A stretch of DNA of 64,000 nt from NCBI GenBank assembly GCA_030264375.1, contig JASCQW010000081.1, positions 92,243,768 to 92,307,767 on the forward strand, in the 5' to 3' direction. Both the position numbers and the translations under genes were made by a program. Numbering within the stretch: position 1 is the first letter of the stretch; each line of letters starts with the position of its first letter. The notes under the pieces are model-generated. The model had not been told where the DNA came from. It made no database searches and saw only the letters and a program-made list of their open reading frames with translations. Positions 1-64,000 of this stretch are shown here, piece after piece. Origin of the DNA: Carcharhinus longimanus. Taxonomy: Eukaryota.

Positions 1-430
1 GGCCGGCGATCATCAGTTACGTGCGTAGATTGAAGCGGGAGTGGGGCTGTTCGCTATCGAGAAGAGAAGAGTGGGAGGATATTTGGTAGAGGCATTCAAA
101 TTCCTGAGAGGGTTAAGTAATATATCGTTAAGGTGTCGATGATCAGAGGCAAATGATTAAAGTGACTTGTAATAGAAGCAATGGTATCACGAGAAACGTT
201 ATCTGTACACTGAATGGAGCTGATATAAAATGCTTTATCTGGGAGATTTGCGGAAACAAATTTGAACCTTTGCTTTCAAGCGCAAGTTAGATCACAATCA
301 GAATGCTGAAAACAGTGAAATATGTGGAAAGAACGTTGGCAATCACACCGGAGAATTTTTCTTGCAGAAAGCTGTCGCAGCTTTGACGTGTCAAATGCCT
401 CAGTCAATGCTATGAGTATTTGATTCGATT
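1..430 (+). mobile_element. Degraded CR1-type LINE 3' end
   Basis: Remnant coding GLFAIEKRRVGGYLVEAFKFL resembling the CR1 ORF2 C-terminus; decayed ctatga-type tail near 410-430. Confidence 0.6.
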
Positions 431-988
431 TGAGGCTTGCTTTAAAATAACGTTTGATTCAGGACCTCTTTCGAAGGCAAAATATTAGATGATGTCAGGC
501 TAGGACTGACGTCGTAAACTCTGCTTAAATGCCAGACTAGATTTTGCAATTTGCCATAAAGTTAATCCTGTTGAAATAGGCTCGTAGTGCTTACAAGATT
601 TTCCAGGCATAATTACTGCCGAAGTGTTACTGTTACTGTTAGTGCGACCTGCAACTCCACATTAGCTACAGCATGAGCTGTTTTATTTGCCTGTCACGTG
701 GCAATTTTATTTTGTAGCATCACTGACTCTTTTTGGTAGGCATTAAGACAACTGTACTTTGAAGGCGTTTCACTTTGCTCAACATTTCCGCATGTAAATA
801 CTGTGAAATACGGTCATACGCGGATGTTACAGAGATGGAATGCAACATGCTTTCTGCAGCAAACATTTCCTTTCACGTAATGGATTTCACGAGATTGTCA
901 GAATTCTCTTCTTGTCTTTTACCTCAATGACCTGTAACATTAAACAAGAAGGTTTCACGTAAAATGATTATCAGTCAAGATATTTTAC

Positions 989-1012
989 CTGTCACTTGTT
1001 TCATCTTCTCCA
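989..1012 (-). CDS. Microexon, 24 nt, VEKMKQVT
   Basis: tttgttttcaatttatcag|TGGAGAAGATGAAACAAGTGACAG|gtaaaa. Confidence 0.75.
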
Positions 1013-1140
1013 CTGATAAATTGAAAACAAATATGGACTAGAACGTGGGAATATGGAGTCGTCGGGAGTCATGAGAATTTTGCACATTATTGGGTAAGTT
1101 TAGCTCTGTGCAAATGTGCACAACTGGGAATGTTTAATTT

Positions 1141-1424
1141 CGTCTCATAGCGCCAGAGGCTCAAATTCGATTGCGGCCTCAGGTGTCGTCTCTGCGGAGT
1201 TTGTACATTCTTCCCGTGTCTGCAAAGGTTTCCTCCGGGTGCGCTAGTTTCTTCCTGCAGTCCAAACATCTGGACGTTAGTTGAATTGGTTATGCTAAAT
1301 TGCCCTTTAGTCCTAGGGAGATGAGCAGGCTGAATTATGGGGATAGGGGCTGGGTCGGATGTTGTCGGTGCAGGCTTGACGGGCCCAATGGCCTGTTTCT
1401 GCTCCGTAGGATTCTGTGATTCTA
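1141..1424 (+). mobile_element. HE1-type tRNA-derived SINE
   Basis: Core ggagtttgtacattcttcccgtgtctgc...tttcctccgggtg and tail aatggcctgtttctgctccgtaggattctgtgattcta. Confidence 0.85.
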
Positions 1425-1654
1425 CAACCCACCCCAACGATTTTCAGAACCCAAGAAAGATGTGGTGCTGAGTTGCAAGTGTCTCCGACAGAGGCAGCAA
1501 TATTGAGAACGGCACCAGCTGCATGAAAGGCATTACATCTTTCGAAGTCAGTCTCCTTAGAGCCTACAAACTCAATCTTCACGATGTAAACTCAAATTAA
1601 TAACACACCATGTCACCATAAAACAAAATACTACATGGTCATTGGGTACTTTAC

Positions 1655-1681
1655 CGAGTTGTTTTCGATATCTTTCGCTTT
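1655..1681 (-). CDS. Microexon, 27 nt, ESERYRKQL
   Basis: catccctttttttcag|AAAGCGAAAGATATCGAAAACAACTCG|gtaaag. Confidence 0.83.
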
Positions 1682-1829
1682 CTGAAAAAAAGGGATGTAA
1701 CACACAAGTTATAACGCGCCAAGGAAAGTTATGGGATTATAACTCATAACAGAAATGCAGAGTAAACTTAGCATCTGTGGAGAGAGTAACATAATTAATT
1801 TTTCATTTCCAAGTGACTTCTTCAGAATT

Positions 1830-4600
1830 GGGGAGTGATACATATTTCTCGTCCTTGCGCCATCAGCTAATAGGAATGTTTTCCTTGTCTAACCACCAAA
1901 TCTGTCGTAAATTTGTACATCACTATATTAAAAAAACTTCTCTCATTCATCTTTGTTCCAACGAGAACAAACCCAGCAACCCCAAGCATATCTTGCAGTT
2001 AAACCTACCCATTCATGGATCGATTCATTGTAGATCATAAATTCTTACTTAAGAATACTCACCAATCTAGATATTATGCTCTCGTGGTGGCATAACTGAA
2101 CATTTATAAAGCTGATACTTCTGTCCTTTGTACCCAATGCTTCCTAATTGTTGGCACAAGGAAGGCCAGACAACGGGAAACGAAACTGTCGGACGTCTCC
2201 TTCGAGACTTAATCACTTAATTCGGCCCATCAAGTCTGGACAAACTCTCTGACAGCATATTACCCAGGTCCTATCCCTGTATCCATACTTACTTACCCAA
2301 CTAATCCCCCTATACTTCACATTCTGGGGCACTCAGAGGTAACTTATAATTAAAAGAAAAGACACGTAATATGCATATTGTTGGACCATAGGAGGAGACA
2401 GAGCACCCGGAAGAAATCCACGCAGACACGGGGATAATGTCCAAACTACCCACAGATGGTCAATCTAGATCACTGGCGCTATGACGCTACCCACCGTGAC
2501 ACTGTGCCTGCCCTTTGAACGGTGAAAGAGAGCAGTCGGTGTTTGACTGGTCGTAAGCTCTTGGCTGAGGAATATTGCACAACTGAGAAATCGAGGAGGA
2601 AATTGCCGAAGTTTGAGCGGGAACTCCGATATTTGGGTGCAGATTCTGTAAGTGGGACTTCATTTCAATGGGGCCAGTCCCACTACAATGAATGTAAAAT
2701 TCCATCCACTGCGTGAAACCCAAGATTCCATTTAGTTTTGTCTGCCACTCGATCGATATATCCTCCGACCTTCAAAAGTCAAGGAACATTATATTCCAGA
2801 CCCCTGTCTGCACTCACTATTTTGAATAATGCCATTAAAGCTTACTTCTTCTTTGCACTTCTGCCACCGAAGTGCATCATCTCACTCATGTTAAACTCAA
2901 TCTATCACTTCGCTGTTGTGGTCTGTTGGTATCACACTTGCTGTTTGTCACCCTTCCAAGTCTGGTATCATCGTTAAATTGTGAAGATTTTCTCTACATT
3001 CCAAAACAATTGCTGCCCTCAATTCAAGTCTTTCATCCAATAGGACACCAAACTTCATGTTCTCGAGTAGAAATGTTGTTAATTAATCTTTTATGCAGCA
3101 CTTTGATGAAGAATTCCATCAATCCATATAGACGGTAATTTCAATTGCTTTATCAACATTGAATGTTACGTCACAAAACCTTAAATAGATAAGGCGAGAA
3201 CTATCTGTCTTTTACATATCCATTCTCGCTAGACTTCCTCGAATTTAAGCTCTCCACCAAATATTATTTCTTAAACCTTGACCAAGGCAGGAATTAAACT
3301 AATTGGCCTGCAATTGCAATAACTGACCTGACATTCTTTCGTAATAACACTGTCACGTTTTCCCTTCTCCAATTCCTCTTGCTGCCAGTATGTCATCGGA
3401 TTCTTTTTAATTGCTCGACATACATTTCATTAGGTATGCTAGACTTTCCATACGCTTATCAGCACATCATATACTCTTTGTAGGACGAGGATGTACTCCA
3501 CCTCTAATTGCATTTTTCGACATCAGGTGTCGTCTGAGTTGAGGTTGACTTGCCTGTACACTAAAATCGTGTTCTGAAGTCACTGGGGGATCTAATGTAC
3601 GACATGAAGTGCGACATGTGGGCCAAACAACGCTTGGAGGTGTGGAGCTGTGAGAGCGTGTAGTGACTGGATTTCAACGTACTCATTATATACGTTTTAC
3701 TTCACACCACATTCTGTTATATTTGGCGTGACGGTCGCTTGTAATTCAATTCAACTACATGCCTTTTGTGCATTCTTTTCAGTTTTCATTTCATCATTTA
3801 TCTCAGTCATTGCCCATGCAACAGTGGTCTTGCTTCCATTATCCTTTTCCCTTATTGAGATACGTCCAGAATATACTTTAATCATTTTCTTAAAGTTCAC
3901 CCATTGCCCATTATTTTTCCGGTAACTCTAAATTTCCACGTTGCCCTGGTTAGATCCCTCCTCATCTAATAGAAATTAACCCTCTTCCATCATTAAATTA
4001 TTCCTTGCTCTTCTGCATTATTCGCTTCAACCACATGAATCGATAATAATTGTTACCATTTCCCCTCTCAGGGTGTTGCCCTCTAGAGTTCTCCATAATT
4101 GGAAACTGCATGCCTCTTTTTACATTTAGAATATACAGTTTTAGGAAGTTAGAGAATCCACCGTTTGGCTGGGTGAATTCAGGACCTGCTTAATGGTGAC
4201 CCTTATAATTCACTAAATTCATTCGTGGCATGTTTTCCGTAATCCGCTTTTTGTACTCCTCATTGTCCTTTTTAGACCACTCCTAAATTGAAGCAACTTC
4301 ACTCCAATATTCTTATTTCATGTTACTTATTCTTGTTTTCCACCTTTTTCTGGCGGCGCTTTTTCTGTGCCCATTAGTTGAACCCTCACACTAGCCACAC
4401 GCCTTGCGTAGTCATTAATCACTGTCCTGTTGAGCAAGAAACGTCTCTTTCTGAAGAGTTGTCCTCTTCATCAGAACACGTACCCCTGCCCCAAGAATTT
4501 AAAGCACTGCCTCCTCTGGTGCCATTCAATGATCCTCCCTAATTTCCCATTTCTATGCAGCAATAAGTACCCCAACGTTTACTACCTTTTTTGGTCTAAT
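1830..4600 (-). mobile_element. Heavily decayed CR1-type LINE, interrupted by a SINE
   Basis: Scattered antisense RT/endonuclease remnants, e.g. aaactaattggcctgcaatt (NxRPISL) near 3300; many stops and indels. Confidence 0.5.
2215..2513 (-). mobile_element. HE1-type SINE
   Basis: gagcacccggaagaaatccacgcagacacgggg is the reverse HE1 core. Confidence 0.8.
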
Positions 4601-5022
4601 ATTTGAAACGTTTTCGATACAAAATAAAAGATACAATCATTAACGGAATGAAGAACAACACTTGAAATTGGTAGGGTAGTTTGAAATGGCCAAACTATCA
4701 CATGGTATTATGGGCATTGAATGAAGAAAAAGAACATAAAAATAGGAAGTTTGTGACGAATTATTATATTTTTTCCTAATTTCTTCAGCTGGGACATGGT
4801 ATCCAGTCCTGATAAATAAGCATAGCCATGATATGAGCATAAGATAGAGGACACAGAAAAGATTTCTGAATTTTTTTCCAGAAATGAGACACATGGATTG
4901 AATGGAAATACTGGCATACTTTTAAGGAGGACAAAAAAGACATTTCTTAATGGTCTTCATAACAGCGTATGGTTTGGATAGAGCAAATAGTGAAAAATTC
5001 TCCCCAGTGGCTGTCGGACCAA

Positions 5023-5184
5023 GATGTGGAGATGCCGGCGTTGGACTGGGGTAAACATAAAAAGAAGTCTGACAACGCCAGGTTTAAGTCCAACCGATTT
5101 ATTTGATAGTAAATCAAATCTATCAAATTTACTATCAAATAAATCGGTTGGACTTAAACCTGGTGTTGTCAGACTTCTTACTGA
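5023..5184. mobile_element. Penelope-like element end in fold-back arrangement
   Basis: 53-bp inverted arms 5062-5114 and 5127-5179 (1 mismatch); 13-bp direct repeat gtcggaccaagat at 5013-5025 and 5185-5197; same family as 20442, 27624, 44645, 49408 and 61794. Confidence 0.75.
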
Positions 5185-5863
5185 GTCGGACCAAGATCCA
5201 GTCGACGCCAATGTTAGGTGATTGGCAAAAAAAAGGCAAACAACAGCAACAGAAAAATTACACACTGATTTGAAATACACTAACGGAGAACGTGGCAGAG
5301 AATTATATCATCATCGCTTGAGAAGGATTGTTCGAAAAGGAAATTGGATAAGCAACTGAAGAGAAAGAAAAACAAATAAATATACCTTTCTGGCCGCAGA
5401 GGGAAAGGAAAATGTTGCAAATCACTTGCAAGGAGGCGACAAAGACAAGGTGGCAGTATGATCTATTATAGTATTATAACTTCGTTTTGATTCTATGGTT
5501 CTAACAGGCTCACATAAATGCTGCAATCATCCTAGATTAATAGGAATGGACATTCACAACTTCCCACTTTTATTCGCTGTTGTGAGATAGATGTGGTGCA
5601 CGATGGAAGAATAGTTAAATACACCATCCGAAAAATTAGAGGTTGACCAATGCACATTAATTCATTCTACTTTTCGTTTGGTCTTTTCCAATGCCCTTCT
5701 ATGGACTGGTTGGTTCGCTTATGGTGACCAGAAAATGGCTTAGTGAGACATCGTACATATAACCCAAATCAATCAGCACGATTGTATGCCATATATGTAA
5801 GAGATCATGTCAGAGTGCCGAACAGATGTTAAAACATATGTAAAAAAGAAACCCGCTCCTTAC

Positions 5864-5899
5864 CACTGTTAGCTGATTCTCTCTTGACTCTTACTTTTT
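5864..5899 (-). CDS. Microexon, 36 nt, EKVRVKRESANS
   Basis: tttgttatttattttag|AAAAAGTAAGAGTCAAGAGAGAATCAGCTAACAGTG|gtaagg. Confidence 0.85.
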
Positions 5900-6743
5900 C
5901 TAAAATAAATAACAAATATTCATTCATCTATTGTATCTGACAACATGAATTACTGTTGACCTCCACTAAATTTTCTCTGATATCTTGCACCGCATTGTTG
6001 AAGCACGGCATAAACAATCGTTAACACTGTTCCTTAACGATTTCAACACCTCTTCCAGCTTGAATTATACTTGGTATACAGTGGTAGTTCAGCAGAATGT
6101 CAACGGCCATGATGATTTTTAACTTTCGCGTTTTGAAATTGAAATTGAATTATTATTTTTTATTTATTGAGGAGTGGATTCACTTTCGATGTTAGCATGC
6201 TCAAAATTGACAAGTTGAAATACTAACACTTTCTCATCATGTCCCGCCAATAAATTAGGCGCAACTTCCGAAATTCAAACTAGCAACTGCATCTTCTGCG
6301 CCATCTCAAAAGTGAGCCGCGACTTCTGCAGTAGCACGTTCCTTCATGTGCTGTAAGCAGAGGTACTTTTAACTTTTGCTTGTAGTGTTAAGCTATTGTC
6401 ATCAGATTTCCCTGTCGTGAAACACAATTTCTAGTTTCCTTGCCCATTGGCTTTAGCTGTTCCTTGCTTTTTCGCACATTAGAGACCTCAGGAAAATAAA
6501 GGTGGATGGGGTGTAACAAGAGAGTGTATATACAGATATAATAAAACAATGGTAGCCACTGAAGTTTCTTTCACGTTCTATCTATGTTAGCTTGTCCAAG
6601 TGTCCATGCAATAATTGAAATAATAAAATGCATCGCTAAATATTCAGAATGTCCCATTCGTGTACAAAGGAAAACTAGCTACCAGGATCGGGTATGTATA
6701 CGCTTGGAGCACCTGCTTGCATGACAACGAGCTTGGTAGTCCA

Positions 6744-6805
6744 GCAGGTTAAATCAATGCGTGGAAAATAACACCTGCAGGCTAAATCAATGTGTGGAAA
6801 ATAAC
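6744..6805. repeat. Two-copy tandem duplication, period 33 bp
   Basis: gcaggttaaatcaatgcgtggaaaataac and gcaggctaaatcaatgtgtggaaaataac. Confidence 0.85.
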
Positions 6806-7235
6806 GCAGTTGATGATTTATGTTCTGGCAGCGTCTGAGTGAAATCTGGTCAGAACAAACAGGAAACCACATGCCGCTGATGTTGTCAATTCTCAGATTT
6901 GTCAAAACGTTTAAAATCGAAATCATGACTGCAATATTTTCCTTCTTTTTAAAGTCAACATCCGCGCCGTTTATGCTTTCAGAGGGGCCACGTCTTCTAC
7001 CAGGCCTCCCGATTAACTCCCACAGTGAGGCTTAATCACACACCGTTTGTAAAATCATGGAAAAGGAGCAGAAAAATCATTGCACGTGGATAGCTCATTA
7101 AAAAAAACACATATCAGAGTTGATCAAGTGGGCTCTATTCTGCTCTGCAACGCTATGATTCTGTTCGATTTGTGAACGTGTTACCGCTCATCTGCAAACA
7201 CCACTGATTTTACTTCCACATCATTTTTCTGTCAC

Positions 7236-7268
7236 CTTCAGTTGTGGATCGCTTTAATCTGTTCAAAT
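7236..7268 (-). CDS. Microexon, 33 nt, DLNRLKRSTTE
   Basis: gattttccttcacag|ATTTGAACAGATTAAAGCGATCCACAACTGAAG|gtgaca. Confidence 0.78.
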
Positions 7269-8396
7269 CTGTGAAGGAAAATCGGTTAGATTTCACAAGT
7301 CACAGCAAGGACATTTTGAATACAAAATGTATATATTTTCTTCCCTTTTTTATGATGGAATGTAATCTTTCACTGTCGTTTATAACTAGTTCAAAATTAT
7401 ACATGGATTGATTTTCAGTATTTTCAATTATGATCGAGGTTGTAGTCCCATTGGAGAAGTTGGAAAACGACAAACGTTTCCTTCAGTCATTCTACACTGA
7501 AAATAGCAGTAACTCACAGCGACGACAAATTTAAGTTAACAGGTAAAAAAGAAAACTAGATCTGGTGAGTAGATGTTGGCTTTAACGTCGTCCGCCCCAT
7601 CCGACGCTTGCATTTTTGCAAACTTAAGCTTTAGACAATACTGCAGCCCGTAAAATTAATGTTCATGCCGAGTGACTTGATGCAGGAAACTGACTTTGAC
7701 CCTATTGAAAATGTTCCGAATACATATACACCTAAAGAAAGAATGACATTAGCACCTTCGTCAAAATTATAATGTCATACAGAAATTATGTTCAGTAGTG
7801 GCTTGCCTGTCTAAGTTTTGTTTTTAATATACAGCATTTGTAGCCGCATTCAGAAAATCTGCAGCTGAATGCTTTGCAACAGGTTGTGCATCGTTTCATT
7901 GCTGAGATTTTCAAATCGTACAGCCAGTGTGTTTTTACCGAATGATGCAATGCAATTCTGGGATTTATTTTCGTTAATTGCAAGGTTGCGAAATGTGTAT
8001 GGCATTGAGAACAGCGAGGTAGATTTTCAACGCAGGTTTTGGCATTAAAGAGCCCACTTGTACTGGGCAGATTTTGAACTTCGCTTGTTGAGGCCGTTCT
8101 TTCTCCGTCCACACCTCGGAGAGATTGAAGCATTCCTCACCTCAGTCTCAAATTGGCACCCTTCATTCTAAACAATTTAATTCAGTATGCAACAACACGT
8201 GAAGTATTTGAAAACAAGAAGTTAAACCTTTGCAATATAGACGGAGTTGAGCATATCTGTACTAAATATTGTCATCTGCTGTACAACATATTTAAAACAA
8301 TTGAAACATAAGCCATAATTAAATGAGTAAATAAGATTCTGAACTAAAGTGAAAATTACAGGAATATATTAGCTTACTGCGCGTTATAATATTTAC

Positions 8397-8423
8397 CAGC
8401 TTCTTTCTCATTAAGTTTTCTTT
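8397..8423 (-). CDS. Microexon, 27 nt, ERKLNEKEA
   Basis: tcattttcattaacag|AAAGAAAACTTAATGAGAAAGAAGCTG|gtaaat. Confidence 0.85.
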
Positions 8424-8629
8424 CTGTTAATGAAAATGATTCCAGAAACATCTATAAATAATGCATCCGTGCTCATGATCGTAATGAAAACAAAACCAAA
8501 TAACAAATAAATTGAACCTTGATTACTTGATATCCGGTAAATAAAAATAGTTACCGTATTTTAAGGAAGGTAAATGACAACAGAAATATTTCTTTTGGAG
8601 CATTATTTCAAATACTGTTATCTCGGTAC

Positions 8630-8665
8630 CTGCAAGTGAGAGGTTTCGTTCGGAAATACTGAGTT
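8630..8665 (-). CDS. Microexon, 36 nt, ELSISERNLSLA
   Basis: ggttttgtttttcag|AACTCAGTATTTCCGAACGAAACCTCTCACTTGCAG|gtaccg. Confidence 0.83.
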
Positions 8666-10855
8666 CTGAAAAACAAAACCGTGGTTATTGAAATGCTTTC
8701 CACTTCCAAATGCCTAAATATCCGTCCTTCCTTTATCAAAATTATGCAAGCTCAAAATGATAACTATTTGTTTTCTGTTGCAGCACAAGCAGTTTCTTGG
8801 TAGAATACTCAGTGCCGGTATCAAAGTAAGCATTACGGACTAATTATAAACAATTTTGCTCAGGCATAATGCCCCAGTTCCATTGTAATTATTAAATGAT
8901 TACATAACGTATTGAACTAATTTGAGGTGTTTGGAAAAAAAAACATAAATATATGTTTCTTTTTCTCCTCAGGAAAGGGTCATCACTACGCGTGCAGCTA
9001 CCAATAGCCCATGGTTAGGTCTTCATTCTGTATCACCTGCAAATTTTCGTCATAACATATTGATGGAAGAGAGCGAATCCTGAGTTCAATGGTAGGGAAT
9101 CCAATCAGCCAATACTTGAAAAAAAACACGATCGAAGTTCCTGATTAATTTTCGCTGATGCCTACTGAAGACAATAGTTAATATTCCATCACACTGTTTC
9201 AGTCAACATTATTATGAGGTTTTCAGTCGCCTAGAGAATAGACAGTCAAAATATACGGATCTGAAAAAATACAATGCCGTTTGCCTTCTTGAAGGAGCAG
9301 CAATAAATCAGCTAGGACTTCAAAATAATCTCGAAACATTTAAATGTATTCTCAGGCACTAGTCGATTATTACAACTTTTGTGTAAAGTAATACATTTTC
9401 TCATACAAAAACAGACAATGTTGGATAAGCTCAGGCGGTCTGATAGTATCCATGGAGAGAAACAGAGTTAGTATTTCGAATCTAAATGATCATTCTAAAG
9501 AACTGAAGAAAGTCACTAACATATAGGAGTATGTAATTGGAAACAGGGCAAAAGAAGTGGGGCAGAATAGAAGACCAGGTATAGGTCAAGGTGGAGGAGA
9601 TGTCATCAAATTTGTTATTGACGTAAAACAAAGTGGAGGTTCAATGGGGATATTAGGGGATTTTTAGCGCAGCACACAGGGTGACTGGTAATGCCTAAAG
9701 TTTAATTGATACAAGACTCACAAGGCAGGTATCGCGGTATAAAAATGTATCTTTATTTCAAGCAGCGGCTGCCAGGAGTTCATCAAATGATTAAGTAGAT
9801 TTGACATATAGCAGCAAAAGTTCTCCGATGAATCTGACAGTTAGTATCAAAAATAGATCAATTACAGCTTTTTCTTATCAACCAGTCCTGCCGTTCAATA
9901 AGTTTAAATTAATCATCTTCAAGGTGCACAATTCAAAAATAATAGCTGACGAAAACTCTGGCCAATCGCATTCTAATCCTCAACATAACGGTATTTTACT
10001 AAAATCCAGAAGCTGGCACCTATCTTAGCTGACCCCACACCCTGTTTGCTTAATAGCCGCAGACGCCCCGCCCAGAGTTCAAATAAACATTCTCAGATTC
10101 CCTCTAAGGTCATTGTCCCGTCAGACTAACTCATGATACTATGCTTGAGCACCAGTGCATCTCGTCCGAACAGTGAATAAATCCTGTCCATGAAAGATGA
10201 TTAAATATTCTCAGCGTTCTTTCCAGCTGAAACTTTACCAGATAAAAATTTCATATTTCCAAACCCCAAATTTTCTCTTGAAATATGGCTTTGCCACATT
10301 GCCATGTACCATGATGCCTTGCAGTAAACTGCCTTTGGCCAAAGCGAATCAATAATAAAACATTCAAAGTATCAGCACATGTGTTTTGCAAACATAATCA
10401 CTCATTTAAATTAATCACGGCATCGCATATGAGTACATTACTCTTGTTACTTATTTTTAAAGTAATTCAGTTTAATGCTACCAGTGCCTTAACATTTACT
10501 GAATTAAAAATCATACCACTCATTCGAAGTTCGACATGCAGGAATGAAAAGCGTCAATTGCTGCAAAAGATGGGCAGCAGAATTTGATATTGGGAGGAAA
10601 TGAACAACCGGGGAAGGCAGCTAAGTGGAGGAGGGTGGGGTTGTACTGGGGCAAGTCAGGGAGCTGAAAACAAACTGAAAACAAATCACAAAACAGGAAA
10701 GTTGTCATTATGAAGGGGCAGTTAACTGCCTAAAGATTTTCAACTCATTGTTGAGACCAGAGGGCTTTAACGTGCCTAATCGGAAGATAACATGCTGTTC
10801 TTCCAGTTTGCGTTGAGCATCACTGGAGAATTGCAGCATGCCAACGAAAGACTAA

Positions 10856-11128
10856 GGGCACCACGGCGGCACGGGATAGCACTGCTGTCTCACAGCATCT
10901 GGTACCTGGGTTCGATTCCTGGCGTGGGTTATTTACATGTGCCTGCATTGCTTTCCTCCGGGTGATCTGGTTTCCTCCCTCAGACATGCTGGCTGAATTT
11001 GTTGGCTTCTTTAAATTCTCTCTCAGTGTAACCAAGCCGGCAATGGACTGTGGCGACTAGCGGATTTTCACAGTACCTTCTTTGAACTCTTAATGTAAAC
11101 CTACTTGTGTTACTAATCAATAAATAAG
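10856..11128 (+). mobile_element. tRNA-derived SINE with HE1-like head and alternative tail
   Basis: Head ggcacgggatagcactgctgtctcacagc, B-box gggttcgattcc, tail gactagcggattttcacagta...ctacttgtgttactaatcaataaa. Confidence 0.8.
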
Positions 11129-11139
11129 CGTTAATTGGG

Positions 11140-11582
11140 CATGTGGGCTTGATAGCAAGATATTGTTGTTCGTCCATCGTCATTGATGACGACCTTGACA
11201 CCATTAGTCATTTTGAGGCTGGATGCGGTGTGTCCGAAGACGACTGGCCAGGCCAATTGGGGCACGGAATTTCCTGGCACATATTGGTCAGACTTGTGTA
11301 GACACTGTAGGTGTTGCGCTGTTGGTTTTGGACTTGCGCAGCTCGCACTTAAGTTGTTCTTAGGCAAAGCAACTTGCTTCGTAAGCTTGACAGCCCTTGT
11401 TAACGAGGCAGCGTCAGATAGGGCGGTTTTGTGCCAGCGTTTCCCAGGTGGTCGTGTCTATGTCCAGCGACTTCAGGGTGGCCTTGAGTGTGTCTTTGAA
11501 ACGTTTCTTCTGCCCTTCATGCGAGCGTCTTCCAGCAAAGTACAGAGTCGAAGTATAGCGACTGGAGGTTTGAGGTCTTCTT
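11140..11582 (-). mobile_element. RTE-clade LINE 3' end
   Basis: GRRSHEGQKKRFKDTLKATLKSLDIDTTTWETLAQNR matches the RTE ORF C-terminal motif; downstream ICARKFRAPIGLASRLRTH and tail gatggacgaacaacaa. Confidence 0.8.
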
Positions 11583-12290
11583 GAGGGTGGAGCAAAACCA
11601 TCACTCAGATTAGATTTAGTCCCACCTATGGAGGAGAGACGATAATGAATGCGGCAAGTACGGAAGAGCAATTTGAAGGATGTGCAAGTGAAATGCTGCT
11701 TCACCAGGAAGGAATATTTTCGTCGTTGAATATTGAGGAGGGAGACGTTAAATATATAGGTATTGCGCCTATTGCAATTGCAGGGAANNNNNNNNNNNNN
11801 NNNNNNNNNNNNNNNNNNNNNNNNNNNNNNNNNNNNNNNNNNNNNNNNNNNNNNNNNNNNNNNNNNNNNNNNNNNNNNNNNNNNNNNNNNNNNNNNNNNN
11901 NNNNNNNNNNNNNNNNNNNNNNNNNNNNNNNNNNNNNNNNNNNNNNNNNNNNNNNNNNNNNNNNNNNNNNNNNNNNNNNNNNNNNNNNNNNNNNNNNNNT
12001 GGTTTTCTCAGAAATGGCGGAGGAGTGCACCTGCTGTGTTACATCAGCGTTTTTTAAGTTTTAGATTTCCAGTATCCACAGCATTTTGCTTTTATAATGT
12101 TGCTGTAAAATGTTTGTCCGCCATTTGTGCTAGATTCTTCCCATAACGGCGAGGCGTTGAACACATCTTTCCCAGATGTTTGCATTATATTAAATGCTAC
12201 ATAAGCAAGATTCAAGTTCCGATTTGGGGAAATCAGTTTTCAACAGTAATAGAAACGGTTATGTAAAGTGACACATTTTCAAACGTTTAC

Positions 12291-12317
12291 CGTTTTCTTT
12301 GTCTTTCAGAAGTTTTT
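12291..12317 (-). CDS. Microexon, 27 nt, EKLLKDKEN
   Basis: catcttttcctcaacag|AAAAACTTCTGAAAGACAAAGAAAACG|gtaaac. Confidence 0.85.
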
Positions 12318-13017
12318 CTGTTGAGGAAAAGATGCAAACGGTAGAAGTTCTCACGAGTATCATTGCTTCATGAACATTAATAAAATTAATGAAATGATGC
12401 TGCTTTTGGCGGAACATTTTGTATTAGTTGGAATGCAGTACCATTGCGTTGCATCCGGCCTTCTTTCTTCTCGTATACGTGTGAACTTGTCTGGGTTGGA
12501 GAACATCGAAACTAACCAATGCATTCATTCAGGACTATATCATTCTGGCCTTCGAGTGAAACGGAGTTATGGTAGAAAATTGCAATGAACATTTCGAATG
12601 CTTGGAGGAGAACAACAATGTTCATGGATGTGTGCTTCGCTGAAATGCCTGCATTTGCTTTGTCCATCCCCATTTACCACAGAGAAATTCGTGGAATGGT
12701 ACATTCTAGAATAAAAAAAGAACAGCTAGCAAGAATACTTCGGAAGGGCAGTGAATGGTTAACCGCTTTTCTGTTCATCTCGAGATACATATAAAAGGGA
12801 CCATTCCTAAACCAAATGCTGTTTTTACAAAACTCCTGCAGTTTCATCGTCCTCGTTGCTCAAGTGAATTTAATTTGCTCCAGCTGCCATCTTGACATTT
12901 AAAAATCTAGACCAGGGTCATTAATCAAAGCCTTTGGATTTCCAGATGAGTAACATAACCATTCTGATACAGCAGTGCTAATGCACTACTAAATGGATTT
13001 GCCGCATATGCACTCAC

Positions 13018-13053
13018 CACTGTCCGCAAGACTTCGCTTTGTATTTTCATATT
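13018..13053 (-). CDS. Microexon, 36 nt, EYENTKRSLADS
   Basis: tttcgatttatttcag|AATATGAAAATACAAAGCGAAGTCTTGCGGACAGTG|gtgagt. Confidence 0.88.
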
Positions 13054-13075
13054 CTGAAATAAATCGAAACGAAAG

Positions 13076-13580
13076 ATAAGACCAAAAGAACTAAGAGCAG
13101 AATTAGGCCATGTGGCCCGTCAAGCCTGCTCCGCCATTCAATAAATTCATGGCTGATCTTTTCGTGGACTCAACTCCTCTTACGCGTCCGCTCAAAATAA
13201 CGCTTAGTTCCATCACTGTTCAAAAATCTATCTGTATTTGCCTGAAAAACTTTCAACGAAGTAGCTTCAACTGCTTCACTGGGATAAGATCATACATAAT
13301 CATGTGCGGCGAATTTATATGACGAATTTCCGCCACAAACCAGTCCGAAGTCTGCTCCCCCGTAATTTGAGGTTATGTTCCCTGGTTCGATTTTCACACG
13401 CCAGTGGAAACAGCCTTCCTACTTTTATCTGATCGATTTCCTTCATAATTTTATGTTTCTGTAAGATTCCCTCCTCATTCTTGTAAATTCCAATGAGTAT
13501 AGTCTCAATCTACTTTGTCTCTCCTCATACGTCTAACCTCTCAATTCCGGAATCAACGTAGTGAAATCTCTTCTGTATCC
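13076..13580 (-). mobile_element. CR1-type LINE 3' end
   Basis: gcagaattaggccatgtggcccgtcaagcctgctccgccattcaataa tail followed by antisense ORF2 C-terminus. Confidence 0.8.
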
Positions 13581-15685
13581 CACTTGACTCTTTTACTTTT
13601 CCTAAAGAAAATGAAATTATTGCGAAGTGCATGCAATGGCATGCAGCGACAAAAGTCTGGCACAGGAATTAGATACTAATATAAGCTTTGCGAGAAAGGA
13701 AATAGGATTAAAGCGCAAGTATACGTTTGCTTTGGCAATGACAGGACTTAGCGCATGTTGCATTACATTCCATTTCCCCCCGTTACCATTCAAAAATAAG
13801 CAAATTGGGTGCAATATGTAACAGCTCAGTGAATATTTAGGCCAGACAAAATCAACTTGCTACTTCATACCCTCATAATTATGAGGATAATGTAAGTCAA
13901 AATTTGCAACGAAACTGAGTTGTGAAGTTGCTCCGAACAGTGTACGAAATAAATTGACACGATTTAGACACAACACTTCCTTCTGAGCGAGATGTGACCG
14001 GGCAGCTCTTTGTAAAATTTATGCTCGTGTCGTCTACTTACGTTTGGATACCTGCTTTTAAAATTCCTATGAACCTTGCAGACATTTCGATATATTCAAA
14101 GGATATGTGCACTTTTAATTTGAACCGAATAAAATTTAATGACATTCTCATTGAAAATTTTAGAAATACGGGTAATAGTCTATTCCGAACTTATTGTGCT
14201 TAATAGTTTTCAATAACTTTATTTTCGATGAAATTTTCGACAGATACTATTCCTGTTTCAAAGCTTGAAGTGATACTTGAAATTAGCAAGCGACACTGCA
14301 GCATCTCCACTCGATTTGATGTGTTTATATTGCAAGTCGAGCTGTTATCCATCTGAGAATTCTGGACCTCATTTTAAGTAGAGCTTTGCAAAAATACTTT
14401 CTGACAGGGTAAATGGAGCATTTCATTCAAAGCACTGCTGATACATCTGACGTGAAGTTACGGATAATTTGCAGAAATAAAAGTGCATTCTGCTCAACCT
14501 GTGTGGGCTAGTCATGTCCCGATGCGTTTCTTAATACAAGACTTCACCTACTACTCTAAATGCCGTTCATTTCCTTACTCTCTATGACAGGTGCGCTATG
14601 ATATTTATTCATGTCTGCTTTCTCGCTTGGTAGTGAGGTACACTTAGCATCCAGTTCCTCTGTCAGTGCATTTTTCTGAGAACACTATTGAATTTATTGA
14701 TGTGTATCATATAGTTCTTGCCCCAAATTTCGCTCGTGGAACGTTGATTGCTCCCTTTTTGGACTACTTCCTGCCTTATCTTTTCTGACATTTAGAGCTT
14801 CAGTCTATTGAGTTGTTTCGGATATTCTTTAATTTCATGTAGCTGATATAATCCCTGTAAATCAATTTTCTTTTGCATCTCTCCAGGACATGTGCTTTTT
14901 TTTTGCAACGTGGAGCCTAGACTTACACACTTTGCCCCTTATTTGTGCTCTATCAAAGAAAGATAGTCAAAGTTAATACAGTTCCCATGAATTCAAATTC
15001 TAATTTTCGATGAATAAACCTTTGTGTTTTATGTTGATGTTTGTTGCTTAGATGACTGCGTTTTGTGAATGTGAAACCCTTCGACCCTTTGTCCCTTCAA
15101 CCGTTTAGAATATGATTGACTGAGGTATTTATGGCCTCCTTACACTTCGTTACCAGCTCGGATTTATCTGGATCAAAATTTACAAGCGAGTTCTGCCAAT
15201 CATTTAGCAGAGCTATTCGTGTTGTGGTGGCATATTCTGTACGAACGCTAATACGATTCTGGAATAAAGGAGCAACGTCAACATATCCACGCATTAAATG
15301 GTGCCTCGATGGAGGCTTATGAAACATCATTTGTCAGTGTCTTTAAGGAGGGTCTTCGAGGAGGAAAGTGAACAGCGATTCAAACCGGATTTATGACAGT
15401 TAATCTATGTTTTTGTGACTCAACAGCTGAAGGATTTGTGGTCTAAGGATTGCATTTGGGGTTGCTGCAGGGCCAGAATAAAGGCATAAGATTTTCCTGT
15501 GGTGTGTGCATCCTAAGGAGATATCAGAAATAGGGAAAGTGAATACTTGAATGAATTACCATGCTCATGGCTGACAGGTGAAATAACTTGGAAAGCACTC
15601 TAAAGCAGAAGCAGATGTTCGATATGGAAATATTCTTGGGGAGTGGACCGCAGTTGACCCAAAAGGAGCGCAAATCAAAAATTTA

Positions 15686-16579
15686 CGGAGTCTTACCATT
15701 TTACCATTTTGATTCTAAGTGCTGAATCTGGGCGCACTTCAGATCCGACTTCGAAAACCGCCCTCAGCGTCCCCATACGCACTTAGCCTGAAAAAAAATC
15801 GGAGGTCTGAATTGCACTGAGGGCGGGGCTTACCGCTCCCGGAAGGCTGCAGCTTCGATCGGAGCTTTGAACTGCTCGGGGACTGTCAAACAAAATTGAA
15901 AAACGTGCCCCTGTCACGTCACTTCCAGGACGCAAAAAATCGACACAGCGGTATGCGACCAAAAAACGAGAGCGATGGCCCTCGCACCCCCACAACCTAA
16001 GTATGCCACTTATCCATCCATCCCCCCGATACCCAGACCAATCGCGACTTTCTGCCCCCTCATTCCCCCCACCATTGCCCGCAGAGTGGCATTGGACCTC
16101 CCTGCCCCACACTGATCGCCCGCAGAGTGGCAGCGTTCCCTCCCTGTGCCGCCCCCCCCGCCCTNNNNNNNNNNNNNNNNNNNNNNNNNNNNNNNNNNNN
16201 NNNNNNNNNNNNNNNNNNNNNNNNNNNNNNNNNNNNNNNNNNNNNNNNNNNNNNNNNNNNNNNNAAGGTCTGAACTTACCTCTTTCGAAGCTGGAGCGGA
16301 CTAAGCAGCCCTTTGCCGAGCGTGCCTGCTTCGCGCCGAATCTGGATGGGCGAACGCGATTGTAAAGGGGGAAATGTTGGTAAAGTTGAGCCGGTAGCCC
16401 ATTAATTCAATTTAAATGCGTGCATTTCCGGCGCTGCTCCTATCGCGGCCATTTTCGGGCCTTGGTAAAGTGGGCATTTGCGCGGATGTGGCCGTGGATC
16501 GAGCTAATCGCCTTCACGCCTGACTTTACCAAGTTTTCGTGCCGGAAAACGGGAGTGACCTAATGGTACGATCCTGCCC
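15686..16579. mobile_element. GC-rich interspersed element, possibly a non-autonomous PIF/Harbinger-type DNA transposon (contains a gap)
   Basis: Sharp GC/CpG-rich island; right end aatggtacgatcctgccc followed by TAA, imperfectly inverted to left end cggagtcttaccatt; left terminus degenerate. Confidence 0.45.
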
Positions 16580-17771
16580 TAAGAAGTGTTTCAGCAGCAG
16601 TTGAACTGAGGAAAAGGCGGAGTCAGGCGTTGTCACGGAAGTGAAACTAAACAATATTCATGATGGCTTGGCTCCTCGGTTCAAGCTGATCTTTAGGTCG
16701 AATGCATCATCACATTTCTGAAATGTCTGTCTTAGAATGACGATTGGAGGCAGGATGATGAAGCTACTCTAGGGAATTATCTGGTTAAAAGAAACAAATG
16801 AGATAGGAGCCAGGCATCTAAGAAGCATTGGAGGAGGATGGCGCAGTAATCAAATAAACCACCACTTCAAATTTCTCTCATCATCGATATTGAATTGAAT
16901 CTTTAATCTCGAGATGAAATTCCTGAAATATCAATGAAACACTTAAGTGAAAAAAAGTTTTCTGTTCTTAAAGAAAACTCTAAATCTCCATTTATTTACC
17001 TACTCGGCAAGAACAGGTATTGTTCAAATACTCATTTGGGGACCATTTCGAATATGTGGAATTATTTCACCCGACATTGATGTTACATTGAGTCATTTTT
17101 GTATACAACATGAAAGAAATACTCAATCGATTATACTTTGGACAGATTTGTTAATTAGGAATTCTGGCTAATTTCACCAGTTCAATATTTCTCCTTTAAT
17201 TAACAACCTTCTCCTGAAGGTTGTTAACGATGACACATGATTAACCTACCAACTTGTTAAAGCGCAGACAGAAAATGTTTTCTTGAAGGATGGGGATTGG
17301 AAAGTCAGTAACAATGTAAGATAATAGAATAATCCTTCCATTCACAAAGAAAGGGGGTCAACAACTCTCATTAAATCATCGAGGTGAAATTTCATATTGG
17401 TTTGGAGGTAAACGTAAATGGCCCCATCGTAAATTTAATGCTGAAGAGTTCATATAATTGGGCATTGATCATGCTTATAAAGATCTACAAGTGGGATTCA
17501 GACTGTTTCGTGCCTCTGCGCATATTGCTTTTCACTCCTCCACACTAGTGATCACGAAAACTCTTAAGTCCTTTCTCTCTGCTTTTTGAATCAAATGGTT
17601 GCCCATTTATGCTGATTTGTATCTGTATGAGCGCGCATGTGCTCGAACATGTATGTCATCCAGTTAACAAAAACCTCAGCCTTTTCAACACTTGCAATGT
17701 GGAAAACGCCATGTCGCCGAGAAAGGATGACAAGACATCTGAAGAAAGGATGCGCCTTTACGCCCTCTTAC

Positions 17772-17798
17772 CCTTCGCTTTTTCTCTGAGTTGTATTT
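17772..17798 (-). CDS. Microexon, 27 nt, EIQLREKAK
   Basis: ttttaattactgatcgcag|AAATACAACTCAGAGAAAAAGCGAAGG|gtaaga. Confidence 0.82.
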
Positions 17799-18639
17799 CT
17801 GCGATCAGTAATTAAAACAGCAAAATATTACCTCAGAATATATGTTTCAGACAAACTTAGAACCCTATAAATAGTCAGCCAGCCAGAACATATTCAATTA
17901 TATTTAAAAGAAGTCCTGGCTGTACGTTTCAGGTCAACGAGTTGCAATCACAGCCATCAGTTGGTGCCTGCGTAAAACCAATAGTGTCTATTTTAAGTTG
18001 AGTTATTTTGCAACTGCAATTTTTTACTTACATATCCACAACTGTAAATGTCAGGATATAAAGGCTTATAAAACCGACCAAAGTCGGAAAGTTGATTTAA
18101 TTTCTTTGTTGTGTAAGATCGGTGATCCACGTGAAATTGCAGCTCATGCTCATTCGTTATATTATTTTTAGAATGCATCCCCTAATTGTTGATGTTGTAG
18201 CTGGAGCTACCAATAATATCGTAGAAATACTTTTCTTCTCCTTGTTGCGACTGATTTTCCCTTTGCAAAACATCCCGAAGCCCGTAGCTCATGGGAAACA
18301 ATATTTGGTAACAATTTTAATGCCTCTGTTTGTTATAAAAATACTCTTTTATTTCGGAACCATCTCCCCACAAACAACAATAAAAAGAATAGCCATTTGC
18401 TACTGCGATCCAGTAATCTGGCTTTAGTTGATAATATTCAACTGTCAATCACTTAACGCGATAAATACATTAAAATCAATGATTTATAATTGGCTGTGAT
18501 GATGTATTAGGCCAAAAGTTTCCAAAATGGTTCCTGAAAGAAGAGCCAACAAGCGTTGAGTGGTCCGCAAACTGCCTTATTTGAATGCCTCCGTAGTTCT
18601 TAATGATAGTACCTAACGTAGACACGGAAATAATTCCCT

Positions 18640-19120
18640 ATGGTCCTAGACATTCCCACAAGGGGAAACACATCTCAGCCTCTGCCCAGTCAAGCATACA
18701 GAGAATCCAAACTGTTTCAATATGGTCGCCTCTCATTCTTCTGAACTACTGCGAGTAGAGGCACAACCACACCAATGCCTTCTCATAAGAAAATCCATCC
18801 ATTCCCGAGATCAACCTGGTGAACCTTCTCTGGACTGTTTCCAATGCATCTTTCCTAAGATAAGGGGTCGCTTATATGAAAGAAAGTTCAGGGGGATGTT
18901 TGTTTTTTAGAGTTTCCTGAGTTTTTGTAACTTTCTTCCTCAAAAGACAGTGGAAGCAGAGTTCGTGAATATTTTTGAGACAGAACTAGACAGATTATTG
19001 ATTGACAGGAAGGGGGGGGGGAAATGTTATCGGGAGTTAGCAGGATTAGCAAAGATTTACCCGAGTGGCAGAGCAGGCTGGAGTATCCAAGTGGCCTACC
19101 CTTGCTCCTAATTCATACGT
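18640..19120. mobile_element. CR1-type 3' fragments, antisense piece followed by sense piece
   Basis: caacctggtgaaccttctctggactg (antisense) then ccgagtggcagagcaggctggag...ggcctacccttgctcctaattc (sense tail). Confidence 0.6.
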
Positions 19121-19815
19121 AAGGATAGTTGTAGATACAATATCGCCAATGTCATCGAGGGAACACATGTCAAATTTCTTCCGTTCGACCATTGTCTGAT
19201 GCAACAACTTTGCATACAAAGAAGTTTGATACGGTATTATATGTTACATGCAATACTTAGCCACAAACGTATTCCACTTTTTAATGTTAGATCTTTTTCA
19301 TTGTCTGCTTTCTGATTCTTTGCAATCTTGTCATAGTGCAATTGATCGAAGTTACTTGAGTTCATTGTTGCTACCGAATAATTCAGGGAAAAAGAAACAA
19401 AGCTCCCAGTTCTGGTTTACTGGATGTTATTCAGCAACTATAAATCGGTTGCCCTCCAATATGAATCTCAGTGTTATAATTCTGTGTATAAAGGATACTT
19501 GGCTCATTAAGGCCAGGTGCATTTTTTTCAAAATCGACTGCCTGTTTTAATACTTGGGCTAATTGATTTAAATGAATTTCAGATAGCCTTAACCAAGGCA
19601 TTATACATTGATCATTATAGCCATGCGTGCCACCATTGTGTAACTGTAACCAGGTAACGTAATGGCAGAACATTGAACCATGGAGCAGTCAAAAACAGTG
19701 AATGGATTCTGGTCAATTCAGAGACACTTATTTTCCAATATTTGACGGCAGAAAACATTCCAAAAATGTTGATTACATGCGTATAAATGAAATACAAGGA
19801 ATCCATTACTCCTAC

Positions 19816-19842
19816 CCAAATTCTCTATTGTTCTCTTTTGTT
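19816..19842 (-). CDS. Microexon, 27 nt, EQKRTIENL
   Basis: tatctctttctttag|AACAAAAGAGAACAATAGAGAATTTGG|gtagga. Confidence 0.8.
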
Positions 19843-20441
19843 CTAAAGAAAGAGATAATTATTCAACAGAACTACGGATTGCTTACATTAACAGTGGAAA
19901 CCTTCTCCTGAACCCATTCTCCAATCGTGCTGAAAACATGTTTAATTCGGAAAGGATACTCGGAACAGAGTACATCCTACTCTTTACAGAAGCCTCTATA
20001 TTTCCTTTCTATATTACAGGTTGGTCCTGTAGTGAACTAACTGCTTCAGGTTGAAGAAAAAGAACACAGGGTTGGTTCAAGGTAAAATAACTAAGCTTGT
20101 TTAAAATTTCAGAGCACACTGAAGTCACACTTGGTTTTAAAAAGAAACATTTTTATATTTGTCTATGTCCACAACACATCTCTTTGTGGAAAGGTATGCA
20201 CATCCTTTAATCAGTAATACAGCCTTTGCCTTGCCATCTTNNNNNNNNNNNNNNNNNNNNNNNNNNNNNNNNNNNNNNNNNNNNNNNNNNNNNNNNNNNN
20301 NNNNNNNNNNNNNNNNNNNNNNNNNNNNNNNNNNNNNNNNNNNNNNNNNNNNNNNNNNNNNNNNNNNNNNNNNNNNNNNNNNNNNNNNNNNNNNNNNNNN
20401 NNNNNNNNNNNNNNNNNNNNNNNNNNNNNNNNNNNNNNNNN

Positions 20442-20520
20442 GGTTGGACTGAAACCGGGTGTTGTCAGACTTCATACTGTGTTTACCCCAGTCCAACGCA
20501 GGCATCTCCACATAATGGCT
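20442..20520 (+). mobile_element. Penelope-like element end next to a gap
   Basis: gtgttgtcagacttcatactgtgtttaccccagtccaacgcaggcatctccacat. Confidence 0.7.
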
Positions 20521-21427
20521 CTACTGCCACATATTAGTGGAGCCATAATACATGTAACCGTGGATTGGTCACGATTTTCTTTTAATGTTGCAGTAAGTGT
20601 GACTGTTTAATTATGTGACTGTCTGAAAAACTAGATCAGCTGATTCTTCCAATGTTTGCTATCAATTTATACCTAACATTGTGGTTTCTGAAGCTCATTC
20701 CACAAGCAATGGTTTCTCTGAATTACTGTTGTGATCCGCTCAAAATTAATTCTTCAAAGACTTCTAAAATAGTTTTCTTATTTCTTTGCAAACAATATTT
20801 TTATCCCGCGTGTCATCATTGTTTTGGAAATGCAACATGCTGGGTTTAATATAATTCTGAAAGTCGACTTCAAAATATTTAGCAACATATCGTAGAGCAG
20901 TTGCTTTATAATCGGGTCCTCAACATCGTTTGCTTTGACTCACGAGTTACGTTTCCCTGGAATTTGTATGAAGATTAGTTAGAGGGATAGTCAATACTGA
21001 CTATGACGGCTACAACAATAGAAGGATGACAAAAAATTGCAAAGAGTTGGACAATTTAGTTATATAGATATATCGAGGATAGTGCATTTTTGTAATGAGA
21101 ATAGACAGGTCAGTTTTCATTGTCAATGCATAAATCTACACTTGTTAATGGAATCAAAGGATTTTGGTGCACAAATATCACAATCATTAACATGACATTG
21201 TTAGAAAGGTTATTAAGGAAGCAGTCAGGCACATGGACCTATTTCCAGGGGACCAATTTGAACATGAGGGAGGTTATGATCAATCAGCATCGGATTTGGG
21301 TTAGATGGTACTTTGAGTATGCGTTCTTCCTGACCGATTTTTGAACAAGGCTGTAGGAGAATAGAAAAGGTGCAGCGAAGTTTGTGACGATGATACTGAG
21401 AATGAGTGGGGTGCATGTTGAAGCAGG

Positions 21428-21762
21428 ATGGGTGGCACGATGGTACCGTGTTTAACGCCGCTGCCTCATAGATCCAGGGACCTGGTTTCTATTTCCAGCT
21501 TGGGAACTCTGTGCAGAGTTTTCGCGTTCTCCATGTCTTCATGGGTTTCCTCTAGGTGCGCTGTTTTCCGCCCAAAGTCTAATGATGCGCGGGTTTGGTG
21601 CATTGACCATGCTAAATTGCCAATTAGTGTCCTGGTATGTGTAGGTTAGAGGAATTAGCGGGTGAAATACGTGAGGCTACAGGGATAGGGGCTAGGTAGA
21701 ATTATTGTCGATGCATACTCGATGGGCCGAATGACCTCCTTCTGCACTGTAGGGTTTCTATG
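21428..21762 (+). mobile_element. HE1-type SINE within a decayed CR1 (about 20900-22100)
   Basis: Head, core and tail gatgggccgaatgacctccttctgcactgtagggtttctatga. Confidence 0.85.
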
Positions 21763-22455
21763 AAAAAACATTTCTCCTTTTCTTAAGAGAGGATGAAAAA
21801 TGTAAAAATATTCCTATCTAAAATTATGAATATTACTGACGGATTGGACACTGGCAGGTTCGTTCCTTTTGCAGGGAGTATCATAACTACAGCATATCAA
21901 TAAAATGTGGCCGCCTTTAAATCACCAACGTAATTGTCACTTACTGACTCAAGATTGGATGTTGTCCAGGTCCTGTCACATTTGTACATGGACCATTTCA
22001 GTATTTGAGAAGTTGTCCATGAGCAACTTAATTACACAAAGGGAAGCGGGAAAGTGGATCTCATTCGAAAATCCACGATTGAAGTGAATATCTTTCAAGA
22101 AGAAACCTGGCATACATATGGGCACACACATATCTAGACTTCCAAAGGTATATTTAGATAACAACAAAAAGTAATTTGTATGAAACTTAACGATAAAACT
22201 TTGCCTGTCCACGTTCCATGAATCAGTGAAAAAGCACATTATTAGTTCTGCCCTCAAGGCTAATATTACAAAACGATTCTACTAAGTATTCCTTTTGCAC
22301 CAGGGAATCTCGAAAATGTGGAGTGCACTGTGGACACAAAAAATGTTCTATATGGCTTTCCTACATTATAGATTTCCCTAACGTTAGTAACAAATGGGCT
22401 TTCAGAATACCTTTGAATGCAATTAGCTTGACTTATTTTTAATGGAGTTATGATC

Positions 22456-22787
22456 ATAGAATCACAACAGAGCAGAAGAGGTCATTCGGCCAGTCGAGGC
22501 TGGGCCGACAATTTGGAGTGGGTCACCCAGGCCCGGTCCCCCGCCCAATCATTATAGCATGATACATTTCCCACGGCTAATCCACCTAAGCTACACATCC
22601 TGATGCAATCAGGGGCTATTTGGCACGGCCAACCCACCGAACCTGCACTTCATTGGACTACAGGAAGGAACTGGAGCGCCTAGAGGAAACCCAGATAGGC
22701 ATAGGAGAATGTCCACACAACCAACCAATGCTGGAATTGAGCCCTGTGCAGCTGTTAGGCAGCAATGGTATCCACTGTGCCACCGTG
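22456..22787 (-). mobile_element. HE1-type SINE
   Basis: Reverse tail atagaatcacaacagagcagaagaggtcattcggcc through head ccactgtgccaccgtg. Confidence 0.8.
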
Positions 22788-23140
22788 AACGACAGTCGTA
22801 CAACAGAATATTAGAATTAAGAAGATATATCAGACGATGCTATGTTGCAAATTATTGACTGTCGTAAAATGAACCCTTCTAATGTTGCTGAAAACGACCA
22901 TCATAAATTCAGTTGCAGTGTGTTTTAAAGCAACTATTTGATTCATACGTACTGGCTGATTCTTCTTAAATTGTTTGCGGACAGCAGAATTTGCAATTTT
23001 AATGCTTTAATTGCATACGAGAGCACGGCTGGCGAGAGCTAAACCTTTGTGTACCGTTCTTGAAATAATGAATTACCTTGAATCTATTTACTTCTACCAA
23101 AATATACCACTGATTTTTTGCATATTGCCATGAAAATTAC

Positions 23141-23164
23141 CTTTATTTTCTTTGAACGTTGTCA
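23141..23164 (-). CDS. Microexon, 24 nt, VTTFKENK
   Basis: tattctgctccattag|TGACAACGTTCAAAGAAAATAAAG|gtaatt. Confidence 0.65.
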
Positions 23165-23380
23165 CTAATGGAGCAGAATATATTCTCAATTAACGGACAA
23201 CGTATGCCAACTTCAGGCGGAGTTTACAAATTAGCACAAGCTGGACTGAAGATTCACCCATCATTTTATTTTTCTCAATATTTTATTATCCCAGTAATGA
23301 CTCTGGTATAAAATTCATATCGATTGCACCATTTCTTCAGTCATGCCTTAATGCACATTATTTCACCGTTTTTAACGTTC

Positions 23381-23685
23381 ATTTATTAGTGTCTCACACG
23401 TAGACTTACTAGTGTCATACGTAGACTTAGCCATGTGAAATTACTGTGAAAGTCCCCTGGTCGCCACACTCCGGCGCTTGTTCGCGGTGCGCTGAGAGGG
23501 AATTTAGCATGGCCAATGCACCTAATCAGCAAATCTTTCGGACTGTGTGAGGGAACCCGAGCACCCGGAGTAACCCCATGCAGACACGGGGAGACCGTAC
23601 AGACTCGACACATACAAGCTGGAAATCGAATTCATGTCTCTGGTGTTGTGATGCAGCAGTGCTTACCACTGTGCCACCATGTCGC
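23381..23685 (-). mobile_element. SINE, HE1-like head with alternative tail
   Basis: tttattagtgtc...ttactgtgaaagtcccctggtcgccacactccggcgc...gagcacccggagtaaccccatgcagacacgggg. Confidence 0.8.
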
Positions 23686-24269
23686 ATTTACTTTACAGTG
23701 GCGGTTAGCTGAATATAAGCACGTTTAAGTTTGTACTTTTGAATTTAATTCTGAGTTTCCAAAAAAATCCAATTGCATGAACGCATTCCTCTTTTTATCC
23801 CTCCCATTTGTGGTGATTTGAAGCACACTTTGTGACCAATCACCCTCTGAACACAGATCGCATTTGAACAAATTTTTGACATACTTAACCCGACAACCAT
23901 TTCACTCACCAAATACCTCGCTCATGAGTGTGCCCAGGACCTTTGAATGAACCGCTGGTTCTCATGGACCCTCCAGTGTATGATGTTTGTCCTGTTGTTT
24001 TGAAATTCCAAATCAAATATGTTGTAGGGAATAGAGGTTTGTTTTACATAGTGTACCTGCCGATCGTAACTAATCGTCCGCTATGGAGATTTACAGAGCA
24101 TCTGATATTGAATTAAATTGAAAGCAATATAACTGAGCACTGGGCGGTGGGGCTATTCACTTTCACGATGTAGTTAAACTCGTCTCAATGGAGAATGCAC
24201 TTTTCTTGTGAAAAAACATATTACCAATATCAACAATTATATGTGCTGTAAATCACTTCGATACTTAAC

Positions 24270-24296
24270 CGAGTTGCAGGCGAAGTACATCAGCTC
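24270..24296 (-). CDS. Microexon, 27 nt, GADVLRLQL
   Basis: tctgttctatttcag|GAGCTGATGTACTTCGCCTGCAACTCG|gttaag; weak donor. Confidence 0.55.
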
Positions 24297-24783
24297 CTGA
24301 AATAGAACAGATTAATTGACATAAAATCATCATTGTCTCAGATGACCTTTGTCAGTAACTGGTGTTGATTTAACCGGAGAGTTACCACACCTCAGGCGAG
24401 GGACAAGCATGAAAAGACGGGCCGTCATGAATAATTGCAACCAGTATGAGAATGTGAATCCGAGCTGTTGGCGCCGCTCTGCAAAACTAACCAGTTCTCT
24501 CGTCGAGAACCAGACTGAGCAGACCTAAACCGAGCAGAGTAGGACGCAAAGCGACTGAAATAATGTGACAATTTTTCGCTGAAACATTACCAGAAGTGTT
24601 TTTGCTTCAATCATGTTAGCTTAAATATTCGCATACAATACTTCAGTTTTACCATATGGGATGTTTCTCATTGTTGCATGAAAAACAATGCAAATTAACT
24701 AACTTCAACAGCAACTTGTTGGATAAAAAGGGTAAATAAACGGTGATAAGTGACTTGCTTCCTGATAGATGTAACTTTCTTAC

Positions 24784-24801
24784 CATACGAAGATTGCTTC
24801 G
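24784..24801 (-). CDS. Microexon, 18 nt, AKQSSY
   Basis: ttctcctttttggttttcag|CGAAGCAATCTTCGTATG|gtaaga; strong sites, atypical length. Confidence 0.7.
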
Positions 24802-25649
24802 CTGAAAACCAAAAAGGAGAAAATTCGATCAATAAAGTCGTGCCCTAACAAAATGCAGCACCAAGGGCTACCTTTCAAAATACTTCCTGCAAGTCGATGA
24901 AAGTATCGCAATTCGCCATCCCGCAATGAAACATTAGTACGAGCTTTGAAAAAAAATTGTTACGAGCGGTAGAAGTTATTTTCCCCCTTGCAACAACCCT
25001 TTTGTTTTGACGAACGTAGACTGATTCCGAGTGCAAATCAGGTTTCCAGCAAGATGCTTGCATAACAGCTGTACTAATCGAATTTTCATGATTTGCATTC
25101 CGAAGGCACCGAATTCATGTTACTCGAAATAATGTTTCACCCCAATTATCGCAATCGTCCCTTCTGAGGACTATTTTGAGGATTTGTATCACACTAATTT
25201 GGGAAAACTGTGAGATCCCCTCATTTCTAAGCATTTAACATCAAACGTTTATCCTGAAGAGTAAGGAACGATCGACCAAGCATATTAATGTTGAAGACCT
25301 GCCTTTCGTTGTTTCTCCGATTCTAATTTTTTGATCAGATTATATTTACTAAGGATAATTTGCACTTTAAATATATGATTATTATGACTATTTTAAACTG
25401 TAACCACGTTAGGTATTTGATGAATGTTATATAGTTGAGCACCGAATTACTGGGGTGGTCTTCGGAGCATGTGATAGACCAAAGACCGTTCTCACAGGAT
25501 TCCCCTCATTCGTCTGGCAATTCTTTGATATATATATATATGAAACAATTTCGAATTCCCCTACGCTGTGAGTCGCTTTGTTCCCCATTCGAGCAATTGT
25601 TAAATAAAGAATTAAAAGTTATTACACAATTTCCGTTCCTCATTTCATG

Positions 25650-25745
25650 CTCTGATGAAGGTTCAGCTGGATTCGAACATTAGCTCTATTCGTTCTCCAC
25701 AGCTGTTGTCGTACCTGATGCCAGAATCCGCAGTATTTTTCTTCG
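25650..25745 (+). mobile_element. Second Penelope-like family end with degenerate hammerhead motif
   Basis: ctgatgaaggttcagctggattcgaacattagctct...ctccacag; GAAA core reduced to GAA. Confidence 0.45.
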
Positions 25746-26587
25746 ACCTTTGGAATTTTCATTACCTTGCTTGTTGTAGAACTGATTTTTTATGGAAGAG
25801 GCCTCCTGACACATCTTTTCGTCTTGGAATCACCAGAATAGTTGCCAGATCGCCAAATTTCGATGGCACAATAATTCTGCATGAAAAAGTATGTTTGATA
25901 ATTGTCAAGTTGGCACTGCTTGATCAAAGAGTTACCTGGGGGAAAGCATCAGGGAGATGTGTGCCTATTAATGCGTCTGGATCAAAATGGGCTCAAGTCC
26001 TGCTGAGATCAGTTCCCTGCATAGGATGACATTTAGTTTCTAGCATTTATAAATGTGCCCCAGAACAAGCTCAATTGTGTATCGTGAATTGAACATTAGT
26101 GCAATTTTTAGCACAGTCGTGATCGTTGACTAAGCAGTGCCAAAACGGCGATATATGGTTTGATCTTGCAAGTGCTGCCTTGTTGATTATGGTCAGTTTT
26201 CAGCCTATTGCGAACAACCAAAGGGAGATGCTGTTTGAGATTATCGATCTGTGGTTGGGCCAAGTGAGCCAACTGCCTGGCATCGCGCCAGCACTGAGGT
26301 TCACATACCACATTATTATATTTTCATACACCAGTCTATTTGAAAATGTATTTTATGTCTCAATAGCACATTTGCAATTGTTTTCCATCATCTCATCCTG
26401 GCGTTTAACTTAAATGTGCTTCGCCTAGAAAGGAAAGGTAGTTAACGCCGTGGCATAGTTCAAGAGTTTGCCTAGTAAACAGAAGATTCTTAGTTCAAAT
26501 CTCAGCGGTGTCTGGGTAAATTTGGCCAATGTATGAACTTTAAGTCAAGACCACCTAAAAAGAGTTGGAAACAATATAATCTTAAGA

Positions 26588-26892
26588 CAGCATGTGGCAC
26601 AGTTGTTAGCGCTGCTGCTGCTTCTGAGCGCCACGGACCCGTGTTTGATTCCCGACTTAGGTCATTATCTGTGCGGAGTCTGCACGTTCTCCCCATGTCT
26701 TCGTGGTTTTCCTTTGGGTGCTGCGGTTTCCTCCCAAAATTCGACAGTTGAGCTGGTTAGGTGGAATGGCCATGCAAAATTCTCCCTCAGCACCCGAACA
26801 GGCGCCGATGTGAGGCGACTAGGGGATTTTAACAGTAACTTCATTGGAATGTTAATGGAAGCCTACATGTGACATCACTGAATAAACTGAAT
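26588..26892 (+). mobile_element. SINE, HE1-like head with alternative tail
   Basis: gtggcacagttgttagcgctgctgc...ggcgactaggggattttaacagtaacttcattgg...cctacatgtgaca. Confidence 0.8.
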
Positions 26893-27623
26893 AATGTTTT
26901 ATTTTTAGACTCCACCAAAACCCTTCAGTGCGTATACGTTTATATTCACCCCTTGAACATCCCTGCATAATGAAGAACTGATAATTATTTAGGTATTTCT
27001 ACTTAACTGAACTCCAATATTCTGGACAATTCATAGGAAGCTTTTCTCTACCACGTTTGAGGCATTAAGAATCTTCTTAAACAAAGGTGCCGAGAATACA
27101 GGACGACTTTCGTTGTTGGCTGGCCCAAGGATGTGAGGATGACATTTACTCGTGGTCGTCAGCTTCTGCCACTGACTTTCCTGGATTTGCAAATGCTTGG
27201 GCATATGGCACTTTGCGATAGTGGGATCCGGAATGCAACANNNNNNNNNNNNNNNNNNNNNNNNNNNNNNNNNNNNNNNNNNNNNNNNNNNNNNNNNNNN
27301 NNNNNNNNNNNNNNNNNNNNNTATGATCCATCATGATTTACAAGTTGTCACCTTCTTGAACAATTGGCATCAACCTCCTCCCCAGCATTGATGTGAATAC
27401 TGCTGTGATTCAAGTGGAGCTTCACGGTGATTTTGAAATATTTTCTTTCCTTTCCTTGGACTGCACGGAACTGACGACGAGTACACGTTTTTGCAATGCC
27501 GAGAAATTGTCTAGTCGATCGCAATTAATGTTGCCGTCGTCTTGTCTGAATGTTTGTGGAGCTGGTTTCAGGATTGATAGAGTCAGCAGCATTTATTCAA
27601 CACTCCTCTGATTGGATCTAGAT

Positions 27624-27770
27624 ATGATGTCGAGGCGCTGGCGTTAGATTGGGGTAAACACAATAAGAAGTCTCACAACACCAGGTTTAAGTCCAACCAG
27701 TGTATTTGATAGTAATCCCACAAGCTTTCGGAAACGGTGTTCCTTCGTCACGTGTGTGGAAGGTTCCACA
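27624..27770 (-). mobile_element. Penelope-like element end with mutated hammerhead
   Basis: Same family as 5023 and 61794; minus strand reads CAC-GUGACGA-A-GGAA-caccgu-UUCC-GAAA-GC-UU-GUG (core C3 changed to G). Confidence 0.75.
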
Positions 27771-30700
27771 GTGGTAGTGGTGACGAAAAGTGTTTTTTAC
27801 ACTATGGTTTTCTGTTCCCTGGAGATCTTCGATGTCACATACTTGCTCCAATGTAGAACCTCCCAGTCTGATCGGTCCAAATACCAGATCAATATTATTT
27901 ACCAAATCACAAGAATAACAATCTTGGTCTCTAGGTTATCCCCCAATTCATGTTTAAGCGCTCTGCAATTTGATTTTTTCAATCATTAAGCTTTTACTTC
28001 ATCGCTTTTCTTTCTTGCAAATGTTCCTCTTTTTCATAGAATTCAATATTTTTCCAGTTCTTTCGAATTCATAGCATCTTTCCTTCAACCTGAGTTCCAC
28101 AGGCATGGTCTTCGCCAAAATATCGCACTTCTCCAAAAGATCCTTATCTCTCCTGACGATAGTCTTGATAATGGGCATTCACCAGCATTACCCATTAACG
28201 AACGTTCAATGCCAATTCTGTGCTTGTATAGTCGAATTTGGACAGCCAGTTACGTTGAGCATCAGAAACGCTGCAGCAAACCCGCGTCTACTATTCCTAT
28301 AGTCAGAGCTTTACTTTAGCACGAGGGTAACGTTTGTAGCTTTCCATTTGCCTCAGAAGAATAGTCAATTATAACAAGATTATGTTTCAACCATGATTTT
28401 TTTCAGCCACACCATTGAATGTGTTGGACTTGGATTATTTTGTATATTTAGTTTGGTCAACCTTGAAATCTGGAGGGTCAGTTTCACTGCCAGTTCTGCC
28501 CTGTCCTCATCTCAAAAAGAAAAATACAAAATACAAGCTTTGAACTGATGCAATACTTTCATTTTGCGCCAACAGCCCCAGGAAAGTTTATATTCAATGA
28601 AGAATCTGTTAGGCATACGATAATGCAAAAGTTCATAGAAAGCACGTTGATGGATGACGTTCAATTATGTATACAGGATATTACTTTTTCTTGCAAATAT
28701 TTAATTATAAAATTACCCAGGCCAGGTCTGCTCTCACTGTGTTTGTAGAGGCCGCCCACTTATTAAGCACTATAAGTTACGGCCGTGCTTCTTCACAGCA
28801 GCTAAACCAATTCCTATTATGCTGTGATCATTTTTCCCTAATATGAGAGCATATACAATTGACCTACCTGACGACCTAATCGACGGGAACGACATCAAAC
28901 AATTTCCCCTTACATGTTGAATATCTGAGCACATGATCAAGTGAATACTACGTAATACACGTTGAAACTTGTGAAAACTCTCCACTCATTACAGCACTGC
29001 AATAGCTCATTTTGAATATGCTTCACGTGACCTGCTCACAAAGTCCCCAATACCGTGAAAATATTAAAACTCGAATAAGCTCTCCCTTTCGTCAATTTCC
29101 TCCCATACTTACAATTGGCTGAAGAACTTTCCGCTGGTTCTTTAATAAAATAGTAATTGATTATAATCGATGAAATATCAACGTTTTAGTTATAGTAAAA
29201 TATCAATTAATGAGATATATAAATGGCGTGGCATATTTCTCTTTGATTGCGCCGCTATAGATTGCACAATTATATGTTTGCACAACGGTTAGTCCGTCTT
29301 TATAATAAGTGGATGGAAAGTCAAACAAGAACAAACATGGCAGAGGGGTACAGTGATGCTTAGATGTTGTATTCCCCTTTTTTAAAAATGCGGTGATGCG
29401 TTCGCTCCAAGATAATTATGTGCCTGAATTTGCTCACTCCAGCATTTTAGAGTCGATTCTATTGCAGAATGCTTAATTCCCGTTCCCTTGGAAGCAATGA
29501 CCTGGGCCGGCATTCTCTGGCAGATAGGAAGTGCCCATATAATGTTGCCCATCACGATTACTAGAAAGACATTTGCTTTAACTTGCACCCACATTTAAAT
29601 ATGCTGACTTTTTTCTTGTTTCGTGGGCGTCTTTTATTATTCATTGACATTTTCTGCTAACGAAGTTAAAATTTCCTCGTTAATCTCATGTGACTGTGCG
29701 TTTTCTGAAATTCTGCAGGCAATCTGGGCAGTATTATCTAAGTGGATTCTTCCGGCTCACAGTGCATTTTACTTGTATTCGAGTAGAGAGTTGTTTTTCT
29801 TGCCTGCAGTGAATATATTCATAAATCAATTGGCTCTTTGAATGACACGGATGCTCAAGAAAGTTGTTTTACTCCAAATAGGTCCAATGCTAATAATGCT
29901 GGGATATCTGTTTCTGGACAGGATTTGGGAACAAACCTGCCTCCACACTTGGCTAGCGACTCAAGTTATGAATTGCAATCGCCTCAAATTTTCTTTTAGT
30001 TTGTGTGGCTCACTGGTGTTTATTTAGGCCGGGGCGGTGTGCCCTCAAAGACATTGCTTCTCCGCTTTCTCATAGATCGTTTGCAGTGAATGGCTGAACT
30101 CCAATGTGTGAATCTGAAACTGTTGCTTCAAACAAGATCCAGAATATTTTTGGCAAATGGAGTAACTCCATCGCTTTATAAATATGCATCTCACACCTGC
30201 AATTACTTAATCGGCTCCGGCGTAATTTTATGATGTGATGGAAAGTAATTCAACAAAGTCATTTATTTTTACCCCTGCATTCGTATTTTTAATCACTGAG
30301 GCGTTCCTTTCCTCATCTTTTCATTAGCACTTTTTCTGGTCTGCCAAAAACCCCTGCGAATATCAGCATTTTGCACGGTTTCAACATTATTCATTGATTT
30401 GGCTGATGAGTCTTATCCTGCTTTGAGCATGCTGCTCATGAATTATCGCCTCCTTTCCTCATTGCTGTTTACTGTCACTTCTCATGATCTCATATTGTTT
30501 ATGTTGTTCAAGGACCTTTGTTTCCAAACACTCGTCCTAGCTATTCCTGGATTCTCCCCGAAAGCCAAGGCCTTTTAAACTTATTGATTTGGACCTTGTA
30601 AGAATATATCAAAGTGATTCTCTTTTAATCGTAACTGCATAGGGAATATGGCGGTCTAGTGAGATTTAATACCTCATATAAACCAATCTATGAAATGTAG

Positions 30701-31909
30701 ATTCCGAATACTGAAACATTCGTAAGGGACCGAAATGCTGAATCAGTCTAAGTGAAAATAAAAAGCAAGAATCGAAACCTCTTCAGGACTTCTGAAGTAG
30801 GGCATGATAAAAACCAGTAAATAATAACGGTTTGTGAGAAGATGTGACAGTAACTGAGTGATTTTAGCAAGCAGATTGATAAGATCAGTCAACTTGGCAA
30901 GGATAACCTTAAGGGAAGGTTCATAGAGTTTATGGCGGATTATTTCTTAGGGCAACATGCGATGGAGCCAACCAGAAAACTGGCTACTTTAGATTTGGTA
31001 TTACGTGACGCTGAAGGATTTATAAACAGTGTTGTTGTTATGTATCCTCTTGGAAGGAGTGAGCACAGCATGCTAGAGTTTCACATTTGGATTGCAGGAG
31101 TGAAGACAGAATCGGATAATAGGGCTTTAGTGTTTGGGAAAAGATAAACAGGCCTGAGGAAGGAGTTGGCTCTCATGGATTGGTCACACATATTAAAGCG
31201 CTGTGAAGTTCAAGAGCGGTGGAAAATGTTTATGGGAGACACTAACTACCTCCCAATTTAAGTATATTCCTGACAGGGAAAGGACATGAAAGAAGGGAAA
31301 AAATCATCCAGGGCTTAACAAGGAAGTCAAGGATAAAGTAAAGTTCCAAATGCGGGCCTAAAATANNNNNNNNNNNNNNNNNNNNNNNNNNNNNNNNNNN
31401 NNNNNNNNNNNNNNNNNNNNNNNNNNNNNNNNNNNNNNNNNNNNNNNNNNNNNNNNNNNNNNNNNCTTAACAAGGAAGTCAAGGATATAGTAAAGTTCCA
31501 AATGCGGGCCTAAAATACTACAAAAGTTAGTGGGACTTTGGACGATTGGGACAATATTGAACATCAGCAAATAATTACTAAAAACGAATCATAAAGATCC
31601 AGGATGAACTACGAAAGGAAACTACCAGAAGCCATAAGCATCAATTCCAGAAGTTTCTATAAGTATATACAAAGAAGAGAATAGTGAAAGTACATGTTAC
31701 CATTTAGAGGACGATACTGGCGAGATAATAACTGGAAACCCAGAAATAGTAGAGATACTAAACCAGTACTTTGTCTCTGTATTCACTCTGTATTCTGGGG
31801 CAGCGGTAATGCCACTGCACTGGTGATCCAGACAGGTTGCTCAGGGGAACGGGAGTTCAAGACCCGCCAAAGCAGTGGGTGGAGTTTAAATTCAATTAAT
31901 TGCTTTAGG

Positions 31910-32195
31910 CTAGTACGGTGGCACAATTGATTAGCACTGCTACCTCACCAGTCTCTGTTCACTGTGTGGAGTTTGCTCGATTTCTCGTTGTCTGTGTCGG
32001 TTTCCTCCGAGAGCTCCAATTTTCTCTCACAGTCGAAAGATGTGCATAATAGGTTGATTGACCATGCTAAATCGTCCATTATTTTCAGTGGGATTCAGCA
32101 CAGTAAATATGTGGGGTTATGGGGATAGGGTTGGGTAGAATTGTTGTTGATGTAGGGTCGATGGGGCAAGTGGCCTCCTTCTAAACTTGAGTAAT
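31910..32195 (+). mobile_element. HE1-type SINE nested in CR1
   Basis: acggtggcacaattgattagcactgctacctcac...tgtgtggagtttgc...gtggcctccttct. Confidence 0.8.
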
Positions 32196-33344
32196 ACTGT
32201 GAAGAAACAAGGGAAACAAAAATGGGAAAGTATAGGCCAGGTGGTTCGACTTCTGTGGTGGGGAAATTGCTACAGTCAAACATTAAAGAGGAGATAACTG
32301 AACAGCTAGAAAATCAAAGCTCAATTCATCGGTGTCAGCACGGCTTACTGAAGGGTAGCAGTGCTTGACAAACTTGCATAAGATCTTTGAAGATGGAATA
32401 AGAAATGTAGATTACGGGGATCCTGTGAATGTGGTATAACTAGGCTTTCATAAGTCATTTTACAAGGTGCCACATAAAAAAAACTGATCCAGGAGATTAG
32501 ACACCATGGAGTTTGAGGTAGGATATAGGGTTTGATATTGGATTGGCCGGCTGACAGAAAGCCGAGTGTTAGGAAAGTAGGTCGCTCTGGATGGCGAACT
32601 GTAACCAATGAGATGCTGCAGGATTGAGTTCTCTCGCTTGAGCAGTTTGCAAACTATACAAATGAGCTGCAAGTGGGGACAAAGTGTAACTTAGTAAAAG
32701 TGAGGAGTGGTACTAAAATAGGTGGGACAGAAGGCTGTGATGAGGACGAAAGGAGTTTACAGATGGACATGATAGGCTAGGAGAACGGGCCCGAATCTGG
32801 CAGATGAACTGTAATGTTGATAAGTGCGTGTTTATCCATTTTGGCAGGAAAAAAAATGAAAAGTCAAATTATTATTTAAACGAGAAGCAGATTGAAAGTG
32901 TGGCAGGGCCGAGGGATACGTGTGTCCATGTGTTTGATTCGCAGAATTTGGATATGCCGTTGCAGCATATAACAAGAAAGGCGAATGGGATCTTGACTTT
33001 TATTGCAAAAGGGCTGAATATTAAAAGTAAAGAAGTGCTGTTACAAACTTATAAAGTGTTGCGGAGACAGGATCTGGAGTATTGTGTCCGATTTTGATCT
33101 CCTTTATTGAGGACGGATGTGGTGGCATTGGAAACAGTTCAAGGAAGCTTCAGCAGATTGATTCCAGGGATGAAAGCGTTATAGTACGAAAAGTGATTGA
33201 ATAGGTTGGGCTAGTACTCGCTAGAGTTCAGAAGATGGGGGTGGGGGTGGGGGGGCTATCAGATTGAGGTATATAAGATGCTAAAGGCGATTGAAAGGCG
33301 GATGTTCAACAGATGTTTACCCTTGTGGGATAATTTAGAACAGG

Positions 33345-34212
33345 AAGCGTAGAGGAAAACACGCCCCTGTCAACATCAAAGGCGATACTACCGTTAAGAA
33401 AGCCCACCACCGATTTTACTTTCTCAGAAAACGAAGGAAATTTGGCATGTCAGCTACGATTCTCACCAACAGATGCACCATCGAAAATATTCTTTCTGGT
33501 TGCATCACAGCTTGGTGTGGATCCTGCTCTGTCCAAGACACCAGGAAACTAAAGGTCCCTGAATGTAGCCCAATTCATCACGCAAACCAGCCTCGTATCC
33601 ATTAACTATGTCTACCCTTCCCGCTGCTTCAGAAAAGCAGTCAACATAATTAAGAACTCCACGCACCGAGGGATATAGTCTTAAAAGTTAATTTGTTAGT
33701 CACAAGTAAGACTGACATTAACATTTCAATGAAGTTACTGTTAAATTCTCCCAGTTGCTACAATCCGACGCCTGTTCGAGTCAATTCACCTAACCAGCAC
33801 GTTTTTTGGACTATGGAAGGAAACCGACGCAGGCATAGGAGAATATGCAAACTCCACATAGGCAACGACTCAAGCCAGGAATCGAACCTGGGTCCCTGAC
33901 GTTATGAAGCAGCGGAGCTAACTACTGTGCTACCATGCCACCCCTTCTGCCTTCTGTGAGGGAAACGAAAGGTCATGTACCAGCTCACTCGAGCACAACT
34001 TCTTCCCCGCTGCTATCAGGTTTTTCAATGAGCCCACCTTGCACTAAGTTGATCTTTCTGTACACCCCAGCTGTGACTGTAACACTACATTTTGCACACC
34101 TTTCCTTCTCTATGAATGGTATGGTTTGCCTGTGTATCGTGCAAGAAACAATACTTCTCTCTGTATGCGAATGTATATGACAACAATAAATCGAATCAAA
34201 TCAAATTAAAAT
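33345..34212 (+). mobile_element. Rex/Babar-clade LINE 3' end nested in CR1, itself carrying an antisense SINE (about 33690-33940)
   Basis: KKAHHRFYFLRKRRKFGMSATILTN.RCTIENILSGCITAW matches the Rex1/Babar C-terminus; tail aataaatcgaatcaaatcaaa. Confidence 0.75.
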
Positions 34213-35041
34213 CAAAGTGGTTATAAATATAAGGTGAGAGGAGGTAAGTTCAAAACTGAGATGAGAAGACCCTAATTATCTCAGTGAATTGTAAATCTAT
34301 GGAACTCAGTATCCCAAAGTGCAGTGGAGGCAGAAGCATCAAGAAAGATTCAGATGACAAAACGGAATAAAGTCAGCAGTAGGAAAGTGGAGTTTCGGGG
34401 AGGATTCGAACAGCCGTGATCATGCTAAATGGTGGAGCAGACTCGAAATGCTGAATTGCCTGCTTCCGCCTCAAAATCAGCTTTTACTATGTTCCTGTAA
34501 TTCTGGAATATGAAGTAGACAAGATTCCTTTTTTTCTGTTAATGCAATCTCTCTTTCAAACACGATTGAAATAATGTACACAACTCTGTGAAAGACGTAT
34601 TAGAATTCACTCATTTGACATAGAAGAAGTGCAGGTTCTCCAGAGTCTTTTCATGGATCGAAAAGTTAGACAATGAGGACTGACTGCATTAAGTACTTTT
34701 GCAGGATAATAAACTTAAATTAATTTAAAATATTCTTGGAATATTAAATTTCACTAAGGTTTTTAGGGTAATTATTAAAAGTTGATCGGCTATATGGAGA
34801 GACGTTTTGCTGTTGCTGACAAAATCTAATGCGAAAGACATAAGTTTCTGAGTCAGATTTCCCTCCGTACAATTATTGGACGAGTTTAGAAATTAAGGCA
34901 CCAGTTTCTTTCTGTGCTCAGGCGTCTATCTAAATGACATTGGTGACAACTTTGCTGGTATATACTATTTGATATTACGTTTCTAAGGAAAATTACTTTC
35001 TCGTAATTACACATTGAAGATCTTTTGATGGCGTTTCTCAC

Positions 35042-35077
35042 CGCTCAGCTGTTGAAGTTTCTCGCATTTTTCGAGCT
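35042..35077 (-). CDS. Microexon, 36 nt, ELEKCEKLQQLS
   Basis: ctttttaacttttcag|AGCTCGAAAAATGCGAGAAACTTCAACAGCTGAGCG|gtgaga. Confidence 0.87.
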
Positions 35078-35449
35078 CTGAAAAGTTAAAAAGCAGACTT
35101 AAGTGTACGGTTCCAGAAATCTGGAATGGCCTTTCCATTTAGGCATAGCTTACTTTGTGCAGTTCTTGGGAGAGATTAGAAATGAATTCTGGTGCTCCAT
35201 TTGCAGCCCTGATTTTTTCTTGCATTTATGCCAAGTTGTGTAAAAATCACATGTTTTCGGTTTCTGCCATTAGGAAAGTCACGTGGCAAAGTCTACGTTA
35301 TAATCTTTTGATTTCGTATTACTTTGATGCGTTTTATGTGATTGCTGCACTCCATGTTCAAACACCCATACTGCTTAGGCGGCCCTATGTATTAAAACGG
35401 CTAAACATTGCATAAAGTAACTAGAATATTTTAAATTCCAGATTTTTAC

Positions 35450-35476
35450 CATGACTTGCATCTTGAAGTTGTGACT
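35450..35476 (-). CDS. Microexon, 27 nt, ESQLQDASH
   Basis: tttcatttctatttcatag|AGTCACAACTTCAAGATGCAAGTCATG|gtaaaa. Confidence 0.85.
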
Positions 35477-35916
35477 CTATGAAATAGAAATGAAAGTAAG
35501 ATATATAAAGAGGTAAGCGTAAACAGGTTGAATTTATATAACGATTTCAGTCTAATAAATCTTTCAATGGCACTTTTTAAACAATTATGAAACAAAATAC
35601 TACAGGCAGATGATACCGTAGTTTTTTTTTAAAAAAGTCCTTCCTGAAGGAATGGAAACAGCGAAATACAGGAGGGAAGGGACGCGAGAATGGCAGACGG
35701 ATGTATTTCAGAGGTCAGTGCCTTGGCAGGTGGACCATCGCCTGTGCTGTGCTTAAAATTCGGAAGGGTATAGGGATTGGAAATAGCCGAGCACAGTTAT
35801 GAGGACGGCTGCAGACTGGCGCAATTCACACAGATAAAGCGTAGAAACGCTTTGGAGGGTTCAATTAAGCGATCAATTAAATTAAGATTCTGAGATTTGC
35901 TTCAATCGAATGTGTT

Positions 35917-36170
35917 AAGAACATAAGAACATAAGAAATAGGAGCAGAAGTAGGCCATCTGGCCCTTCGAGCCTGCCCCGCCATTCAATAAGNNNNNNNN
36001 NNNNNNNNNNNNNNNNNNNNNNNNNNNNNNNNNNNNNNNNNNNNNNNNNNNNNNNNNNNNNNNNNNNNNNNNNNNNNNNNNNNNNNNNNNNNAATCTTGG
36101 TGTCATCAGCAAATTTCGACACCCTACACTCGGTTCCCTCCTCCAGATCATCTATATAAATGGTAAATGA
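35917..36170 (-). mobile_element. Young CR1-type LINE spanning a gap
   Basis: (taagaaca)n tail; IYIDDLEEGTECRVSKFADDTKI RT motif. Confidence 0.85.
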
Positions 36171-36204
36171 CTTCAAGTTTACACAAGGCAGAATTTCTTC
36201 TGGG

Positions 36205-36560
36205 GAGACAATGGCCAAGTGGTATTGTCGCTAGACTATTGATCAAGAAACTCTGCTAATATTCTGGATTCGAATCCTACCACACCAACCTGATGGAGCG
36301 TGAATTCAATGAAAAATGGCTTGAAATTAATAATCTGCACGTAAGCATGAACGTATGATGGACTGTCGGAAATATCCATCTGATTCACGAATGTCCTTTA
36401 CGGATGGTAATTGGCTGCCCTACCTGGTCTGGCCTACTCTGGAACTCAAAAGGACTACTCTGGAGCCACAGCAATGTGGTTGACTGCCCTTGGGCAACTC
36501 AGGATGCAATAAATGCTGGCCAGCCAGCGACGCCCATGTCCCACAAGTTAATAGAATAAA
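36205..36560 (+). mobile_element. Third SINE-like family (tail gcaataaatgctggccagccagcgacgccca)
   Basis: Head gtggtattgtcgctagacta...ggattcgaatcc; related pieces near 31800, 53330 and 61900. Confidence 0.55.
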
Positions 36561-36859
36561 ACAGGAGGCTGGCTTGCTTAATGGCGAGAGCGTCCCGTTT
36601 GAAAATAGGAAGGTCTCTTTCCAATGTTACCTCTTTTCTTCGCAAAATTTTAGTATGATGATAATTAGAGATGTGTGGAGCAAGCGAGCGAGCGAGAGAT
36701 ATATGGACCAGCCTGGAGTGCATTAGCATATTCCAATCTTGAGTTAATTAAATTATAATTCAAGTTTCAGCACCATGTAAACTAAGAAAGTAACAAAGCT
36801 GGGTGATATTATGAAGGTGGACCGAATGTATACGTAATATATGACGAAACATCATTGGT

Positions 36860-38800
36860 GAAGCAAGTTATTTAATTGCCCATTCTTAAGTGCTCATGAG
36901 AATGTACTTCTCATGGGCACTTAGGTCTACATTCTTGAGTTGCAGAAGCACATGTGGCGTAAGGTTAACCACAATACTGTTAGGGTGAGCGTACTGTGGT
37001 TTGAATCCACGACACTAAGAAACGGAACTATAGTTCCAAATGAGGACGGTGTGTGTATTGGAAGACGTCGCGGAAGTGCTGGTTTTTCCAAATATGTTCT
37101 AACCTGGCTCTTCTCCGTGGTAGAATTTGCTGGTTTGTAAAGTCTTCACGGATGAGACTTAGTGAGTTGCTGCAGTACATCTTGTACTTGGTACACCCAG
37201 TTGCAACTTTGCGGCGGTGATGGAGGGAATGGATATAGAAGCTGTTAAATGGGTTAATAGTGAAGCAGGTTGCCTTGTTCTGGATGGCATCGAGCTTACT
37301 GCATGTGTTGAAGCTGCACTCATCCGGGAAAATGCAGAGTTCTCTATCACAATCCATGCTTGTAACTTGGAGATGGATGACAGTCTTTAGGATGTCAGAA
37401 AATGAGTTAGTCTCATAAGAACATAAGAACATAAGAAATAGGAGCAGGAGTAGGCCATCTGGCCCTTCGAGCCTGCCCCGCCATTNNNNNNNNNNNNNNN
37501 NNNNNNNNNNNNNNNNNNNNNNNNNNNNNNNNNNNNNNNNNNNNNNNNNNNNNNNNNNNNNNNNNNNNNNNNNNNNNNNNNNNNNNNNNNNNNNNNNNNN
37601 NNNNNNNNNNNNNNNNNNNNNNNNNNNNNNNNNNNNNNNNNNNNNNNNNNNNNNNNNNNNNNNNNNNNNNNNNNNNNNNNNNNNNNNNNNNNNNNNNNNN
37701 NNNNNNNNNNNNNNNNNNNNNNNNNNNNNNNNNNNNNNNNNNNNNNNNNNNNNNNNNNNNNNNNNNNNATTCCAGAGATTCACCACCCTTTGAGTGAAGA
37801 AGTTCCTCCTCAACTCCGTTCTAAACCGCCCCCCCTTTATCTTGATGCTGTGCCCCCTAGTCCTACTGTCTTTTTTGAGCGGGAATGCTTAGCATTTGAT
37901 GTGCTCTTGTAGTCACAGCATTTATGTTGCTGGTCCAGTTCAGTTTCTGGTCGATGATAATGTCTGGATATTAAGCAATGTTCTTGACATTGAACGTGCA
38001 AGGGAGAAGGATGGGTTTTTTATGGAATGGCCATTGGCTCGCACTACTGTGGCGTATATGTTATATGCCAGTTATCAGCTGAAGACTGAAAGTTGCCCTT
38101 GTCTTGCTGTGTTTGGAAAAGGTCTGCTTCAGAATGAATGGAGTCGTGATTGCACAATAATCAGAATTCCTCGCGACTCCATTCATTCTGAAGCAGCCCT
38201 TTTCCAAACACAGCAAGACAAGGACAACGAAAAATCTTCATCTGCGTCATCAATGACTCTCCCTCCATCATAGGAAAACGATAGGGGTATTAGCCTATCG
38301 TTTTCCTATGGTGGAGGGAGAGTCATTGATGACGCAGATGAAGATTTTTCGCTCTGGAAATACCCTGAAGAATCGCAATCATGCTTCGCGATTGAAGTAA
38401 TTCACAGCTAATGGCAACAGCTACCCTGCTCTGTGGTGGGTATATGACTCCAATCACTGGTTTGTTTCTCCCATTAATTCCCATTGATTACTGTTTGTGG
38501 AGGACTTATTCCATCAAATCGGTAAGATGTTTGAATGATCAAATTGTCCAAGTGTCTTGGGCTTTGAATGGCCTAATTTAACGTTTAATAATTTCCAGGG
38601 AGAGGGATGGTGTCTGTAACTAGGGAATAGAATTTGGACCAGGGATAAAAATCAACGTTTCAGTACTTGCAGTGTTTAGTTGAATGAACGTTATGTCCCC
38701 GCAATTCTATGTATTGGATAGACCGGAAATCTGGCAAACGTAAAGCCGTTGGTAGAGGGGCTTTGGAGATAAATTGTGCACCCTGCTAAACGTTGATTGA
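36860..38800 (-). mobile_element. Decayed LINE (CR1/L2-like) containing a young CR1 end (37414-37885) and a palindrome
   Basis: Antisense KLDAIQNKATCF..I...SLHHRRKVA..C..YKMYC remnant; young insert tail identical to that at 35917. Confidence 0.65.
38228..38351. repeat. Near-perfect palindrome, 58-bp arms, 8-nt loop
   Basis: 38228-38285 is the reverse complement of 38294-38351 with one mismatch. Confidence 0.95.
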
Positions 38801-39269
38801 TCCTTGTAAACAGAAAAACGTTCAGTTCTGTTGATGACCATTGGGACGTGGGCAGTCACTGTCGATTATGATTAATATGGCAGCCGTGGCATTTCGGAAT
38901 GAAGCATTTGAGAATTCCTGTCCCTCTTGAGTTGAAAGCACTGTGCACCTTTAAGGTGAGCCTTTTCTTAAAAAAAATTTTGCGTTTTAAACTAGCTTTT
39001 AAGAATTCAAGTCTATTTGAAATGATTGTCACTCGTATATTAATAATATTACTTTTCACAAAAGTGGCACTAACGCCAGGATACAACAGAATGGCCATTT
39101 TGTTTTACTGTGTTACACAAGGTACAACCTGCTGTAAATCAATTAGATTTCTGAAACGGTTGACGTTTTGTTATAGTTTTTAGGTTGCTCTAAAACTACG
39201 AGATTTGTCGAAGTATTGACAGTGCTGGTGCAGAAAGAGATAAGCGTTTTTTGGTGCTTCATAGGCTTG

Positions 39270-40095
39270 GAGACACAAAGCTCCAAAAGAGGTCGCTCGG
39301 TCCATCGTGCCAAGCGCTGATCTATTCTAATCTCATTTTCCAGTACTTAGTCAGTAGCCTTAATGATATGGCGATTCAACTGCTCATATCATTTCCTCTT
39401 AAATTCTCCGAAGGCTCCTGCCTCTACCACTCTTTAAGCTAATGAGTTCCAGATTTCCACCACCCATTGAGTTAAAACTTTTTTCCCCTAAATCCTGCTC
39501 ATTAACTGAAAAATATGGCGCCTTGTTATTGAAACCTCTAGGTGGAATCATGTTTTTCCGTTTACCCTATCTATGTCCTTTATAATTTTGTACTCCTCAA
39601 TCATGTCCGTCTTCCCCCCCCCCGTTTCTGCCACGCCCCCCCCCCCCCCCCCGCAACGCCCCCCCTCCACATGCTCCGTCAGCCATCTTTGCTCTAAGGG
39701 AAAAAAACTCTAGCATAACCAGCCTCTCTTCATAATGAAAACGCTCCAGCATAGGCAACATCCTGCTAAATCTCCTCTATAGGGTTTCCACTGTGATTAA
39801 ATCCTTCCTATAGTATGACGTCCAGAAATGCACACAGTACGCGAGCTGTGAACTGACGCACATATTATAAAGCTTCATTATAACTCCCCTGCTCCTCTAT
39901 CCTATCTATGTCTTGGCTAATGAAGATAAATATCCCTTATGCTTTTTATCCATATTTCCTATCTGTCCTTCTGCTTTCAGGGATCTATGCACATGAACCC
40001 CGAAGTTCCTCTGATCCTATGTATTTCTGAACGTCCCACCGTTCCTTGCGTTTTTATCCTCCCAAAATGCATCATAGCACACTTTTCAGGTTTAG
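39270..40095 (-). mobile_element. CR1-type LINE 3' portion
   Basis: Antisense ccagaaatgcacacagtac (YCVHFW) and aggcaacatcctgctaaatct. Confidence 0.75.
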
Positions 40096-40699
40096 TGACG
40101 TTTCATTAACTAAATTACTCTCTCCAGGGATACTTCCAGACATTATAAGTTTTTTTACATTATGGCTTACATACCTGCTACAAAACTATCACATTCTGTA
40201 TCCATGAATGACCTCCTTCTGCACTGCAGGGATTCTATGATTCTGTTAAAAGAATGCTTTACTGAGCTGTCCTAAAACTATTACATTTATTATGCCTTGA
40301 TATTTTTATGCGTAACACAAGACGCAGCTCCTGTAATGCTGTTGGAATTCTGAATGGATTGGCAATTACGATTGTTGTTTGCACAGCTGATCTGATGTTG
40401 CATGACTTGCGAATGTGTTAACAAATTGTATTGCTTGTTATATAGTTGCTCTAAAGACATTAAACTTCTGAAGACATTGAAAGTATTTTTCCGACTGATA
40501 AATGTAATATAAATGGACGCAACTGCTTGATATTCTCTGAAGCACAGGAGGGATTATCAATGGACAAATGACGCTCGCTGTTGGGGTATAATGAGTGGGA
40601 TGAATGGACAAAGAAAATGAGTGGTGGATGAAATTTTGGTATAAAAATTGATGCTAAATTAAGTTAAATGAGACTTGGGGCATCGTGCTAGGTGGACTC

Positions 40700-40915
40700 A
40701 AGGACAAATTGTTCCACGAAGCCATCGGACTTTTGAATCGTATTCAAAACCTTGCATTAAGTTGTTCTTTCCCTACGTCCCAGCTATGACTGTAAAACTA
40801 TATTCGGCAACCACTCCCTTCTCTCTCTCTTTACGGTAAATTTTGTTTGCACAGCATGCAAGAAACAACATTTTCATTGCATGCTAATACATGTGAAAAT
40901 GATACAAACCAAATC
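40700..40915 (+). mobile_element. Rex/Babar-type 3' tail
   Basis: Homologous to 33990-34200 (ccagctatgactgtaaaactatattc...gcaagaaacaa). Confidence 0.6.
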
Positions 40916-40974
40916 AGAGTGTGGGTTGGAGCTGAATCTCAGGGAATCAGATTCGTGTTGGAGTTAATTTCCAT

Positions 40975-42290
40975 TACGTAAGAAATGAAGCAGGGATAAT
41001 CGTATAAATTACAGGCCGGTCAGTGTGATGTCTATGGTGGGAAAGTTTTGAAGAAGATACTGAGGGACGGGATATATGCACATTTGAAAGAAATTGAATA
41101 GCTAGTGACAGGCAGCATGGTTTTGTACGGGGACGATCATGTCTCACCAACTTGATGAGTTCTTTGAAGAGGTGTCAAAGATTATTGATGAGGGAAAGGC
41201 TGTGGATGTAGGTTATATGGATTTAGTAAGGCATTTGTCAAGGTCCCACATGGAAGACTGGCATAGAACTGAAATCACATGGGATCGGGGGTGGGCTGAC
41301 TAGATGAATACAGAACAGGCTTGGTCCTAGGTGACAGAGAGTAATGGAGATCTGTCACTAGTAGTATTCCGCGGGGATTATTGCTAGAATCTCTGTTGTT
41401 TGTAGTATATACAAGTATCTGGAAGAAAATGTTGGTGGTCTGATGAGGACACGAAGGTTGATGGAGTTGCTGATAGGGCTGAGGATTGCCAGAGGATGCA
41501 ACAAGATATCGATAGACTGGAGAATTGGGCACAAATGCATTTTGGAGGATCAAATTTCGGTGTGAAAATGTGAAGATACAGTGGGATCTGGGCTTCAGGT
41601 TCACATTTTCCTAAAAGGTGCAACACAAGTGTTCAAGGTGATTAAGAAGGCATATGCCATGCTTGCCTTCATTGGCCATGACATTGAGTATACGAGTTGG
41701 CAAATCGTGCTGCAGCTATGTAAAACCTTGGTTAGGTCCCATTTGGATTATTGCCAGCTGTTCTGGTCGCCACACTACCAGAAAGATGTATAAGCTTTGA
41801 AAAGAATGCAATGAATGTTCACCAGGATGTTGTCTGTTTTCGAGAGCGTTGACTATGAGGAGAGGTTGAATAAATTAGAATTGTTGTCACTGGAAAAACA
41901 GAGGTTAAGGGAAGACCTGATGGAGCTCTACAAAATTATTAGAGAGATTGATATGATGGATCGACAGAAGCACTTGCCCTGGATGGAAGTGCCAATTACA
42001 AGAGCATCTCCACTTCGTGATTACAAGGGAGCAAAGGTTCAAAATGAGTGGGAGAAGTTTAAGGACGATGCGTGGGGAAAGCTTTTCAAGCAGATTGGTG
42101 GATGCCTGGAATGTGCTATCTGAAGACAAGGAACATTAGCATCATCTAAGAGGAACCTGGATGTGTGTATGGAGAGGGGGGGAACAGAGAGATGCAGACT
42201 GAGTAAGGGCAGAAGTTTTATTGAGTTTAGTTAGAGCATCATGATCGGTGCGGGATGAAGGACTAAAAGTCGTTTACTTTGTTCTTGGTT
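40975..42290 (+). mobile_element. CR1 RT region to 3' end
   Basis: NYRPVSVMSMVGK, QHGFVRGRSCLTNL, KAVDVGYMD.SKAFVKVPH, LVRSHLDYCQLFWSPHYQKD. Confidence 0.88.
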
Positions 42291-42502
42291 ATTTGCTCAG
42301 CTTTGAAATTGTGAAAGTGTACTTTGAATAATTATTGCAGGAAATACATTACGACATATTTCATTTGACAATATTGCGCTCATTTAACGTTTCCACGTTT
42401 TTTTTCTTCGCACTTAGCTTGTAGAGATATTATTCTTATCGGAATGACAGTCCAATAAAATACACATGTATGTATGATAGAACCATTATATGTATATTTC
42501 AC

Positions 42503-42538
42503 CTAAAGTTTGTATGGTTTGTTTTAGCTTATTCATTT
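42503..42538 (-). CDS. Microexon, 36 nt, EMNKLKQTIQTL
   Basis: ttcttctttaatctttcag|AAATGAATAAGCTAAAACAAACCATACAAACTTTAG|gtgaaa. Confidence 0.87.
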
Positions 42539-43639
42539 CTGAAAGATTAAAGAAGAAACATTTGAGATTTTATACTGTCTTGCACATTTATCGATTGCCA
42601 TTAATTACAGTAAATTTAAGTGAAACAATTAACAGGAAAATTACGTGCATCATATTTTCATGGACTTTGTAATGATCAGCAGCGACCTTTTCCCAGGAAC
42701 TGATAATATGGACAATAGGCACCACATTCGTATTCTATTAACTTCAAGTCAGGTAAAATTATGTAACTTCCATTCTATGCCCGCAGTGAGCATTCACTTG
42801 ACTTGAAGCTTCAACAATGTTGAACAAGGCAACAATATCTGGCCAAAGTAGTTTGCTTCTTTAGGACTCCACACATAAAGATTTACTTTCTCAAATATGA
42901 GTTACAGAGGATTCAATTTTAAGGAGAATAGACGGGCATTTCCGTGGACAGAAACGACACTACAGGATAGTACGATGCCTACCTTGTTCTAGGATGAAGG
43001 ATGTCTCAGAGCTGTTACAGGGCATTTCTGAGGGGGAGGGTAAACAGCTTGTGGCTGTTGTACACATCGGGACAAATGACAAAAGTAAACAAATAGGTGA
43101 AGTCTGAAAAGCAGAATTGAGGGAGTTCACAATAAAATCAAGAAGGTTGTGATCTCAGGATCATTCCTTGTGCCATGTACTATTCAGTTTAAAAATATCA
43201 GGATGTATTGGATTGTTACGTGGCTCAGCATATTCGGGGATGGTTTCCGATTCCTGGTGTACTAGAGCCGATTCTGGAGAAGGTGGGAACAGTATAAGCT
43301 AAATCAGTTACACCTGGGAAGGGCCAGGGCCGATGTCTGAGCGCTTGCTAAAGTGGTTGGAAAGTGTTTAGATCAAAATGGCAGGGGAATGGGAACCTAT
43401 GCAAGGAATCAGAAGAGGAGGAATCAAGGGAAAAAACAAAGACAGAGAGGGAATAAGGAAAAGTGATTGGAAGAGAAAATAAGGGCTGGATTCAAAAAGT
43501 CCTTCACTGAAAAGTACTCGGAATATGGTAAGTAATGTTGACAAGACGAACTGAAAGGTTTAGCGCCATAATGCGTGGAGCATTGGCAATAAAGTGGATG
43601 ATTTAATCATGCGAATAAATGCAAATGGATATGATATTG

Positions 43640-44291
43640 GGAGCGGCACGGTGGCACGGTGGATAGCACTGCTGCCTCACAGGTCAGAAATCGGGTTAAA
43701 TTCTAACCTTGGGTTACTGCCTGTGTGGAGTTTGCACATTCTTCCCATGTCTGCATTGTTTTCCTCCGGGGGCTGTGGTTTCCTCCCACGGTTCAAAGAT
43801 GTGCGGGTTAGGTTGATTGGCTGTGCTAAAATTGCCTCTTAGTGTCCTGTAGGTTAGAGGGATTAGCGGGTAAATATGTAGGATATGGGGGTAGGTCCTG
43901 GGTGGGATGGTGGTGTTTCTTGATTTTCAGAAGGCTTTTGATAAGGTGCCACACAAGAGGTTGTTACAGAAGGTTAGGGGGCATGGAGTTGNNNNNNNNN
44001 NNNNNNNNNNNNNNNNNNNNNNNNNNNNNNNNNNNNNNNNNNNNNNNNNNNNNNNNNNNNNNNNNNNNNNNNNNNNNNNNNNNNNNNNNNNGGGGGCTGT
44101 GGTTTCCTCCCACGGTTCAAAGATGTGCGGGTTAGGCTGATTGGCTGTGCTAAAAAATTACCCCGGTGTCAGGGGAATTAGTGGGGTAAATATGTGGGGT
44201 TACGGGAATACGTCCTGGATGGGGTTATGGTCGGTGCGGACTCGATGGTCTGAATGGTCTCCTTCTGCACTGTTCGGGATTCTGTGATTCC
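43640..44291 (+). mobile_element. HE1-type SINE, partly duplicated across a gap
   Basis: Head gcggcacggtggcacggtggatagcactgctgcctcac; core repeated at 44092 after the 100-N gap. Confidence 0.8.
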
Positions 44292-44644
44292 ATAATATAG
44301 CCGCGATTAAAGAGACATAGCTGCAGGCTGACCACGGATGAAAACTGGACATCCAGGGATATTCAGTTTTAGGAAGAAAAGTAAAGAATGGCGGAGAAGT
44401 AGAATTGCTAGATAAAGGGGAAATTATACATAATGTTGAGGGAAGTTAGCTACGTCGATGTGGAATCGGTATAGCTAGAGCTAAGAAACACCAAGAAGCA
44501 CAAAATGTTTGCAGCGGTTGTATATAGATCCTGGATTGCTGTTGTGATGTTACAAACTACATTAAATTGGAAATTAGAGATGCATGTGATGAAGGAACAT
44601 CTTTAATAATGGGTCAATCTAACTTGCATATAGATATGGGGGCC

Positions 44645-44745
44645 ACTCATCTAACAAAGGGGCAAAACCCCCAAAGCTAGTGGCGTTTGCTACCAAAATT
44701 AAACCTGTTGGACTTTAACCTGGTGTTGTGAGACTACTTACTGTG
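44645..44745 (+). mobile_element. Penelope-like element end with decayed hammerhead
   Basis: ctaacaaaggggcaaaacccccaaagctagtggcgtttgctacc...aaacctgttggactttaacctggtgttgtgagactacttactgtg. Confidence 0.7.
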
Positions 44746-46264
44746 AACAACTGAATACATACCTTGGGTCTGTCTTAACAAAGGAGGATACACATAAATT
44801 ACTAGAAACATTGGGGAACACAGGGTGTAGATGATGGGTATTGAAGGAGATCATATGAGTGGAGAAATGGTGTTGGGTAAACTGATGGGGATGAAGGACA
44901 ATAAATCCCCAGGGTCTGATAACCTACATTTCAGTGTAATTATAGAAGCCACCCAAGAAATAATCGATGAATGGCTGGTCATGTTCTAAGAGTGTATATA
45001 CTCTGTAATAGTTCCAATAGATTAGAATGTAGCTAGTGGAAACCCAATATTTTTAAAAAGGAGCTAAATAGAAAACAGTGAATTATAGACCAGTAAGGCT
45101 GACGTCGGCATTGGGGAAAATTCTAGAATCTATATTAATGATTTTATCGAAAAACACTCAGAAAGCACTGACAGTTTCGGACAGAATTTAAGAAAAATAA
45201 ACATTGCTTGGCAAAGCTATTGAATTCCTTGAAGATGTAGCTGGTAGAGTTGATAAGTGGGAGACAGCGAATGTGGTTTATTTCGACCTTCTGAAGGCTT
45301 CTGATAAAATCCCATGTAAGAGATTTTAATTTCAAACTTCATTGGATTGAAGTTAATGCTTCAAGGTGGATAGAAAATTGGTTGGCAGATAGGATCCAAA
45401 GAGTAGGAAGATATGGGTACTTTCCGAAATGGCAGGCAGTACCTACTGGGGTGCTACAGAGATCAATGCTGGGACCCCAACTATACACGATATATATTAA
45501 TGATTTAGGCGAGGGAACTAAATGTAGTGTCTTCAAATTTGCAGATGACACAAACTGAGCTGTGCGGAGAATTTACAGATCTTTTAGCCTGATTTGAGCA
45601 AGTACAGTGATTAGCCAATACAGTATAACTTGAGTATGTGTGAGGTTATCCAGTTTGGGAGCAATAAAGGGAAGGAAGATTACGACCTGCAGGTCCTTAA
45701 ATTAGAAGAGGGGGGTGTGCAACAAATCCTATGTACCCTCATTCATCACCCACTGAAGTTAAGCATGTAGGTGTAGCAGGCAGTAAAAAAAGCATATGTT
45801 AATTTGGCCTTCGTAGTGCAGATTCAAATACAGGAAAGGGATTTCTTGATGCAATTATTCAGCGGCTTGGTGAGGTCACACCAGGAATATTGCGTGAAGT
45901 TTTGGCCTGTTTAGCTGAGGAAGTTTATTCTTGCTTTAAAGAGAATGTAAGACGGTTTACGAGACTCATTCCTGGGATGGCAAGACTGACAATATTGGGA
46001 TATTGAGTTAGTAAGAATTGCATTCACTAGAGTTCAGAATAATGAGGCTGGGGTGGGGTGGAGTGGGGTGGGGCGGGGTGCTGGAGTGGGGGAGGAAAGG
46101 AGGGGATGGGGTTGATGCTGGAGGGCCCTCATTGAAACAGATGAAATTTGATGAGATAGATGAAAACAACGACATTCCCACTGACGGGAGTGCCCAGTCT
46201 GCTGAGAATAAACGTAAACCATGTACGGCCGAGATGAGGATACAATTCTTTACCAGAGTTTGAG

Positions 46265-46570
46265 TTCACTTACTAGTGTCACAAGTAGGCTTACATGAAC
46301 ACCGCTACAAATTTATTGTGAAATCCCTGAGTCGCTGCACTCCACATCTTGTTCGCATACACTGAGGGAGAATTTTAGCGTGGCGAATACACCTAACCAG
46401 CACCTCTTTAGGACATTAGGAGGAAGCAAGAGCAGTCAGAGGAAACCCATGCATACACAGGGAGAACGTACAGCCTCCCCAAAGACCGTTACTCAAGCTA
46501 AGAATCGAGCGTGTGTCCCGAGCGCTGGGCAACAGCAAAGCTGTGTGACTGCAGTGACCACTATGTCACT
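46265..46570 (-). mobile_element. SINE, HE1-like head with alternative tail
   Basis: tagtgtcacaagtaggcttaca...gaggaaacccatgcatacacaggg. Confidence 0.78.
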
Positions 46571-47469
46571 GCGCCGTCGGTTGTCAGAATTTGCTACCAC
46601 AGAATGCAATGAAGTCACGCAATTGTATGTTTTCAGGAAGTATTCCGATATAGCACTTAGGGTGAAGGGGTTAAAGGATCTGGGGTGAAGGTGGGGTCAG
46701 GCATGATCATAATGAATGGCGAAGCAGCCTCGAAGGGTCGAATTGCCTCTTTTTCTCCTATAATCTATGTTTCTATTATCTCCGGAGTCTTGGCAATGAG
46801 AACGTTTTGATGAAATGCAGACCTCTTAAATGCATATTCACAGGTCATTATGGCATTGTTCTTTCGGTGAACCTGATGTGCAGACATGATTTTTGTGTTT
46901 CCTGCTTACAACACTGATTATGCTTTAAAAGCATTTTATCAGCCCTGATTCACTTTAGGAAGTATTGTGGCCTTGAAGAGTGAAGTAAAAATGCAAACCT
47001 TCCCTTTTCCGATTCCTAAGGTACAATATTTGAAACTATGTTGCATTGTTTACAGCCTCAACGTTGTATTGGACTGCAACTGACGTACAATAACGGGGCA
47101 CAACTTCACATGAAATGCAAAATCTTACTGAGAGTTTTTTGTATCTTTCCAATGGGTTCAATCTTTCATTATTTCCATTGAAACGGCATAGTTTTCGTGA
47201 GTTACGAATTGCAACTTGAAAATAGCATCTTATTTGCATTGATTTACATGTTTGGATGGTAAAGGCAACCAATAGCCTTCGTGGCAAATGCATTGAAAAT
47301 ACTGTCGATTTTTTATACAAACCCTTCCGCAAACAGTTTGGACGGCAAATAACCAACTTATATAAATTCCGCTGCCATATAAATTATAAATTGCAGATAT
47401 ATTTACCCTTGGCGTAACGCAAAGGCACGAGATTTTAACAATTAATTGTGATATTCTACTAATATATAC

Positions 47470-47496
47470 CTGCAGTTTTGTTCGAAAGTCGATTTT
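47470..47496 (-). CDS. Microexon, 27 nt, ENRLSNKTA
   Basis: tttgcattttgttttag|AAAATCGACTTTCGAACAAAACTGCAG|gtatat. Confidence 0.85.
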
Positions 47497-47913
47497 CTAA
47501 AACAAAATGCAAAATAACAAAATCTTAAATATGATAATCATTCTTGTTGTCATAAGAATTCGGCATCACTGGCAGGATCAACATTGATTGAAAGTCTCCA
47601 ATTGGCTCCTGATAGGTCAAATCATTTGCTTGTACAGTTGCAATTGATGGCGCGTGCTTAGACCCTTTATTGGAGGGGCGGGTGAAGGGGCGGGAGTTTC
47701 ATCCCAGTGACGTGTCCAATTGACTGTACATTCCACCGTACATGAATAGAACGAAATGCAACACGTAAAGATAATGCTTACTTATTACTTGATGACTGCA
47801 CAATTGAAATAGATCATTTGTCAATAGTAAACTATTGCTTTACAGAAGGCAAGTTCAGCAAAGAACGTCAAGCTTTAGAGGTATATAAATTAACGTTTGA
47901 TGAGCTTGCTCAC

Positions 47914-47949
47914 CTTTATCTTGCTGATTGAGAAGTGCAGCGTTCAATT
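47914..47949 (-). CDS. Microexon, 36 nt, ELNAALLNQQDK
   Basis: ctttttgttttgataatag|AATTGAACGCTGCACTTCTCAATCAGCAAGATAAAG|gtgagc. Confidence 0.85.
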
Positions 47950-48401
47950 CTATTATCAAAACAAAAAGAAGAGAGTTAAAACTGAAAAAAGAATCAGTTA
48001 ATGATGTCTTATAGCAAAGCGTCCAGAAACACATAAACAATATTTTAGATACATATCGGGTCTAATAGGGGAAGGTAAAACAGCACAAAATTAATTTGAT
48101 TTTACAAGAATATTATATTATTTATGAATTTAATGCTATTTCATTTTTAGAAGAAAGTCAAAACATTTGTTAAATGTCGAAACATCGTATTGAGTTTATA
48201 CAATTGATATGAACGATCTGGATTTTATTTGGTGCACAGGTTTCTGGAAAATGAATTAATCAAGATAAAAATATATGCAGCAATCTGCATGGAATAATGA
48301 CATTTCTACGCAATCACTTGCATAATCAGTAATTTTGCATGATATTAATAAGTTAAATGGCAAGCAAATGCATTCATCATTAATCAAAATCAATGAAGTA
48401 C

Positions 48402-48428
48402 CATTGTCTTTGGCAAGCAGTTGCTGCT
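48402..48428 (-). CDS. Microexon, 27 nt, (K/E)QQLLAKDN
   Basis: aattctttttcag|AGCAGCAACTGCTTGCCAAAGACAATG|gtactt. Confidence 0.78.
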
Positions 48429-49407
48429 CTGAAAAAGAATTTCAGAGATCAGTACACATGTTAACCATAACAGCATGCAGTAAAGTTTGTTATCAATCTA
48501 CAACACTTTTCATGACAGTGGCAACCCGAAAATCGATGGTGAAGGCGTCAGTGATGGCAATCCCAAGAGAATATTGTTAGTTTCTTTTTTCTTGGAGATC
48601 GCTATTTCTGGCTGTTGCATGGTATGAGTGACGCTTGAAACTAACCAGAGCAAATTAAACTTTTCCTGAGTATTTTTGCCTTCTTCAGTATTTGAACATT
48701 TAAGACTGATACTGAAAAAGTGCTATTATCACTGTATTCTACTTTTTAAATTTGGTATTGAAAAAGTGTTATCATCAGTGAACATCCTACTTTTGAAATT
48801 ATGTAAATGTTTTGTTATATTACATTGCTCTCCAAACCTCTGACAGTGATATCCTAATGCTGAAATTATTGAGTCCGAAGGATCACAACCAATTATCTTT
48901 GTGATAAGTATTAGTTTAAGCAATAACAATTTTCTCCAGCGTTTCGCTCTTACTTTCTACTGCTACATCAGGTAGAATGCAGTCTTGATGCCGATGAATG
49001 ACTCATCTCTGGAATTCAGTTGTGGCATGCGTTTGGATGTAATGTACTCTGGTAATGGATGGCCCTGATTCAACCCAAGTTTAGTGGTTGTGATCAATTT
49101 TTTGTTAAAGAAGTGAAGCTACAACCCAGATGTATTTGCTTGTTACGTGGTGAAAGCAGCGTACATAACAGAGTTAACCAATCCCACAACCAACGGTTCA
49201 GATCTCATTTTTGCAGTGCTGCTACACCCAGTTGCGAATGGTGATGGACAATTACACAACTAACTGAAGCAGTAGGATCCACAAATATCTCGATCGTCAA
49301 CCAAGGTGAACTGGTCACATCAGTGCAAAAGACAAGGCTGAATAACGTGCAACGATCTTCAGCCAGTCCTGCCAGATGCATGTTCAATCACTGACTTTTC
49401 CGAGATT

Positions 49408-49473
49408 CTGGTGTTGTCAGACTTCTTACTGTGTTTACCCCAGTCCAAACGCCGGCATATCCACATCATGACT
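49408..49473 (+). mobile_element. Short Penelope-like end with 14-bp target-site duplication
   Basis: acttttccgagatt (49394-49407) and acttttctgagatt (49474-49487). Confidence 0.75.
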
Positions 49474-49489
49474 ACTTTTCTGAGATTAT

Positions 49490-50400
49490 CAGCATCACAG
49501 GTGGACTTCGTGATCTAAGTTGATTCAAGAATTTTCAAGAAACTCCATAGGGCACTGGATTTACAAAGGCTATGGAATCCGACAACATTTCAACAATAGC
49601 ACTGGCGAATACTGACATCTACCTGTCAAAGTGCAAAGTTATCCAGATACGACCTGACACCAAAACGCCAGATAACATAAACTGGCTAATTAACGTTCCA
49701 TCAGACTATGTCCACATTCATTAGTGATGAAATTTATATTCGGCCGTGCTATGGTGCATGACAACTAAGCAGTCACCTATTTGCCGAAGCTTCCACAGCT
49801 CCTGACTTCAATACACCCTTGTTAAAAGCATGCACTCAACAGGTGAGGTGACATCAAAGCTACACTTGACAGATTGTGTGACCAAGGAACCCTAACAGAA
49901 CTGAAGTTCACTGGAATCATGGGAAAAGTTTTCCACTACTTTGAGTCATACCTAGAAAAGTCGTAGCTGGTTGTTAGTGTTGGCGATCATCCTCTCAGTC
50001 CCAGGGCTGCACTTCTCACTCTGATAGACAGCTTACCTATTCGCTCCTCCCATCACAAGTGTACAGTGAGTGTAATATTCATCACTTACGAAATTCATTC
50101 ACTGAGATTTCTGCAAAGACATTTCTCAAGTTCACTCCTTCGATTAACTAAGACAACCGTTGTAGGCTCTCGGGAACGCTACCACATCATACCTCCCCTC
50201 CAAGGCACAGTGTACCAAACTGACTTGCAAATATATCGTACCTTATTATTGCTGAATCAAAATGCTGGAAAACGCTCCTTGGTAGAAACAAGGAGTATTT
50301 TAAGAGCATTTATTGCGGCGGTTCAAGACGGTTGCTCAGATTAAAAGTTTCAAGGGCAATTGAGGAGGGGAAATAAATATTGAGCACTCAAGTGACACTT
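49490..50400 (+). mobile_element. Decayed LINE (same family as 36860-38800 and about 62150-63420)
   Basis: Remnants KAMESDNISTIAL and DIKATLDRL; tail caagggcaattgaggagggggaaataaat. Confidence 0.55.
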
Positions 50401-50620
50401 CCAAATAGTCAACTAATCCCCTTACAGCAGCATTGCCTGTTCACCGCTCCGTGCGGTGCCTTGATCCAATTATACCCAGGTCCTTATCTATGCTTCAGAT
50501 GAACTCTAAATTTCTGATTGCAGGTATGCATCATCACAAGTGAACAACACATATATACATTCAAGTGAAGTATCAGTTATCTAACGTACATTTTGACTTG
50601 GATGCTGCTTGGATACTAAC

Positions 50621-50647
50621 TTGTGACTTCACGAAGTTTTTGAAGTT
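50621..50647 (-). CDS. Microexon, 27 nt, ELQKLREVT
   Basis: ttatcttcttcatcag|AACTTCAAAAACTTCGTGAAGTCACAA|gttagt; the only exon ending in A rather than G. Confidence 0.75.
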
Positions 50648-50788
50648 CTGATGAAGAAGATAATTTCAATTAAGTTGCATGATCCATTCTCTGAATGTAG
50701 AGATAAAGAGCAACAAGCATATTGCCCAATATTAAATATAGCACATGAACAACAATTCCACCGATTGGAAAGAGATTAAAGGCATTAC

Positions 50789-50815
50789 CTGCCCTCAGTT
50801 GGATCAACCTCTCAT
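50789..50815 (-). CDS. Microexon, 27 nt, DERLIQLRA
   Basis: cattccattttgcag|ATGAGAGGTTGATCCAACTGAGGGCAG|gtaatg. Confidence 0.85.
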
Positions 50816-50949
50816 CTGCAAAATGGAATGTTTTATTGGAAAGTAATTGCCGATTTAGATAAATATTCAGAAAGAAAGGAAAACAGTCACCCAACAATGT
50901 TCGCTTTTCAGTTCAATCATTCGAATCAACTCATGTTCCGTAGCATTGA

Positions 50950-53200
50950 AGGCCATACAACTGAAAGCAAATTATGCTCAAGTATTTTGAGTCATTTTGT
51001 GTCTGCTATTTTTTCGAACAGTCAGTCCCTGAGTTCCACCAACCTCCAGGTGAAGAAATGCTTCTCTTCCGCTAGCAACTTGTGTGTCTTTACCATGAAT
51101 CGACTTCCCTTGCTATGCATCCCTCAAGAAAAAACGAATGAATAGGCTTTATGAGGCATTCTATCCAGATAATTCATGATTATACGTGTTTAACCAGATT
51201 TGTTCTTCATCTATAGTGTTACAAAACCATATTCCGATCCCATGCAAGCTTTCTTCATACTTAAAACATACCAGTAAAGCAAAAACCCTCGTAATATCAT
51301 TTTTATTCCTTCTAATGCAATGAAATCTTTCTTATCTTGACGTTCCAAAATTGCATCCAGCTGTTGAATTATTGCCAAGCCAATATTTTATGTTGTTTCA
51401 CCATAACTTAGAAGCTCTGACATTCGCTCTAAGACTCCTGTACTGAACGCAGGTTGCCTCGTACCTTCTACGTTTTCCAGGTATCAGAAATGTGTATACA
51501 ACCATCATGCTACCTTTTTGATTTAATCTTCTTATTATCATACCACTTACCGTGGATTCAGTTGCTTGTCAACCTTCTTCAAATGTATTGCTTCAGATTT
51601 CTTTGATATGAATTATCTTTATCACCATCCACCCACGTGTCTTGTTCAATGATATCGTCCCTCAATTTACAGAACTTTGCTTCATAATCAAACACGCCTT
51701 CAACTTGCACGTTATTTGAAGTCGTCTTGATTATACTTCATCCATTTGAGACCAGATGTTTGGCACATCCTACCAAAAGGACATCACCTTAAGCAACCAC
51801 ACAGCAAACAAGCTCCAGTCAAGAAACAAGACTTTTTTTTAGTTAAACTTCTGCCTCTGAAACAAATTTGCTGTCATATTGTGACTGTTTCTTCGATGCT
51901 TTAGACTTATTCTTCCGTTGCAGACCGGCCTTGATAAAATCCAAATGAATCCATTTCAATTGCAGAATGAGATCATAGAACATTGTCGTCTTTTGGAGCA
52001 TGGGACGACATTTGTTCCGTTCTCTTTGGGAAAAAAAGGCTCTCTATCTCTCTCACCTTCTCAAGCCCCATAGCTCTGAAGGCATATTTCCTTCATCTGC
52101 CCATCTAATCTCCCTTTTTAACCTTTGTTTGAGACTATTTTCTCGTTTGTTTACCAGTCACAAGTAAGCTTTTATTAACACTGCAATGAAGGTGCTGTGA
52201 AAATCCCCTAGCTGCCACACTCTGGCATCAGTTCGGATGCACTGACGAAAAGTTTTGCATGGCCAATGCATCTTACCAGCACGTCTTCCAGACAGTGGAA
52301 GGAAAGCGGATCACCGAGAGGAAACCTACCCATTACACAGGGACAACGAGGAAACTGCACACAGACAGTGATGCAAGCCAGGAATCCAACCCAGGTCCCT
52401 GGCGCTGTGAGATATCAGTGCTAATTAGTGTTCCACCGTGCTGTCCCTTTGTGGGCACTGAGCTCCACATCATTGCCATTTGTTGTGTGGAGACTTTCCT
52501 CGCGAAATTCCCCTTGCCTACACCCCGGAATCTTTCCCTTTGCTAAAAACTCAGAACCTGCATGGTGGTGCCCTTGTACAGTTAATTAATGGAAACATTG
52601 TTTTATTCTTGCCTATCTGGTCAAAGTTTGCCAGAATCCTGTAGACCTCTACAAAATCTCCTACTAGTTTTATTTTCATAAGGGGGAACCAACCTAAAGT
52701 TCTTCAATCCATCCTTGCAATTGAATTCCCACATTCCTCGAATTATTCTGGTAAATGTCTTCTGCTAAAATCCTTCTTCACAAAGTGCAGTGATCAGAAC
52801 TGGACACCATCCTCAAACTGAAGCCTAGCCTCTGCTTTAGAATTGTGTAATATGTTTTCCCAGCTCTGACATTCAATGCCTCTATTAGTGAAGTTCATAA
52901 TGATTTGTGCACCATTCTCTCAATGCACCTTGCCACCTTGAAAATTCAATCTAAATATAACCAGATCCCTCAGCTCCAGCAGACTATTTGGCGCTGTACC
53001 ATCAGCAATTGGTTGCTTTTCGAAATCCCCTTTCCAACTCGGCATCACCTTCTACTTTTCTGTATTAAATTCCAGCTTTCACTTGTTTGCTTATTCTTCG
53101 AATCTACTAATCTGATATTATGAAGTTTGTTTTTCGTTAACCTTTTGTACATTTTGATAGAATATCATTCCGGACTAATTTTCAAGTAGTTTGAATTGTT
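50950..53200 (-). mobile_element. Decayed CR1 fragments with a nested SINE (about 52150-52447)
   Basis: Antisense CR1 motifs (gatcagaactggacacc); SINE core ggaaacctaccc...gcacacagacagtga. Confidence 0.6.
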
Positions 53201-54095
53201 GGCAATGCCAAGATTATTGCCAATTACTATCTGAGGGATGTTGGGCTACCGCCAGGTGAGGAACATGTTATCTTTTTTCTCGGGTGATCTAACAAAACCC
53301 ATGATTTGCATGCTAGATGATATTTTCACTGGACCATTAATCTAGTGGCCAAGGCTATTACTCACTTCCACCACAGCAACTTTCTGTTAATAATTTGGAA
53401 TTAAATGCGAGTCTCAGCAATGGTGACCATTAACTTGTTGCCAATTGTCATAATTAGGTTCACAAACTTCCTATCGGGAAGCAAATCAGATCTGTCGGCA
53501 AAATACGTAAAATAAAAATGAGTAACGCTCTGATCCAAGGCAATTGCGTCTCATTCTTCAAGAACTAGCAGTGTGAGTATTTGGACAGGGTAACAAGTAC
53601 GAACACAAAGAAGTTCCAAAAGCAAAGCAGTCGAATACGCAATTGATATATCAGAGTTAATTGTTTTCTCTTTGTTGAGGTCATTAAAAGTTGACATCCA
53701 TTTAGTGGAATCACAATGTCGACAAGCCTCTCTAACAACGGAAATGAAGTGCAATCAAATATATGTGTGATTCCATTGAAAATCTTAAAAGGTGAAATCA
53801 TGGCGCCCAGGATGAGAAAGGAGGAAAACACAAATTCAACAAAGTTGTGTGTTCAAAACTTATTTTTAAAAGATCTGCTGCAAGTGATTACCCTGCTATG
53901 TGAAACAAAACATATATTTGGAGGAATCGGTTGGAAAAAATGACAGGACAGCATTATCTTAACAGAAAGATTCCTAGAAAAAGGGCTAAACTTGGATGTA
54001 ATTACGTTCACGTTATACTTAGAAAATGTAGAAGGTTTGAAGAGAGACACAAGCATTAATATAGTTCTCAGGGTTCCATTTATGCATATTACCGG

Positions 54096-54409
54096 GGGCG
54101 GCACGGTGGCACAGTGGTTAGCACTGCTGCCTCACAGCACCAGGGACGCGTGTTCGGTTCCTGGCGTCGGTCATTCTCTGTGTGGAGTTTGCACATTCTC
54201 GCCGTGTTTGCGTGGGTTTCCTCCGGGTGCTCCGGTTTCCTCCCACAGTTCAAAATGTGCGGGTCAGGTGTATTGGCCATGCTAACGTGTCAGAGGCACT
54301 AGCTAGGGTAAGTGCATGGGGTTATAGGGATAGGGGCTTGGTGGGAACGTGGTCGATGCAGACTCGATGGTCCGAATGGCCTCCTTCTGCACTGTAGGAT
54401 TCTATGATT
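54096..54409 (+). mobile_element. HE1-type SINE, well preserved
   Basis: gggcggcacggtggcacagtggttagcactgctgcctcacagc...aatggcctccttctgcactgtaggattctatgatt. Confidence 0.92.
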
Positions 54410-54519
54410 TAAGGCAAAGGCTAATAGACGGACCACTTCAGTTTTTCGGCGAAGTTTGTTTATTAGTTATGTATTTTGAGACAGATTTTCACGTTATTAA
54501 CATATTCCGCAGGACTTAC

Positions 54520-54546
54520 CATCGGTTTTGTATTTCGTGTCCTGGT
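54520..54546 (-). CDS. Microexon, 27 nt, DQDTKYKTD
   Basis: ttattgctctcgctcag|ACCAGGACACGAAATACAAAACCGATG|gtaagt. Confidence 0.8.
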
Positions 54547-54690
54547 CTGAGCGAGAGCAATAATAAAAATCATCTTAGCCACAATATAAATCATAGGATC
54601 AAAGTTTATTATTATTTTTGTCACTTCATTCATCCTTTAAGAATACAGGAGGAAAGAACGATTTATTACTTGGAGAAAAAATCTTTTTAC

Positions 54691-54717
54691 CTTTCTTGGC
54701 GTCAGTGAGCTTTTTTT
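54691..54717 (-). CDS. Microexon, 27 nt, EKKLTDAKK
   Basis: tgtttctcaacag|AAAAAAAGCTCACTGACGCCAAGAAAG|gtaaaa. Confidence 0.85.
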
Positions 54718-56176
54718 CTGTTGAGAAACATCAACAATCACTTTGCTGTAATGCCGGAAAATATCTATGATTTGTTTTCATTGGCAATTCTTGATAGTGT
54801 TTACAACCACGATATAGGAGAATGTCACTAACGTAATAGCGAAGCACTGCCGCTGCTGGAGGTCAGAAATAAAAAGAATAAGTAAAGAACGGACTGCAAG
54901 GACGCTGTGCCATTCGGTGAGAGTGTGGACGATCTGACTGTGATTTCAAATTCACTTTCCTGTCCGCCAAAAACATTTACCTCCCTTGTATTTGAAAAAG
55001 CTTTCAAACTTAGATTGAATGAAATGAATTGCCAAACGCTTTTTGGCGCAGAGAATTCGACAGGCTAATGATATTCGGAGAGAAATAATATATTTGAATC
55101 TATATTTCTGATTGTTGAATTCTGATTTTAAACATTGTACCCTTGATCCAGACGTGCCCACAAAATTCTCATCTTCTTGCGCTGCATCTTATAAAGTCCC
55201 ATCACGATATTTTATGTTTCAGTGACATCACCTTGCGTTCTGCTGAATTACAATGCATAAAGTATCTTGTACGCGAACATAAAATCGGAACGCTGCTCTA
55301 TACCCATCGTAACTCATAAGCGTTAACTAGAACAACTTACGCTGTTTCATTGTTAACATGGCACCATTCTGCCACGCCACACCCAGTTGAATCTGATGTT
55401 TTGTTTGGAAAGTAAGCGATCATCTTTGAAGTTTAATCAGAACAAATTTAGACAAACTCTTTTAGCTGCAAATTTCACGCATCAACTTTTCCACTAATCT
55501 GGGGGTCCATCTTAAATTAAAATGCACGTGATCAAAAACAAGTATTTTCACTTTCATGCCATGAGTAGGTTTTGGGTTATAATTTCAGAAATTGACAAAT
55601 GTTACGTGGTTCTGCTCCATAATGCGATGCTGCCAAATTTAAATTAATATTTAAGCATATAACGGTTCGAATTAATTAAAAAGCAAAAATGTTAAAAATA
55701 ATTCACATACATAACAAGACACGTATCACGTGGCTAAAGAGCCCAATCCGTAAGCCGCTCCGCTGAAGACAAACCTGTGAAATGTTTTGGGTGGTAGAAT
55801 TTGTCTTTTGATTTGAGATCGCCGGCAATTCTTTCTCAGGTTCCTGTTCGGACCTCCTCTTGTTGTCTGATGTTCCCAAAAAATTGTGCTTTCAATCAGG
55901 AGGCCCTTAGGCCCATTCCGGCAGTTGGTTGTGGACAATGGTGCAGCGTTCCTTTAAAAAAAGAAGTCTACGGTTTTGCATAAAGGCGATTGCCTTGGTA
56001 CCAATTCCTTTTGGGAGATAGCATCATATAGTGCAAGTCTATTGGTCCCATCATGATTGAATGCAATTGAAGTCAATGATACAAAACATCAGACAGAACA
56101 CAGACGGGGAAACGTCTCCGTCATCGATCTTGTTCTGCAACGCAAGTGAAATCTTGCATTGTTGAAAAGCACTTAC

Positions 56177-56212
56177 CTGAAATTTGTAGCATTTTAGTTA
56201 ATTCTGTTTTTT
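56177..56212 (-). CDS. Microexon, 36 nt, EKTELTKMLQIS
   Basis: ttttctctttttcag|AAAAAACAGAATTAACTAAAATGCTACAAATTTCAG|gtaagt; only the phase-1 frame is open. Confidence 0.88.
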
Positions 56213-57039
56213 CTGAAAAAGAGAAAATGACCGACTATCGAGTAAATGACACCCTGTTAAACCACTGAGATTAAACTACGACTTTTACCTTGCAGTGTAT
56301 GGACTCTAAAAAACAGATGTTGAAATCTGTTATACAATTGCCACGTAACTCTTTAACATTCCATCCCAAGAGGCCGACCAAGTTAACCTACATTTCAATA
56401 TAGAGATTATCATGTCCGCTCTTGAAATTTCCCATGCCCCAGGTTCTCATAAGGTCTTGAAAGGGCGGACATTCTCTGAGCATTTTATAATTGTAGCTCA
56501 TGATGATATAGGCACATTTCCTGAGCAAAAATATACATGAAGAATATGTGTCGTATAGATTAATCCAAAATGAACTTATATTTTCCCTGTGGATTTCAAT
56601 AAGATAATTATTATGATCATTATTATTATAACGACGAACACTTAAACATTTGTTTCGATCAACTGATGACAGTTCATCCAGAGTTACAGTTAAAGATATC
56701 AGCTGCAATAACATAGCAAGACGATTCAGAAGTATACATTTTTAACGTTGTATCGAATTGTTGCACAAACGGAGTGGTACCGATCCTAGCTATAGGTCAC
56801 AATTTTACAACAGACAGATATTCTATTCTTCATCGCTCAGTATTTACTTATGGGTTTCTGTGTCGCTGGCCTTTCGTCAGAGGCGATAGCTTCAGGTCTG
56901 CCGATCCACATCAAGCATGTCTGACCAGGAGACTCCCCGGCTCAATGATGGATTTACAAGTTGGTAATAAATTTGTTTGCTGCATTAAGAGCATAGCTTC
57001 TGTGACCATCAAGTCCCGAGGTTTGCCTTGAGCCCAGAA

Positions 57040-57540
57040 CATGCGAAAAAAGAACTAAGAACGGGAGTAGACAATTCAGCCATTCGAACTCACTCCGCCA
57101 TTTAACATCATTATGGCAGATCTTATTCTGGTCTGAAATCCACTTTCCTGCCCTATAGCCCTTTATTCCGCTTTTCATCAGTAACATACCTATCTCTTTC
57201 TTGAATCTGCTGATTGATTCTGTCTCCACTCCCATCTGGGCTAAAGAGATCCACAGATTCACAACGACCTGAGAGAAGTATTTGCTCCTCACCTCAGTTT
57301 TGAACCTACCTCTTGTCACTCTGTGTCCAGGACCTCTTGTTCTGGACTGTCTCACAAGGGCAGACAACTATTCAACGTCCAGCTTCTCAATCCTCTTTGG
57401 CATTTTATACACCTTAAAGAGCTCTCTTTGATTCTTCTGAAATCCAGCGAGAACAGGCCAAAGCCAATCAACTGCTTCGTTGATTTTCATCTCCCATCAA
57501 CGTTTTCTGGCATTGCTGTGTGAGTTATTGTTCTTCTTGG
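57040..57540 (-). mobile_element. CR1-type LINE 3' end
   Basis: SRTRGPGHRVTRGRFKTEVRSKYFSQVVVNLWISL is the CR1 ORF2 C-terminus. Confidence 0.85.
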
Positions 57541-57654
57541 ATACCTCCCTTTCTCTAAAGTCCGTGAGAACACGTGCCATTTGCATTTTGTACGATGTCT
57601 TTCAATTTCACGTCATTTATTCTCTCAGTTCTGGAAGTGCGCATTTTGCTATTT

Positions 57655-57969
57655 ATAGAAACTCTTGAGTACAGAAGGAGGCCATTCGGCCCTTCGAGTC
57701 TGCGCCAACCACAATCCCACCCAGGCCCTATTTCCATAACCATAGTTACCATGCTAATGCACCTGACATTGGGGTCAATTTAGCATTGCCAATCAACCTA
57801 ACCCGCACATCTTTAGAGTGTGAGAGAAAACTGGAGCACCCAGAGGAAACCTACGCAGAAACGGGGAGAATGTGCAAACTCCGTATAGATAGTGACAGGA
57901 GGCCGGAATTGAACCGGGTCTCTGGCGCTGTGAGGCATCAGTGTTAACCGCTGTGCCACAGTGCTGCCC
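57655..57969 (-). mobile_element. HE1-type SINE
   Basis: cagaaggaggccattcggccc...ggagcacccagaggaaacctacgcag...ctgtgccacagtgctgccc. Confidence 0.9.
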
Positions 57970-58102
57970 TCTTTCTGCTGCACAGCAAATTCCTTTTTGA
58001 TTAGCTTACTCTCCTTTAAACCATTAAGGAATTTGCGCTGTTTAGTTTAATTCAATTACAGATACAGAACATTCAGATACTTTTTTTCCTAAGAAATATT
58101 AC

Positions 58103-58129
58103 CTTTGTCTTTTATTTCAATCTGTTTGT
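58103..58129 (-). CDS. Microexon, 27 nt, DKQIEIKDK
   Basis: cattgtctttacag|ACAAACAGATTGAAATAAAAGACAAAG|gtaata. Confidence 0.85.
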
Positions 58130-59847
58130 CTGTAAAGACAATGTTAACTTTAATTTAAAGGGTAGGAATCAAACAGACATATTTTCTTTGCAATCTTCCA
58201 AAAAATGGAATAAACATTGCGATCTACAATCTAGAGAAAACAATACTGCATTGTTCAATTTTCTTTGTTATGGACTTAAGTTTATTTCGAATTACTGTCA
58301 ACATTCTTATGTTTAGCATCTCTAATGCATCTAAAAATCAAATTGATAGTCGAGTTCCCTTATATAACATTATCCTGACTATTTACAGCGTGAAAGTTAT
58401 GCGTTTCGGAGACTCATTTTACCGATTTACTTCAATATACTTTTGTGCTTTCGCATTACTCCTCACGAAAACATCAACATTCTCGAAAGAGTCAGATAAC
58501 AGGTCGCAAGAAAGATGTTAAAAAAAGAAGCAGTCAAAGATTTCTGGGACTAAGTGTGCCTCACACGAACTGTGCACAAAATAATTCTCATGATAGGTGT
58601 TGGGAATTTTAAAGTAAACAGAATCTGCTGGAAATGCAACACAAGTCAACCAGCACCTTTACCAAAGTTCATGTGCCAGTTTCTTGACCTAAATCGTTTC
58701 CCCTTTTGACAGATGGGGCTTAACTTTTTGAGGGTTTCTTGCATTTTCTATTCGTATCTTTACATGTCTACGTAGAAACGTGCTGATATGGAATGTTTTG
58801 CACCACCCACTCTTCTCCTCAAGTTTGTATTTGGCCAAAGAAGGGATACTGGCTTATTTTCAATTCACTGACCTAGATACTCTGACGCCATTTATATTCA
58901 TTCCTTTCCACCCCTTTGCCCCCCCCCCCCCCCCTCCAACCCCCGCCCCCCAAAGTTACATCCAATACTGAAATCAACCAGTCAGTCATTTGATGGCATC
59001 AACAATGGGCTGGATTTTTCCTGTTCTTTGTAGCGATCTGAACAGTCAGGAATCAAGCGTGTTGAGCGGCGGAGTGTGGGGGTGGGGGCGGATCGCACGT
59101 GCGACCGATAGGGAGCAAGAGAATAAAATGCCATTGGTTTTAAGTAGCCACAGCATACGTCCAGGAGAAGCCTCCAAATAGACAATTTTGAATATTGGCT
59201 TGGATGCCCCCTTGTTATGCCCCCTGAGCCTCCCAGACGCTTCTCATCATGTGTTTCACACCCGGGTAGTCATCCTCCGCGTACTGTCTACCTTATTTTC
59301 CTCCCAGAGTCTTCTTGCTGAAGGAATAACACCTGACTTACAACACCGTATCTTCTTCTTGCATGACTTAGTGCAGTACTAGTGANNNNNNNNNNNNNNN
59401 NNNNNNNNNNNNNNNNNNNNNNNNNNNNNNNNNNNNNNNNNNNNNNNNNNNNNNNNNNNNNNNNNNNNNNNNNNNNNNNNNNGGCAAGGATTACTGCTGA
59501 TGGGGGGCATAAAACAAACCGCGAGCCAAATTACTGTAGACCAATGTGGCTGAGGGTATGAATTGAATCAAATGCCATTTCAGTCGATAAGAACAGTTAC
59601 GTCAATATTGGACATAATACACCGGACCACATGCTTGCTATAGAATTTCATAGCACCTGAAGATACAAAGCGTTGTTAAGCCAATGAAAATCTATCATAA
59701 ATGATGCATTTCTATGAACATAATCTCTATTCTTTCCATTATCCTAGAAACTGCGCGCTTTATTAACAATAAAACATTTAGGAATCAATGCGTTGCGCTA
59801 AAATTCCGAAATATTTCTGGCAGATATATAAGAATGATGGCACAAAC

Positions 59848-59874
59848 CTGACATTTTTATACGATTTTCTAGTT
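59848..59874 (-). CDS. Microexon, 27 nt, ELENRIKMS
   Basis: tttttgtttggataacag|AACTAGAAAATCGTATAAAAATGTCAG|gtttgt. Confidence 0.78.
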
Positions 59875-60555
59875 CTGTTATCCAAACAAAAAAAAATTGA
59901 CCCTCATTCCACGATCTTTGTTGGTTGGATGCAATTGTGTCGAAAATCTTATTGCGTATTTTTCCATGACTTTAAATAATTATATTTTGTATTATCAGCT
60001 GGACGTCAGCCAGCATTACAAGTAAGAGAAGATCATAAAATGTAACAAAGGGGTTCTGCCAGATGTTTTAAATTTGATTTACCAGAAAGAAAGTTGTGCC
60101 AAGTTGCTTAACCAGCTCGTGGCTACATTCGTGCACCTCCTTCCTTTTCATTCAAGTGATGCTTATGACTCTAGCACATTGTTTGCAATTCACCTGTTCT
60201 TTTCAAACACTTTCACAGAAACCGCTGACATGAATTGCTTTTTAAACGTATTATCAAAATTTTCAAATGCATTAATTTCAAATGAAGACTTTACATGTTT
60301 TTGATGCCTCCGATCTAGATGTTTTCCAACTCTGAGTCACTGGGCATAACTGCTAGACTCAGGAATACCAGTATTGCTTTTTGAAGATTAGTTCAGTAAA
60401 CGGAAGGAAGCACATTTGATTTGCATTCGGCCTTCTCTTAAAATGGTCTGTGAGAAAAAAATGTACATCAATCCCTCAACGCCTTCCAGCAGCTCAAAGA
60501 TAACATTCAGAAGTGCAGAATCACGTAAGCTGTCACGAGTGTTTCTCAGAAATGT

Positions 60556-60933
60556 GATTTGATTTGATTTATTACTGTCACATGTATTAGCAGACAGTTA
60601 GAAATATTGTTTCTCGCGTGTTATGCAGATAGAGCATACCGTTCATTGAGAAGGCAAATACAGAGTGCAGAATGTATCGTTCTTGTCATAGCTAGGGTGT
60701 GAAGAATGATTAACTTAATGCAAGATAGGTCCATTCAAAAGTCTGATGGCAGCATGGAAGAAACTACTCTTGAGTCGGTTGGTCTGTGACCTCAGACTTA
60801 TGTATCATTTTCCCGACCGAAGAAAGTGGAAGGGAGAATATTCAGGGTGCGTAGGGTCCTTAATTGATTTGCCGAGGCAACGGGAAGAGCAGACAGAGTC
60901 AATGGATGGAAGGCTTGTTTGCGTGATGGATTG
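60556..60933 (-). mobile_element. Rex/Babar-type LINE 3' end
   Basis: (gattt)n tail then sequence antisense to 33575-34200. Confidence 0.75.
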
Positions 60934-61467
60934 AATATATCGAGATGCGATCATTGTTTCAGTGATAATTGTTTCCTATTATTACAAACTAAATGTGCCA
61001 GAGTTATATCTTACAGCATTGGCTTATCCAACTTGTCATAATTGTTGAAAACTTGAACAATGTTACCTCATTTAATTAACCATCAATGAAAGGTAAAATG
61101 AGTGCCTTGTTTTTCAAACGTTTTTCCTTTAAATAGTAGCAACATTCCTGTGACGTTGTAAATTGTTCTGTTTAACTGCAATAGGGTGACGCTACGGAGG
61201 TCAAATGATGACATAAATGACAGAAATGTCGTGACTTACAATGAGAAAAATGTATAGAATGTTGTGAATTTAACAAAATTAAACATAAAGCTTTGTTTAT
61301 TGAACCCAGTTTGCCCAACTTCAAACAGCTGGTGAGGGAAAATTGTAGAAGTACGCTGTATATTTCAGATGCTATGTGTTTTTCTTTCTGAGCAGATCCC
61401 TGAATAGATAATGCAATTTTTTTGAAAGTGGTGACTTCTATATCAAAGACACCTTTCTTATGCTTAC

Positions 61468-61494
61468 CTATCTGTTTTTCAAACATTTGATTCT
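61468..61494 (-). CDS. Microexon, 27 nt, (E)NQMFEKQI
   Basis: aatccctcatag|AGAATCAAATGTTTGAAAAACAGATAG|gtaagc. Confidence 0.8.
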   Translation of the reverse strand, partial: RIKCLKNR

Positions 61495-61793
61495 CTATGA
61501 GGGATTGATACATACTTTCAATATAAAATCAAGTAGAAATGCAATGCTATCTTTTCAGGTAAATCGAGGAGATAACTTTTTTCATGTCCCGTTCCACTTA
61601 ATCAGATTTATGGAATTATTCTTGATCCGAAATTTTATCGGTTTAGCTCTTGTTATCTTGCTCACGAAATCACGGAATACCGAAACACAATCAGGAGCAG
61701 TAGAATCAACAGTTACATCCAGTTCAACATCATTGTCATAACCCTTTTGGTAAAAATTGTCCATAAGCTATGAAGGACTGATGCACCATTTTG

Positions 61794-61892
61794 ACAGTAA
61801 GAAGTCTCACAACGCCAGGTTGAAGTCCAACAGGTTTATTTGTAGCAGATGCCACTACCTTTCGGAAGTGGCTGTTCCTTCGTCAGGTGGAC
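61794..61892 (-). mobile_element. Penelope-like element end
   Basis: acagtaagaagtctcacaacgccaggttgaagtccaacaggtttattt...ccttcgtcaggtgg. Confidence 0.78.
61852..61890 (-). ncRNA. Minimal type I hammerhead ribozyme motif
   Basis: CCAC-CUGACGA-A-GGAA-cagccac-UUCC-GAAA-GG-UA-GUGG: intact core, stem I CCAC/GUGG, stem II GGAA/UUCC, vestigial stem III; activity untested. Confidence 0.6.
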
Positions 61893-63478
61893 TTTTGGGC
61901 CAGAGTCATCGTGGCAAAATTTAAATTCAATGCAAGCTCTTGGAAGTAAATTTTTAACGAAGACCATTAAACAATTTTCTATGTGGTAAAAACGCAACTC
62001 CTTCATTTATTCCCTTTAGGGAAGCGAATCTGTCGCATTGGCCTCCAGGTGGCTCCCAACCACAGCAATGTAGATAAATCCCAGGTGCTCTCCGAAATTG
62101 CTTAGCAAGCCATTGACTTGTATCTAATCGCCACAATTAAAACAGAAATAAATGAAAGCAGTCAGACAACACAGCATCGTCATAGACACCGGAAATGAAA
62201 AGGGGCTACCTAGTCCTGTTCATTCAGCAAAGTACACCATAATCGCATGTAGGATTTGCGCCAAAATTGGAAGGTTCGTCTCATAATCCATTCCATCAGT
62301 AATCTGGCATAGTTTTACTCACGGAATCATTCCCTACAGACAATGACCCAGACACCGCTATCAGCGGTGCTATTTGTCCTATTACACCAGAAGGACAGAT
62401 CCAGCAGATGGGGTGGCACAGTTGGATACCGTTTAGAGGGAAACCTTAGCATCGACTGCAGACCGTATCAAAATCTCATGGCATCAGGTCAAACGTGGTT
62501 TTGCGCTGATTACGACATAGCGTCCCCCTTCAGCACAGAACGAGAATTCCTCTATTTTGAACAGCACATGGAGGAATCATTAAGGGCGGTAGCGGCGCAG
62601 AATATATTTGTTTGACGGACTTGAATTCCTATTAACGACAGTGGCTCTGTAGCATCATTTCAGAACAAGCTGGCCCGTTTCTAAAGGAAACAAACCATAG
62701 ACGAGGACAGTGGCAGTTGATGAGTGAACAAACAAGAGGGAAGATATATTTGACTTTATCCTTACCAAACTGCCTTCCTCAGATGTATCTGTCCTTGACA
62801 GTATCGATAGGAGTGAGCATCACACAGTCCTTATGGAAGCAACGTCCCGTTTTCACACCGAGAATGCCCTCCATCGTGTTGTGTGGTACCGCCATCGTTC
62901 TAAGTGCGATTGGTTGCGAACGGACCTAGCAAACCAAGACGGGACATCCATGTGACTCTAATAGCTAACAGCAGCAACAGAATCAAGCATCAAGACAACA
63001 TTTGACAGAGTGACGCATCACAATGCCCCAGCAAAATTTAGCCATAATCTGTAATTTCATAGTTCGACATGTGCTCTACTCTATAATTACTACCATGACA
63101 GTTGGTCACCTTGGTTTATGAAGAGTGCAAAAGGTCATGGCAGGAGCAGCATTCCTAAAATGAGCTAACAACCTGATGAAGCCACAGTTTAGGACTCCAT
63201 GTGTGCTAAAAAAACATAAGTGACAAGTATTAGAGTTTACCAATTCTTCAGCAGTGGATAAGTTTTAATCACTACAGTCCTGTCACCCAGTTGTGAATGG
63301 TGGTACGTGATTAACCAACGCACTGAAGGAGGAGGAAATATCCAGAACCTCAATGCTGCAGGAGTTCTAAAAGTATGTAAAGCCATTCTCAACAATCTTC
63401 AGTCAGAAGTGCCAAAAATATCGGAGAATCTCTATAGTGCAGGAGAGGCCATTCTGCCCGCCATCCTTGCACGGATTT

Positions 63479-63858
63479 GGGGCGGCATGGTAGGACAGTG
63501 ATTAGCACTGCTGCTTCACAGCTCCAGGGACCTGGGTTCGATTCCCGACTTGGGACAGTGTCTATGTGGAGTTTGCACATTCACCCCGTGTCTGCGTGGG
63601 TTTCCTCCGGGTGATCCGGTTTCCTCCCACAGGGTTTCATCCCTATGTTCGGGATGCACCGGGTTCCTTCCATAGGGTTTTCTCCCTGTTCAAAAATTGC
63701 CCCTTAGTGTCCTGAGATGCATAGGCTAGAGTGATTAGCGGGTAAATGTGTTGGGATATGGGGTTAGGGCCTTGTTGGGATTGTGGTCTGTGCAGACTCG
63801 ACGGGTCAGATAGCCTTTTTCTGCATTGTAGGGTTTCTATAATTCTTTCTATGATTCT
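63479..63858 (+). mobile_element. HE1-type SINE with internal rearrangement
   Basis: gggcggcatggtaggacagtgattagcactgctgc...gggttcgattccc...tagggtttctataattct. Confidence 0.88.
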
Positions 63859-64000
63859 TTAACATTGTATCTTTCCCTGACCCTTTCCCCATCCTACCCC
63901 CAGAAAACCTCACATATCCAAGTCTAATCCAACTAACCTATAAATTCAGGGACACTATGTGCTAGGTTAGAATGGCTTCTAATCCAACTAACATGTACAT

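Follow-up and report, generated by a model that had tools for sequence, protein, structure and literature searches.

A putative shark gene of at least 117 microexons, predicted to encode a segmented coiled-coil rod with a B30.2 head

Enterophilins of the guinea pig are soluble proteins in which an extended heptad repeat, ~30-45 heptads built on a 7-residue unit, precedes a C-terminal B30.2 domain. According to a review table, enterophilin-1 binds SNX1 and lowers surface EGFR (PMC13749957). In butyrophilin (BTN) genes, phase-1 exons encoding heptads are followed by a B30.2 exon, as laid out in parts of PMC4046983 and PMC8813856. Sections of the former describe chicken BG genes, in which a long coiled coil is encoded by many tiny exons and copy number varies, and a BG-derived zipper protein, itself a soluble tail, that affects actin-myosin interaction (PMC4046983). 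Many very short exons, long introns and exon-skipping variants are the features given for Schistosoma micro-exon genes (MEG) in excerpts of PMC10526429 and bioRxiv 2023.06.21.545858.

Here we describe gene A of Carcharhinus longimanus, which encloses the whole 64,000-nucleotide stretch of DNA analysed (the window; positions below zero or above 64,000 are window-equivalents outside it). A literature search, with subscription papers and supplements outside its scope, returned no published account of a shark or ray microexon B30.2 family, and the terms B30.2, SPRY, butyrophilin and coiled were all absent from the main text of the whale shark genome paper. The family is apparently undescribed, databases carrying only misnamed fragments; RefSeq names on these include CENP-E-like, EEA1-like, myosin-like and A33-like.

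A minus-strand microexon array in the window

An independent scan of the window identified 27 phase-1 microexons of 18-36 nt each on the minus strand, from 61494 down to 989, with the same counts as those reported in an earlier note on this DNA. Once joined, they make up 783 nt and 260 whole codons with no stop in phase 1, compared with 20 and 21 stops in the other two frames, and 351 of the 351 possible skipping joins among them were stop-free. Sixteen exons are 27 nt long, seven 36 nt, two 24 nt, one 33 nt and one 18 nt; 26/27 have a terminal G, 21/26 junction codons encode Glu or Asp, and the joined peptide contains no Pro and a single Gly.

A generic splice-site scan of the window returned 182 AG..GT candidates on the minus strand, 18 of them 27 nt and 14 of them 36 nt long (~3 for each other length), versus 2 and 5 out of 180 on the plus strand. 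Stop-free 27/36-nt candidates numbered 24 on the minus strand and 1 on the plus strand, and 60 order-2 Markov shuffles gave a mean of 1.7 and a maximum of 6. The plus strand and shuffled sequence, which the earlier note had suggested as nulls, therefore showed no 27/36-nt peak.

Twenty-five of the exons were recovered by an automatic chain against paralog B, which adjoins gene A, and two weaker ones (starting at 35476 and 24801) were added afterwards. All 27 keep their AG/GT pairs and length in paralog B (chain score 1282, with the plus strand reaching 159). Spliced-alignment chains also contained short fillers of 9-15 nt, which occur in the nulls as well and were left uncounted. All coordinates that follow are on the minus strand. 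Exon 1 (61468..61494, 27 nt, phase 1) has a paralogous partner and orthologs in catshark, skate and ray, and exon 2 (59848..59874, 27 nt) has 8/8 residues identical in catshark. The ortholog blocks of both are missing in ray isoforms, as are those of exon 4 (56177..56212, 36 nt), exon 6 (54520..54546, 27 nt; an 8-aa block and a predicted hinge between helices) and exon 8 (50621..50647, 27 nt), the sole exon with a terminal A. Exons 3 (58103..58129), 5 (54691..54717) and 9 (48402..48428) are 27 nt long, as is exon 7 (50789..50815), which has one codon less in skate and ray. They are followed by exon 10 (47914..47949, 36 nt), exon 11 (47470..47496, 27 nt; block missing in one ray isoform), exon 12 (42503..42538, 36 nt), exon 13 (35450..35476, 27 nt) and exon 14 (35042..35077, 36 nt). 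Exon 13 is weak, with 52% nucleotide identity to the paralog, and fits a 9-aa slot in the torazame and skate chains with low scores. Orthologs have 5-7 additional residues between exons 14 and 15; an unproven 28th exon may lie at 29113..29139 (27 nt) or start from 29133 (21 nt), its donor being kept in the paralog with a different length.

Exon 15 (24784..24801, 18 nt) is a second predicted hinge, with 50% nucleotide identity to the paralog, and exon 16 (24270..24296, 27 nt) has a weak donor. Exon 17 (23141..23164, 24 nt), exons 18 (19816..19842) and 19 (17772..17798), both of 27 nt, and exon 20 (13018..13053, 36 nt) precede exon 21 (12291..12317, 27 nt), which is matched in skate and ray, falls where the torazame model is shorter and lacks its block in one ray isoform. 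Next come exons 22 (8630..8665, 36 nt), 23 (8397..8423, 27 nt), 24 (7236..7268, 33 nt) and 25 (5864..5899, 36 nt), the last a predicted hinge. The final two are missing from the torazame model: exon 26 (1655..1681, 27 nt) has weak matches in skate and ray, and exon 27 (989..1012, 24 nt) is matched in both and dropped in one ray isoform.

Exon-by-exon tiling also succeeded on RefSeq proteins from four other elasmobranchs: two catsharks, one skate and one electric ray. In S. torazame XP_072329363.1, 24/27 window exons were matched (score 1176 vs 127 for the null), in skate XP_055520637.1 26/27 (656 vs 110), and Narcine X1 scored 718 vs 138. Among 15 Narcine isoforms, 13 differ from X1 solely by in-frame blocks of 8, 9, 12 or 18 aa matching exon units; RefSeq models are predictions whose RNA-alignment support is inferred, and these isoforms may partly reflect aligners missing microexons. 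The exons are thus conserved in paralog B and in these four elasmobranchs. The view that it was a lineage-specific or unannotated shark gene thus stands as regards an elasmobranch gene, but not as regards annotation, since fragmentary RefSeq models exist in other elasmobranchs.

Long open reading frames in the window were rejected as coding and correspond to repeat remnants or N runs. Contigs of four runs over 47,400-56,300 covered the introns as genomic DNA would and contained no exon joints; among 40 listed of their 558 sequence differences none fell in exons, which is uninformative with ~1 expected. A search for RNA datasets containing the B30.2 exon and its 3' flank listed none. Collectively, the sequence evidence indicates that the window exons are almost certainly part of a real coding gene.

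Gene A from its ATG exon to a B30.2 exon

Gene A runs on the minus strand from ~92,399,615 down to 91,991,290 of contig C81 (G000:C81), ~400-408 kb, and the window coordinates represent only ~15% of it. At least 117 microexons were found (63 of 27 nt, 31 of 36 nt, 15 of 24 nt and 1 of 21 nt among the 117). A 132-nt ATG exon lies at 155,848-155,717, 92 kb upstream of the window, followed by upstream microexons at 136,540 to 66,397 and, below the window, by downstream microexons at -3,728 to -246,825. The terminal exon, a B30.2/SPRY exon of ~510 nt with 169 intact codons, starts from -251,963, 252 kb downstream, where the earlier note had anticipated one below position 1. A gene built entirely of microexons, as that note put it, is an accurate description inside the window and not of the whole gene, given its ATG and B30.2 exons. 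We propose, with a probability of roughly two in three, that gene A encodes a soluble segmented coiled-coil rod with a divergent B30.2 head, acting as a tether or scaffold of tunable length.

The B30.2 head matched PF00622 with 39 bits (cut-off 26.3), with no Pfam PRY match. BTN3A1 was its best PDB sequence match (E 2e-14), and the predicted structure (pLDDT 84) had TRIM7 and TRIM21 PRYSPRY domains as best Foldseek matches, with a TM score of ~0.74. In a tree of 31 rows, from which three loci with no frame extracted were dropped, the B30.2 heads of microexon genes formed their own clade (100/100) on a long branch, not placed with BTNs, which were represented by only 2 rows under a midpoint root. 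Teleost A33-like proteins were rejected as closest relatives, the heads grouping elsewhere in the tree. As a lead only, PRY/SPRY also occurs in ESM Atlas clusters from chordates, 1,277-1,802 aa in length (scores 0.93, 0.91 and 0.76). The genome contains 8 related B30.2 heads and two headless arrays. A SPRY exon at C81:91.79 Mb, which served as a control, was rejected as an array gene (27/36-nt candidates over 80 kb: 4 in sense, 6 in antisense).

The same architecture might instead serve innate immunity: the protein would be a TRIM-like sensor or decoy lacking a RING, with pathogen or self ligands bound by its B30.2 heads and oligomerisation left to the rod. Gene A lies in a region rich in SPRY, TRIM and BTN genes, 3 Mb from MHC class I genes (12/22 PF00129 matches on C81 at 84.5-88.9 Mb), and its family is expanded and divergent, B30.2 paralogs being 30-38% identical to each other; the fold matches to TRIM7 and TRIM21 point the same way. 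We consider this role unlikely, however, as RING and B-box exons were not found, although the same patterns detected them in three neighbouring TRIMs (long exons, 23- and 33-nt linkers), five to six members of the family map to a different chromosome (C119), and a rod of >1,000 residues is far beyond a TRIM coiled coil.

Whether rod and head belong to one product bears on a second alternative, quite improbable in our view, in which the window exons mostly make a rod without B30.2 while the 3' half with its B30.2 exon is transcribed separately or only in minor amounts. No single database protein covers the gene from ATG to B30.2: the models from torazame, skate and ray stop before the head, and S. 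canicula is annotated with two adjacent genes. In the assembly, neither paralog B nor array C is accompanied by a B30.2 exon of its own, and the exon at -112,181 has a terminal T that would create a TAA with the next exon, so that a full-length chain requires skipping of that exon. The full ATG-to-B30.2 chain was assembled from overlapping models. Against a separate transcript, XP_072329363.1 continues into the start of S. canicula XP_038671249.1 and bridges both canicula models, the N-half canicula model ends by run-on at a splice donor, arrays B (gap at 188.8-194.3 kb) and C both end beside N gaps, and the exons of gene A are in frame and in unbroken order up to the B30.2 exon. XP_038671249.1 was tiled by 80 exons downstream of the window, with 70/79 joints gap-free and 386/624 residues identical to the gene A tiling (null 170/479), and its C-terminal B30.2 is 63% identical to that of gene A. 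Rod and B30.2 probably reside in one chain.

The earlier note raised the possibility of a BTN/BG-like tail, and the phase-1 heptad exons before B30.2 reproduce the BTN layout. In that case signal, Ig and TM exons of a membrane protein would lie further upstream. Further coding exons upstream are conceivable, since a splice acceptor lies 14 nt ahead of the ATG and the ATG exon has an open frame in phase 1, and N gaps upstream of gene A leave a small doubt on absent signal/IgV exons. Nevertheless, no signal, Ig-V or TM exon was detected upstream; motif searches gave no Ig/TM motif in 33 kb above gene A or in 56 kb above paralog B, and none of the 150 V-set matches scored, out of 928 candidates, was close to the locus. 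S. canicula XP_038671248.1 begins at the same ATG exon, its 39-aa hydrophilic first coding exon joining the first microexon directly, and the same short hydrophilic head begins three catshark records and the ray models. A membrane-protein tail is thus very unlikely. A word-index search with the 40-aa ATG exon gave no match, whereas an HMM search recovered matches; a fourth HMM match, a metagenomic repeat protein of 3,283 aa, was regarded as a chance hit.

Even the introns of A and B retain ~65-70% similarity, so exon likeness by itself proves little. Over the window exons, identity by codon position was 79/80/67% and dN/dS was 0.39 (bootstrap 0.26-0.59), a ratio biased downward because exon pairs were picked by similarity. 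An A/B similarity at 182-183 kb was rejected as a common exon and resembles a LINE remnant. A decaying or processed-out relic, no longer translated in C. longimanus, would fit this intron likeness, single dead exons in paralog B (donor lost at 485,091; an exon of 26 nt at 480,823) and the exon of A that would create a TAA, but is scarcely credible with no stop in 27 exons, 27/27 intact splice pairs, this dN/dS and an intact B30.2 exon.

Predicted rod and proposed role

The window peptide showed modest heptad autocorrelation (0.15, 0.08 and 0.18 at lags 7, 14 and 21), the heptad signal being strong near the C-terminus only. The AlphaFold model of the torazame protein has seven helices, each 52-129 residues long, separated by hinges of low confidence, and predicts a rod in which long helices alternate with short hinges. 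Together with paralog and ortholog conservation, these analyses agree with the initial proposal of a real gene encoding long helices with heptad periodicity. A coiled coil may form by pairing of these helices; at 0.15 nm per residue, it would measure ~180 nm when fully stretched out. No TM segment was detected by hydropathy: the maximum over 19 residues was 0.4-1.35 in six ortholog/paralog proteins and 0.66 in the gene A rod, the usual TM level being ~1.6-1.8. Pfam Ig, RING and B-box gave no match in five ortholog proteins.

Under the tether reading, the product would likely comprise ~1,400-1,500 residues: a short acidic head, the segmented rod and, at the C-terminus, a B30.2 domain for which a protein target is predicted. 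The rod would likely be a tether, its length tuned by skipping, duplication or loss of single exons. One 36-nt and one 27-nt exon add up to 21 residues, or three heptads, and the heptad register is displaced when one exon of 9 or 12 residues is skipped. We lean slightly towards regulated length variation. More tentatively, a cytosolic product could, by analogy with zipper protein and enterophilin, act as a spacer or scaffold tying the B30.2 ligand to cytoskeleton or membrane traffic. A rather unlikely extension is a micro-exon gene system in a vertebrate, with hundreds of interchangeable phase-1 microexons in an MHC-linked field of >1.1 Mb giving sharks and rays rulers of many lengths and variable B30.2 heads. 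On that view, since the ATG exon is phase-1 compatible and arrays C and B have no known B30.2, transcription might even pass from C by way of B into A, and the rods would then reach several thousand residues.

With ~1% coding density and >115 microexons, gene A takes construction by exon duplication to an extreme and provides a benchmark for microexon-aware annotation. Automatic annotation splits and misnames members of its family. The gene also lends itself to testing whether symmetric microexons serve to adjust how long a protein rod is, and bears on early jawed-vertebrate shuffling of BTN/BG/TRIM architectures near the MHC.

Comparison with known systems

Lacking any detected signal peptide, Ig, TM, RING or B-box, gene A is neither a butyrophilin/BG tail nor a TRIM. 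It shares with TRIM-B30.2 proteins (TRIM7, TRIM21, TRIM39, fish btr/A33-like) a predicted coiled coil and B30.2, the best structural matches and many neighbours on C81, but not their RING or B-box. Unlike Schistosoma MEG products, which are secreted, carry a signal peptide and reach up to 189 aa, it has a hydrophilic N-terminus and a rod of >1,100 residues, and no homology is implied. Chicken BG likewise has a long coiled-coil region of many tiny exons, but with 13-36 exons of 21 or 24 nt, IgV and TM and no B30.2; gene A has 27/36/24-nt exons, more than three times as many, and B30.2 without IgV or TM. Enterophilins, compared by architecture alone, resemble the predicted gene A product in being soluble, with an extended heptad repeat and B30.2, a likeness that is likely a parallel invention. 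Butyrophilins share the short phase-1 heptad exons, terminal B30.2 exon and MHC linkage, but have IgV, IgC2 and TM and only a few microexons against at least 117. On the same chromosome, true BTN genes carry 27-nt exons, one or two per gene, between their TM and B30.2 exons, and BTN kinship is the likely origin of the gene, possibly by runaway duplication of such a 27-nt exon before the B30.2 exon with loss of the extracellular part.

Window microexons and the gene that contains them

Both strands were scanned for generic splice sites. On the minus strand, AG..GT segments were in sharp excess at 27 nt (18/182 candidates) and 36 nt (14/182), compared with 2/180 and 5/180 on the plus strand. Stop-free 27/36-nt candidates in the window numbered 24 on the minus strand; the nulls proposed in the earlier note gave 1 on the plus strand and a mean of 1.7 (maximum 6) in 60 Markov shuffles. 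The window set, derived independently of the exon list of that note, comprises 27 exons from 61,494 to 989 (783 nt in total); 26 end in G, and Glu or Asp occupies 21 of the 26 junction codons. The joined peptide contains no Pro and a single Gly, and E/K/Q/L account for 52% of its residues. The earlier note had arrived at the same exon number, length, G ends, Glu/Asp junctions and Pro/Gly content. Joined exons contained no stops in phase 1, and 20 and 21 in the remaining frames. The window exons are symmetric and in phase 1, so that gaining or losing any one of them leaves the frame intact; none of the 351 skipping joins between them creates a stop. We conclude that they belong to a real gene, referred to as gene A.

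The window covers 92,243,768-92,307,767 of contig C81, and the array runs past it in both directions on the same strand. It starts after an exon at window-equivalent 155,848-155,717, in which an ATG 14 nt past the acceptor is followed by 39 hydrophilic codons, and ends with a SPRY exon from -251,963 (169 open codons, PF00622 score of 39 bits). Of the flanking exons envisaged in the earlier note, the B30.2 exon was thus found downstream, and no Ig motif was found upstream. A conservative list of gene A microexons contains 117 (63 of 27 nt, 31 of 36 nt, 15 of 24 nt and 8 of other sizes), with a median intron of 2.2 kb; since it omits several further plausible exons towards the 3' end, the protein is estimated at approximately 1,400-1,500 residues. 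The last base of the downstream exon at -112,181 is T, in place of the G expected from the catshark protein; the T weakens the donor and forms a TAA with the next exon. As assembled, this exon would create a stop unless skipped; the T may be an allele, an assembly error or an exon loss. Window introns are packed with SINE-type repeats (54,095-54,409, 52,152-52,448, 49,182-49,478 and elsewhere), which are very high-copy (depth up to millions), and with LINE-like remnants.

Paralogous arrays upstream of gene A

A paralog, B, lies directly upstream of gene A and is collinear with it at offsets of 316-394 kb. Their introns are 65-70% identical, and B has its own ATG exon, 89% identical to that of gene A over 102 nt; these two were the only ATG-exon matches genome-wide. 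An automatic chain with a score of 1282 (plus-strand null 159) paired 72 exons, among them 25 of the 27 in the window, the other 2 pairing more weakly; AG, GT and length are kept in B for all 27. Across the window exons, A/B identity by codon position was 79, 80 and 67%, and dN/dS was 0.39 (bootstrap 0.26-0.59) for exon pairs picked by similarity. Two adjacent B exons look dead, at window-equivalent 485,091 (donor lost) and 480,823 (one base short), and lie between intact neighbours, indicating that exons decay singly. B ends at a 5.5-kb N gap, and no B30.2 exon belonging to it was found in the assembly. The gene A ATG exon fits phase 1 at its 5' side, so coding exons may lie farther upstream, or transcripts may read through from B. 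Degenerate frames at 173,000-178,000, between B and A, resemble a Gypsy-type retrotransposon remnant.

A third array, C, lies above B (C81:92.82-93.13 Mb, the contig of the window), carrying the microexon field to at least 93.13 Mb. Its exons resemble the 3' part of gene A; no start and no B30.2 exon were found in it, and it ends near N gaps. At C81:92.99-93.10 Mb, approximately 18 nearly identical phase-1 exons of 27 nt, which also share their flanks, stand in tandem. They correspond to a recent expansion of a single microexon and show a mode of array growth.

Orthologs in other elasmobranchs

The best match of the gene A B30.2 exon was Scyliorhinus canicula XP_038671249.1 ('zinc-binding protein A33-like', 945 aa; 63%). 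Outside the SPRY region, 80 downstream gene A exons tile this protein, with 70/79 joints gap-free, 386/624 residues identical (null 170/479) and a score of 2020 versus 396, some short filler exons being noise. A search with an HMM built from both ATG exons retrieved XP_038671248.1 ('CENP-E-like', 430 aa), which has the same starting Met and the ATG exon spliced to the first microexon, and is gap-free across window exons 1-12. Searching with this protein identified S. torazame XP_072329363.1 (730 aa), skate XP_055520637.1 (26/27 window exons matched) and a Narcine bancroftii gene. The torazame protein matches 24/27 window exons, then runs into the start of XP_038671249.1; because it bridges both canicula models, these are likely two halves of one gene. 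No database model spanning ATG exon to B30.2 was found. All these orthologs are RefSeq predictions, whose RNA basis we infer.

Fifteen Narcine isoforms (from 16/20 records) were compared with isoform X1. In thirteen, the sole differences are blocks 8, 9, 12 or 18 residues long, the majority of which correspond to window exons 1, 2, 4, 6, 8, 11, 21 and 27, and two differ at the C-terminus; part of this skipping may be an alignment artefact. Chordate clusters in the ESM Atlas (1,277-1,802 aa, one named 'isoform X51') combine a long coiled coil with PRY/SPRY and are possible bony-fish counterparts.

A predicted helical rod with a B30.2 head

Within the exon classes of 36 and 27 nt, hydrophobic residues concentrate at fixed columns; one exon of each class adds up to 21 residues, or three heptads. 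Positive autocorrelation was seen at lags 7, 14, 21 and 28; the signal is modest in the window and peaks, with a period of 3.5, near the C-terminus. AlphaFold modelled the torazame ortholog as seven helices of 52-129 residues with low-confidence hinges and a disordered N-terminus (mean pLDDT 71, pTM 0.19, four sequences). The gene A head was modelled as a B30.2 fold (pLDDT 84) matching TRIM7/TRIM21 (TM ~0.74). No TM-like or signal-like stretch was found in six related proteins. Upstream of both A and B, Ig, RING and B-box motifs were absent under patterns that do detect these motifs in neighbouring BTN and TRIM genes. The overall prediction is a rod of helical segments carrying a B30.2 head.

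The seven B30.2 exons examined, those closest to that of gene A, lie at C81:94.27 Mb and C119:6.33, 8.53, 9.02, 9.09, 10.68 and 11.29 Mb. Upstream of them, 27/36-nt candidates were in excess on the sense strand (25 vs 5, 13 vs 1, 8 vs 2, 8 vs 1, a weak 4 vs 3, 5 vs 2 and 8 vs 2; classical SPRY control, 4 vs 6). In a midpoint-rooted tree of 31 rows, six of the seven heads formed a single clade (100/100) with the gene A and catshark heads, separate from the heads of TRIM, BTN and teleost A33-like proteins; the 10.68 Mb head and two controls were dropped, as no frame was extracted. C119:6.3-11.3 Mb, on a different chromosome, represents a second cluster with six family members, read 20-40 kb upstream of each head. 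Two compact BTN-like genes at C81:100.45 Mb (with a likely TM exon) and 99.72 Mb contain IgV, 27-nt exon(s) and B30.2. Because these neighbours carry one or two 27-nt exons, amplification of a BTN-type 27-nt exon is suggested as the array origin; the head tree gives it no support.

Heptad microexons and B30.2 are known components, and family sequences are already in RefSeq as misnamed fragments. In the literature searched, mostly outside subscription journals, their combination, its scale and the clade seem not to have been described.

In the favoured reading, the protein would serve as a coiled-coil tether in the cytosol, adjustable in length, its B30.2 head binding a target. Skipping single exons shifts the heptad register, so some isoforms may fold poorly. 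The main rival is a RING-less TRIM-like immune role (TRIM and BTN as defined in PMC8813856), favoured by the MHC-linked setting: 12/22 MHC class I matches fall at C81:84.5-88.9 Mb, and PMC12841164 describes BTN-MHC linkage in cartilaginous fish. For a tether, the nearest working models are a BG-derived zipper protein and enterophilin. Enterophilin resembles the predicted gene A protein in its architecture, a soluble heptad repeat with B30.2. A table in PMC13749957 links enterophilin to SNX1, and the BG-derived protein is a heptad tail in soluble form that acts on the actin-myosin of gut cells (PMC4046983).
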